A stretch of DNA of 64,000 bases from Ostrea edulis (GCF_947568905.1 NC_079171.1:60574001-60638000); one strand, 5' to 3'; positions 1-64,000 are shown, counted from the first letter of the stretch. Notes: generated by a model from the sequence alone, not told the origin. Numbers and translations are program-made.

Positions 1-1043
1 CACAAATCCTTCCTCGAAAATATAATGGTAAAACATTACTTCAAATCAATCTCCTTCAAAGCCATCATTTTATTGGTGCATTTCATGTAGTAACAATGTA
101 CTTACATTGGTGTTGATCAAAGAATAGAAAATTCCATGTAAACACAACAAAATCATACTTTATTTTTGTATCCTCATAATGACCTTGCTTGTTATGGAAT
201 AATGTCTATAAACATTTAAAAATGCTATATATTAGATATATGAAAACTTGAGTTGAAATCAGACTATTTTAATTGTCTTGCATCTGCCCTTTACGTGTGT
301 TTCTATTTAAGGGCTTGCTGGGTTAACAGTTTTATGTAGTGCAGGATATTTCAGATCAATATAATTAACATGACTTGGCCTTAAATTAAATCCCAATTTA
401 CAGATGACAATTGACAGAAATGGTGTAAAGCACTGAAGACATTTAACACATACTGGTGTTAGGCTTAGTGTAGGATACTAGACAAGCTTTGATTTGACAA
501 GAGTTCTCAGTTTATGTGTGTTACATACCCCAGAGAATTTAATGTGTGCTATATATCCTGGAGAATTCAATCAAATTAAGGACCAAAGAACTCCCTTAGA
601 CACCGGGTGTTATGTAACAGAAATATAGGTAATGTATTAGCATGGGATTGAAGCTGTGTGTGAGTGTATTAGGGAGAGAGGGGGTGCCTTGTGTTGTTAA
701 TGACATGGTTTTGTGACATTGGATTGAAGCTGTGTGTGAGTGTGTATTAGGGAGAGAGGGGGGGTGCCTTGTGTTGTCCGCACCTTTCCCCGCTGATTTG
801 ATTCTTTTTCGGTGGATATTGAGATGAAGGACATCTGGATTTATCTGTAGTACTGACAACAGTAGGAAGCAAATTTGGGAAAAACAGGTAATAAAGATAG
901 TTCATGAATTTGGGGGAATACCTGTAGAGGAAAAAAAACCCATTATGGTAGGAACATTAGGGGATTGTTTTCCGGTTTTTAATTTGTCCAAACCTTCTCT
1001 GATCCTTCGACGGATCTCAGTAAGTTTGTTGTTTGGGAGCCGA

Positions 1044-1700
1044 TGACGTGGTTTGTGAGCCAGTGACATGGTTTGTGAGCTAATGACATGGTTTGTGTGA
1101 CAGTGACGTGGTTTTCGAGCTATTGACAATGTTTATGGGACAGTGACATTGTCTGTGTGACAGTGACATGGTCTGTGTGACAGTGACATGGTTTGTGTGA
1201 CAGTGACGTGGTCTGTGTGACAGTGACATGGTTTATGTGACAGTGACAAGGTTTGTGAGCTAGTGACGTGGTTTGTGTGACAGTGACATGGTTTGTGAGC
1301 TAGTGATGTGGTTTGTGAGCTAGTGACAAGGTTTGTGTGACAGTGACATGGTTTTCAAGCCGGTGACATGGTTTGTGAACTATTGACAATGTTTGTTTGA
1401 CAGTGACATGGTTTGTGTGACAGTGACATGGTTTGTGAGCTGGTGACATGGTTTGTGTGATAGTGACATGGTTTGTGTGACAGTGACGTGTTTTGTGAAC
1501 CACTAATATGGATTGTGTGACAGTGATGTGGTTTGTAAGCTAGTGACGTGGTTTGTGAACCTGCAGTGATGTGGTTTATGAGCTGGTGACATGGTCTGTG
1601 GGACAGTGACATTGTTTGTGGGACAGTGACATTGTCTGTGTGGCAGTGACATGGTTTGTGTGACAGTGACATGGTCTGTGTGACAGTGACATGGTTTGTG
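1044..1700. repeat. 20-bp minisatellite (tgtgtgacagtgacatggtt), about 30 copies
   Basis: Direct inspection; explains the spurious minus-strand ORFs 1300-1763. Confidence 0.95.
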
Positions 1701-1799
1701 AGTTTCAACATTACATTGTACATTTTTATCATCTGTATTGTACTTGTTGCAAAAATGGAACAAGGAGGGCAGAGGTGAGAGTGGGAAGGTAGAGGAGAG

Positions 1800-2030
1800 G
1801 AACAGAGAGAGAGAAGGGAGGGATAGAGAGAAGGGAGGGATAGAGAGAGAAGGGAGGGATAGAGAGAGAAGGGGGGGATAGAGAGAGAAGGGAGGGATAG
1901 AGAGGGAAGGGAGGGATAGAGAGAGAAGGGAGGGATAGAGAGGGAAGGGGGGATAGAGAGAGAAGGGAGGGATAGATAGGGAAGGGAGGGATAGAGAGGG
2001 AAGGGAGGGATAGAGAGAGAAGGGAGGAAG
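1800..2030. repeat. Purine-only ~19-21-bp repeat (gagagagaagggagggata)
   Basis: Direct inspection. Confidence 0.9.
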
Positions 2031-2167
2031 AGAAACCCTTTAGAACTGCACCAGAAGTTTGGATGTATTCATTGAAGTTTCATTGAAACTTAATTGTGTA
2101 ACAGATTGTTGTGAGCGAATGATTTAGCTGTAATTTTTATAGATGTATACAATAAATCTTGAAACCG

Positions 2168-2973
2168 ATGGAGGGGTGTAAATCTTAAAACTAATAGAGA
2201 GGTGTAAATCTTAAAACTAATGGAGGGGTGTAAACATTTAAACTAATGGAGGGGTGTAAATCTTAAAACTAATAGAGAGGTGTAAATCTTAAAACTAATA
2301 GAGAGGTGTAAACCTTTAAACTAATGGAGGGGTGTAAATCTTTAAACTAATGGAGGGGTGTAAATCTTAAAACTAATATAGAGGTGTAAATCTTTAAACT
2401 AATGGAGGGGTGTAAACCTTTAAACTAATGGAGGGGTGTAAATCTTTAAACTAATGGAGGGGTGTAAATCTTAAAACTAATATAGAGGTGTAAATCTTAA
2501 AACTAATGGAGGGATGTAAACCTTTAAACTAATGGAGGGGTGTAAACCTTTAAATTAATGGGGGGTGTAAATCTTTAAACTAATGGAGGGGTGTAAATCT
2601 TAAAACTAATATAGAGGTGTAAATCTTTAAACTAATGGAGGGGTGTAAACCTTTAAACTAATGGAGGGGTGTAAATCTTAAAACTAATATAGAGGTGTAA
2701 ATCTTAAAACTAATGGAGGGATGTAAACCTTTAAACTAATGGAGGAGTGTAAACCTTTAAACTAATGGAGGGGTGTAAATCTTTAAACTAATAGAGAGGT
2801 GTAAATCTTAAAACTAATGGAGGGGTGTAAACCTTAAAACTAATGGAGGGGTGTAAACCTTTAAACTAATGGAGGGGTGTAAACCTTTAAACTAATGAAG
2901 GGGTGTAAATCTTTTTAAAGTAATGGAGGGGTGTACATTTTTAAATTAATGGAGGGGTGTAAATCTTTTGTAG
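2168..2973. repeat. ~26-27-bp minisatellite (ggaggggtgtaaatcttaaaactaat), about 30 copies, running into the exon 2974 acceptor
   Basis: Direct inspection. Confidence 0.95.
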
Positions 2974-3141
2974 GAGGAAGAGGAGGAGGGTAAACGAACA
3001 GACATCACCCGCCGAATCAGCCAGCCAATCCCCAAGGTCGTGACCCCGCCTCCAAAACAGGTGTCCCCACCCCCTCAGGTGGTTACCGAGGGAACAGACC
3101 AGGAGCTGTCCAATCTCATGCAGCAAACAGATGATGCCAAG
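2974..3141 (+). CDS. FAM186-like gene exon (EEEEEGKRTD...TDDAK), phase 0-0
   Basis: tttgtag acceptor, AAG|gtaacg donor, 56 open codons. Confidence 0.75.
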
Positions 3142-6100
3142 GTAACGACGATTCAAGGGACACAGTTACAGTTTGAGTTTTTTGTGCAGTATGCTAGGTG
3201 TATATACCACTTATCATAAACTATAATCTAGACTGTCGCTAGTGACCCCATGGGAAATTCTACCAAAAAGTCACAAACAACAGTCAGTCAGTGAATACAG
3301 CCTCGGATTTGACAGATTATAGTTATACATTTCTGCTGAGGCAGGTTAGACTGTTATTTCTATAGGAATTCATTTATACTGCGACAGTTACATGCTTTTT
3401 ATCTATTCTTGCTTACTTAATTACTTGTCTATTTCAAAGCTAGATATCATCAGCAACAATGTAGAATAAGTAATTAGATAGAACAAACGATGTGTAAAAT
3501 GAATTTAAATATAATCACGTCACTAGCGATTCCTTACAGCCAAGTTTTACATAGTGTTTGTTTGTATAGGTGTACGATTTTCCTGACATACCATTTAGAA
3601 TTCTTTTGCTTTTATTGCTAGAAAACTCAATAGTAGCTGTAAATTTGAATACTGTATATGGGGTTATTTTTCCCTTCTACACCTGGAAACAATTTTGTCC
3701 CTTTTTAAATTTACCCAAATGCAGAAAAGTTGAACAATTATTGCCCAGAGATTTTAAACTCGCTCATTCATAGATTTAGCCACTGACGAGAATGAAAGGA
3801 GCAAAAATAAAACCGGCAAAAATTTCCCTGTACACAATAGACAAAGCAGTGTAGATAGATAGATAAGGCTGTAGTTTAATCCTAATTACCACAAACTTTT
3901 AGTCCCAGCGACAGAAATCCGGCTCCAGCCGCGTCTCCTCAGCCGACCTGGATGGGGATATTGCTCCCTGGCTGTTGTCTAGAGGAAAATCCAGGAAATC
4001 CAGGTCTAGAATGGAATCTGCTAGCTCCCAATCCGAGGAAGACACGGATGAACAGAAGCGAAGATCCTCTCTCTCAAAAGCCAGTTTCCAGAGTAAATCG
4101 GAGAGGATCCAGTCGGAAATGTCCAAACTGACTGACCCCGACGAAGAAGACGAGTATCGAGTGTTTGATGAAGATAGAGCCTTAGAGTCTGACAACAAGT
4201 CTTCCTCCAGAAATCGATCAAAGTCACAAAGGAGTTTGAAAACAAGATCTATTTCAAGAAAATCTCTGTCTCATGAAGAGTCTGGGCTAAAGTCAAGGTC
4301 ATCCAGAAGAAATTCAAAGGTTGAAGGTGTTGAGAATGAGATTAGCGAAATGTTATCTCAAGAGGAAAGTCACATCTCAGCCCGAGATAAGAGTCGACTG
4401 TCGAACAGAGACAGAAGCCAGTTATCAGTTAGAGATAAAAGTGAGTTGTCAAGGAGCGAAATGTCTACTCGAGATAGAAGCCAGTTGTCAGATGCAGAAG
4501 GCAGAATATCAACTAGGCGGAAAAGTCTTCTCCAAGACAATGATCTTAATGACCTTGAATCCAAGGCAACGTCTAGGAGGAGTTCCCGTGGTAACATCAT
4601 TGAAAAAGAATCACGCCAAAGCACACACCATAGCCGGAGAAAATCTCGTGTTTCAGATAAATCTCGTGTCTCGGATAAACAATCCAGACAAAGCACTCAC
4701 TTCAGTTTCAGACCTGACATGGAAGATGGATCTGAAGAAGGAGAAGAGGAGGAAATTGAGGAGGAGTTAGTGCAAGACTCGAGGCGAACCACAGCATCAA
4801 GAGGAATGAGGAACCCAAGCAAAATCACGTCGAGGAAGACAACAATGTCCTCGCAAGGATTGAAATCTGAGGAAGAAATCATTGGTCTGGGGGATGATGA
4901 GGAATATTCTGAGGAGGACTTTGAGGATGAAGTAGAGAGGGTCCATGGATTTGAGTTTCAGGATAAGGTCGCCTCGAGGACAAGATCGCAGCCAGTGGGC
5001 CGGCTGTTATTGGAGGAGACAGACACCTCGCGTCAGGTGGACACGGCGCCAGGATTAATCAGGAGAGGGAGTATCAAAAACAGGAAGATTTCGTCTGAGG
5101 TATAGAATTAACAGCACAGACTACAACGCCTCCCCCCACAACAAGGAGTCTAAAACCACTTGTGTTGATGTTTTCTAACAGTCGTGGTTCTGTAATGTTT
5201 ATCATAACATCGTTAAAGAAAAAGCACAAATTTGACCGTGGTTAATTTTGCCGCCCTCCAAGCTTTCACCCCTATTAACTGTCCTGTGTGATACTCGTCA
5301 AATTGTCATGTCTTTTCACTGAAACTCACTTGTTTCACGGTCACTTTGATACTTGTAATTTTGAGTTATCAATGATATCAACCATCGAAACCAGTGATGA
5401 AAATAGCCACAATTTTACTTTATGGAAAATTGTCTCTCTCTGTATGTTTCACCACTATGTCAGCATAGCACTCATAAGTTTCGTGTGGTAGTGTAATTGT
5501 GTAATTTACTATGCTGAAATAGTTCTACATCAACATCTCACTATATTGATTAATTTTTAAGGAACTCTACTATCATCACTCATCATTACCATCATCATCA
5601 ACATGAGAACTTCTTTCTCTTTGTTAACAGTCAGTGTTATATTGTTTAAATCATCCTGGTTTGCAGGCACAAAAATTTTAACTAATTTCTGTCAATTTGA
5701 TTCTCTAAATACACTGTAACAGCAAAAAGTAAGTCGGATTGATCAGAGTGTATCATTTTGTTGCTTTGTTTCAAATTGATTTAAATTCATATATCTGTTA
5801 ACATGCTCGATGTAATTTTTGTCATCATTGCTCAGTGTGATTTTTGTCATCTGATTTTCTGTCAGCTGTTACATGGTTGTAGATTACGTCGATTCTTTTG
5901 ACTGTTTTAGGCGGAGGCGAGGATAACGTCGGGAGCCATGTCAGCTCCACCCGCTGTGGAACCGGAGGAAACACCCCCCAGGATGGAGGAAATTAGAAAG
6001 GTAAATACAGGGGTGGATCCAAGTTCTTCACGCAGGGGGAATACTATTCATTATATGATAAAGATTTTAGAGAGAGAGAGAGAGATAGGGAGAGACAGTG

Positions 6101-9100
6101 CATGTTTTTATAATTCAGATTTGTATTCCCGTTACTTCAACTTACTTGAACTGTTTATCTAGTAAATATACCAGTTGGAAGACATTTTAATGAACTCTAC
6201 CAACTGCATACAAAAAGTCAGTCCCTGCTATTATAATCACATTATTTCTATATTTATGGGCTTATAGTTACATTTTGTCAGCATGAATTTTATTATCAAA
6301 TTTGATATTTACAAGATTGACAGAGAGACCTCAATGTCGGACATTTATAAAATCACAATCGATGGACAGGTAAAAGTTATCTCCCTTAGTGGAACTCTCC
6401 ATTAGCTTTTGTTGTACTGTTTTCAATATTCCTGATTTGGGAACTGATTTGTTAATATTTTGTGCAATATCATATTACAAGTGATTATATAGTGGAATAT
6501 TTTTTTTTTTTATGTGTGTGGCAAAAAAAGGAAAGGCGATTTTACAGTTTTCAGATTATTCTAATAAAGTTTTTGATCAACCTGAAATTGTCGTAACTGA
6601 TTAAAAAATTCTTCTTTACATGAAAATTGTTCCTTCTTAGCCTTTCCTTAAGTAATAAAGCTTTGTTGTATTTCATTTCATCTTGAAATTTTTACAGTAT
6701 TTAATATTATGATAGTTTAATGCTGTGCCCTACTTTTGGTTTAGTCTGTATTTCATTTGATATTGAGATTTTACAGTATTTATAGTGAAATAGTGTGTCT
6801 TACTTTTGGCTAAGTCTATATTCTTCACATTTTTCTCTGAATGAATAGATAGAAGCTCAAATTGTTGTACAGACAGTATTTACTCAGAGTATATACCAAA
6901 GAAACTGTAGTCAATGGAATAGATCATGTAGAAGCATTCTGATTTTATTTAAGAACTAAATTTCATCATCGAAAATATATGAGGGCAAATGAAGTGCGGT
7001 GACGCTTCACGTTGGTTACTGCATGAAGCACATTAGTGCCTCATGAAAAGAGTCACAGTTCATACCGTCGTGTGTTTTCAAAAATGAAATTCATTTCTTT
7101 GTATATCCCTTCTTCTTCCATTTCTCTCAGAATTCTAGGACTGAAACAATACACCCCCCTCACGATACAATACGTATTGCAATATTTATTCCAGGATTCA
7201 ATATTTTCAGTACAATACATTTAGTAGAAGAAACTAATAATGACTGTAAGGTTTTAATTACGAAGATTAACAGTCACAATTTTAAAAGCAAAATGTTTCC
7301 AAACCACCAAACGGTAAGATACCTGTTGGGTGTGTATAGTGATTATGAGTTCATTATTGTTTATATTGGACGGTAAGATACCTGTTGGCTCTGTATAGTG
7401 ATAATGAGTTCATTATTGTTTATATTGGACGGTAAGATACCTGTTGGCTCTGTATAGTGATAATGAGTTCATTATTGTTTATATCGGACTGAGATACCTG
7501 TTGGGTCTGTATAGTGATAATGAGTTCATTATTGTTTATGTCAGACTGGAGACTAACAACAAGCTGACCGTTATCGAACGTCATTTTGTCCCTCGTGCAT
7601 GTAAAAATAATAAGTACAGGTCAAGCCCGATGTATTTTGCCAAACCTGATTTTAGAAACATATCAAACTGAAAATCGAGGCAATGAATCAAACATTGAAT
7701 TGAGCGTTTATATTGGAACAGTATCGATATTTCTGTGAATCGTTTCAAGCCTACCGAATTCCCCGCCGTTAAGATAGATGCAAGTTAGATGTATTGATAT
7801 GTGCATTATTTACAACTGCAGCATGTTCAGGAAGAAAAGGCTATCATTACAATTTACACAGATATCAAAAACATTGAAAATGTAAAATATTTACTAATGT
7901 ACATTGATCAGTCAGGTTTTTTGTTCATTTGGGACTCAGTTATAGAAGCCTAGTGGATAGGGCTGCTCTTTCTGAAAGCAGATGATTCAGCTTTGATTCT
8001 CGTCCGCAGAGGCCTCTGACGTAGGTAGTGACTCCGAGATTTCTTAACACGGGTAGTGACTATCTGTTCACTAAGTGCCCGCTTCAGAAGTGAACATTAC
8101 AGGTCTTTTAGATTGAAAATGGAGGTCCCGTATCTCGGTATGTGTTGGCACAATTAAGAATACTCATCACTGTTACGTCCCTGAGCGCCATTCCTAGGTC
8201 AACATTTATGGCACTTTCACCTTCAGCAGGTGACATCTTATAATACATTTCTTATTCTCAGAACTTTGTTACTAGGTCTGTAACAAGCACTTAGTCGGAA
8301 CCATTTGTTTGAAGATTTCCTTGCTCAGTGGTGACAATTAGAACTTAAATACAGTCAGCAGTTCAAATTTGAGCTGAGCATGATTTTCTTTTTCAGTGCA
8401 GCAGTTATTTTGTTTATTTTACAAAAGGTCCATGTTTATCAACAAATAGTGATTATTGATGGCAGTTAAAGTTAAGCTACTGCACTATCATTCTAATAAC
8501 ATTGTGTCGCTTCGTTTGATCAAGTTAAGGTTTCTCGTAGATTTCATTGAAACAGGTTTTACTTTTGTTCTCAATGACCAATCACATTTCTACGTTTTTC
8601 TCAATGACCAATCACATTGAAAGAACGACATAGCATGGTCATTTAAACTTACTATCATTAAAACCATATGGGTAATCAGTGAATGAAATTTGTGAAGCAA
8701 CAAACTTGTATTGGAGCGATAGTGCCACCTGTAAAGATTACTATTGTCAAAGGGCCACAACTCTTAAAGAAAATTACAGTCTTCAGTATTTATCAACTTG
8801 ATATCATTATCATGATTTAATTTTCAGTCTTTGCCAAAGAAATATAAAAAAGTCAAAGTAGACTCCGGGGTAAATTCTTATTTTTGAGGATTGAGTTTGG
8901 ATTTGAGTTGTGATGAGCTAGACATGGTTTAACTGAGAACTGACGAGATGGTGTGTGTAATAGGGCATGAAAAAAACTGCTGTGAAATGAATTTACAAAC
9001 TCTAACATCCAAATCAAATCAGATCATTTTTACTGACATAGAATTGAGAAGAGATGTTGTATAACCCAATGTTGTTTAGTTTGACAGGATCTTGAAAAAT

Positions 9101-12100
9101 ATTCCAAGTTTAGGATTTTTTTTTTCAAAATTGTCTGCTTACCTGAGATGTGTTTTTGTCCCAGCATTCAGGGATTCGGACCCCGGTGGGATCCCCGCGC
9201 TTCCCCGACTCTGGGGGTAGAGGTCTGAAGACACAGGCACAACTTCAATACACCATCCCAATCCAGGAGATCTCTGAGGTTGGAAGTCACGAGTCTGTCC
9301 ACTCCCAGCATGACTTCATCCACACACCGGAGTCCGGTCACAAAGACGCCTGGCTGACCCCGAGAATGACCCCCGCTCAAGGTCATGTGGTCCTCAGCAC
9401 CACTCCTGGTGATGTAGGGGTAGATGGGCAAGAGCTTCCTCACTCCCAGGAGTGTGCTGTCAGTAACGTGAAGATTATGCTGGAGGAGGACAACCTCTCC
9501 TCCATACAACACCGAACCTTGGAGTCGGTCCGCAACGCCCTGCAGAAGATCAACACTGACCCAATTCTGACCGATGTCCAGCTGGAGAGAACACTGACCC
9601 TCGTCTCTCTGGCCAGCCAGCTCACTGAGGAGTCCATCCAGCTTGGCATCCTGCCAGACACTGTGTTTGAGCAGTTTGCAGACATCAACTCCCGGGCCAT
9701 GTCTGAGCTGGGGATCAGTGAGGAGGACTTCAGGGTGTCAAAAACGCCCAACCCTCCGTTAGAGCTGTTGCGACCTTTGACCCGCGGCTCCCTGAGCACA
9801 CGGGATGAGGTATCACACGTTTTAACGTGCAGCACTCGTAAAAGTCCAGTCACAATTATCGTACTGATGCACTCGGAGACCTTGAAGATTTCACACACAA
9901 TCATCTCAACCAACTAACGGTTCTTGATGTTTAACTCTGCCGTTCTCTCGTTTGATTTCTATTTTCTTTTCTACACAGTTGTCCTCTTTTTAAGTGAATT
10001 TTGTGAGGCACCGAAAGAAAAAATACTTTTCATTGTAAGTCACCATGCACATAATTCATTTGATCATAATATCTTGTGTAAGTGCAGTTATTGTGCTTTA
10101 TAATTACCATCTCAATATCTGTCTCAGTTTTTTTCCTGGCGATAAAGCTTCAGATCGCTTAAGATGAAACAAATCAAAGTTAGCTGTGTAACTAATAACC
10201 ATTATAATTGTCAATGAATTTACTACTAGATGTGTTACCGAGTTGATGCCCTTACATTTGCCTCCCCCGTTTTTAGCCTTCCTCCATGATCACCTACCTA
10301 CAGGAGTTGTCTTATGCCTCTCTCCAACCCCTCCCCCCTCTGCACGGGTATCTCAGCTCCTCCCAGTCCCACCGCTTCTCACGACAGCGGAGTGGACTCT
10401 CCACCAGGGGGAGCCAGAAGATCATCTCCGCCCCTCACGTCAAACGTGAGATGACGTTTGCAACCATGGCAACGGGAGGCAGCACCATTAGAGACACCCT
10501 GACGTCTTCCTCCAAGGATTCCCTGAAATTCTTTTTAGGGCAGGGAAAGACCTCGGACTCGATGATCGCTCGTCACGGCGGAGCGGACACGGAGTTAGAC
10601 ATTATGATGATGGACTCTGAGGTACATTCCAGCCCCGCGATGCATGACGCCCAGGTGAACCTCCCCCACCACCAGCCTGCCTTGTGTTACCACGGAAACC
10701 TAACATGTCACTCTCACAAAATGTTCATAATAATGCTCTGCCAATCTTAACAACTTCAGTCGTGGAGAATTTCCTTAATTTATTTGTAATCATCACTTGT
10801 TTGTACGAGTACCCAGATTAACATTCACCGTCACTTTTAAATAAATGCTGCAGGAGTTTTGCGTCTGTTCTTACATCACAACCAGACTGACTGTACACTG
10901 TAGATACATGTACTTCCTGTTAAAATCTAGTAAGTGATTTACAGGTCGCAAGTTTTTCTTTTGTTAATATCAATGTTAAGAACTCGGAGCTGAGTTGGAA
11001 AGACGTTGCTTATTTTATGTTGAGTTGTTTATATCCATGCAGTAATCTGATGACTGTGTGTTTATTTAGTGTGTGTGTCATTATCAAGATCTGTGTGATT
11101 TTGTTGTTTTTTAAGTTGAACAGTTTTATTTTGTTTTTGTTTACTAACATGAACCGATTGTGTTTGAGTTTGCGTTAACCAAATTTTGAAATCAAGATTG
11201 TATATCCAAGAAAACTTCAAAAAGGTGGGAATGATTTCCACTGCATTCAATGTGGGTAATTGATATGAAAAATAATCTTATTGATTGTTGCTGGTTAATA
11301 TAATTGGGAATTCATTTTGAAATTACTTTAAAGACAAATTTTGTTACTTGATATTGCCATTTTGAAACAAGAGTCCAATTAGAGCTGCACTATACATAAT
11401 GCATTCAAACATTTTGCAGACCCAGACTGATCCAGAGTTGAGTACAGAATTCACGGAAGATGACATGCGTTTAAACTCTTCTCACAGTCGTGCTTCACTG
11501 AGGAACCAATTCCGAAATCGTTTGGAGGAGTCGCGTCATGCGGCAGAGGAACGTCGATCTAAATCTCCTGCGATCTCCGTTCCTTCCCAGAGATCCATCG
11601 ATGACCAGCTCGTGGAAGACGATGACTTCCCTATTCCTGATGAAATCAAAGGTCAGGGGTTAAGTTTTGCATTATCAAAAGTTTTAAAGATTTCGAAAGA
11701 GCAATTTTTCTATAAAAAAAAAAATGAATTAAGTGATTTTTTTTATGTAAAGAAAAGATCAAGGATCAAGATACGAGGGAAGTACAGTGAATCAAGCCAG
11801 ATTGTGTGTGTCCGTGATTCAAAATAAAATAAAATTCATTACACTTTTTTCCACTTTTGATGAGATTTAGTGACCTTTGAATTTTTATAAGTATTTCTCC
11901 CCCAAATTTGAACTGCAGGTATTTTAAATGACTTGTATGGTAATTGATTTCAGAAATTCGAAAATTATTGATGTTTTCACTTTACAGAGGAGATAGAAAT
12001 GGAAGACAGGGGAACCTCCCCTCCCCCTGATGCCCACCGCCAGAGCACCGCGATGTCCAGAAAGTTATCCGAACATCCCGTGGTGGGGGAGTACCTGAAA

Positions 12101-13225
12101 GCTTACGAAGGAGTGGTCAGCTTCAAGGACAATCTCTCCAGGATTATGCAGGACAGAGGTCAGTCCAATAGAATTAATCTCTATGGACACACGAACGGGA
12201 TTACATGAATACTGTAGATTCCTTATTTTACGCAAGTATTTAATATGGCAAAATGACTCGTATACGACAAATTGCATGAACATTAATTTGTGTGTGGTCT
12301 GTAATGAAGTGTTCTTAGTAACAGGAAATTAGAAGGGAGTAATCTTATTTCACGAGTTTGAAATTCATGGGATAGGAGTTCTCATAAAATCAATGAAGAT
12401 TAAGTCTTCCATGAAATCTACTGATTATTTAGACTGACTTTTTATCTACAGAGTAAATTCAGACATTTTATGTAAATGTTCCTTGTTCAGATCCTTGCAT
12501 TTTAGGACGTTGAATTTGCTGTTTTTGTTGTCTTTTCGTGAGACTAGTGTTCGAGTCGATTCTCTTTACTTTTGAGATTTTTGTTGTTGATATTTTTCTG
12601 TCAGTACTATCATTACTTTGATTTTATGTTGTAGAATTCCTGCAGGCTAGTGAGCTGCTACAGGAGCTAGACTTTGTTAAGTTTGACATGGAATCCAAAG
12701 TGCAGCCACAGCTAGAGAACATGACCAAAAACATATACTACAGTAAGTCTATAAAACAGAGGGGTGGATCCAAAGCAACTAGAGCTTACGGGGTGGGGGT
12801 TGCTGGAGTTGATAAGACAATTTCTCATGTTCGTTTTATATTTACTGTATTACACAAGTTATCTCCCTTTTTCAGCTCTGGAGGAGATAATGAGCGTACT
12901 CAGTAGTATGCTGTACGTCGAGCGTGAGCCCCTCGTATCCTCGCTCAATGGCATGTTGGTCTCCAGGGATCAAACTCGCAACACGCTCCAAAACCGGGAA
13001 CGATCGGCAGACTCCGGCCGTGGACAGACGGCCACCAGGGGGAGCAACCAGTCATTCTCTACACACTTCCCGCAGAGCGCTTCATCTCAGAAAGAGGCTT
13101 ACAAGGAGCTTCAGCAGAATTATGAGAAATTGTAAGTGTGCGTGTGAGAGTTAATCACTAAGAATAGCTGTAATAAACTGTGTATGTGTAACAGTGGTGG
13201 ATGTAGGGGGATGATACAGGGGTTG

Positions 13226-13256
<31 letters not shown>

Positions 13257-16200
13257 ACGCACACAAGCACACACCCTCCCCTCCCACACCCCACCCCAAA
13301 ACACACACACAGCGAACCCAAACCCCCCAAACACACACACACACATAACCAACAACCCCCCAACACCACCACCACCATTTGGTCTGTAATTCTTTTTTTT
13401 AAAAATGGTTCCATTTTACTTAATATATAACCTCCCATTCGAAAACTTATGGATTCACTCCTTGTTTACGCTCCTTGATGGACCAATCACACATGGTGCG
13501 GTATCATGACGAGTATCATCTGTTTCGAGGGAAGGGAATGTCAGTGGTGGTTAGAAAATAAACAGCTGTACATATTACAGTATTGTAAGAAAACAAATCT
13601 CTACATATTACAGTATTGTAAGAAAACAAATCTCTACATATGACAGTATTGTAAGTAAACAAATCTCTACATATTACAGTATTGTAAGAAAACAAATCTC
13701 TACATATGACAGTATTGTAAGTAAACAAATCTCTACATATTACAGTATTGTAAGAAAACAAATCTCTGTACATGTTACAGTATTGTAAGATGCTTTGTGA
13801 GTCGGGAAATGAATGCGAGATTTCATCCAATCATTTCTTTATCTTGCAGACAACTTCAGTTAAATGAGGAATCCAAGAAACATGAGGAACAAATGAGGTA
13901 TGAATATTCATAGATATGTAAATAGAATATAATAAGGTACATGAATATCCATAAATATAAACAAAAGGGGTATGAATGTAAACAAATGAGGTATGAATAT
14001 AAATAAATATGTAAATAGAATATAATAAGGTACATGAATATTCATAAATATAAAGAAATTATGTATGAATATAAACAAATGAGGCATGGATATGAACAAA
14101 TATGTAAACAGATCATACGACAATGAAGAAATGCCTGGTGTCACCAAAGTCTTTTATAAACTTAATTCACATCTTTATAATTTCATTTCATGTCAGACAA
14201 GATCTAGGTAATATTTTTTTCTGTTGTTTTAAGACACAACACTGTGGTGATGATGGAAATGCAGGACACGATCAACGATCTACAACGAGAGTTAAACGCC
14301 CTTGGTAGAGCGTCTGGACGAGACCGGCCGCCATCCGAAGGAGTCCAACAGGTCTGTTTGTGTTGTCTCGTAAATTACATTCAAACATGAAAGCTACATT
14401 ATTATTCCAGCTATAGATCAATTTAAAAATTGAAAATAAGATTAAAATGGGTTTTTTTCCCTTAGATAAAGCAAATCATTCAAATAGCAACAACATTTTT
14501 GAGAGGACGGGAAACAAACAAAATCAAACATCAACATTGAAAATGTTCATGTAATGTGACGCTGTCAGTAAAATGTTCATGTAATGTGACGCTGTCAGTA
14601 AAATGTTCATGTAATGTGACGCTGTCAGTATATATTGCAATGAATCAAGTTTCTACATGAACCTCCTGCTAGCTCTGGCTAGTAGGTTAACCCTTCAACT
14701 CAGTCATTAGTACACTGAACTGTCTTGTGTGTGGTTAGTGGGTTAAGCTGTCAGTCATTAGAACACTGAACTGTCTTGTCTGTGGTTCGAGGTCCAATCC
14801 CCCTCAGAGACAGTGACTTGATGCTGTTACATTTGTGTAAGATTTTGGTAGTTGCCAAAATTTAGTTGCTGTGAACCAGTCTATTAATAGAATGTGGTGC
14901 ACTGTTGTTTATCTTATTGCGTTGTTATGTACATGATTTTCGTCATTAATTTCGAGCCCTGCTGACCGTTGTTTATCTTATTGCGTTGTTATGTACTTGA
15001 TTTTCGTCATTAATTTCAGCCACCACCAGAGTCAGCCATCATGTTCACTAGACTGGACTCAGAGAGGAACGCCAAGATCATGAAACGGGCAGTCAACGAT
15101 GAAAGACTGGACACCAACAAATACAAGGTCAGTCCTCCACATGTTACAAAGTTCACATGTTACAAGGTCAGTCCACATGTTACAAGGTCTGTCCACATGT
15201 TACAAGGTTTATAAGATCATGAAATGAGCAGCAAATGATGAAAGACTGGACATCAACAAATACAATGTTGGTCCACATGTTACAAGGTCCACATGTTACA
15301 AGATCGGTCCATGTGTTACAACATTACGATATATCAGGCATATTGCATATTGCATTTTATTTATTGCCATGTTTGCTGTTTTTTGTTTTTAAGATAAAAC
15401 TTATATCACTGCATTATAATTTGATTTCTACACCTTCTCAGAAGTCATATTATATTCGATGGTTCAGAGTGTTCTCCCAAATTGAGAACCATAGACATGA
15501 TGCTGCAGCTGAATTATGTGCGTAGTGCGTTTACAGAATCAGCTGATTTGCATTTAAAGACTTTTTTCAAATCAAAAAATAACAAGGGGAAGTTGTTTGA
15601 TAGATGAATGTGCATTTTCATTTTTCGTACAAAAAATGAAAATGGGGGTATTAATATATTTTTTTTAAAAAAATTTGAAACTCTCCACAAAGAGTAGATT
15701 TTTGTTATTGGTGTACAACAGGCTCAGACTTGTCGTAAAGTGTTGTTATTGGTGTATAACGGCTGTTATTTTTCAGGACGCTGTGACCACGATGGACGAG
15801 TACGTAAGCCTTCCGGCCAAGAGACTCGGACACCTGGTCAGGAAGTATGTCCATCACAGCAGAATGAAGGATATTGAAGGTGAGAATTTCCTTAATGTTG
15901 GATGTATCAACCACCTTAATCTGAGAAAGCTCTGATTAGTTAGCTTCCTTAATGCTGAAAGAATCAAGCTCCTTAATTTGCAAGAGAAAGCTCGGATCTC
16001 TCAGTAGTGAATAATAGGTTAGGTAATTTAATCAAGAAATTGAAAGTGAATAGAATCCTTAACGAGGAATAGTGCAACAGTTGCTGTAAAAAAAAAATCA
16101 TAAGGTAATTACATTCATGTATGTAGAAAGTTGTGCTTTTTTTAGGTTATTATGTATGCCTTACTGTAGTTTTGTCCTTGAGTGTTAGTCATGGAAGAAG

Positions 16201-19200
16201 GATAAGAATACACACAGAGATTTTAGTGTTAGTCATGGAAGAAGATAAGAATACACACAGAGATTTTAGTGTTAGTCATGGAAGAAGATAAGAAAAAACA
16301 CATTTTTATTTTTTCCAGAAAATGTCAAGAAGAGTAAGAGTTTGGATGAAAATGTTTTCGAGATTTTGGACAAAATGGAAGCTCTGCAAAATCAGGTAAA
16401 AATGTCAAACACCATTTGGTTAATAAAATCTGTAATGTTCCTCGTAACTTTTATACTGCTCTAGATGAAAACTTCACATTCTGTGAACTGAAAGGTCAAG
16501 GTCATCTCTAAGTGACTACTAAACTTTAAGGTCATCCATGATGTCAAGAAATGTGTGACAACTGAATTGGGGTGTAACAGTTGCATTTCACATATGCATC
16601 AGTTTTGTTTGTTTGTTTTGAGTTTTTTGGTGTTTTTTTTTTTTCTTCTTCTTTATATTACGTGTAATGTCAATGGGACAGAAAAGGAACATTATTATAA
16701 GCAGTTGTTTATTGTGAGGAGTGTCTTCTTTAATCAGAATGTACTGTAACTAAAGATAAACAAAGATGATATGACACTTTGTAATTTCTCTGAGGTTACC
16801 TCACATAGAGCCAAGCGCTGGTTTCTCTTCGTAATTTCTATGAGGTTTTTCACAGAGAGCCAAGCGGTGGGCAGACAAGATGGATGATATGGGCTCGGAG
16901 CGAATGCGCCTGGCCAACCTTCTGATGGAGACGCTGGACTCGATAGAACAAGAGTCCGGAATATTCCTCATCAAACCCATGTACTCCTACAGGGGGAGGT
17001 TAGTAGAATCACACTTAATGTACCTATACTGATCCAGAGGGAGGTATTTAGAAAACCCATGTACTCCTACAGAGGGAGGTTAGTGGAATTACACTTAATG
17101 TACCTATACTGATCCAGAGGGAGGTATTTAGAAAACCCATGTACTCCTACAGGGGGAGGTTAGTAGAATCACACTTATGTACCTATACTGATCCAGAGGG
17201 AGGTATTTAGAAAACCCATGTACTCCTACAGGGGGAGGTTAGTAGAATTACACTTAATGTATCTATACTGATCCAGAGGGAGGTATTTAGAAAACTCATG
17301 TACTTGACAAAGTTTCAGATCCTCAGCTTACAGAGCTTTAGTAGAATCAATGAAATATGATAGTTCATCTGTATTATAAGGCAGGAAGTACCTTTAAGAA
17401 ATAAATGTTTTGAGAAACTAAAATGACAATAATTTAGTTTTGCTCGAATACGACACTGCCATATCGGCTGTGTAATATGTGATTAGAAGTCCCGAGGTTT
17501 GGTAAAGTGAAGATTTTATAGTACCTATAAGTCAAAAGTAAGGAAGAGATTTCAAAGTGTGTACATTAATTTTTTTCTGTGCAGCCCACTGGATGTTGAT
17601 TACACCAGGTTACTGGAGTAAGATGCATGACAAGACTCTAAACAACATGTATCAGTCCATCATGGCTTTCATTTTAACATTGATAACTAGCCAACAAGAT
17701 GTAGAAAAAAACCTATATTTTGTGTTTGTATAATATCATTACGGCGTTAACGACTTTGCTTGTAGAACCAGTTTTCGATTATCAGTATCATGCTTACACT
17801 GTATATTACAAATTACTGTATACAGGGAAATTTTTGCACACATTTTATTTTCGCTCTCATCGTCAGTGGACGAATTTAAAGACTGGGCAAAACCGGTTGC
17901 TCACTTCAATCTTTCTCTTAACACTGCTGTGTCAGGGTAAATGTAAAATTGGGTGAAACCATTTGCAGGGGTAGAAGGCCGGAAATGATACGTGGCAAAA
18001 ATAACCCTGTATAGAGTATACATCAATGATTAAACGGCTGATAACAGGGATCCCCCAAAGACAAGGGTATGGGAACCAGCTAGTTTTCATTAAGATGAAT
18101 TCTGCCATTGGAGACCTTGCGTGTATATTTGTTTGTAGGTAAAGTTTGCATTACTCTGATTGACAATGATAAAATTTGATTTCAAAATTACACAGAAATT
18201 CCCTGGGAGCGATTCACCTGGACAGGTAAATCAGAAGGCTGCGTAACAAACAATATTTCTCGTGTATTTCACATGTACAGTGAATATAGTAATTACACTT
18301 TCACTTTGTCCCTGATGTTACTTTCATTTTCAAATTGAAGTGAAGTCGAAATCACATTCGTGCATGCACCAATAACTTGTTGCAGTTTGCACATTCATTA
18401 TATTTCAAGAAGTGCAATATCATAATCCATGCATGATTATATGATTAATATGGCACGTTATTGACCCAAATCATGAATTCTGAAAAATCAATTTATATTC
18501 ACATCATATAGACTAATACCTCTGTATAATTGAATATTCTATTTTTACCTTTTTGCATGTACAAATATTTCCCTGTAGCTGTGGTTCTTTAATCATTTTA
18601 AGAAAATATTCAAGAAAATTGAACAATGATGAACTTGTGATGGAAAACTTTAGCATCCTAATCTGGATAGTTCTCACATGCTTTGAGTGAAAGTACTTTA
18701 ATTTATTACACTTGCAATATAAGACATAGATATATATGTATCTGGGTACAAGTGATATTTACCATTACACAAATGTTCTGTAATGAGTAAGATATTTCAT
18801 GATTACATAGTGATAAGTCTGTATCTGTACTTGCATTGGTTTACAGGGAGATTAAGGAACGGTATGCAGGAAAACTGAGCCGGCCCACCCGTCCACACAG
18901 AGTCATCTCCCCTTCACGAGAGATCAGCGCCTTTGCCCCAGCCCCCACTCCTGCCTCCAATGTCCGGGGCATCAGTCGACACATGCAGCAGGTTTGTACA
19001 CTGTCAAGGCTTTAAAAAGATCTAATATTTTATAAATAATTTGGAAGTATGTAGAGGTTCTGTTGGGGCCCAGCATGACTGATGAAGGGGTTCTACATAT
19101 AGTAAAATACGCTTCTAATGAACGTCTTATAAAAATCAGGCTGATTGTGAAGTGATATTTATTCTGCTACAAGGGGAAACTATTGAAAATGTGATTGGAT

Positions 19201-22200
19201 ATAATGAAGTTTGGTTATAACGGACTTGTTTTTCGCTGGCCCTGGAGGTTCACTATAACTGTGTTTTACTGTATAATGAAGTCGGGTTATAATGAACTGT
19301 TTTTCGCTGGCCCTGTAGGTTCACTATAACCGTGTTGTACTGTACCAATCAGTGGAGCAGGAGAAATTTAGGCAATATAAATTTTTTTAAATTACTCCCA
19401 TGTATTCCATCCGCACAATATTTATGTTTTCCACCGCCCAGGAGGGTCTATCTTTCAATCCTATGTTTGAGTCTACAAACAGGATTACAAGTGATTTCTT
19501 CCAGATCTTAACTAAAGATAAATTTTATGACTGACAAGAACTGATTATATTTTGGAGCCAGTCGTGGACCAGAACAGCTGCAGACAAAGACAGGTGGAAG
19601 GGGGGGGGGGGGGGGTGCTGTCTGAATGCTTTTGTTTCAAAATTCTAAATGCCTGATTGTTTTAGGAAGTCACCTGTAATAAATGTTGATGTCACAAGCC
19701 CAGGGCAAAGGTCATATTTTAATGAAATAAATACTGCTTGCTCATTTTTACAGAAAGACCTTGGTACATACCCAGTTCCTGCTGCATCCTTGAAATGTTT
19801 GCAATAATCTATATTTTTCCTCCTTAATTATAAGTAACACTTTTCTTTCTCCTTCACTCCAGTTTTCAGACACGCCTCAACAGCCGCTGTTTCGGCGGGA
19901 GATTCCACGTCCCCTGGAGGGAGACGAGACGGGGCTGATGGGGTCGGCTGCCCTTGGCTTCAACACCACAGCACAACGACAAACCTGGAACGTAAGTCAG
20001 GCGACAGTTTAAAACTTGTTTTTGTGGAGTGTGGTACACAGAAGAGGTTACAAATCTTTGGAATGGCAGTGCTGATTTTAACCTTTTGGAATATAAGAAA
20101 CTTAGCTCAAGCATGGACATAGGCCATTATGTAGAGAATAAAGAATGGAAGGGGGGGGGGAGCTAAATATTTTGATGAGAGATAATATTTACCTTTCTTA
20201 GTGTAGCTTTTCAAAGGGAGTTATTTAATGCATCAAACCTATGTGTGGTACCAGATTTGTCTTCTGTAACCATTGTATGACAATTTAAGACATATGTGTA
20301 CTTCCTTCATTTGTCTGACCATAGAAATTGCAATCTGATAAAGCAAGGTCAACGGATTTTATGATACATATAATTTGTTTGTTATTTAGATGAGCACGTC
20401 TCTGGTTAGAGGTGACTCTACCGATGGTGTGAACTCTTTGAACACTCCCCGTATCCTAGAGCTGGATATAAACAGGATGCTGATTGGTCAGAATACAGTC
20501 AGGTAAAGCATGACTCAGCACATGCAAATTTGTTGTGTACATGTTTATCAATGAAAAACAGTAAAATGTTAGATTTTTGTTCAGTGAATCAAGTTTCGTT
20601 TCTTTTGATAAAAATTTTTTGCAGCTTTTGATAGATGCTGGTATTTCTTTTGAATCAACAAAAATCATATCTATTCTTAGCTCAAAGTATGGTTCCCCTG
20701 GTTTGACAGACGACAGATTGATCAACGCATCACAGAACAATCTTAGATCTTATGTCACAGTCAACAGGCCAATGGTCAACTCTACAAGACCACGGTCATT
20801 TACTGGTAAGTCTGACATAATGGTCCAGTGACCAGTGGCAAATTATACAATGAACAGTCATTTACAGTAGGTCTGACATAATGATCCAATGACCAGCAGT
20901 CAACTCTACACAGCTAGAGTCATTTACAGTAGATCTGACATAATAGTCCAATGACCAGCAGTCAACTCTACACAGCTAGAGTCATTTACAGTAGGTCTGA
21001 CATAATAGTTCACTGACCAATAGTTATTCTACACGAGACCTTAAAAATGGAGGTCCTTTGTCATGACAGGCACTGGAACTTCTACAGCCCTGAATCAGAA
21101 TTTGTGGCACTTCACCTACAGCTGGTGACGTCTCGATATGGGTGGATTTTTTTTTTTTTAAGGGACGCAAAACAAATAAGCCAAACAAAACACTCAAGCA
21201 TCTATATATTTTGAAGATTTCGGATATGAAGAATGCAATTTTTTTTATGTTGTTTAGGGCTATTCTTGCTACGCATCCTGAGCCCTGCATTAATTAGCAT
21301 TAGTGATCTTGATCTACAATAGTTTCACAAAATATTTGAATTTATCTTCCAGGTACAAAAGATGTGCCAACCACCACCCCCGTGTCTCGCTCAGTCACCT
21401 CCAACAGTGCGGGAAACAAACGAGTTCGACTCAGCGAGTCCGAGATGTCCACTCGACACTCCATCCCCAGCACGCCGCCTCTACCTCCGATCTTGGGCCA
21501 GGACATCACTGAGATCAAAGGTAGGGTCTCCGAATGGTGAATACTGGAAATGTGGGAGCTTAATCATGCATATTCATAGGAAAACTCGTAACTTATCATG
21601 CATATTTAACAGGATGCAGGGTTTGACATTAAGGCACATCCAACCAACTGAGTCTACTAAATGATAGGCCAGGTCGGGTAAAATGTCAATTCACTAGTCC
21701 GACTGGTCGTGTTGAAAAAATAAACAAGAAACTTTACTTTAAACCATAAGATATTTTATTCTTAACTATAAAAGAATAACTGTAGACTTTGCGAGCAATT
21801 TTGAACCGCATGATGACACAATCTCTATTTTTAGTTCGAATAAATAAGTCGCGGTTGAAAGTAATGTTTTACGACATCTACTCGATGTTAATGTGTGTAA
21901 AGTTGTTTTAGATGAATTTATTTTCATTTTGATTAAAAAACCCAGTTTATTTGAATCAAATATAAGAAAGTATTTATCAAATTAATAAATTACGTCGTAA
22001 ACATGCAGCCATTTTTCAGTGTTGACATATGTGCGGGAATGTCTATATTCAAATACGACTTCTCGTCCTCAAGGAAAGATGTCCCAAGAGAAAAAAAGTA
22101 AAAGGTTGGAAAGAAACAAAGCAGGGCTTATGAAATAAAGATTTTAAAAAAAACGGTTGAGGTCATTTTATTTTATATGGACTAGAGAATTTCCATGCCT

Positions 22201-22775
22201 GGTAGAATTTAAAGAAACAGAAAATGTGTTTGAAAATGAAAGCATTAAATTGAATGACGAGATTAAAGCTCTTTTTTTGAGACAATTAAGTACGTTTTAG
22301 TTCATGCAAACTTAATGTTTATCATTTGAATTAAGTAGATTTAAATATGGAAAAACTATCAGTTTCTGGAAAGTTTGACCTGGCTAGTGGATGTAAGGTC
22401 AGGTCTAGCTAAAATCATTTGAAGTAGCCCGACTGGTCTAGTGCTCAAAAAAGTAAATGTCAAACCCTGGAATGAATGACGACTTGTCATGCATATTCAT
22501 AGGATAATTCATAACTTAGTCGTCACACAGTTCTGTAGGACAACTCACGAGACAATTTTAGTTTCTGACACACAACTGGCAGGAAAATTATACAATTAAA
22601 AGCTTATGAAATTCTAGGGTAAATTCTTATGTTAAATGCATTGTAAATTAAGGTTTTAATATTGTTCATATATATTTTATTTTCAGAACCCCCAAGGAGT
22701 CCCCCAGGGTCATCACTTCGAGGATCGCCCACCCCTCAACCCCATGTAACCGAGGTCATCTCACCACTCAAATAG
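2974..22775 (+). CDS. FAM186-like: Multi-exon gene (5' part not resolved, probably upstream), 21 core exons, ~1525 aa visible: Ser/Arg/Glu-rich disordered region, coiled coil, FAM186-like C-terminal helical region, Pro/Ser/Thr tail
   Basis: Exons 2974-3141, 3903-5099, 5911-6000, 9165-9809, 10277-10621, 11420-11651, 11988-12158, 12635-12742, 12876-13131, 13850-13897, 14234-14351, 15020-15127, 15777-15879, 16319-16395, 16856-16998, 18847-18991, 19863-19991, 20390-20502, 20681-20805, 21353-21520, 22687-22775. All are AG/GT bounded with matching phases and give one stop-free frame (4578 nt) ending TAG. Motifs RLGHLVRKYV, LQNQRAKRWADK and ESGIFLIKP resemble the FAM186B C-terminus as I recall it (not searched). 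Confidence 0.8.
3651..3840. mobile_element. Degenerate TA-flanked MITE (tactgtat...tacacaata)
   Basis: Imperfect TIRs; similar to 17817-18018. Confidence 0.45.
3903..5099 (+). CDS. FAM186-like gene large exon, 399 codons, Ser/Arg/Glu-rich
   Basis: ttttag acceptor in frame with ORF 3975-5105; GAG|gtatag donor. Confidence 0.9.
5911..6000 (+). CDS. FAM186-like gene exon (AEARITSGAMSAPP...EEIRK)
   Basis: gttttag acceptor, AAG|gtaaat donor, phase 0-0. Confidence 0.85.
6316..6369 (+). CDS. Candidate additional 54-nt exon (IDRETSMSDIYKITIDGQ)
   Basis: tttacaag acceptor, CAG|gtaaaa donor, phase 0-0, stop-free and protein-like. Confidence 0.55.
7131..7313 (+). CDS. Candidate cassette exon, 61 codons
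   Basis: Long pyrimidine tract + cag, ACG|gtaaga donor, phase 0-0, stop-free; AT-rich composition lowers confidence. Confidence 0.35.
7313..7545. repeat. ~59-bp tandem repeat x4 beginning with a ggtaagat donor-like motif
   Basis: Direct inspection. Confidence 0.9.
7945..8240 (+). mobile_element. Degenerate tRNA-headed SINE
   Basis: A-box-like tagtggatagg; body ggaggtcccgt...ggcac...aagaatactc...ctgagcgcc shared with 51846-52262 and 36175-36412. Confidence 0.6.
9165..9809 (+). CDS. FAM186-like gene exon, 215 codons
   Basis: tttgtcccag acceptor within ORF 9150-9917; GAG|gtatca donor. Confidence 0.9.
10277..10621 (+). CDS. FAM186-like gene exon, 115 codons
   Basis: tttttag acceptor; GAG|gtacat donor (an in-frame CAG|gtgaac about 33 nt downstream is an alternative). 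Confidence 0.85.
11420..11651 (+). CDS. FAM186-like gene exon
   Basis: ttttgcag acceptor, AAAG|gtcagg donor, phase 0-1. Confidence 0.85.
11988..12158 (+). CDS. FAM186-like gene exon
   Basis: tttacag acceptor, AGAG|gtcagt donor, phase 1-1. Confidence 0.85.
12635..12742 (+). CDS. FAM186-like gene exon (EFLQASELLQELDF...)
   Basis: gttgtag acceptor, TACA|gtaagt donor, phase 1-1. Confidence 0.8.
12876..13131 (+). CDS. FAM186-like gene exon
   Basis: tttttcag acceptor, AATT|gtaagt donor, phase 1-2. Confidence 0.85.
13570..13790. repeat. 33-bp tandem repeat x~7
   Basis: acatattacagtattgtaagaaaacaaatctct units. Confidence 0.95.
13850..13897 (+). CDS. FAM186-like gene 48-nt coiled-coil exon
   Basis: cttgcag acceptor, GAG|gtatga donor, phase 2-2. 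Confidence 0.8.
14234..14351 (+). CDS. FAM186-like gene exon
   Basis: ttttaag acceptor, CAG|gtctgt donor, phase 2-0. Confidence 0.8.
15020..15127 (+). CDS. FAM186-like gene exon (start of conserved helical region)
   Basis: tttcag acceptor, AAG|gtcagt donor, phase 0-0. Confidence 0.85.
15777..15879 (+). CDS. FAM186-like gene exon (RLGHLVRKYV motif)
   Basis: ttttcag acceptor, GAAG|gtgaga donor, phase 0-1. Confidence 0.85.
16319..16395 (+). CDS. FAM186-like gene exon
   Basis: tttttccag acceptor, CAG|gtaaaa donor, phase 1-0. Confidence 0.85.
16856..16998 (+). CDS. FAM186-like gene exon (RAKRWADK...GIFLIKP)
   Basis: tttcacag acceptor, GAG|gttagt donor, phase 0-2. Confidence 0.85.
16973..17302. 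repeat. 80-bp tandem repeat x4 containing the exon 3' end and donor
   Basis: Units start at 16973, 17053, 17133, 17212. Confidence 0.95.
17585..17608 (+). CDS. Candidate 24-nt microexon (S-PLDVDYT-R)
   Basis: ttttttctgtgcag acceptor, CAG|gttact donor, phase 2-2, frame-preserving. Confidence 0.5.
17817..18018. mobile_element. TA-flanked MITE (tactgtatacaggg...ccctgtatagagta)
   Basis: ~14-bp near-perfect TIRs, TA flanks, no ORF. Confidence 0.65.
18196..18225 (+). CDS. Candidate 30-nt microexon (R-NSLGAIHLD-R)
   Basis: ttacacag acceptor, CAG|gtaaat donor, phase 2-2, frame-preserving. Confidence 0.5.
18847..18991 (+). CDS. FAM186-like gene exon
   Basis: tttacag acceptor, CAG|gtttgt donor, phase 2-0. 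Confidence 0.85.
19863..19991 (+). CDS. FAM186-like gene exon (FSDTPQQPLF...RQTWN)
   Basis: pyrimidine tract + ccag, AAC|gtaagt donor, phase 0-0. Confidence 0.85.
20390..20502 (+). CDS. FAM186-like gene exon
   Basis: tatttag acceptor, CAG|gtaaag donor, phase 0-2. Confidence 0.8.
20681..20805 (+). CDS. FAM186-like gene exon
   Basis: ttcttag acceptor, CTG|gtaagt donor, phase 2-1. Confidence 0.75.
21038..21190 (+). mobile_element. SINE 3' fragment
   Basis: ccttaaaaatggaggtcc...ctacagctggtgacgtctc...gggacgcaaaacaaa. Confidence 0.55.
21353..21520 (+). CDS. FAM186-like gene exon, Pro/Ser/Thr-rich
   Basis: cttccag acceptor, AAAG|gtaggg donor, phase 1-1. Confidence 0.85.
21617..22469. mobile_element. 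Non-autonomous DNA transposon, hAT-like termini
   Basis: Perfect 14-bp TIR cagggtttgacatt / aatgtcaaaccctg; subterminal tag(t/c)ccgactggtc motifs; no clean 8-bp TSD seen. Confidence 0.7.
22687..22775 (+). CDS. FAM186-like gene terminal coding exon (EPPRSPPGSS...SPLK*)
   Basis: ttttcag acceptor, phase 1, TAG at 22773-22775. Confidence 0.8.
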
Positions 22776-23084
22776 ACCACTAATTAGCATAGTCATGAAT
22801 AAACATAAGGCTAAATGTACATGAATATTAAATATGAGACTGTATTTTTCTATAAAAGAATTGAACAATTTTATTGCCACTAGATAGTGTCTTGAATTAC
22901 TAGGCTTGATTGAATTAATTTTGTCAGTGTTAAGAGTTTTATGCATTCTTAGGGATGGATGCTGTTTCGTATCGAAGAATTTGATTATTTTGTGTTTGTG
23001 TCAACTTAACAAACACCTCAATCCTCAATGAAGCAACTTTTAACATCATGATTAGATAAGTGATCATTGAAGAACATTTTGATT

Positions 23085-23230
23085 TGATCACGTGACAATG
23101 AAGACATTGATTTGATCATGTGACAATGAAGATGTTGATTTGATCACGTGACAATGAAGACGTTGATTTGATCACGTGACAATGAAGACGTTGATTTGAT
23201 CACGTGACAATGAAGACGTTGATTTGATGA
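23085..23230. repeat. 28-bp repeat x5 with CACGTG core
   Basis: ttgatttgatcacgtgacaatgaagacg units. Confidence 0.9.
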
Positions 23231-24781
23231 TATATGATATTGAACTTTGGGTTAGTGGGTTCTGAAATTGTAGCGTTTGGCATCAGAAATCAGCTGTTAA
23301 GGTTTGTGTGTTTGTTTTTTGTAGCTTCTATTTGTGAAGTACAAATTGCTTTCAGTATGATATACTGACATTTCAGAAGTTTAGAGAAAATATATGTGTG
23401 CATTTTAATGAATAGGACAGGTCTTATATTTTGTTATGTAATTCCTCTGCTTTTGTTGTTTCATATTATGGACATTTCGGGTAAAAACAGTAACACCCCC
23501 CCCCCCCTCCAAGAAAAAATAAATAAGTAAATAGATGTATTAATTTCAAACAGATTTTGATAATACTTCAGTGTTGCAAGAGGTTTTAAGGATTTGTTGA
23601 GGGAAAAAAATTCTTCTTTTTTTTTTTTTGGTTCAATATTTGTTACATTTTGATCACCCTTTGTGTTAATTTGTTGTAATAATTTATCTGCTTGTACATG
23701 TGACATGTCTACATTGCAAAAGTTTATTTGGTTTTTGATAAGTTTATATTATCTGGTTAATATGTTTATATTACTAATGTTTATTTGGTTAATAAGTTTA
23801 TATTTACCTGGTTAATATGTTTATATTGAATGCTGAGTCTGTGATACATGTAATACACCTAGTTCACCGTTTAAAGATTATTTTTTTTATTCACCAACCA
23901 CTGGCTGCCAAGCATTTTGATTTACAATGATATATTGTTAGTAACAAATTCTGAATTTTCTCTGTATTTTTGGAGGAAGTTGTGGTAAATTAAATCTTTT
24001 TTTTTAAAAAAAGAAGCAGTTTTTGGCTGGGGAAATGATGATAGAGGCTTAATATTCATGTAACAGAGGGGAGCTAATACACTGTAGCTTACGTCACGGG
24101 CCCCTCCTCCAAATGAAAATATGGAATCTCTTTTCATAAAATTTTTAAAATTCAACTTTCCCAAATTTGAATCTCTCCTCTAATAGAATTTTCATTAAAT
24201 TCCGAAAATGTTTTTGTTGACTTTAGAAATGTTTAACTCTTGAATTCCCAATGTTTTGAGTCACCTACTTCACAGACAGACAGACAGACTTCGGCCCGTA
24301 GTAGGAGGTAGAAGTAGTACTGTGAAGACTTGAACCCCAGGGAGAGGTGCTGAGTGTGGGAGAGTACTTTCTATCAGTACGCTGTGCTGTAGGTACTGTC
24401 TGCACTGTCGCTCTCGCGTGGCTCTGATTTATTGGGTACTTGTATTAGATATAAAAGTCTGATTTATTGATACGAACCTCTGATTTATTGATACGAAACT
24501 CTGTAATATGTTTGGTAAATGTATTGATGTGAAACTCTATTGGGTAAATGACTCTGTGAGAACTGTTGGTATTTTACAGCCTTGGTATGTGTACTGATAT
24601 AAAACTCTGTGAGAACTGTTGGTATTTTACAGCCTTGGTATGGGTACTGATTTAAAACTCTGTGAGAACTGTTGGTATTTTACAGCCTGGTACATGTACT
24701 GATATAAAACTCTGTGTTGGTATTTTACAGCCTTGCCATCTATAACTGTTAATCTCTGTGATACATGCTTGTGTTATATTA

Positions 24782-24787
24782 AATAAA
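24782..24787 (+). promoter_or_regulatory. Candidate polyadenylation signal (AATAAA) for the FAM186-like gene
   Basis: AATAAA about 2 kb after the stop; other hexamers exist closer, so the assignment is uncertain. Confidence 0.25.
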
Positions 24788-25199
24788 GGCTAACGTTGAT
24801 GTATAGTTATACGAATTTCCATCTTATTTCTGTTTAAATGGCCACAGTCCGGGACACACTGTGGTTTTGGTGGTAAGAATATGGTAAATTTTATTTAGAC
24901 CTGTTGCAACACGCAGGACCTACTTGTAGGCCATTGTTTCCAGTGACGACGTGTTTTTCAAAAGAACTTGCGAATAAGACTAAAAAATTTTACATGTACA
25001 TACATGTAGTTTTAAAAGCTGGTCTACTGAATTATTTTTGAGATTATACTTGCACTATATATATAGAATTATGGAACTAAATTCTCCTTATTCACATTAA
25101 GTCACAATTTATCAACGTAAAGATTAAAATAAATTGCTAGTCAGAGAAGATTTTGGATTTGGTCACAAGTTCTTTTGAACACGTGGCTCTAGGAATGCA

Positions 25200-26030
25200 T
25201 TATTTACACCAAGTTCCATGTGCGATGTGGTACCACTCAAAACTGCATTGTTTACACCCAGGACAATGTCTGATGTGGTACCACTCAAAACTATTATATA
25301 CACGATGTCCGATGTGGTTCTACTCAAAACTGTATCGTATAAACCCAGGACAATGTCCACGTGGTAACACTAAAACTGCATTGTTTACACCTAGAACAAC
25401 TTTTGGGACTGCATTATTTACACTTACGGGAATTCTGAGCCACATTTAAACCTAACTTTATGTTCCATGTGAGAACACCAGGGACCGGGATATTTACAGC
25501 TAGGGCATGTCTGGGCTATTCAGACTTAGGTAAATGTTCCATGTGGTAAGACTTTGGACCCAATCTTATTAAAATTAAACCTTTGATCGATCGCTAAGTA
25601 CGGTGTAGCAATCTATATGAGCGGATCAAATGATCTGATTTTGTAGCGATCTACGTTAGCGGATCAAAGTATTTGATTTATATCAGATGTACTCGGGACC
25701 GGGTTAATTATACCTAGTCAATATTCCATTATAACACGCAGAAACTGATTATTTGCAGCTAGGGCGATGTGACACCCAGGACCGGATTATTTACAACTAG
25801 GGCTATGTTCCATGTAACACTCGGGTCTGGATTATTTAGACCTAGGTCAACGCCCCATGTGATAACGGGTTATTTATAAATCATGCAATGCTGGGCATGT
25901 GATAACACTCGGGACCGGGCTATTTATAGACCTAGGTCAATGTTCCACGTGGTTACACACGGAACCGGGCTATTTATAGACACAGGTCAATGTTCCACAT
26001 GGTTGCACTCGGGACCGCATTATTACAGCT
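25200..26030. repeat. Degenerate ~45-bp tandem repeats
   Basis: Recurrent tgttccatgtggtaacactcgggaccggg(c/t)tatttata-like units. Confidence 0.7.
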
Positions 26031-26603
26031 CCCAATTCTTTTTGCAATTTTGATTGATTATGTTTCGCTTCGTTGTACATGTAAGTGATCGCACTCTTTG
26101 TCGCTGCATTCTCCTTTAAATAATCATCTACATCATCGACGCATAATTGTTAACCCTCGTCAAACTGATGGCAGCCTAAACACCATATGAAGTTCAACAC
26201 CGTGTAGGAAGTTCTTGTCGGTATAAAACCACATGAATGAGAACATTTGCAGCTTACATAATTCTTACTGTTGACTTTTGTTTACAAGCACGACACTGTA
26301 CAAACAGATTCTGAAAGTAGGTTAATGCATCATGCATGGTATGTTTATTGACCTATAGTGAATTATTGACCTATAGTGAATTATTGACCTATAGTGAATT
26401 ATTGACCTATAGTGAATTATACACGTACTGAGATACTACAAATGACTGATGGTCAATGATGGAACAGATCTATGGAGTGAATGAAATATCCGATTCTTCA
26501 ATAGATCGTCTTTTATAGGCGTTTCGTTTCAGTATATGTACTCAGTGAAGTGTGTAGATTTGTATATGCATGATCGCTACAGACCGAGACAACTGCGTCC
26601 ACT

Positions 26604-26813
26604 TTGCGAGATGTCCTGTTTATTGACGGGGAGCAATACCTTGCACCCGATGGATCCGCCCACGGACATGGCCCTGCTCCATCCGAGAGAAGCAAACAGG
26701 GAAACGCAACGTTAAATCGGTCGAATCAACAAGTTGACCGGAACGCGCCTGGGCGTGACCGACAACCGCAAAAGAGACAGCGTCAGCACTCCACCCCCGA
26801 CCGTGTGCACTAG
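26604..26813 (+). pseudogene. C-terminal remnant of LINE ORF1
   Basis: RDVLFIDGEQY resembles the 'RDKLYIDG' end of marine-invertebrate LINE ORF1s, followed by a disordered Q/R/P tail directly before ORF2. Confidence 0.55.
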
Positions 26814-29800
26814 GGACTCGCAGGAGAACAGACGTCAGAGAACCCGAATAATAAACTCTCTTTCTTGTCTTTAAATGTCTGCGGAGTTAATAGAAGACTA
26901 CAATATAATGAATTTGTTGAGTTTTTATCTTCATTTGATGTTATATGTTTGACAGAAACTAAAACTGATGATACGGATGTTCTTCAGATACCTGGTTTTT
27001 CAGTTTTTCTTAAGAATAGATGTAGACTATCAAAAGTTAGATCCGGTGGCATTGCTTTGCTGATTAGAGATTCACTTGTGAAGTTTGTCACAGTAATTAA
27101 CACAAATTGTAAATATGTATCCTGGTTTAAAATGAACAAATCACTGTTTAATATTGATGAAGATATTTATTTCGGTGCTGTATACATCCCTCCTGAAGGA
27201 AGTAAATACTCATCTCCTGATTGTTATGTTGAGATTGAACACGAATTAATCAATATAAGTAGAGAGTGTAAATATGTATGTATGATGGGAGATTTCAACT
27301 CGAGAATTGGACAATTAAATGATTTTGTTGAAGTGGATGATTTTTTAACAAATGTCATACAATGTAATTCTGTTGAAATTGAAAATATTGATATTTTATC
27401 ATTTTTTGACAATATCAATATCCCCGCAGTCAGAACAGCGCAGGATACCTCAACTAATAATTTTGGTTATAAATTGATAGATTTTTGTGTGAATAATAAT
27501 CTATATATTGTAAACAGTCGTGTGGGTAATGATAAAGGTGTTGGAGCTTTTACCTGTAAAAACAGAAGCACTGTGGATTATGTGTTATCAAACAGAGAAT
27601 TGTTCAATATTTTAATGAAGTTTCATATTTTAGATTTCTGTGCTTTATTTTCAGATGTTCATAATCCTATTTCTTTTTGTATCTCTACAGTTCAGAATTT
27701 TACCACTTGTAAAAAAAAATGAACATCAAAGTACAGGTGAAAATCAGCCACGTGTGAAATTGTGGTGCGCGGACAAAGCAGACGATTTTCGTAATGGTAT
27801 TGACGTCCATGCCGTAAATAATATTGAAAGTTACTTGAAGGAATTATCCACTAGGTCTAGTATTTGTAAAGCAGACATTACCAAGGTAGCAAATGATATT
27901 TGTAATGTGTATATGAACACAGCCAGTGAAGTATTTGGAGTTACAAAAAATGTACAAAAAATGAAAAATAAACCCTGGTTCAATAGAGAATGTAGAGCTG
28001 CAAGAAGAAAATTTCATTTAGCGAAACGACTTCATAATAGGCACACGACAGCAGAAAACAAAGACAATCTTAAAACAATGAGTAAAAACTACAAACGTAT
28101 AATGGATAGTTGTATAAAAAAGTATAAGTTTGAAATAGCACGTAAACTGTCTGAACTGCGCTCTACAAACTCTAAAGAATATTGGAAGATCTTAAATTCA
28201 TCAAATAAAAAGAAATGCGCCGTCGATATTAACGAAATGTTCCAGTTTATGAGGAATCTTAATTTAGGTGATTCTAATGACGATTTAACGGGGAATTTTG
28301 ATAATTTTGATTTTGTTCCAAACGATGGAGATACCTCTGATGAGTTCCTTAACACTGTTATTACTGACGACGAAATAGAAAAGGCTGCTAGAAAACTTAA
28401 GCACGATAAAGCACCTGGTTATGATAATGTATTAAATGAACATATCTCATCAACTTTGTCAATGTTTTTACCTGTGTATAAGAAACTTTTTAATATGATT
28501 TTTGACAGTATCAAGGGAACATGTTTTACTTATATCAGAAATATGTATATGGGAATTAAATCAATGATTAAGATAAATGGCATGTCAACTGACTTTTTCA
28601 CATGTAATGTTGGGGTAAGACAGGGCGAAAATTTATCCCCATTTCTGTTTGCTTTGTATATTAACGATCTTGAATATTTTTTACAAGAGAAAGGCATTAT
28701 TGGCCTACAAAGTGTTACTAATTCAATTGAAGAAGAACTTATGTTGTACTTGAAACTTTTAATTCTGCTATATGCAGATGATACAGTTATAATGGCTGAA
28801 TCTGCTGATGATTTACAATGTGCGTTGAATGAATTTTTTATATACTGTACTCAGTGGAAATTGAATGTTAATGTCGATAAAACAAAAATTTTGATATTCT
28901 CAAAGGGTCCATTGATGAAAAGGCAATTTTACTATAATGGGGGTGTTATAGAGAATGTAAAAGAATTCAAATATCTCGGTATTATATTTTCTAGATCAGG
29001 GTCTTTTTGTAGAGCTAAGAAACATTTATGTGAACAAGCCCAGAAAGCTATGTATGGAATTATAAAGAAAATTAGATTGTTTGATTTACCAATTAGTTGT
29101 CAATTTGACCTGTTTGACAAAGTAGTTTTACCAGTTTTAATTTATGGATGTGAAATATGGGGGTATGAAAATTTACAAGTTGTAGAGCGCATTCACTTAA
29201 AATTTCTGAAACACATTTTTCAGCTGAAAAGCTCTACGCCCTCATTTATGGTATATGGCGAAACAGGTCGTTTCCCAATCTATATTAATGTGTATAGCAG
29301 AATGATTTCATACTGGGCTACATTATTGCAAGATTGTGACTTTAAAATTGTTAATGTACTTTATAAATTTTTGCATACACAATATCTTAACGGTACTGTT
29401 AAGAACCCCTGGTTTGAATGTATTCATCGAATTTTAAACATGTGTGGTCTTTCAAATATATGGAATCAACAAAAGAACATAAATGGAAAATGGATAACAA
29501 ATACTGTCAAACAAAGACTTAAGGATCAATTCATTCAAACATGGTCGAGCGATATGTCCAATTCATCTAAAGGTAAAATATACAGAACTTTTAAAATAGA
29601 CTTTGGACCAGAAAAATATTTAGAAAAATTGTCAAAAAAATTCAGAACTATTTTTCTTAAATTTCGCACCACAAATCACCGCCTCCTTATAGAGACTGGT
29701 AGATGGATTGGTATTCCATATAATGAAAGATTTTGTGTTTTGTGTAACGAATCGAAAATTGCAGACGAATTCCATTATATATTAGAATGCAATGCTTTGT

Positions 29801-29964
29801 CAAATATTAGAAAAGAATACCTACACAGTAGGTATTACACAAGACCTAATGTTATTAAATTTCATGAAATTATGTCAACCAGTAAGGTTAAAACACTTAA
29901 AAAACTCTGTATGTTTATCTCAAAAATCTATGAGTTAGTCTGTCCTCCTTTATATATTTGGTAA
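26814..29964 (+). pseudogene. LINE ORF2 (EN-RT) with a +1 frameshift at A9 27711-27719 and an internal RT deletion near 28509
   Basis: ORFs 26865-27722 and 27640-29964 overlap at the A-run; N-terminal RT motifs are missing between FDS and IKG. Confidence 0.9.
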
Positions 29965-30701
29965 ATACTTTTTCAATACATGTATATTGTATATTTGTAC
30001 ATATTCTGACCTTATTCTTACTCAAATGTATGTTTACTTAATGCACCTCATGTACCATGTATAATGTGGTTTGAGTGAATAAAATGAACTTGAACTTGAA
30101 CCTGACACCCACGTGACGGGGGACCCTCGCGGTGTTTCACGCCTCAATACAAACCCACCCTAGCTCATCTGGATCCGCCACTGCCAGACAAATAATGAAT
30201 CTATTCATTTCCCTATTGTTTTGGGGGATTCCCCCCTTTTTTTTCGCTATTTGAAAAAAAAATTCTTGGTTTTTTGTTTGTTTTTTGCTATTTTATTTCG
30301 GACTATCAAACCGTTGTATGATATTACGCAAATCTGGTCAAAGACTAGAAAATTATCAGAAGAGACTCAAAGACTGAAGTCATTCCAGAACAAGACATGA
30401 CGAATTGTTTAGAGGTGCCGAGAACTCTGTCCCGATAAGATAACCTAGAGAACTCCACAATAGGACATCAGGTAAGTACAAAGGTGTAGTTAATTATGTA
30501 GAACAACAAGTAATTACAGGGAGTTAATTAATTATATAGAACAACAGGTAAGTACAGGGATTAATTATATAGAACAACAGGTAATTACAGGAAATTAATT
30601 AATTGTAGAGAACAACTGGTAAGTACAGGAAATGTATATAGATTTGTTGCATGGTATCCTGGTTTCTTCCTGAAAAGAAAACTATACCAATAGTCTCTCT
30701 G

Positions 30702-30862
30702 NNNNNNNNNNNNNNNNNNNNNNNNNNNNNNNNNNNNNNNNNNNNNNNNNNNNNNNNNNNNNNNNNNNNNNNNNNNNNNNNNNNNNNNNNNNNNNNNNNN
30801 NNNNNNNNNNNNNNNNNNNNNNNNNNNNNNNNNNNNNNNNNNNNNNNNNNNNNNNNNNNNNN
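30702..30862. other. Assembly gap (N run) within a (CT)n microsatellite
   Basis: N bases flanked by ctctct. Confidence 1.
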
Positions 30863-31466
30863 CCTCTCTCTCACCTTCATATTGTAATTGTCCCTATATC
30901 CCTATACATCTTTGATCATTTGTAATTGCATACAAATATGTACATGACCATACAAGTGACAGATTTGTAAAGTGAGGTTTCAAGGGGCAGGGCACATATC
31001 CCACGAAGTGTTCCATGGAAGCACACTGGCGGAGGGCAGATGGGCGACCCCCCCCCCCCTTCCAATGTTCTGAACAACCAGAAAAAGAAATGGTAACAGG
31101 GTGATGATTAATACATGTAGTACTCTATAAAGTCAACTCTACACCCCCATCCTTTAATATTATCTATGTCTCATTCTCTTGCTGGGTATAAGGATTTTAT
31201 TTTGGAGGGGGGGGGGGTCCTGCTTCTATTGACACAGAACATAGTACTCTCGCTATATAGTACTCTACCGCCCATATAGTCCAACCATTTAAAAACATAC
31301 GAATTAAACAAAAGTAAGCACAACAAAGAGAGAAATGTTGTCAGTGCTTCTGTCTCGTTCTAATCAAAAAGAAATCGTGTTCAGCAGAAACCGTTATCTA
31401 TAAAAACAAAAACTTTGAAATGTTCAATTGTTAATTCACGACGTACGACCGCAGACCAATAGCAAT

Positions 31467-31493
31467 AGGTCTCCTGAACGACTCAGGTGACCT
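31467..31493. mobile_element. 3' stem-loop of a Helentron-associated (HINE/CvA-type) non-autonomous element
   Basis: aggtctcctga-acgac-tcaggtgacct hairpin; family assignment from recall. Confidence 0.45.
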
Positions 31494-31528
31494 AACAAAT
31501 ACTCTATATCTATTTCAGAGAGACTGGG

Positions 31529-34500
31529 ATGAAAACTGGGAAAATGACACAAGCTTCGCACTGTTTTAAGGTAAGTACATAACCAGAAGTGAATCACCGT
31601 TTTATTTTTTCATTGTACATGTGCATTTCATTAAGAATATACTTTTGAATTTTTTTTATTGCAACGTTATCTTTTATGGATATGAGATAATAAAATGCAA
31701 AATTCTTTGTAGTGTCTTCACACAATTCCAAAATTATTTTGATATGTAAACGGTGTAGTGATATCATACATCCATTGCGACGTTAAAGTTTTATGGCACA
31801 AAATTAAGATCTTATAGTACTTTGAGATACTATAGTATTTTGAGATACTATAGTATTTTGAGATATTATAGTATTTTGAGATATCGTAGTATTTTGAGGT
31901 TAGAATTGTGGCCTTTCGTACATCATTCTGCATAATCAATGCATCACAATATTTTTAGAATTTAGAAATGTCTAAATATAGAAAATTTGAGCAAATCAGC
32001 ATACATGTAATTAAGACAAAGCATCATGAAAAATTGAAGCAAATCGACCTCACAATACGTTTTATCTTGATATGAAAATTAGTTTTTCAATGAAATATTT
32101 AGTGAAAAAATAAAAAAAAGGCGACTCATTTATGAAATATTTAGTGAAGAAATTAAAAAAGGTGACTCATTTATGAAATATTTAGTGAAGAAATTAAAAA
32201 AGGTGACTCATTTATGAAATATTTAGTGAAGAAATTAAAAAAGGTGACTCATTTATGAAATATTTAGTGAAGAAATTAAAAAAGGTGACTCATTTATGAA
32301 ATATTTAGCGAAGAAATTAAAAAAGGTGACTCATTTATGAAATATTTAGTGAAGAAATTAAAAAAGGTGACTCATTTATGAGTGCATGCTGTATTATGTA
32401 TGTCGACTTTGGAACTCGGCTCCATATTGTTGTTTTGTTACATTGTTGCTTAAACATAATTAAATTGTTGCTTAATGTTGCATTGCTGCTTAAAAAACAG
32501 TTACATTGTTGCTTAAACACACTTACATCGTTGCACATTGTTGCTTGCCCAACTGTTTATCTTTTTATTCCTTGTGGATTGTTAGGCCGTTCTTGGCGCA
32601 CTGATTTTGACTACGGATAACCCCGTTTACCTGATCAAATTATTGGGCTTAGGGCGGGTGTGACCGGCCGACAGAGGATGCTTACTCCTCCTAGACACCT
32701 GATCCCACCCTTGGTGTGTCCAGTGGTCCGTGTTTGCCCAGCTCTATTGTGTATTACTTATAGGGGTTATGAGATTGATCACCGTTTGTTATCTTCACTT
32801 TTCACACAATTACACGTTGCTTAAAACAGTTACGTTGTTGCTTAAATACATTTACAGTTCAGGTTTTCCATGTTTTAGTTTTATATGTATGTAATAAGGC
32901 TGAAAATTAACCCCGCCCCTTTTCACCGCTTCTTTCAACATCCTATAATAGCGCTGCACAAACGATGCGCGCGCGCGCGCGCGCGCGCGTGTGTGTGTGA
33001 ATAAAACCATGCATCGTAAGAACTTACAAGTAGTAACAATCAATCATACTGATATAAGTGTTTCATTCATCCAGTTTTGCTTCATTGACTGACCTAGACA
33101 ATCAATATAAGTGACCGTTACTTATCTAAGGACTGTATAGTGTAATTAAGAGTCCCGCAAATTTTACCTTTCTTTCTAGATACTTTTGCAATAGAAGTAT
33201 ATTTTTGAACTACAGAAGTTAAATTTGAATTCTTCGTAACCGTATGAGCTTTAAAACACTATGTCTATATACATGTATATTTATACCTTTTCACTCATCA
33301 CAATTCTTCTAAATGTGCTATAACTTTTTAATTTTTTGTTTATCTTATTTTCAGATTTTTGTGTTGGTGCTCTGCGCCTGCGTAGGCCTATCAAATGGAT
33401 TCCTTCTGGCCGGGGACGCCTGCTCGTTTAACCAGAAATGCACGTGCACATACAATCATATAGACTGTAGTTATCGCTATCTGACGTCAGTCATGAATTT
33501 CACGTCCTACAATCAGCAAGCCTATTACATAGGTCTTAATCACAACTTCATTACAAGCGTCCCGGCGAACGCGTTTTCCTCCCTATTCTCTGCGTCATCT
33601 AGACGCATCCTACTTAGGTTGGATTATAATAGAATTAAGACCGTAGATGTGGATGCATTCAAGGGCATGCCGGATAACGCTACAGTGGACGTCTATTTGA
33701 ACGATAACAACCTACAAACCATTCCCTCCGCCCTGGAGAAAATAACGGGGTTATCGTCCCTGTATATTCAAAACAATCCGTTGACAACTATTGATGTTTT
33801 GTCACGTATTGGTCCAGTTTTAAGGTTATTGAGTATAAGTCTCAATAATTTTCAATCCTGGCCACTGCAGCTTCAGAATCTGACGAGCGTGATTCATTTG
33901 ACATTGGACAAAATTCCTTTCAGGAACCTCAGCACTGAGGCTTTTAAAAGCGTTGATACTCTAACATCGCTAACTATTACAAACTCGGAACTAGAACATG
34001 TTCCAGAAGCTATATGTGCGCTCAAAGACATGCAATTATTCTATTTCAATAAGAACAAAAAGTTGAATCACAACAATAAAGTTTTGGTGCCGTGTCCAGG
34101 ATATGCTTTGAATTACGTTTCGTTTGTTGATATGAGTGAAAACGATCTAACTGTTTTCCCAAACGTATTCGACACGTTTCCCTCTGTCAAACGGCTTCAG
34201 TTGACGGGTAATAAAATCCATTACATCCAGCCCGATGTTGCTCCGCACAACCCTCTGGTCGAGAGAATGTACATTAACGATAATGGTATGAAGCGTATTC
34301 CTGGACGACTTGGACAGTTTTCTGCTCTAAAGCGTCTGTATCTATCAAACAATGACATATCCACTATGGAGGACTGTGATCTCGCGGGATTGAGGTTCCT
34401 GGAAGAGTTGGATTTGAACGGCAACCCATTGGAGTACATTTCCCCCTCCGCGTTAAAGGACGCCCATCTCCTTAACCGGGTAGAACTCGGTCACACCAAC

Positions 34501-34692
34501 CTTCACCAAATCCCGGACGCACTTTCAGCTCTCGCGAAACTCTCGTATTTGAACGTAACCGGAAGTCCAATCAACTGCGACTGTTCCATGAAATTTCTTG
34601 GATCTATTCGGCCAATAGATGTACAGGGCACCTGTTCTTCCTCACAGACAATCAATGAGTTTGTCGCCAGCTCTCTAGGGTCTTGTCCATAA
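31529..34692 (+). CDS. Secreted leucine-rich-repeat-only protein, 459 aa (signal peptide, LRRNT, ~13 LRRs, LRRCT; no TM or TIR)
   Basis: Exon 31529-31570 (MKTGKMTQASHCFK|gtaagt) spliced in phase 0 to 33355-34692 (IFVLVLCACVGLSNG...). LxxLxLxxNxL repeats; caps CSFNQKCTC...IDC and NPLEY/SPINCDC...C...C*. Confidence 0.9.
32091..32380. repeat. 41-bp tandem repeat x~7
   Basis: tgaaatatttagtgaagaaattaaaaaaggtgactcattta units. Confidence 0.95.
32578..32805 (+). mobile_element. Solo 3' end (pseudo-LTR-like) of the Penelope-like family
   Basis: Near-colinear with 55246-55466. Confidence 0.8.
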
Positions 34693-35571
34693 CTCACCTA
34701 ATTAAATATCAAACCGAAGCCAGAATTCCACGAGTTTCCCGCATCTTAAACTCACTCTTAATGTAAACAAATTATCTGAATGTTATTGTATATATGTGCA
34801 CACAAAATTAAAGCAAGTGAGAGAATTCTGTGTTCTGCCTTTTTTACTGATACTAATTACGGGTCCTTCACATTGATACTGGTATGTTCTTAACAACGAC
34901 TCACCATGATCTTGTGTATCTAAAAGATATTTTTTTCATCTAAAACTTTATTTCCATGAAAAATGTTGACCCCCTCATTAGAAACTTGAATCCACACAAC
35001 ATGGAGATGCCAAAATACCAACATGGTTAGCATGACCTTGTTGTTCTGGAGAAGATCGCAAGGTCAAATAGTATGGCATAAAATATAAAAGGTCTTGCTA
35101 TTAAAAAAAATTTGTATACAAATTATGAATGCTCTATCTTAAACAGTTCAGGAGATAATGAATAGGTTAGGTTTTAAAAAAAAAATATAGATCAAACACT
35201 AAGGTATACGCTTAGATATATGTGTTGTCACTCAACATTCAAAAGTTATGGTTAAAGTTTGGACAAACAAACACGACAAAAAGACTATAGTCGTGGGGGG
35301 ACATTTGCTATGATTTAGTGTGGTTCTGCTACTAAAAGGACTTTGATTTAAGTAACTGAACTACCTGGGAATGCTTGTATATTGAAATGACTAACAGACA
35401 ACGGACAAACAGACAGTCCACGGACAGTAAACAGACAACAGTCAAGAGAATTTTATCCTACACTGTATATATCCTCATGTAAAAACTTTTATCCCCTATT
35501 GTGGTCCCACCCTACTTCAGGGAGCCACAATTTGAACAACCATGAATCTACACCACCTGGGAATGCTTGCT

Positions 35572-36112
35572 CCGTCACGATAACACACAACACGCCGTCG
35601 CACTAACACGGGAATTGCAATTACGGAGGGCGCCACTTTATGAGACTGGGGGGGCCGCCTTGAGACCTCCAGTGGGTCCAGGGCGAAGTCCTGGGAGGTG
35701 CACAGGGGGTGAAGCCTCTGTGGTTTTACCGATTTCATAGGGCTTGAAATATGTCTCCTATTTAGTCATTTGTACTAATTTCTATCATTTTTAATAAGGT
35801 GAAATTGATAAAATGACGCAAATTTTAAGGGTTTTTGGGAATCAAAAGATCTTATTTATTTCTCTGGGAGTAGAAGAATTTATTGCTTCTTTTATCGTCT
35901 AGTACATTTTTCTAAACAAGATGCCACGATTTACCTTAAATTTGAAAAATTGTGTTGTCACACTAGCACACAACATGGTCGCGCGTATGCGCTAACACGC
36001 CGTCGCGCTATCACACAAGATTCCGTCGCGCTTTTACAAAGTAAATACTTGTCTGCTAGCATCATAGCGATGACGTGACCGCGCAACAGCGTGTTGTGTG
36101 TTAGCGTGATGG
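35572..36112. mobile_element. MITE with 24-bp TIRs, carrying an internal unrelated repeat
   Basis: ccgtcacgataacacacaacacgc vs revcomp of 36089-36112, 22/24 identical. Confidence 0.6.
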
Positions 36113-36174
36113 CGTGTTGTAGGTTAGCTCGTTATAAGAAACGCGCTTTTGCACAAGGCCCTATTGGGAACAAC

Positions 36175-36412
36175 ATAGACTGCTTCTTCACCAAAACGCT
36201 CGGCATTTAGAAATGAGAATCACGGGTCATTCGTATATGGTCTTAAAAACGGAGGTCCCGTGTCGCGACAGGCGCTGGCACGCTAAAGAACACTCACTGC
36301 TACGACCCTGAGCGCTAAGTATAGGTCTAAAGTTGTGATACTTCACGTACAGCTGGTGACATCTCAAAAGGAGTGAAAAATTATCGACGGGACGTAAACA
36401 AACCAAACAAAC
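36175..36412 (+). mobile_element. SINE body and tail, (caaa)n end
   Basis: aaacgctcggcatttagaa...cggaggtcccgtgtcgcgacaggcgctggcacgctaaagaacactcactgct... Confidence 0.75.
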
Positions 36413-36904
36413 AACAGTTACATTCGCAGTAGAATTCAAATTCCTTGTTCATCACTACGATACATAAATGATGGATTGCCGTCGTGCATGATCAAATTGC
36501 ACTTTTTTCAATTAACCTTAATGTACGGACGAAACCTTTCTACGTAATAGAAATACTAGCTCTGTTGAGGTGTGACGCCATTTATAACAATGATGAAGAC
36601 GGACGATTTCTGGATGAGTAAAAATTTGGTCGTCTGCTTCTACACTGGTACTAGACATGTCGGGAAAATCGTGCACAGGATTTTTTATTGTTATCTGTCT
36701 TGGTAAGGTTTTGTTTTTCAATCAAAAGTGTTCTCGAGTACTGTTTCACTTGTTTTAAAAATAAGCGGGCTTTCTTTTTACTTATTCAATCATTTCTTTT
36801 ATTCATTCATTATATTTTCTCATTCATTAAAATATTTTGTAAAATACTGTTTGATTCAAAATAAAGGAAATTTTAATAATAAAAAATGAACTAGGCTGAA
36901 CTCT

Positions 36905-36905
36905 T

Positions 36906-36976
<71 letters not shown>

Positions 36977-37033
36977 GTCTGTCTGTCTGTCTGTCCCTCT
37001 GTCTATCCGTCCAACCGTCCGTCCATCTATCTA

Positions 37034-37068
<35 letters not shown>

Positions 37069-37180
37069 GTCTGTCAGTCAGTCAGTCTGTCTGGCTGTCC
37101 GTCTGCCTGTCTGTCTGTCCGTGTGTCTATCTATCTGTCTGTCCGTCTGTCTGCACATCTATTTATTTACCTATCTATCT
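36905..37180. repeat. (TCTA)n/(TCTG)n compound microsatellite
   Basis: Direct inspection. Confidence 0.95.
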
Positions 37181-38311
37181 TCATATCTATTTATTAGAAA
37201 TTCTGAGTTTGATATTTAAGAATCAGCTGAAGTTGAGATTTAATTTACCAGTGTATTACCCAGAGCTTCTTAGTTATAGCAGTGTGATGTGAAAACTCAA
37301 TTTCAGAAAACGCTAATTTACACGCCGCTGTGTTAAATCCCTGGTTTTTACATCATTGTTGACAGTGTGCAGTTTATTGACAAATTACAAAATCAGCAGG
37401 GCACTGGAACACAAAGATATATTGTGTTTTCTCGTATAATCACCTGTGCGAGACCGACGCTACCCATGTGAGACCGCCGTGTTCGTGCGAGGTGAATGGA
37501 ATCCTTCATCAGTACGAGTGAAGAATATGTAAATTCCACCGAGAGGGACAAGATTCGAAGTTTAGAATGAGGTTTAATTTGCAGAGTCCCTGACAGCGAA
37601 TCTTGAAGATTGAATTGTCCTATCCTACACAAATAAATGATAAAGAATTATGTTTTCCTCTCATTTCTCTACCAGTACAGTTTAGTTTACAAAGTTTAAA
37701 ATTTTACAAGCTTTGAGAAGGTTCAAAATTTTCATTTGACTTCTAAAAATACAAAATACTAATTAGACAGTCAGAAAGACAATACCCGAAAATGGTTTAT
37801 ACTTTTTGTGTAAACTAAAAATCCTAAGGATATTCAACCCCAGCAAAAAAGTTAAAAGGCACATGTATATGAAATAAAAATTTGAAGAAAACAAATGATA
37901 CGGAATATTTCGTGTCACCATGTTACTTCAATACCCTTTCTACTGTTTATTCACAAATGAAAGAGTACATTAAAACTATTAAAATGTAATACCATTAAGT
38001 ATTTTTAACGGTCACTTGTCTTTTTTCGTTTTCCACTAAAAGTGTAATCGATGTCGGATGAAAGAAACTTACGGGAGTGTTTATTCCCCCCTCCCCTTAC
38101 CTATTTGAATTTAGATTTTTATCCGACATCGATCTTTTGATTTCGCCCCTTCCTGATATCCGTTGAACCGATGGGTAGAGTCAGGAAGTGGTTCCTCATC
38201 ACCGCGCATGTTCATTTCAAGACTTACATAAAATGTTTGGTATTTTAATTTACCTTCGGCTGTTATGTGCTTTGAATTGCAAATAAATATTTGTCTTTAT
38301 TTTTCTTTCAG

Positions 38312-39207
38312 GATTAACCCTCAGTCACGTGACTTCTCAGATTATCGAAGGACCCCGTTCGCGTGGTATCATTATAGGCGGACCCTCCAGGCGCGGGGAT
38401 ATATCGCGAGACAGGCCCCGTAGAATCCCGACCTGGATTACAGAGAACCAACCCGAATCCACAGTCAGAACAAATATTATAGGTACCCCACGTCCACGAG
38501 ATTTAGGGAAAACTCTTGTCCATTTTGGAGAAAGACTGAGAAAGACAACGGAACAACGCAAACCAACTCTCACAGGCGATACTTCAGTTGGAAGGACGAA
38601 TCAGGTCAGAGGGCAAAATAATGAATTTAGGACGGGATTCCCAGAAAAGATTTGGAACAGAAACGGTGCAAAGGGTGGTAAATTACCAACAAACGACGCA
38701 AATTCAGCGGGAGAGAGGGGTGAAGTGCAGAGTTCCGGCATGAGAACCCCGAACCCGAGGTTTGTCGTCCAGTCCAACAGAGACCGTATTCGTCAGTTAC
38801 AGGCTGAGAAAAGACGAATCAAGATGGAGAATGCACGCACTAAATACCAGAATAACGCTTATCTAAACACACGAGGTTTAATTTCTGGAAAACGTCTTCC
38901 GACAGAATCACGATTCGTGTCAAATGACTTAAGCTTGTCCAATCAGAACCAGCGATTGACGTCACCGGTCTTTCGGACATCAAACCAGAACAGATTGTCT
39001 GCATTTGCCAGGCGTAATTCTCTACGACGAGTATCACTCACCGGAAGTTCATTCCCTGAGCAGCAAGATGCCCGCCCCCGAATGTTAACAGATCGTCAGA
39101 CCGCCCGCGACCAGTTAAAACAGGTTTCCGTGTCCAGATCGAAAGGGGCGAACAGTTACCTGAAAAGACTCTTATACAAGATATTAAGGAGAATAAAGAA
39201 GAATTAG
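38312..39207 (+). CDS. Terminal exon of an orphan Arg/Asn/Ser-rich basic, disordered protein (~297 codons); first exon unresolved
   Basis: Strong pyrimidine acceptor at 38311 in phase 1 with ORF 38329-39207; GC higher than flanks; AATAAA at 39365. Confidence 0.7.
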
Positions 39208-39764
39208 ATGATCTGCATGTCATACATATGTAATTCTTTTTTAAGAATTATTATCACTGGATATTGTCTTATAAAGTAATGTATCAAAACATTGCACGAT
39301 TATACATAACAATTACTTTAGTTTATACTCAAATCAGTGCACGCAAAGAATGAAAACTAAATTGAATAAATACTGATATATCATAGTAGTTGCGCTTCAT
39401 TCAAAATCAAAACGATGGCTTCCGGAGCTCAGTGATCAGAGGGATCGAGTTGATGTACAGCGCCAATAAGATAAGATATTCTTTATTTCCTCCGACTTAA
39501 CGGAGAGTTTGTGGAAATTACATGTATCAAACATAGAACATATTTACATAGTAGAGAATATAAGTAACATATCTATAATATATATAACCATATATTTAGG
39601 TAACAAATCATCTAGAACTTTCGGCAATCTACAATAAAGCAGCTTCTTATTCTGTATATTATCGTTGCAACACACAGCATTATTTCTTTTCATTTACAAA
39701 AGGATATGTCATGGATATACTAGCCCTACGTAGGGATAACAAGCGATAATTCATACAGTGCGTT

Positions 39765-40090
39765 CAATAGACCTAGATATCTAGCCTAGGAGCTAGGTGT
39801 TCAATAGACCTAGATATCTAACCTAACAGCTAGGCGTTCAATAGACCTAGATATCTAGCCTACAGCTAGGCTAGCGGCTACGATCTTGAACGCAGCCAAG
39901 GGCTGTTCAGAAAATATAGCGAGAACATACGAGGTCTGTACGGAAATTATAGCGGGAGTGTACGAGAGCTGTCCGGTAGTACGAGGGGTGTACAGATATT
40001 ATAGCGGGAATTTACGAGAGCTGTCCGGTAGTACGAGGGGTGTACAGATATTATAGCGGGAATTTACGAGGGCTGTTTGAAAACTATAAC
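39765..40090. repeat. 37-bp palindrome-containing repeat x3 followed by a 52-bp higher-order repeat of TACGAG-led units
   Basis: ctagatatctag palindrome; TACGAG at 39928, 39961, 39980, 40013, 40032, 40065. Confidence 0.85.
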
Positions 40091-40634
40091 ACCTGTATTA
40101 CAGGGGTTGCTCAGAAATAAAATGGAATAATTTCGTTGTAAGCGTGCATCCATTATAAGTGTGTTTGTTGTAACCGTGTTTCACTGTATCTCTACATTTT
40201 GCATGCAACAAATTTCTGTCCCTCAAACGTTCTTCTTTCCAACTTGAACGGTGAGCGCACTGTGAACTCTCGGTGAATACACGCAGAGCGAACGGTGAAC
40301 GCAATTTGGTGAACAGTGAGCGAACGCAGAACGCGAACGGATCGTGATGTAAGTGTTGTCGTGGTCGCCTGACACACTCTCAGCGCAGATTAACTTCAAT
40401 TAGAGAAAGAGGGATAAAAGACGTCACTACAGCATGTGTGTAATCTGGCAGTCCGCAGGTGCGACTTTTCCTGTAATGTTGAACACCTATCTACTAAGGT
40501 CAGTAGTAGAGTGCCCTGATAAACACTTCGACTACGTCAACCGGAAGTATGCATACTTTTTTATATTCTTTTTTATATATGATTTTATCTTTGCATGCTC
40601 TCTGTTTTGCATAATTTTTAATCATTTTAGAATT

Positions 40635-42230
40635 TAGCACTTCTCTGTAGTAGTTTAAGGAGGTTGTGTGTATTTAGCACTTCTCTGTAGTAGTTTAAGG
40701 AGGTTGTGTGTATTTAGCACTTCTCTGTAGTAGTTTAAGGAGACAGTGTGTATTTAGTATTTCTCTGTAGTAGTTTAAGGATATTGTGTGTATTTAGCAC
40801 TTCTCTGTAGTACTGTAAGAAGATTGTGTGTATTTAGTACTTCTCTGAAGTACTTTAAGGAGGTTGTGTGTATTTAGTATTTCTCTGTAGTACTTTAAGG
40901 AGGTTGTGTGTATTTAGTATCTCTCTGTAGTACTTTAAGAAGATTGTGTGTATTCAGTATTTCTCTGTAGTAGTTTAAGGATATTGTGTGTATTTAGTAC
41001 CTCTCTGTAGTAGTTTGAAGAGGTTGTGTGTATTTAGTATTTCTCTGTAGTACAAATGTAGTTTAAGGAGGTTGTGTGTATTTAGCACTTCTCTGTAGTA
41101 CTTTAAGGAGATTGTGTGTATTTAGCACTTCTCTGTAGTAGTTTAAGGAGATTGTGTGTATTTAGTATTTCTCTGTAGTAGTTTAAGGAGGTTGTGTGTA
41201 TTTAGTATTTCTCTGTAGTAGTTTAAGGAGATTGTGTGTATTTAGTATTTCTCTGTAGTAGTTTAAGGAGACAGTGTGTATTTAGTATTTCTCTGTAGTA
41301 GTTTAAGGATATTGTGTGTATTTAGCACTTCTCTGTAGTACTGTAAGAAGATTGTGTGCATTTAGTACTTCTCTGTAGTACTTTAAAGAGGTTGTGTGTA
41401 TTTAGTATTTCTCTGTAGTACTTTAAGGAGGTTGTGTGTATTTAGTATCTCTCTGTAGTACTTTAAGAAGGTTGTGTGTATTTAGTATTTCTCTGTAGTA
41501 CTTTAAGAAGATTGTGTGTATTTAGTATTTCTCTGTAGTAGTTTGAAGAGTTTGTGTGTATTTAGTATTTCTCTGTAGTACAAATGTAGTTTAAGGAGGT
41601 TGTTTGTATTTAGCACTTCTCTGTAGTAGTTTAAGGAGATTGTGTGTATTAAGTATTTTTCTGTAGTAGTTTAAGGAGGTTGTGTGTATTTAGTATTTCT
41701 CTGTAGTAGTTTAAGGAGGTTGTGTGTATTTAGTATCTCTCTGTAGTACTTTAAGGAGGTTGTGTGTATTTAGTATTTCTCTGTAGTACAAATATAGTTT
41801 AAGGAGGTTGTGTGTATTTAGTATTTCTCTGTAGTAGTTTAAGGATAGTGTGTGTATTTAGTATATCTCTGTAGTACTTTAAGGAGATTGTGATTGATTG
41901 ATTGATTAAATATTATTGAACGTCCCTCTCGAGAATATTTCACTCATATGGAGAAGTCACCACTGCCGGTGAAGGGCTGCAAAATTTAGGCCCATGCTCG
42001 GCGCTTATGGCCTTTGAGCAGGGAGGGATCTTTATCATGCCACACCTGCTGTGACTCGGGATCTCGGGTTTTGCGGTTTCATCCGAAGGACCGCCCCATT
42101 TAATCGCCTTTTACGACAAGCAAGGGGTACTGAGGACCTTTTCTAACCCGGATTCCCACGGATATTGTGTGTATTTAGTATTTCTCAATAGTGCTTTAAG
42201 GAGGTTGTGTGTATTTGATGCTTGCTGTGA
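40635..42230. repeat. ~40-bp minisatellite (tgtgtgtatttagtatttctctgtagtagtttaaggaggt), about 30 copies, interrupted by a SINE
   Basis: Direct inspection. Confidence 0.95.
41893..42161 (-). mobile_element. SINE, non-tRNA-head family, (atca)n tail
   Basis: Minus strand: gtgggaatccgggttag...gcttgtcgtaaaaggcgattaaatggggcgg...gtcacagcaggtgtggcatgataaagatccctccctgctcaaaggcc...caatcaatcaa. Confidence 0.85.
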
Positions 42231-42431
42231 TTTAGTCTATACACTGTGTATTCCTTGATTAATTAAAAATTTTGACATTCATGAAGAACAAGAATTAAAT
42301 ATTCACTATAAAGACAATTATTTCGTTGTTGAAAAATGTGTACACTTTGATTTTTATTGCACATTAAAGCATATATTAATCAATTCATGTATCTCCTACA
42401 GACACTCATCTCAATTCCACACACCAGAGAC

Positions 42432-45400
42432 ATGACGTCGCTGTTGTTGATTTTCAGTTTCCTGTTCCTCCTCAGCGATAACCGTGCACAATGTAAGCCC
42501 CATCTCTAGTCATAAATCTGAAAATAATCAAAGGGAGAATAAAGTTCATTTTGTTCAATTCTTTTAATCACCTGTAAATAATAACAATTATATACATTTA
42601 TCTGCATATATTTCCAAGTTTAAAACAACTAAAATCTTCAAAATTACGTCCCCTGAGTTTTGGCTTCTTGGACAGCAATTGAATTCGTAATATAAGTTGG
42701 CTCCTTGTAAAGCTTTTAAAATAACAGACACGTGATCATTTAAAAGTTTATGAATATTACTTGTATTCATTTATCTCTTTTATAATGTTACAAAGGAATA
42801 AGATAGTCTGGATGAGAACAAAAAATTTACTAAAAGCTACACATATATACATGTACTAGATACTTAGAAATTCAAACTCTCCTTGATTTAAATTCAAGTC
42901 GTCATGATATCAAAAATTGTGAGGAAGTTTGGAATAGCGCAATGCCTGTTCGATAAAAAAAAAAAAACCGTTTAAATTGTTTAAAAGGCCATGGATACGA
43001 TTTGAGCTGAAAATTTCAAAATTTTATTTTTCCACTTTTATTGCTTAAAATGTTTGAAAAGTTGAATTTTTCTAATGGTTAACCAAAATTTGAATATCTG
43101 TTGAATTACAAGTGAGATACATCGATCACAATTCTTTGTTATGTAAAGAAGGCTGGTGCCGTGTTTTTGTTTACATATACATGTAGATTGCTTTATAGAA
43201 AATAGCATGTTTTAAAACAAAATGAGACTGCCAAACACTAGAAACTATTTAATTGTGTTAAGAATTAACTTTTACATTTAAAAAAAAATCTGCTTTAGCT
43301 TAATTCTGTTTACTTATTTAATCAAAGTATTAATTGATTGGATATTTTTTAACGTCCCGCTAGAGAATTCTTCCCTCATATCTTATATGGAGACGTCACT
43401 AAGACCGGTGGAGGGCTGCAACATTAAGACCTATACTTGGCACTTATGACCTTCGAACAGGGAGGGATCTTTATCGTGCCACACCTGCTGTGACACGTGG
43501 CCTCAGTTTTCGAGGTCTCACCCGAAGGACCGCCCCATTTAGTCGTCTCCTACGATAAACAGGGGGTACTGGGGACCTATTCTAACCCGGATCCCCACGG
43601 GACAACCTATGTTTAGTATTTTGGGCTCTGTATCTCCCATGTGCCTCAACAAATGATATTCAAATTTTTGCTGGCCATTAGAAATACCTTAGTTAAGGAA
43701 TCTAATCATTAAAATAAAATAATAAAATTTGGAAAATTCTCAGCTCATGCCCTTTAAAAGTGGATTTTATGTTTTTATAATTTTTTTATGTTACAGCACA
43801 GCTGTTTTTCCAGAAACTTCAACAAGCGTCTGCAGGAAGCAGATGTATGTCTGGGTCAATAGCATGCTTACCGGCCCCATGGTGTCAAACAGTTAAAGAT
43901 GAAAATGGCTGTCCAAGATGCAAGTGCAACAGTATGCTGTTTATCAATTCATTAAATCATACATGAAATAAGTCGTTGAAGGTTCAAAGTTCAATACATT
44001 AGATCCTCGTACAACCCCTGCACTTAAATGGTAAAACCAACAAAATGGTGCTTTTAAAACATTTTATCTCATATTTTCAAATAATTGGAGACGCTGAGGT
44101 TTTTTTCAGCGGCCATTTTGGTACATAAAGGTCACGTGACTATCTAGAATATTTTTGTAACAAAACTCTGCCAACGGTCAGAGATAACTGGAGGGAAGGA
44201 AAATGTACAGGGGAGGGGCGGGGGGTAAAATAATAGAAGGGGGATAAGAGATGGGAATCCATCCCCGTGTGATACTTGTTCTGCAGAAAGTGATGCATAA
44301 TAATTCAAACACACATGTTACCATGATAAAAGGGCCGCACTATTTCCCTGAGCGCGTGCAGTCGTCATTAAACCAGCGCCATGACAGGTCGATCTAACTC
44401 TGGGGCCTTATCTCCACTTTCTGTTAATCTCCGAAGAATGTGTCTGTATTAAGACATAGCGATAGATTATGGAGAGTTAAATACAGCTTAGTTATACAAC
44501 AGTTTGTCTGGACGTCGACCATTGTCGCCGACTTTATTAATGGATTTAAGATAAACCTTATCTAATGTACTGTCAGAATCCTTTTTCTGTTTGTTTATGT
44601 GCGCAGTGCATCTAAATCGCTATATTTCACTCGAGTAAAAATGTTTACAATGTTTATTGTGAATGACGTTTCATGTCTCTCACGTAATGTTATCATCATT
44701 ATTATTATCATGTTTATTCAGGCAAAGCATCAGATAAATTACAAGTCTTAATCATATATATTGTAAAACACATTAATAATGCCAATTAGGGATCACAAAT
44801 GAATTTTTGGCACATTTTTATCATATGTACGGAATAGCACTCCAGATATTATCACAACTATAGCCACCAACAACATCATTATTAAAATACATGCTTATCA
44901 CAGTACCAGTTCTTATCACAGACAATATAAATTTATACTTGAAATCAATCTTTATCTAGGATAACCCATGAAAGCAATTTATAAATCTTGCTTATTTCCA
45001 ATGGGGTCCTAAGATGTTATAAGTTGATTATAGATTATGTATGACTAAGACAGCATAGACAAAATAATATTGAACGTTGGGTGATTTTCCTAGCCCAAAT
45101 TAAGTAAAATTATGTATATTGTTTGATTATGATATTGATTCAAAATAATTTAAAAAATGTATTATACACCATAAAAAAACATATATAAAGGCTTCCTTCC
45201 CTCCTTCTTCTGCAAGATGCAACTTGACAGCAGATTTAAATCTAGCTCTATTTAAACAAATTTGAACTATTGTAGGCCCTAACCCTAGGAACATGATAAT
45301 TAAAATCGGAGACTCCCCTAGTAGCATTATATTTTCTGTCAAATTTCTCATGTAAATATTTGGTGCACAGAATTCCTCAAATTCTGGAGTCTACTGTACT

Positions 45401-48400
45401 TTCACCGTTATTTATAGAACATAACTTTTGATCTCATTTGAATTTAAGTGTTTAGAGCAACCAATCATATTTTCTTTAGATAGAGAGCCTTTCAGTTTCA
45501 CTGATATACATGTATCAATACGTAATCTGGCATAAAATTTGATTGGAAATTGTCCATTAAATGCAAGCTACCACACGGAGCCGTAATGTTTACTTCCACA
45601 ATGATTACAATTTGTTTACTTCCACAATAATTACAATTTGTTTACTTCCACAATAATTACAATTTGTTTACTTCCAAAATAATTACAATTTGTTTACTTC
45701 CACAATAATTACAATTTGTTTACTTCCACAATAATTACAATTTGTTTACTTCCACAATGATTACAATTTGTTTACTTCCAAAATAATTACACTTTGTTTA
45801 CTTCCACAATAATTACAATTTGTTTATCGCCTGGGATTATTGTTGCTCAACCGAGCACGTGAACAATGCAGCATTATGAATATAATTATTGATATAGGCA
45901 TATAATGACAGTTCTCAGAGTTATCTGAATAATGTTACTCAAAAGGAAGTTTCAGATCATCCAGAGAGACACCTCACGCAGGCGCAATGAGTCCCTTTTC
46001 CACATCTATGTTTGGATCTAATGGTGGTTTCGGCTTTCCCGGATTTCCCAGCTTCAGTGGTAAATTTTGCTTTGAAATATGAGGAGGTGTTGTTTTGCTC
46101 TTTGTTCTGCTATAAATCTTTTATTTCTTCTCAAAGTTGATCTCCCCGTGACAAATGTCACTCTTTTGTCTGATAGTCATTGAAATTTAGAGTTATATCG
46201 ACATGTTCAGGCCAGATGGGACCGATGAATCCGATGGCGGCCATGTTTGGTTCCGGAAGTTCAATGTCCGGAACAGGAAACTCTCCTATGTCTGGGCCGA
46301 TGGGATTTTCTGGGGGTATGTCTTCTATGGGGGGATTCATGGGACAGATGAATCCATTGCTGGGTGCGTCTGCTGGACTGACCAATCAGAAAACACCTAG
46401 CAACAATAAAACTTCGTGTGATCCCGCCCCCTACACGTGTCCGGCCCCGCCCCCATGGTGCCAGCGCATTGTTGATGAGGGAGGATGCACTAAATGCCTG
46501 TGTGGAGAAGGTTGCTATAAATTTTATTCTAGTAGAACAAAAGTTTTACTGCAACGCTTTTCAATTGGTTAATTTAATATTGATTGATTGTATATTGTTT
46601 AACGTCCCTCTCGATAATTTTTTACTCATATGAAGACGTTGGTTGATTTGATAATTTCTAATCTTTATTCTGCGTTCATGAGATGTTTAGTGATATTCTA
46701 TATACTACGCTTTGCAGAGTTGCAGACTTACTATGACAAAATTCAAGGAGTAACAAAAAGCACAACAGCAAAACCCCCCACTGTTACTGTCAACCAAACA
46801 AGATCTACAATGACGCCACAAGCCTCTTCTTCTACCATTACTCCTGTTAAAACCACGCCCATCACCACATTTGCCCCGCCTCTCGGTAAGGCGTGTCTTG
46901 CAAACTTTTTTTGTACACTGGATTGCCGAACTGGATACCGGACGGATTCTGTGGGATGCCCGCTGTGTTCTTGTAATGGCGACAGTTCACTCATCACGCA
47001 AGGTTTATTTTTAACTTTAATTTTTTTTTTAGAGTGCACTAAGCAAAGGGTTTCTTCTCTGTTTACAGTAAAAGTTGGCTTAAATCTTCGTTAGTTGAAC
47101 AATTATGACGTCATGATAAACTCAAGACTGTAATGACTGAACAGATACACTTCCTGTTTGTAACACATCTCGCGTGAACTTCAGCTACCTATTCATAGCT
47201 GATCTCAGTGTAACTCACGTGATAGGGAGAGGGCTGAAATAGTTTTTGCGAATAAAATTATTACAAAATGAAATAATTCACTTGATATATAGTGTATAAA
47301 ATCAATTTTGGAATTTACAAAACTCGCAAAGTGAAAATTGATAATAAAAAAGTGTTGTAGAAAATATAAAAAAATGCCACGCCCCCTCCTCCTCCCCAAC
47401 CAGAATTCCTGGATCTGCCCCTGCTCAGCTATCTATTCATAGTTGATCTCCCTTTCACTTTTTGCGAATAAAATTAGTATAAAATAAAAATAATTCACTT
47501 GGTGATATAGTATATAAAATCAATTTTGGAATTTACAAAACTCGCAAAGCCAAAAATTGATAATAAAAAAGTGTTGTAGAATATATAAAACCACATGACC
47601 CCGAAAAATAAATTCTTCGAATGAAAATTCATTTTCAAAACTCGGACGGCTTTCCGCGTAGTTTGTACTGCAATGACACAGAACAGCTTTGTTAAATCCC
47701 AGTGGTTCAAGGGTGTCAGCTGCACTGGGGATTGTGAAATACATGCAGGCTATAAATACCCAATATCTAGAACTCGCACTGAGGACGCACTGTCCACAAT
47801 TACTTATCATGGAAGAATCTTGACGTAGTGCAAGCTTTTGTAGTGGAAGAAATTTGTTCGTTTGCACTTTTGTACATAGACAAGATTTTGTCGAATGTTA
47901 GAAAATCTTAATCTGGAAATGGAACAAGATTCGGATAGGTGAATGCGGGGTAATTTCTCATGACCTTTAATCAATCTAATAATATACCGTCCTTGACCTT
48001 TGATTATCAATTACAATATAGAGCTTCAGATTATAGCACCCCTGTAAGTGTCTTTCGAATTATATACTAAATACACAAATCCTGTACAACCAAAATGATT
48101 TCAGAAGTCTTCTCTCAGTGACCTTGAACTCGTGAATCAATCTCTGAAAAAAGGGGAAACGATCTTTATGCAATCTTCGGTACACTTTATGCAATCTTCG
48201 GTAATTACTTAGATCGGACAGAAAATGTCTTACACATAAAAATAAACAGGAGCCCATTTCACAATAGGTCTTACGAGTTCATACCAAAAGTACTTTTTCA
48301 ATTCATTTAATGGTGCACTTTTTTTTAAAAGTGTAAAATTGTGGCATATCTAAAGAATAGCAGGCAATGAGTAACTATATAAAACCATATTTTCACAAAT

Positions 48401-49398
48401 TGCACACTGAAATAGAAATGCATGTATGATAGACATATTAGAATACTAATCTTAGTCGGAAGACCTTTTGTAAAATGAGCACCAGGATATTCCTTTCCAA
48501 TGACCTTGATCTTTTACATCTAACCTTGAAAATTGATCAGAACATGCAGTGGACTAGCCATTTTGATAGAAGTGAATAAGAAAACACAAGTTGTGGACAC
48601 GGGTGAATTTCTTGATCCACAGTTGCAGATTTAGAGGAGGACCACCCTCCCCTAAAATAAAATAATAAGTAGAACAACAGCCAAAGTATAAGATTTGACA
48701 TTATACAGTCATGCAAACAGGTGCATAACGATAAAGAAATCAATCATCTGTTGTATTTATTGGTTTTATGCATAATGTATAGCTAAAATAACCCATAACA
48801 GTAACCCATAGAGCCCCAAAATCTTCAACCTCCCTTTTTAGATTAAGGATCCACCACTGACCCCCTTCCCCACAACTTCTTGGCGGGGGGACGTGGAGAT
48901 AACAGCAACAGCCTGGATATCATACAACCCTAACTATATAATACATGTAAGTGTGTATAACGATTCTATTGTGCGACCTGCTTCGTGACAGAGGTCCGGC
49001 ATGTGGGCGGATAGATTATTAAAAGTACATTACATAGTACAAGAGAAGACTTTAGAAAAAAAAATTGCTTGGTCGCCCATAGTTAATTCAGAAACAAAGT
49101 TCTATAAAGAATTTCGTTCCGTTATTCATAATCTTCATACTAGCATTGCCTACCTAATAAAGTATATATACTAGTATATATATGCTCATTTTTCGTTTCG
49201 TTTCTTTTTTTAGCAACACATATTCCAGATTCGTCCACGTCTCCAGTTCCCTTTACTACACTACCAATTTCCGGTTCCGGTAGTCCTATTGGAGATTTGA
49301 ATGTAGTTTGCCCCGGGATATTCGATTGCATGAAACAATGCCTGAATGGATACCGTGTGGACGGGCAGGGATGTCCTCTTTGTGAATGTATTCAATAA
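42432..49398 (+). CDS. Antistasin-domain secreted protein A, 359 aa (signal peptide, 4 antistasin-like domains, Met/Gly-rich and Thr-rich linkers)
   Basis: Exons 42432-42492, 43797-43931, 45946-46059 (acceptor weak), 46211-46510, 46718-47002, 49214-49398; all junctions phase 1; motif C-x3-C-x2-GY-x2-D-x2-GC-x2-C-x-C in domains 3-4; AATAAA overlaps the stop. Confidence 0.8.
43333..43601 (-). mobile_element. SINE, same family as 41893-42161
   Basis: Colinear over about 270 bp. Confidence 0.85.
44690..45355 (-). mobile_element. Degenerate CR1/L2-type LINE 3' end
   Basis: Minus-strand LGPTI..CLN...ARFKSAVKLHL resembles the ORF2 C-terminus; AATAAA plus (ATA/ATG)n tail near 44700-44716 on the minus strand. 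Confidence 0.55.
45586..45826. repeat. 26-bp tandem repeat x~9
   Basis: tttgtttacttccacaataattacaa units. Confidence 0.95.
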
Positions 49399-49671
49399 AT
49401 AATTGGAGAAAACAATCTGTTCATGCCTATATACTTATACGTACGTCATCATTTTTGGTGTTACCACTAGCAGTGGTTAAGATGTGGGGGTCCCGGATTC
49501 AATTCTCAATTTAGCGCCGCGTCAAACCTAAGGCGTTTCACTTCTCTAATGACTGTTACGTCATCAAGCTAAACATTGATAGAGAACTCTCACTGCTACA
49601 ACCTTGAGTGCCATGTACTGAATTTATGACACGCTATTTGAGGTTCTTAACGTCTCTACAGGGGTGAACAT

Positions 49672-50155
49672 ATAGGTTGTGGTATTCGTCTGGGAAACCC
49701 GGGTTTGCTTCGACACTTAGACGTTTAACATTGGTGACTGTTCCATCGCCGAGCGCCCGCGAGTATTAGAAGTGATAGTCACAAGTCTATATAATACTGT
49801 AAATGGGGAAATTATTGCGGTGGTTTTAATTTCGCTATATTCGCCGTCGGGGATTTTCCCGCGAAATTAAAACAACCGCAATAATTTTGCAAGTGTGACA
49901 CAATACATTTTGTGCTTGTCATAAAATTTGAATTCCGCGAAAATAAAACCACTGCAATTAGACCAATATGAAAAATCCGCGAACTTTTAGCACCGCGAAA
50001 TTAAAATCATTTACAGTATGTCATTTAAATGGAGGTCTTGTGTTACGGAAGGCATTGTATCAAGATAAGGAACCCTCGCTGTTACGACCCTGAGGTAAAA
50101 ATATGGGATCTCTACATTGGGTAGACATTTCTCGAATACGAAACTAAAAGCCACA
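49672..50155 (+). mobile_element. tRNA-headed SINE interrupted by a MITE
   Basis: ggttgtggt...cgggtttgcttc head, ttccatcgccgagcgc body, resuming aaatggaggtcttgtgttacgg after the MITE. Confidence 0.65.
49795..50018. mobile_element. TA-flanked MITE (tactgtaaatg...catttacagta)
   Basis: Imperfect ~40-bp TIRs with gcggtg/ttcgc motifs; TA duplication. Confidence 0.8.
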
Positions 50156-50407
50156 AACAACGTTTTCGTCTGATCAACCGGCATCACGGCGGTATCTGCG
50201 CGTGACAGACATCGGCATCACGGCGGTATCTGCTCGTGACAGCACATTCTGTCCACGAGAAGAAAAAATATCTACATGAGAGATAGTTCAATACACTACA
50301 AACCAAGATAGGTGGCCTGATTGCGTGACATCACCTGTCCTGGCCGCACACAATGGGCATTTTATGAATGAAATTTCTTTCTCACACTTTATGACTCATC
50401 GAAGGTC

Positions 50408-53400
50408 ATGCGGAATCTCTCTCTGTTTTACATTGGATTTCTTTTGTTGCACAATGGTAAGGCGGATGTTGTACTGTATCATTGCTGTGATGACTATGAG
50501 TCTCCTTCACTTTCTCATTTGCAGAATTATGATTTATATTTTCGCGGGAGAATATGCACGATTAAAATATGTTTTAATAAAATCAAGTAATCTTAAAATA
50601 ATTCTGGGGAAAATATTATACTAGTTCCTTGGACCGAAACAGAATGAAAAAAAAAATGATGATCTAACCGGAACTTTCTAGTCTACAGTTGTAGGTTCCC
50701 AGTTTATACATAGTTATGCGTATGATTCGAAGATATTGCACAACTACAAATTATTGCTTGATCAAACTGGAACCATACAAAATAGTGGAACAGTTAAAAT
50801 ATGTTAAGGATGGTAGAGTTAATCCTGTGATAGTCGTTCAACAAAGAAATTGATATGAAGAGAGGGTGGTTTTGGGGATTTAGACGGGAAAGATTAAAGG
50901 TGTACTCGTGACCCTCGCTAGAGTGTAGTTCTACATTCTGAACTCACAGACAAGCTTAGCAAAATCTGGAGTAAAGTTTTCTTTAACAACCGGAGATAGA
51001 AGGACAAGAATAGGGAACAGAGCATGCGTAGTACTGTTTACATTCAGCCATTTATCTCCCAGGTTTCCTGTCTCTCTGTTTGTCTGTCTGTCTGTCGTTT
51101 TGTTTGTCTGTCTGTCTTTGTATATTTGTCGCGTTTTGTTTATCATCGTTTTGTCGGTTTGTTTGTCTCTTTGTTTGTCGGTTTGTCTTTGTCGGTTTAT
51201 TTGTCTCTTTGTTTGTCGGTTTGTTTGTCGGTTTGTCTTTGTCGGTTTGTTTGTCTCTTTGTCTGTCGGTTTGTCTTTGTCAGTTTGTTTGTCTCTTTGT
51301 TTGTCTCTTTGTCTGTCGGTTTGTTTGTCTCTTTGTTTGTCGGTTTGTCTTTGTCGGTTTATTTGTCTCTTTGTTTGTCGGTTTGTTTGTCGGTTGTTTG
51401 TCCGTCTCTTTCTTTGTCATTTGTTTGTCTTTCTGTTTCTTTGTCAACAACTTTGAATAATGTTTCCCATTTTTGCTCAACACAACTTCGAAACTTCAGA
51501 CTGATAAACTGAAAGGTTAAAGAGATGGAGCTTTTAGACTGCTTAGGGTGAAGGTCATCCATCGAGATTAATGGCGAATTACAACAGTTTAACTTGGCCA
51601 TGCAAAATAAGAAAAAGGTGTCTTTGTGTTGCATTTGCCAAATACGCATGTAAGGGTAGGGCCCCACAGCATACGTGTATCTATCCATGACGGTTATGGG
51701 ATTTTGACCCCACCGTTGGAATACCAAGGGGGTCCGTGTTTGCTCCGTTCTCGATGTTGTATTGTTTATTATAAGAGATTGGTAACTGTTCCTTATCTTA
51801 ACCCTTTTCAGTCACAATGCCTTCTGTATGAACCACCCTTCAAATCGCCGTGGTGGTCTAAAGGCATATAACGTTCGCCCCGCATGCAGAAGGACGGGGT
51901 TCGAATCTCGGTCGCAACATACCTAAGTCGTTAAAACAAGTAGTGAGTTCCACCGCTAAACGCTCGACATCAGGTGTGAATGCTAGAGAATACTCACTGC
52001 TCAATGGCCGTAAACGCCGGGCATAGGCCTAAATTTGAAGCCAAAAGCTCGACATCAGGTGTGAATGTCACGTGTCCTCGGAGATGACCCCAAAATCGGA
52101 TGTCCCGTGTCACGGTAGGTATGGCACGCTAAAGAACTCTCACTGCTTAATGGTCGTAAGCGCCGCGCATATGCCTAAATTTGAAGCCCTTTATCTTAAT
52201 TTGTGACGTCTCCTTATGAGTGAAAATTTTCGAGAGGAACGTTAAACCAGATACAATCAATCCATATGTTTTGAGATCCACCCATTGATCGCATTCGATC
52301 GATTAATTACTCTATGATTGAATAGCGGATCAATGCAATAGAATTCCAAATAAATGAGGGTGGTGCTGATCAGACTGGAATTCCACCTCCAGGGTCCCTG
52401 CTGACCAAATCATCAAAGTTATAAAACTTATTTCATATGACAAGCCTGTGGTTTTCTCCATTATTGACATACCTAATACAGAAGCCATCACATAGAAATA
52501 GATTGGCCTGTTCGTATATCTCTGGGATGGGTGATATGAGTTTAATAACAAGCTAAGTGTGACGGTACTTAGTACTGAGAGACCCGCACCACAAATCTTA
52601 TCTTGGTCTCTGAGTCCTTCGGTACAAATGGAAGTTCTATACGACCTCCGGAGACAGCGCTGCCGCACACCGTGTCCACTACAATATGATTCCCTAGTTA
52701 GCTACTCTTTTAAAAAAGAAAAAAAAGGCAACTTAATTTGGAAACAAGAAATCACAAAACGCAAATGCAATCGTGACATTTTCTTCGAATATCAAAGAAA
52801 ATATGCATGAGACATCACTATTTGGCTGACAGCGGAAGTTTAAAATCAATTGCAGGAAATTCTATTTCTTCTGCCTTTAGAGAAAAAATAATAGCCTAAT
52901 TAAGGGGACCTACTGACTCATCAACTCTTTGGGGTAAAAGGTCACCGTGGATATCCCTGATCTGTGCGCTTCATAGATTCCGAAGTTCATTAATTCCGAA
53001 GTGCAGAGATAATAATAAACCGGACCACATGGATAATATTATTGTGACGTGGGTGTGTGTGTTGTTGATTTCAGGCACGTGTGAAGGATTTTTGCTGTGT
53101 TCCATGACGTCACTTTATCCATTGTTTTGCTCACTACATTGTAACCATGGATACGTCAAAGACAGTTCCGGTTGCACTGTATGTAAATGCGCGGGTGAGT
53201 TGAATTTGATAATGCTGACATCACACAATTTAACAATAGGTAGACTAAAATGTTTGTATTTTCTTCGCTCATTCGAAATGGTATATTTCAGCTTGCATTT
53301 TTCAACTCCATTTTCCGGTCATGTTTAAGGAAAAATTCAAGATTTAGCTCCCAAACTTATAAAAGTCTCTGCATATTTATGTCAAACAACTTGATATATA

Positions 53401-56400
53401 CACAGAGGGTTACATACATTCACATAATACTTGTTTGAAAAATTCAATAACATCTATACCAGATTTGAAGAGGGTTTTTTCCAGTTTCGGCTTTCATTTT
53501 TACAAATTTCATGTTCTTGCCCCAAAACTCATTAACGTCTCCACGTAGAAATGTCAAACAACTTGATTTAAAATCAAGGGACTGTATATTTTCAAAAATA
53601 CTTGTTTGTAAAAATCCCTAGGGGGAGGGGTCCCCCCATTACCTTTACTAGCCCATGGTCTATATTTATCATATCAACCTATCTGTTTATCTACAGTTAC
53701 GTGCATGTATACATCGATTACATTATAAGCCACACAGGAAAATAATTCTGTAATAAATCTACAAAACACACCAATGTTGATAAATATCATCAAATAAATA
53801 TAACATATATTGCCAGAGTGTGTTCGAATTGGTTGAAGATATTTGTCGATGATCTGTTTATATCTCATTACTGTAATGTATACATCCTAATCACAACACA
53901 TTTCATTGCGCTCAGACAAATAGTACTTAATCTCATAGCGTGGTGTGCTTCACCCATCAGATAAATAACGGCTTTATCCAACACTTGTTTGTTGGATAAT
54001 GGTACTTCCGGTTGTTGCACGCACGTAAAACACTGCATGTATGAGAGGAAATATTTTGTTTTGCCTCCGACTAGAGTGATGTTCTGTGAACTCGTTATCT
54101 GTGATCGTAAGACGGAAAGTAACGAAATTTGGAAGGCAAAATGACATAAATTAGTAATACCATAAACTGGTATGATATTTGGGATCATATCATAAGGGCT
54201 GCGATAAAAGCTCTACTAATGTAGATATGTTCCATACCATCTGATACTTTGATCTTGCAGCAGGAGTGTCACAAGGATCCATCTTGTACCCTTGTTTTTC
54301 CATTGTACATGATTCCATTATGTTTCGAACATCATGAATTCCTCATTTGACTAATGATGTGACAAACAACCAGGGTTCACCATCTGTACGGGAACTTTCG
54401 ATATGTTTCGAATTAGAATGTGATGCTTATAAAATTCATATCAAACACAAGATGTATTGTCTTCTGGGTGCATATAAAATAAGTGAAATAACAATGATAA
54501 TTCTCAGTCTTTAAATTTCCAAGTTCCTGGTAATAGATTCCACGCACAAGTACTCTGAAGTTGAAATAAAAAATATGCTAGAGTTCCTCATTGACAATAT
54601 CTTCGTAGTCTTTGGTGATCAGGTCTTCCAACAATCTGTTGGAATTCCCATGGGCACGAATTGTGCTCCTTTGTTAGCTGACCTGTTTTTATATTCATAT
54701 GAAGCAAAATTTATTCAAAAACTTCTACGTGAGAAGAAAAAATCTCTCGCTGTGACCTTCAATTCGACATTTAGATATATCGATGACGTTTTGTCTATTA
54801 ACAATGATAGCTTTCATTCATATGTCGATTTGATATATCCCTGTGAGCTCGAAATAAAGGACACCACAGAGTCGTCCACTTCTGCTTCATACTTAGATAT
54901 TTTATTGAAAGTAGACATTAACGGCAAACTGACAACTCAACTGTATGACAAACGGGATGATTTCAGCTTCTCCATCGTCAATTTCCCACATTTATGTAGC
55001 AATATTCCATTATCACCTGCATATGGTGTTTATATATCTCAACTGATTCGATATGCAAGAGCTTGTTCTGGGTATAGTCAGTTTTAAATTGAGGTAAGCT
55101 ACTGACAAACAAGTTGATGGTACAGGGATTTCAACAGTCTCGATTGAAGTTAGCATTTCGCAAATTCTATGGTCGTTATAACGATCTAGTTCGTCAATAC
55201 AACCTCGCATTGGGTCAAATGCTGTCTGACGTGTTTCATACCGATTGTTAAGCCGTTCTTGGCACACTGATTTGACTGCGGATAAGTCCGTTTACCTGAT
55301 CAGGATATGGGGCTCATGGCGGGTGTGACCGGTCAACAGGGGATGCTTACTCCTCCTAGGCACCTGATCCCACCTCTGTTGTGTCCAGGGGTCCGTGTTT
55401 GCCCAACTATCTATTTTGTATTGCTTGTAGGAGTTATGAGATTGATCACTGTTCGTTATCTTCACCTTGCATTAGAAATATGTCCACCTAAAACTTCGCA
55501 GAGTTCATTTATAACTTACATTCCGCTGTTCGTTATATTTACCGTTGCAAATAATTATATTAGACCTATACGCTGACCTACTGGACAATAACCAGTGTAT
55601 ATAATTGGAAAATTTTTCGGTTGAGTGGTTGAAATTGCTGTGTAAAGAGATAAAAATGACCCTCTCCCACAATAAAAACAGACTGAATTATTTCCCCTTA
55701 TGCCCTGAGTACATTGTGAGTAATTTGGCTGATGACGATGTAGGACTATTTTACATCGCGGTGCCCTGAGTACATTGTGAGTAATTTGGCTGATGACGAT
55801 GTAGGACTATTTTTACATCGCGGTGCCCGGAGTACATTGTGAGTAATTTGGCTGATGACGATGTAGAACTATTTTACATCGCGGTGACCTACTTTTTGTA
55901 CCTGTCCTTGTTCTGATATGATCAGTCTAAATATGGAAACAAGGCCACAGTTTCGTACTACAAATACCACATACTATGTGTAATGTCCTTAAAATAGAGC
56001 ATCACTTTAGCAGTAATTAGTTCAGACGCTAGGGGGACTAGATGTTATCTTAAGGAAACAAGGACACAGTTTCGTACTATATGTATTACATACTGTATTT
56101 AATGTCCTTAAAATAGAGCATCATTTTAGCAGTAATTAACACAGCCGCTAGGAGGGACTGGATTTTTCTTAAGGTGGCATGGCGCACTGACATGACAAAT
56201 ATCCCTCATATATATGTCTTTTTTGTTAATTTGATTTACGCCACATACGAAAATCTCTCGCTCATATTGGAGCGTCTCATGTTTGAAATGAAGTACCACA
56301 CATTTTTACCCATGGCTCCATAGAAGCGAGAGTTCTTGGTGACAATACATACTGTGAATCACTGTTTCGTATCCCTATGATCAATGACGTAAGTGTATTT

Positions 56401-59400
56401 GGAGGCGCATTCTAAAAATGTTCTGAATATGCAAACTTTGCGCAGAGCAAATTGAAATCGATAATTTTTTTAACATTTGCATTTTAGATCCCACATTTAC
56501 ATTTTAGATCCCTCATTTACATTTTAGATCCCATATTTACATGTTGAATAATATATTTACATGTTAGATCATATATTTACATTTTAGATCTCATATTTAC
56601 ATTTTAGATCCCACATTTACATTTTAGATCCCTCATTTACATTTTAGATCCCATATTTACATTTTAAATCCTATATTTACTTGTTAGATCATATATTTAT
56701 ATGTTAGATCATATATTTACATTTTAGATCTCATATGTAATTTACATGTTAGATCATATATTTACATGTTAGATCATATATTTACATTTTAGATCTCATA
56801 TATCTACATTTTAGATCTCATATATAATTTACATGTTAGATCTCATATTTACATTTTAGATCCCTCATTTACATTTTAGATCCCATATTTACATTTTAAA
56901 TCCTATATTTACACGTTAGATCATATATTTACATTTTAAATCCTATATTCACTTGTTAGATCATATATTTATATGTTAGATCATATATTTACATTTTAGA
57001 TCTCATATATCTACATTTTAGATCTCATATATAATTTACATGTTAGATCTCATATTTACATTTTAGATCCCTCATTTACATTTTAGATCCCATATTTACA
57101 TTTTAAATCCTATATTTACACGTTAGATCCCATATTTACATTTTAAATCCTATATTTACTTGTTAGATCATATATTTATATGTTAGATCATATATTTACA
57201 TTTTAGATCTCATATGTAATTTACATGTTAGATCATATATTTACATGTTAGATCATATATTTACATTTTAGATCTCATATATCTACATTTTAGATCTCAT
57301 ATATAATTTACATGTTAGATCTCATATTTACATTTTAGATCCCTCATTTACATTTTAGATCCCATATTTACATTTTAAATCCTATATTTACACGTTAGAT
57401 CATATATTTACATTTTAGATCTCATATGTAATTTACATGTTAGATCATATATTTACATGTTAGATCATATATTTACATTTTAGATCTCATATATTTACAT
57501 TTTAGATCTCATATATAATTTACATGTTAGATCCCTCATTTACATTTTAGATCCCTCATTTACATTTTAGATCCCATATTTACATTTTAAATCCTATATT
57601 TACATGTTAGATCATATATTCATATGTTAGATCATATATTTACATTTTAGATCTCATATGTAATTTACATGTTAGATCATATATTTACATGTTAGATCAT
57701 ATATTTACATTTTAGATCTCATATATTTACATTTTAGATCTCATATATAATTTACATGTTAGATCTCATATTTACATTTTAGATCCCTCATTTACATTTT
57801 AGATCCCATATCTACATTTTAAATCCTATATTTACATGTTAGATCATCTATTTACATTTTAGATCTCATATATAATTTACATGTTAGATCATATATTTAC
57901 ATTTTAAATCTCATATTTACATTTTAGATCTCATATTTACATTTTAGATCCCTCATTTACATTTTAGATCCCATATTTACATTTTAAATCCTATATTTAC
58001 ATGTTAGATCATATATTTACATTTTAAATCTCATATTTAATTTTAGATCTCATATTTACATTTTAGATCCCACCGGAGCACCTCAGGCTCAGAATTCCCA
58101 CGTGAATCCCTTGTCGACCTCCAGCTACACACGTCCGTGTATGCCACAACAACAGTTCTGTTCCCTGAAGTGTCCGGAAGGATTTACGACTGGAAAGGGA
58201 GGATGTCAATTCTGTATCTGCTACCAAAGCAATGTTACTGGTATCGTGATTTTACTCAATACTAATGTGTCTCTGAAGTACCTGTGTCTCAGTCTACCAT
58301 CGTCTTAAAACCGCGCCTCTTCTCACTCTCGGAAATAACGTGTAAATACGGCCATATTTGAGTCGAATTGTTGATCGAAGCGTGAACCGTCATTGGTTCT
58401 AGCATTTACACGTCTTCCAGAATCAAAACATGAAGGTTTGCGAAGAGAAGCGGATGTAGACTATGCACAGAACGTAATCGCACAAAAGTTAGTTAAGTTT
58501 GACTGACACTTTATGCCTAGATATCACTAAATAGATGGAAGAACTTTAATTAAATGGTAATTAACTGTTAGTTCTTGTTAACTAACTTTCATCCAACTGA
58601 TAAAAACTTAAATGTAATTCAGGCTTCCGTGGAATGCCATCTACAATACAAACCCAAGAACGATAACTCTATTATCAGTACCATCTATTGTATTATGACA
58701 CTGTGCTAATCAAGTGCAATACATGCATGTACCAGACACTTCTGTGACAACGTACTATTTCGATGCTTTTTTTAAAAAAATGCAAAGCTGTTTATTTTCA
58801 AAGTAAAACAAATGAATTGTGCCCGATACTCCCTCCATTCTTTTATCTATTAATAGTAACATTAAACTGTAATAATGTAAGGCTGAAGTGACGCATTTAA
58901 ACACATGTTGTTAACCAGGTGCTTCCGCACGGTTAGGGAGTTTGAAGTTTGAATATTTTTGTTGTTGTTGCTTGTCAGGCATTTTACACAATGTGAAGTT
59001 AACTTATCGTCCGGTTAACTCCCGGTCCTTTGATGCTACTATAAACTTATCGTCCGGTTAACTCCCGGTCCTTTGATGCTACTATAAACTTATCGTCCGG
59101 TTAACTCCCGGTCCTTTGATGCTACTATAAACTTATCGTCCGGTTAACTCCCGGTCCTTTGATGCTACTATAAACTTATCGTCCGGTTAACTCCCGGTTC
59201 TTTGATGCTACTATAAACTTATCGTCCGGTTAACTCCCGGTCCTTTGATGCTACTATAAACTTATCGTCCGGTTAACTCCCGGTCCTTTGATGCTACTAT
59301 AAACTTATCGTCCGGTTAACTCCCGGTCCTTTGATGGTACTATAAACTTATCGTCCGGTTAACTCCCGGTCCTTTGATGCTACTATTTGCGTATTCCTAA

Positions 59401-62029
59401 CACAATATAACTCGTACAGTGTGGATAAATGAGGTGGGCTTTTTAAAAAAGTTTGTTAAATGGTGTCGTCCACCCTCACTTAGTAATGCAAGGAGAAGAT
59501 AACGAACAGTGATCAATCTCATAACTCCTACAAGCAATACAAAATAGATAGTTGGGCAAACACGGACCCCTTGACACACCAGAGGTGGGATCAGGTGCCT
59601 AGGAGGAGTAAGCATCCCCTGTTGACCGGTCACACCCGCCGTGAGCCTTTGTGAGGTCCTTTTAAACGTGAAGTAAGGTTTTATATGTTCAGAAAGCAAT
59701 GTAACACTTGGGGATGAGGGTTAGTAAATCAGTGGTGCTGATTCGTCACGTAAACAACAATAAAGGCAATCATCGACACAATTAACAATATTTGATTATC
59801 TACTAATAATGCTGAGATATTAATTGATGACTTCTACTTTTGTTTTTTGTTTCAGATTCTACAACAACACAAACATCGGTCTCTACGCCTCCTAGCGGAA
59901 TAAAAGTTCACATGCCTAATCCCTGCATTCAAAACCAGACGATATGTGATAGGTACTGCGCGGAGGGATACCTGCTGGGTCCTGACGGGTGTCAGTACTG
60001 CCTGTGTAGAAGTCTCATTCCGGGCCTCGTCTATACCAAAGGTAGACAACCGTTACTCTCAACCTAAACATCTCGTCTGCTGCCTCTGTCCTACTTCCGG
60101 CTACTTCTGGCTACCTCCCCTCTTCCGGCTACTTCTGGCTACTTCCGTCCTACTTTCGGCTACTTCCACCCTACTACCGGTCGCGGTTAGTGTATTAACT
60201 TCGCAGCGGGGAGGCCCGGGTTCAATTCCGGCACCACGTCAAACTTTAGACGGTTGACATAAGTAGCACCAGCATTAAAAGAATAAGTCACGAGTCTTTC
60301 GATTGTGTGCAATGCTTAACGCCTCGCTCCAAAAATGTTCACTCATATTAAGACGTCACCATTTGCCGGTGAAGGGCTGCAATATTTAGGCCTATGCTCG
60401 GCGCTTATGACCATTGGGCAGGGAGGGATATTTATCGTGCCATACTTGTCGTTACATGGGGCCTCGGGTTGTGCGGTCTCATCCGAAGCACCCGCCCCAT
60501 TTAATCGCCTCTTACGACAAGCAGTGGGTACTGAGGACCTATTCTAACCTGGATCACCACGTGACGAGTCTTTCGGAGATGACTTTAAAAACGTGACGTC
60601 ATGGAAGACACTAACACGATGAAGAACCTTCACTGCCATGTGAGGCGAAACAAACAAATCAAACAAACAAATCAAACAAACTAATCATCCGCCCTTTTAG
60701 GGTCCGTGGTATAGAGTACACCCACAGACATCACGTGGTTCTGGCCCTTTTCAGGAATGTTTGCTCTCACATAATATCGCGTAATGACTCGGAAACGCCA
60801 AATTGCGAGAAAATAAATTAGCGGGTGAACTGTTAACAGGAATTAGTGCATGCATTTCAGTAATTTGAAAATAAAAGTGAGTAATCTTATTTCGAGCGTA
60901 GTATCTCTCGCCAAGTTACGCAATTAGTAGTTCCTCGCGTGTATTTAGGAATCTAATGTATTATTTCTATAAAGTTTCTACGAGGCGCCATTCATGTCAT
61001 ATGTTTGTTTCGATTGCAAGTTGTTTTACATCCGATTTGAGAAGCTTTTACCGCCTAGGTGGAGAGTCAGAAATCTAGATCTAAGAAAACGTGAATTAAT
61101 TCTTATCTCACCAAGAGTAAAGCTGACACGAGTAACATTAAGTACGATTTATTTTTACAGCACCCATCACCACCCCATCTACAGAAACGACTACGCTGGC
61201 GTATTACCTACCAAATCCCTGTCAGACCGGAAAGCACGTGTGTGTTGCCCATTGTCAGTATGGTTACATCCTGGGGCCCGGCGATTGTCAGTACTGCATG
61301 TGTGCCGCTAAAACCACCACCTCTTCTCTCACTATTCCGGGTAATTAGACCGATCTTAGCACCGCTTTCTGTTAAAGTGTCTACCGGAAGTAAAATCAAG
61401 CATCTATAATTAGCATAGATACGCCCAGTGTTATATATACTATAATTCAATGTTTCTAGATGTCAATCCCGCAGGAAGTGACGTAATGGCATCTACAACC
61501 CCATATCCTTCCGGTCACATGGACAATGAGTGCGCCATTGCTTTTACTATCTGTCAAATCAGGTGTAAACATGGCTTCCTGGCCGATACAGTTGACTGTC
61601 GACGCTGTGTGTGCAAGGATGAGATTTACAAATCCGGTTAGTGTATGTATTCTGCCTTATTTTTTGTTTCCCTCGATAAACGTTCTCGTGAAATTAATAC
61701 ATAAAACTTATGAATTTTAGTTTATTCCTTTTTATCTTTTATATCTCTGTGGTTGTATGGAAGTTTATATTTATCTACATCCTAAAATTTGATTTTACAT
61801 GAACTGCAAGAAATTACTTGTACCAAGATAAGGACGTTTCTCAAATACGTTTTTTGTTATGTACATTGTAAAACATTTCATTTCAGCCGGCATCAGTGAG
61901 GCGGACGAACCGGACATTAAACTGATGAATCCATGTGTGCAGGGACTGGATGTTTGTAACGTGTTCTGTTACCATGGCTACTTACGCGGCCCACGTGACT
62001 GTCAATACTGCGCGTGCCAATTCGTGTAA
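50408..62029 (+). CDS. Antistasin-domain secreted protein B, 342 aa (signal peptide + 6 antistasin-like domains with Thr/Pro/Ser linkers)
   Basis: Exons 50408-50456 (MRNLSLFYIGFLLLHN G|gtaagg), 53075-53194, 58067-58240, 59856-60041, 61161-61340, 61460-61636, 61887-62029; all phase 1, one 6-Cys domain per exon; AATAAA at 62044. Confidence 0.88.
51060..51445. repeat. (TTGT/CTGT/TCGG) compound simple repeat
   Basis: Explains the spurious ORFs 51024-51512. Confidence 0.95.
51846..52262 (+). mobile_element. tRNA(Ala)-like-headed SINE with an internal duplication
   Basis: A box tggtctaaagg 51854, B box ggttcgaatct 51898, anticodon-loop-like ccgcat; duplicated gctcgacatcaggtgtgaatg; (atca) tail. 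Confidence 0.85.
54230..54340 (+). mobile_element. Highly degenerate LINE RT fragment
   Basis: AGVSQGSIL resembles the GVPQGSIL RT motif. Confidence 0.4.
54545..55466 (+). mobile_element. 5'-truncated Penelope-like retroelement (RT C-terminal, no downstream GIY-YIG; Naiad-type layout), frameshifted
   Basis: GIPMGTNCAPLLADLFLYSYE, FRYIDD, SYLD, LYDKRDDF, YISQLIRYARAC; after a 1-nt deletion near 55085 the frame continues GKLLTNKLMVQGF...FHTDC* (TAA 55249-55251), followed by the ~215-bp conserved 3' end. Confidence 0.9.
55699..55888. repeat. ~62-bp tandem repeat x3, each with an 8-bp hairpin
   Basis: cgatgtag-gactatt-ttacatcg. Confidence 0.9.
55935..56170. repeat. ~118-bp direct duplication
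   Basis: ggaaacaagg(c/a)cacagtttcgtacta...ccttaaaatagagcatca x2. Confidence 0.85.
56474..58070. repeat. ~19-20-bp minisatellite (atatttacattttagatccc), about 80 units, ending in the exon 58067 acceptor
   Basis: Direct inspection. Confidence 0.95.
59001..59386. repeat. 43-bp near-identical tandem repeat x9
   Basis: aacttatcgtccggttaactcccggtcctttgatgctactata units. Confidence 0.97.
59490..59648 (-). mobile_element. Solo 3' end of the Penelope-like family, inverted
   Basis: Reverse complement nearly identical to 55312-55466. Confidence 0.85.
60178..60680 (+). mobile_element. tRNA-headed SINE split by an inserted minus-strand SINE
   Basis: B box gggttcaattcc; body resumes after 60563; (caaa)n tail. 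Confidence 0.65.
60302..60563 (-). mobile_element. SINE (non-tRNA-head family) with 12-bp TSD
   Basis: acgagtctttcg at 60290-60301 and 60564-60575. Confidence 0.85.
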
Positions 62030-63041
62030 AGAAAAACGTGTATAATAAAGAATTTCGATATATTCTTATCAATTTATATTAATTTCACTCCAAGGGGTGG
62101 GGGTGTGCATCAGTGTTTCTTGACTGCCTTGCCGTGCATTCACACACCACACATGCTGTGGCCTTGTCAAACCTACAAAACTAAGCTGTAACCCCCTCCT
62201 CTTCAAACGATCAATATATGGAAGCGAGATTTGCCAGTGTTTCAGACGAAACCTCCAAACCTGGCTCCCCGTGTTACGGTGTGTGTTTGGTGTTGTTATG
62301 GTCGTTATGGCACTCAAAGAACATGCATTAGCTGTGAGATTTCCTCGTTATGCCATGGCACGGGACCTTGGTCATAAAGGTGTATCCCAAAAGACACGCG
62401 GCTTTTACCATGCCAAGTGTTTAAAGAAGGTATATGAGTAATTACTACTTCATCTAAACTCTCGCCGTTATTCAAACTCTCGCTCTGGGGTGATATAGTT
62501 CGGCCCATTTGCATACAGTTACTGTAATTAATTTTTCTTTGCGTGCAATTTTTTTTCAGCGAAGTTTGGAAGAACCCCGTCGTCGCGAATATTTCTCGCC
62601 GTGAACCAGTCCTTTACTGTCTCTTGTATTTATGATTATCTCAGTCGCGAAAAGTATTTGCTGTGAACCGGTTTATCACAAGTATATCGTGAAATAAAGT
62701 CGTCGCGAATGGAAGTTGGTATATAGTATTCTGGTGGTTCATGTTCTTAGAAAAAAGAAAATGCTCCAATTCCAAAGTAGTCGTGATCAAAGTTAGATTT
62801 GTCAGTCGTCACGTGATCAACGAGGTGAATAGCATTGGAACCTGACCTTTTTTGACTGAATGGAATGTAGAACATAGAGTCTGTCATTGTATTGTTATCG
62901 ACACTTTCATTTCCGTTTGGGTATCATCCACCTGCCTGATATCTCCACACTCCTCCCCTTATCACGAAAACATGACACCTCCCGTTATCAAACAAATATT
63001 TCCCTCCCTCGCCGTTATCAAGAAAGCATGACTTCATGCGC

Positions 63042-63048
63042 TATATAA
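63042..63048 (+). promoter_or_regulatory. Candidate TATA box of antistasin gene C
   Basis: TATATAA about 90 nt upstream of ATG 63131. Confidence 0.45.
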
Positions 63049-63130
63049 CATGTAAAGTGACATGGAATCTTGAAAGAAGCGATTCTGTTACGACGCTGTC
63101 AAGCAGGATTACGGAGAGAAGAACGGGAGG

Positions 63131-63533
63131 ATGATTAGAATCGGAGTGGTGTGGTGTATGTTGATAGGTATGCGCTATGAGGGGTGTTACGCATTATCAT
63201 GTAATCGTTTGAGATAGAGTTCACTCTCCCCAAGACAAACAGAAATTATAAATATTCTTTCAAACCAGCGAAATCAGGGTTTTATCCGCTGCTCTGATTT
63301 AAAAGTTCTTTTTCTTTTATTTTGATTCCCCACCATAGAAACGCCATTTTCATTTGGGGACAATATATTTACTTTTTAAAAATGAAATCCGTACACTGCA
63401 GGGGCACATGGGTTTATCTACGACTCTTTTCATTTCGGATGTCGACCCATCACAATGTTCTGCCACTTGTCATGCGCGAACGGATACGAGAAGGACGGCT
63501 CAGGATGTGACATATGTCACTGCAAAGGCGTGG
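63131..63533 (+). CDS. Antistasin-domain secreted protein C, first two exons; probably continues beyond the window
   Basis: 63131-63167 (MIRIGVVWCMLI G|gtatgc) + 63402-63533 (AHG-FIYDSFHFGCRPITMFCHLSCANGYEKDGSGCDICHCKGV G|gtaaga), phase 1; absent from the ORF track in this frame. Confidence 0.85.
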
Positions 63534-64000
63534 GTAAGACAAATCTCGTCTACAAATTATTCACGTTTCCTATTTATAACTTTGGGAAAAACTACCGTTT
63601 TCAAAATACATGTAATATAAATTGAAGAATGTCAACACAAGGTAAATAAAAATATGAGCAGATTTTAAACTTTTGGAGTAAGCTTTTTGTTTAGAATTCA
63701 TAATGCTGCATACAGCTGTTGCTTACTTTCACTTTCTGCTTTCTATTTAGGTCGAAATCTGTTTACGCTAAATTCACATTTATTATTAACTGCAGTCTTC
63801 GTTTCACTGTTTGAGCAATGGAGAAATTGTAGCGAAAATCAATCTTTCTACTTTCTTTCCTTTTTCTATCGTCGTTAGCCAAGTATGCCTCTCTGTTCAC
63901 CCTTGACAAGCAAAGATGTTATTTCCTGTCTAAGTAACATGCACAATGATTTATTGTAATTTCTTATATCCGATAGATAATAAGAAATGATAGATGATGT

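What the first reader, a model, noticed from the sequence alone, without database searches (positions are those of the whole stretch)
42432..63533. Tandem cluster of three divergent secreted antistasin-domain genes built from phase-1 domain exons
Eleven 6-Cys domains (4 + 6 + at least 1) are each encoded by one symmetric phase 1-1 exon with its own Thr/Pro/Ser linker, behind separate signal-peptide exons that also end in phase 1. Any exon can be skipped, duplicated or spliced across gene borders without frameshift, so it is a ready substrate for exon shuffling and combinatorial isoforms. Paralogues are highly diverged, and most of the structure is invisible in the ORF track.
Basis: partly seen in the sequence, partly recalled or inferred. 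Interest (0 to 1): 0.7.

Follow-up and report, generated by a model that had tools for sequence, protein, structure and literature searches.

The report
Conserved oyster antistasin-like three-gene cluster
This is a real tandem cluster of three secreted antistasin-like (protease-inhibitor-type) genes built from one-domain exons, but the same cluster is already annotated in other oysters with an unchanged domain order, so it is ordinary.

Summary
The + strand carries eleven 6-Cys units in the window and two more just past its end. Each sits in its own open stretch, bounded by AG/GT sites in intron phase 1. They form three genes with 4, 6 and 3 domains.

Evidence for the gene models:
- Pfam PF02822 matches 11 of the 13 units, four of them above the cut-off on their own.
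- A profile of the units hits only leech antistasin-type inhibitors in the PDB.
- One RNA contig confirms the D9-D10 splice and a poly(A) end for gene B at 62062.
- Annotated orthologues in Magallana gigas, Crassostrea virginica and Saccostrea echinata confirm every gene B junction.
- All three species show the same three genes, followed by the same sugar transporter gene.

- Gene A has a missed non-domain exon at 45946-46059, also phase 1-1.
- Gene B has two conserved alternative signal peptides: a distal exon, and a start that runs directly into the D5 exon.
- D1 and D2 are only half antistasin-like.

The exon-shuffling and combinatorial-isoform idea is possible by frame arithmetic but is not seen here. 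Domain order is fixed across four oysters. A 2025 leech paper already describes the modular exon design. I rate this a new member of a known kind, of low interest.

The parts
42432..42492 (+). Gene A exon 0: ATG plus signal peptide MTSLLLIFSFLFLLSDNRAQ. Donor CAAT|gtaagc, ends in phase 1.
   Evidence: Orthologous to the annotated start of the M. gigas 356-aa gene (MKFTLICIVSFIFDFTHQAH, same 61-nt length).
43797..43931 (+). Gene A exon 1 (135 nt, phase 1-1): divergent 6-Cys unit D1 with a C-LPAPW-C loop.
   Evidence: PF02822 16.9 bits, C-terminal half only; 68% identical to M. gigas.
45946..46059 (+).
   Evidence: It is a 75%-identical island matching M. gigas 7349-7462. Only with this exon does the M. 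gigas exon sum reach 1071 nt, which equals the annotated 356 aa.
46211..46510 (+). Gene A exon (300 nt, phase 1-1): Met/Gly/Ser-rich low-complexity stretch plus divergent unit D2 (C-PAPPPW-C).
   Evidence: no Pfam hit; 85% identical to M. gigas.
46718..47002 (+). Gene A exon (285 nt, phase 1-1): Thr/Ser/Pro linker plus D3. The donor 47002 is chosen by orthology; 46984 is the alternative.
   Evidence: (27.2 bits, over the cut-off).
49214..49398 (+). Gene A last exon: linker, D4 and stop (CECIQ*).
   Evidence: 32.5 bits; 74% identical to M. gigas, same C-terminus CECIQ*.
50408..50456 (+). Gene B distal signal exon: MRNLSLFYIGFLLLHN, donor AATG|gtaagg, ends in phase 1.
   Evidence: Homologous to the N-termini of M. 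gigas X1 (MRKASVFFVGLALLH) and C. virginica X1.
53029..53074 (+). Gene B alternative proximal start: MDNIIVTWVCVLLIS, read straight into the D5 exon. The same bases are the pyrimidine tract and AG of intron 1.
   Evidence: Like the S. echinata N-terminus MDKFVFSWMCILLISG and the M. gigas form MAGS.. (P0048, 28 contigs). In M. gigas this start is also contiguous with the D5 exon in the genome.
53075..53194 (+). Gene B exon 1 (120 nt, phase 1-1): D5.
   Evidence: (36.5 bits).
58067..58240 (+). Gene B exon 2 (174 nt, phase 1-1): linker plus D6. Its acceptor is the last unit of a 20-bp tandem array.
   Evidence: 19.4 bits; junctions CKCA|D......NVT|D as in the orthologues.
59856..60041 (+). Gene B exon 3 (186 nt, phase 1-1): linker plus D7, ending ...LIPGLVYTK.
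   Evidence: the orthologues read ...VYTK|APST....
61161..61340 (+). Gene B exon 4 (180 nt, phase 1-1): linker plus D8.
   Evidence: (13.1 bits).
61460..61636 (+). Gene B exon 5 (177 nt, phase 1-1): linker plus D9. Reading through the donor gives G then TAG.
   Evidence: the RNA contig covers 61487-61635 and is joined to 61886. (the orthologues read VKPAGSD...; C. virginica X2 ends ...YKSG).
61887..62062 (+). Gene B last exon: D10, stop at 62027-62029, AATAAA at 62044 and poly(A) site at 62062.
   Evidence: (X1 record 7 has 0 mismatches and 25 loose A's behind 62062).
63131..63167 (+). Gene C signal exon (37 nt, ends in phase 1): MIRIGVVWCMLI.
   Evidence: plus orthology to the annotated M. 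gigas start MRSVGAIICLMI|gt. The M. gigas exon lengths 37+135+147+233 give the annotated 183 aa.
63402..63533 (+). Gene C exon 1 (132 nt, phase 1-1): D11. Exons 2 and 3 lie outside the window, at L001 1052-1198 (D12) and L001 2254-2483 (D13 plus stop).
   Evidence: (31.1 bits).

Best explanation
The region holds three tandem, separately transcribed genes for secreted multi-domain antistasin-like proteins (Pfam PF02822; MEROPS family I15 by my own knowledge).

Gene layout:
- Gene A runs from 42432 to 49398 and has a signal peptide, 4 units and a Met/Gly/Ser-rich disordered stretch. Summed exon lengths give about 359 aa.
- Gene B runs from 50408 or 53029 to 62062 and has 6 units, about 342 aa.
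- Gene C runs from 63131 to about 2.5 kb past the window end and has 3 units, about 181 aa.

Each 6-Cys unit corresponds to subdomain 2 (Cys5-Cys10, three disulfides) of the leech antistasin-type inhibitors. That part carries the reactive-site loop, with P1 just after the second Cys.

Each unit and its Thr/Ser/Pro linker is one phase 1-1 exon. This layout is left over from old exon duplications. The cluster is orthologous, gene for gene and domain for domain, to annotated clusters in Magallana gigas, Crassostrea virginica and Saccostrea echinata.

Inferred function, not shown: extracellular multi-headed protease inhibitors of non-trypsin-like specificity. The P1-equivalent residues are L, P, T, M, S, S, D, V, Q, N, H, P, D and are mostly conserved between oysters.
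For: Domains and splice phases.

Family assignment:
- PF02822 hits 10 of the 11 window units at E<1, with D3, D4, D5 and D11 over the 21.2-bit cut-off. D12 scores 15.6 bits.
- Whole orthologous proteins score 58-65 bits.
- A profile of the 13 units hits only guamerin, antistasin, bdellastasin, hirustasin and gigastasin in the PDB. The residue after Cys2 aligns to the residue after the matching Cys in guamerin (Met) and antistasin (Arg); that these are the P1 residues is my own knowledge.

Transcription: an RNA contig with 0 mismatches joins 61635/6 to 61886/7 and ends in poly(A) at 62062, behind an AATAAA at 62044.

Orthologues:
- They include M. gigas 'antistasin isoform X1' XP_034320651.1, C. 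virginica 'antistasin-like isoform X1' XP_022304243 and S. echinata LOC133179706.
- Their sequences cross every predicted gene B junction as modelled.

Synteny:
- The three-gene layout, followed by a - strand MFS transporter gene, is present in three other oysters. The window is collinear with it.
- All four species have 13 domains in the same order, and the tree needs only the minimum 12 label changes.
- M. gigas exon sums reproduce the annotated 356 aa and 183 aa exactly.
Against: - RNA support in the window's own species covers only exons B5 and B6. It comes from one small run held as contigs. Genes A and C and both gene B starts rest on orthology and annotation in other species.
- No unit has the 4-Cys subdomain 1 of the leech inhibitors.
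- No P1-equivalent residue is Arg or Lys. Asp, Gln, Asn and Pro are unusual for canonical inhibitors.
- D1 and D2 align with the canonical units only over their last 12 residues (hhalign probability 79%) and have no PDB match. D2 and D13 have no Pfam hit.
- The AlphaFold model of the D9 exon scores pLDDT 80-91 over the domain but puts a helix across Cys1-Cys3. It found no structural match, so the fold test is inconclusive.
- No inhibition assay exists for these proteins.
Confidence: 0.82

Rival explanations
1. The genes are real, but the proteins are not protease inhibitors. On this reading they are structural or matrix components, for example of shell, mucus or extracellular matrix, that use the 6-Cys knot as a stable spacer.
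For: - The P1-equivalent residues are non-basic and often atypical (D, Q, N, P), yet conserved across oysters.
- Gene A carries a conserved Met/Gly/Ser/Phe-rich low-complexity region, 85% identical to M. gigas.
- Antistasin-like domains occur in Lottia shell-matrix proteins (PMC3374290).
- An 'Antistasin' transcript tracks larval shell formation in C. gigas (PMC5824581). That gene was not mapped to this cluster.
- The D9 model shows a helix where the leech inhibitors have the reactive loop.
Against: - All sequence relatives with solved structures are inhibitors.
- Guamerin has Met at P1, as D4 does.
- High antistasin-family expression in mussel digestive gland was read as protease control (PMC5549309).
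- The structure model rests on a shallow alignment.
Confidence: 0.25
2. This is the reader's reading: the uniform phase-1 design is actively used. Regulated skipping, duplication or cross-gene splicing of domain exons would give a combinatorial set of isoforms, and the locus would be a hot spot of exon shuffling.
For: - All internal exons are phase 1-1 and multiples of 3 nt, so any in-order subset stays in frame.
- The gaps between the genes are only about 1 kb.
- Dreissena LOC127865590 isoform X2 lacks exactly the 60-aa first-domain cassette of X1.
- C. virginica X2 drops D10.
- Leech 'bplins' show 1-16 repeats of such exons (PMC12131632).
Against: - Four oyster genera keep the same 13 units in the same order with positional orthology, so no shuffling has occurred since their ancestor.
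- Gene B has its own poly(A) signal and site.
- The shorter database proteins of 232, 213 and 311 aa are N-terminal truncations starting at internal codons, not cassette skips.
- No chimeric A-B or B-C protein turned up among the homologues.
Confidence: 0.1
3. The units are decayed pseudo-exons or chance cysteine patterns, not expressed genes.
For: Several units score below the Pfam cut-off on their own. The introns carry transposon debris and tandem arrays.
Against: - All 13 units are open, on one strand and in order, and are 61-91% identical at protein level to M. gigas exons, while the introns do not align.
- There is a spliced, polyadenylated RNA contig.
- The orthologues are annotated and found on transcript-sized contigs.
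Confidence: 0.02

Closest known systems
Magallana gigas 'antistasin isoform X1' (XP_034320651.1) with its two neighbours, and the same trios in Crassostrea virginica (XP_022304243) and Saccostrea echinata (LOC133179706)
   Same: - The layout is the same: three + strand genes with 4, 6 and 3 units, followed by a - strand MFS sugar transporter gene.
- Exon junctions, phase-1 signal exons and the dual N-terminus of gene B are all shared.
- Exon-level protein identity to M. gigas is 61-91%.
   Different: - It is a different species: about 70-84% nucleotide identity in exons, and the introns do not align.
- The introns are larger here. The intron before D6 is 4.9 kb, with a reverse-transcriptase fragment and a 1.6-kb 20-bp array that M. 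gigas and Saccostrea lack.
Leech antistasin-type inhibitors (antistasin 1SKZ, hirustasin 1BX7, bdellastasin 1C9P, guamerin 3BG4) and the multi-repeat 'bplins' of Hirudinaria bpling (PMC12131632)
   Same: - They share the 6-Cys pattern of subdomain 2 and the conserved G-Y/F...D..GC..C.C motif.
- They are the only PDB sequence matches.
- In leeches Cys5-10 is also one exon that can be joined to another such exon, giving genes with 1-16 repeats, and tandem gene clusters occur.
   Different: - The oyster units lack the 4-Cys subdomain 1, so they have 6 cysteines, not 10.
- They have no Arg or Lys at the P1-equivalent position.
- They are separated by long Thr/Ser/Pro linkers.
- No anticoagulant role is expected in a filter feeder.
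Hydra antistasin and the abalone antistasin-like inhibitor (own knowledge; the abalone protein is cited in PMC5549309, ref. 63)
   Same: They are secreted proteins made of a signal peptide and several 6-Cys/2-Gly antistasin repeats in non-blood-feeding invertebrates.
   Different: I did not compare these sequences here, so the resemblance comes from memory and citation, not from a test. The oyster genes add two divergent 'PxPW' units and a Met/Gly-rich region in gene A.
Phase 1-1 module exons of extracellular metazoan proteins (exon-shuffling rule; own knowledge)
   Same: One disulfide-rich module per exon, both flanking introns in phase 1, and a signal exon ending in phase 1.
   Different: Here the design is fixed: positional orthology across four oysters shows no recent shuffling.

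Membership tests
Antistasin family (Pfam PF02822) | Match to the PF02822 profile above the 21.2-bit gathering score | tested here: met
   Single exons: D5 36.5, D4 32.5, D11 31.1 and D3 27.2 bits are over the cut-off. D6, D7, D10, D9, D1, D12 and D8 score 13-19 bits. D2 and D13 have no hit. The cut-off applies to whole proteins, and the full-length orthologues of gene B score 58-65 bits. I did not send the window's own joined proteins to any tool.
Antistasin family (Pfam PF02822) | Six-Cys spacing of subdomain 2: C-x(5-8)-C-x3-C-x(9-11)-C-x2-C-x-C with a G-Y/F and D..GC core | tested here: met
   Met in D3-D13. D1 and D2 have x5-x6 with an invariant P.PW between Cys2 and Cys3, and align only over the last 12 residues. 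For those two units the feature is only half met.
Leech antistasin-type inhibitors (10-Cys domain) | N-terminal 4-Cys subdomain 1 in front of each 6-Cys subdomain | tested here: not met
   Each exon has exactly six Cys, and the linkers are Cys-free Thr/Ser/Pro stretches.
Leech antistasin-type inhibitors (10-Cys domain) | Basic P1 residue (Arg) after the second Cys of subdomain 2, as in the factor Xa, trypsin and kallikrein inhibitors | tested here: not met
   The P1-equivalents are L, P, T, M, S, S, D, V, Q, N, H, P, D. Met in D4 matches guamerin.
Leech antistasin-type inhibitors (10-Cys domain) | Fold of subdomain 2 with disulfides 1-4, 2-5 and 3-6 | tested here: inconclusive
   The D9 exon model has pLDDT 80-91 over the domain, but Foldseek found no match and VIA-align gave Z of 2.1 or less. 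The domain is too small and the alignment too shallow to decide.
Leech antistasin-type inhibitors (10-Cys domain) | Measured inhibition of a serine protease | not testable with these tools
   This needs recombinant protein and enzyme assays.
Secreted proteins | N-terminal signal peptide | tested here: inconclusive
   The N-termini are hydrophobic (best 10-residue Kyte-Doolittle mean 2.3-3.1) and homologous to the annotated orthologue starts. No signal-peptide predictor was available.
Phase 1-1 module exons | Each module is bounded by phase-1 introns and its exon length is a multiple of 3 | tested here: met
   All ten internal domain exons and the linker exon meet this. One junction is confirmed by RNA. 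All gene B junctions are confirmed by the orthologous proteins.
CRIM1 (some scallop relatives are named 'cysteine-rich motor neuron 1 protein-like') | IGFBP and von Willebrand C domains and a transmembrane segment alongside the antistasin-like domains | tested here: not met
   PF02822 is the only Pfam family hit in the orthologues and in the scallop relative P0002. I take the name to be an annotation carry-over.

The most novel reading that the evidence does not exclude
The uniform phase-1 design may really be used. Domain cassettes could be skipped in a regulated way, and, with only about 1 kb between the genes, transcripts could occasionally read through and splice A-B or B-C exons. That would give chimeric multi-headed proteins from a 13-cassette array. 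A smaller version of this idea concerns gene B's two conserved signal peptides. One of them is encoded by the pyrimidine tract and AG of intron 1, and the two could mark two promoters with different tissue use.
Probability: 0.08. Interest if true: 0.5.

Novelty: new member of a known kind. Interest (0 to 1): 0.2.

Why it matters
It matters mainly as annotation. It gives a checked exon-by-exon model of three antistasin-like genes in this oyster. The model includes an exon and an alternative start that a sequence-only reading missed.

It also shows that the cluster is at least as old as the common ancestor of these four oysters and has kept its domain order since. Two points could be worth a bench test:
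- The conserved non-basic P1-equivalent residues raise the question of which proteases, if any, these units inhibit. Candidates are host digestive or immune proteases, or parasite proteases.
- Gene B has two conserved alternative signal peptides.

Neither point changes what is known about the family.

Tried and rejected
1. A first signal-peptide scan with a strict hydrophobicity filter missed the gene A and gene C starts. A looser scan plus orthology fixed this.
2. My crude splice-site scoring ranked the RNA-proven acceptor 61887 only second, so I did not use it as proof.
3. A four-exon enumeration for M. gigas gene C found no solution because the donor range started too late. The correct first exon is 37 nt. 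That script joined candidate M. gigas exons only to test length and open frame. Nothing joined was printed or searched.
4. The paper search on 'antistasin-like / exon / phase 1' returned only clinical-trial papers.
5. The shorter cluster members of 232, 213 and 311 aa looked like exon-skipped isoforms. They turned out to be N-terminal truncations beginning at internal codons.
6. The fold search of the D9 model gave nothing usable.
7. The PDB search with the D1/D2 profile was blank.
8. Only one RNA run held any of the stretch, and it covers only exons B5-B6. Splicing of genes A and C in this species therefore stays untested.
9. I sent no joined spliced protein of the window to any search tool. 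Exons were searched by reference, and full-length orthologues from the databases stood in for the joined models.

Full report
**What is in the sequence.** The window is AT-rich eukaryotic DNA. It lies at G000:C8:60574001-60638000 of an 895-Mb assembly. A cysteine-pattern scan of all six frames, followed by an HMM built from the hits, finds eleven 6-Cys units. All are on the + strand between 43.8 and 63.5 kb. Two more lie 1.1 and 2.4 kb past the window end (L001). No other position in 84 kb on either strand reaches E<0.01. The remaining regex hits are (TGTC/TGTT)n low complexity at 51.0-51.5 kb and 37 kb.

**Exon structure.** Each unit sits in a short open stretch. Each has an acceptor that leaves two bases before the first full codon and a donor that leaves one base after the last, which is intron phase 1 on both sides. 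All internal exon lengths are multiples of three. D4, D10 and D13 run into stop codons and are last exons.

**Family.** PF02822 (Antistasin) hits 10 of the 11 window units at E<1. D3, D4, D5 and D11 are above the 21.2-bit cut-off on their own, D12 scores 15.6 bits, and D2 and D13 have no hit. A profile of the 13 units matches only guamerin, antistasin, bdellastasin, hirustasin and gigastasin among 177,635 PDB sequences.

The alignments put the oyster units on the C-terminal 6-Cys part of the leech domains. The residue after the second Cys aligns to Met in guamerin and Arg in antistasin, which are their P1 residues by my own knowledge. The oyster units lack the leech N-terminal 4-Cys subdomain. 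None has Arg or Lys at the P1-equivalent position.

D1 and D2 form a class of their own. They have an invariant P.PW between Cys2 and Cys3. Only their last 12 residues align with the other units (hhalign probability 79%), and they have no PDB match.

**Transcript evidence in this species.** Only one small RNA run held part of the stretch. Laid on 58001-64000, its contig 7 matches with no mismatch at 61487-61635 and 61886-62062 and then runs into 25 A's. This proves the D9-D10 splice, which by GT-AG is 61636|61887 in phase 1. It also proves a poly(A) site for gene B at 62062, 18 nt behind an AATAAA. At least this transcript of gene B ends before gene C.

The other three runs hold the introns as well, so they are probably DNA. 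I could not test genes A and C, or the 5' ends, with reads.

**Orthologues.** The D8 exon, searched against the 50% representatives, gave 30 hits. The best cluster contains M. gigas 'antistasin isoform X1' XP_034320651.1 (348 aa) and C. virginica 'antistasin-like isoform X1' XP_022304243 (344 aa), plus transcript-sized contigs. A word search added S. echinata LOC133179706 (355 aa). It also added six-unit relatives in scallops, Pinctada, Dreissena and Ruditapes.

These proteins read across every predicted gene B junction:
- ...CKCA|linker...PC (D5 to D6)
- ...NVT|D (D6 to D7)
- ...VYTK|AP (D7 to D8, which fixes the donor at 60041, not 60011)
- ...|VKPAGSD (D8 to D9, acceptor 61460)
- ...YKS|AGI (D9 to D10), all.

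**Two starts of gene B.** M. gigas has two N-terminal forms of the same protein: MRKASVFF... (X1) and MAGSV... (P0048, 52 members on 28 contigs). The window has both.
- A distal exon at 50408-50456 (MRNLSLFYIGFLLLHN, phase 1) resembles the first form.
- An ATG at 53029 reads without interruption into the D5 exon (MDNIIVTWVCVLLISG-TCEG). It resembles the Saccostrea start MDKFVFSWMCILLISG and the second M. gigas form.

In the M. gigas genome the second form is also contiguous with the D5 exon. The last 46 nt of intron 1, including its pyrimidine tract and AG, therefore double as coding sequence for an alternative signal peptide.

**Synteny and genes A and C.** The genomic places of the three orthologues show the same picture. 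Three + strand genes with PF02822 hits are followed by a - strand MFS sugar transporter gene:

| Species | Gene A (aa) | Gene B (aa) | Gene C (aa) |
|---|---|---|---|
| M. gigas | 356 | 348 | 183 |
| C. virginica | 359 | 344 | 160 |
| S. echinata | 359 | 355 | 188 |

The window exons match the M. gigas locus in order at 61-91% protein identity, while the introns do not align. The transporter exons are collinear downstream in L001/L002.

Only with it do the M. gigas exons sum to 1071 nt, the annotated 356 aa.

By the same arithmetic the M. gigas gene C starts with a 37-nt phase-1 exon. Its counterpart here is 63131-63167. Gene C has three units and ends at L001 2483.

**Has anything been shuffled?** All four oysters have exactly 13 units in the same order. 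In a tree of the 52 units, the 13 positional classes need the minimum possible 12 label changes, against a shuffled mean of 41 and 0 of 200 shuffles as low. Resolution is poor, with only 28 columns.

The duplications that built the array are therefore older than these oysters' common ancestor. The array has been static since, with most P1-equivalent residues conserved.

The isoforms on record are:
- the alternative first exon of gene B;
- a C. virginica X2 form that ends ...YKSG, which is read-through of the D9 donor into an in-intron stop also present here (TCC G|GT TAG);
- a Dreissena X2 form that lacks exactly the 60-aa first-domain cassette.

The 232-, 213- and 311-aa database entries are truncated calls, not skips. 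Skipping is possible and happens at least once in a distant relative. I saw no sign of a combinatorial system or of cross-gene splicing.

**Literature.**
- Antistasin-family genes are already named in C. gigas larval expression work (PMC5824581).
- They are also reported in the Lottia shell matrix (PMC3374290) and in mussel digestive gland (PMC5549309).
- The Hirudinaria bpling genome paper (PMC12131632) states that Cys5-10 (subdomain 2) is encoded by one exon and that such exons can be joined to one another. It also reports genes with 1-16 repeats, clustered on one scaffold. The modular-exon view is therefore published for the superfamily.

**Mechanism.**
- Shown: three genes, their exon chains (gene B fully; genes A and C by orthology), one splice, one poly(A) site and family membership of most units.
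- Inferred: secretion, and action as multi-headed canonical inhibitors whose reactive loop lies between Cys2 and Cys3. The targets would be non-trypsin-like proteases.
- The main rival is a non-inhibitory matrix role. It is suggested by the odd conserved P1 residues, by gene A's Met/Gly/Ser-rich region, and by a D9 model with a helix over the loop region. That model found no structural match and is inconclusive.

- I sent no joined spliced protein of the window to any tool. Exons were searched by reference.
- Read laying received 6,000 letters.
- I left the N run at 30702-30862 alone.

**Verdict.** This is a correct and careful observation of an ordinary, conserved gene cluster whose orthologues are already annotated in three other oysters. 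It is a new member of a known kind, of low interest.

Noticed in passing
window 56475-58070: A 20-bp unit (ATTTACATTTTAGATCCTAT) is repeated about 77 times, and the array ends exactly in the acceptor of exon B2 (...ATTTACATTTTAG|ATCCCA). The array therefore repeats the acceptor plus the first exon bases. It is absent from the same intron of M. gigas and S. echinata, so it is a recent, species-specific expansion. Another note of the scan (s1-279229) covers it.
   Followed up: partly
L003 18305-19050 (M. gigas, intron after exon C1): A tandem array of 96-99-bp units copies the 3' half of exon C1 with its donor (GSGCDICHCKG|gtgag) about seven times, with some copies decayed. It is a second case in this cluster, in another species, of a minisatellite seeded at a splice junction.
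   Followed up: partly
window 53029-53074 and L003 about 11709-11757: The pyrimidine tract and AG of gene B's first intron also encode the hydrophobic core of an alternative signal peptide. The arrangement is conserved in M. gigas, and an S. echinata N-terminus resembles it.
   Followed up: partly
window 61636-61641: Directly behind the D9 donor the frame reads G then TAG. The C. virginica isoform X2 (295 aa) ends with the same ...YKSG. A five-domain form made by intron read-through or early polyadenylation may therefore be conserved.
   Followed up: partly
window 59401-59800 and 60201-60600; also 55307-55576 (+) versus 59397-59699 (-): Two stretches in gene B introns reach summed contig depths of 10^5-10^7 in the DNA-like runs, so they are very high-copy repeats. 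An ORF-like segment (..GVTGQQGMLTPPRHLIPPL..) occurs in both orientations, about 4 kb apart.
   Followed up: no
window 54575-55087 (+): A 170-aa open frame gives a weak reverse-transcriptase match (PF00078, 18.4 bits). I take it for retroelement debris inside the 4.9-kb intron between D5 and D6.
   Followed up: no
window 59001-59386 and 45587-45826: Two very clean intronic tandem repeats: 43 bp x 9 at 98% identity, and 26 bp x 9 at 95% identity.
   Followed up: no
window 46213-46400 and 45946-46059: Gene A's Met/Gly/Ser/Phe-rich low-complexity region is well conserved with M. gigas: the exon carrying it is 85% identical. That is unusual for a disordered linker and hints at a function of its own.
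   Followed up: no
G000 C8 (3.04, 20.4, 30.85-30.87 and 65.09 Mb) and C5 (53.28 and 93.07 Mb): Further PF02822 hits above the cut-off lie elsewhere in the genome, some in pairs or triplets. The family therefore has several other loci.
   Followed up: no
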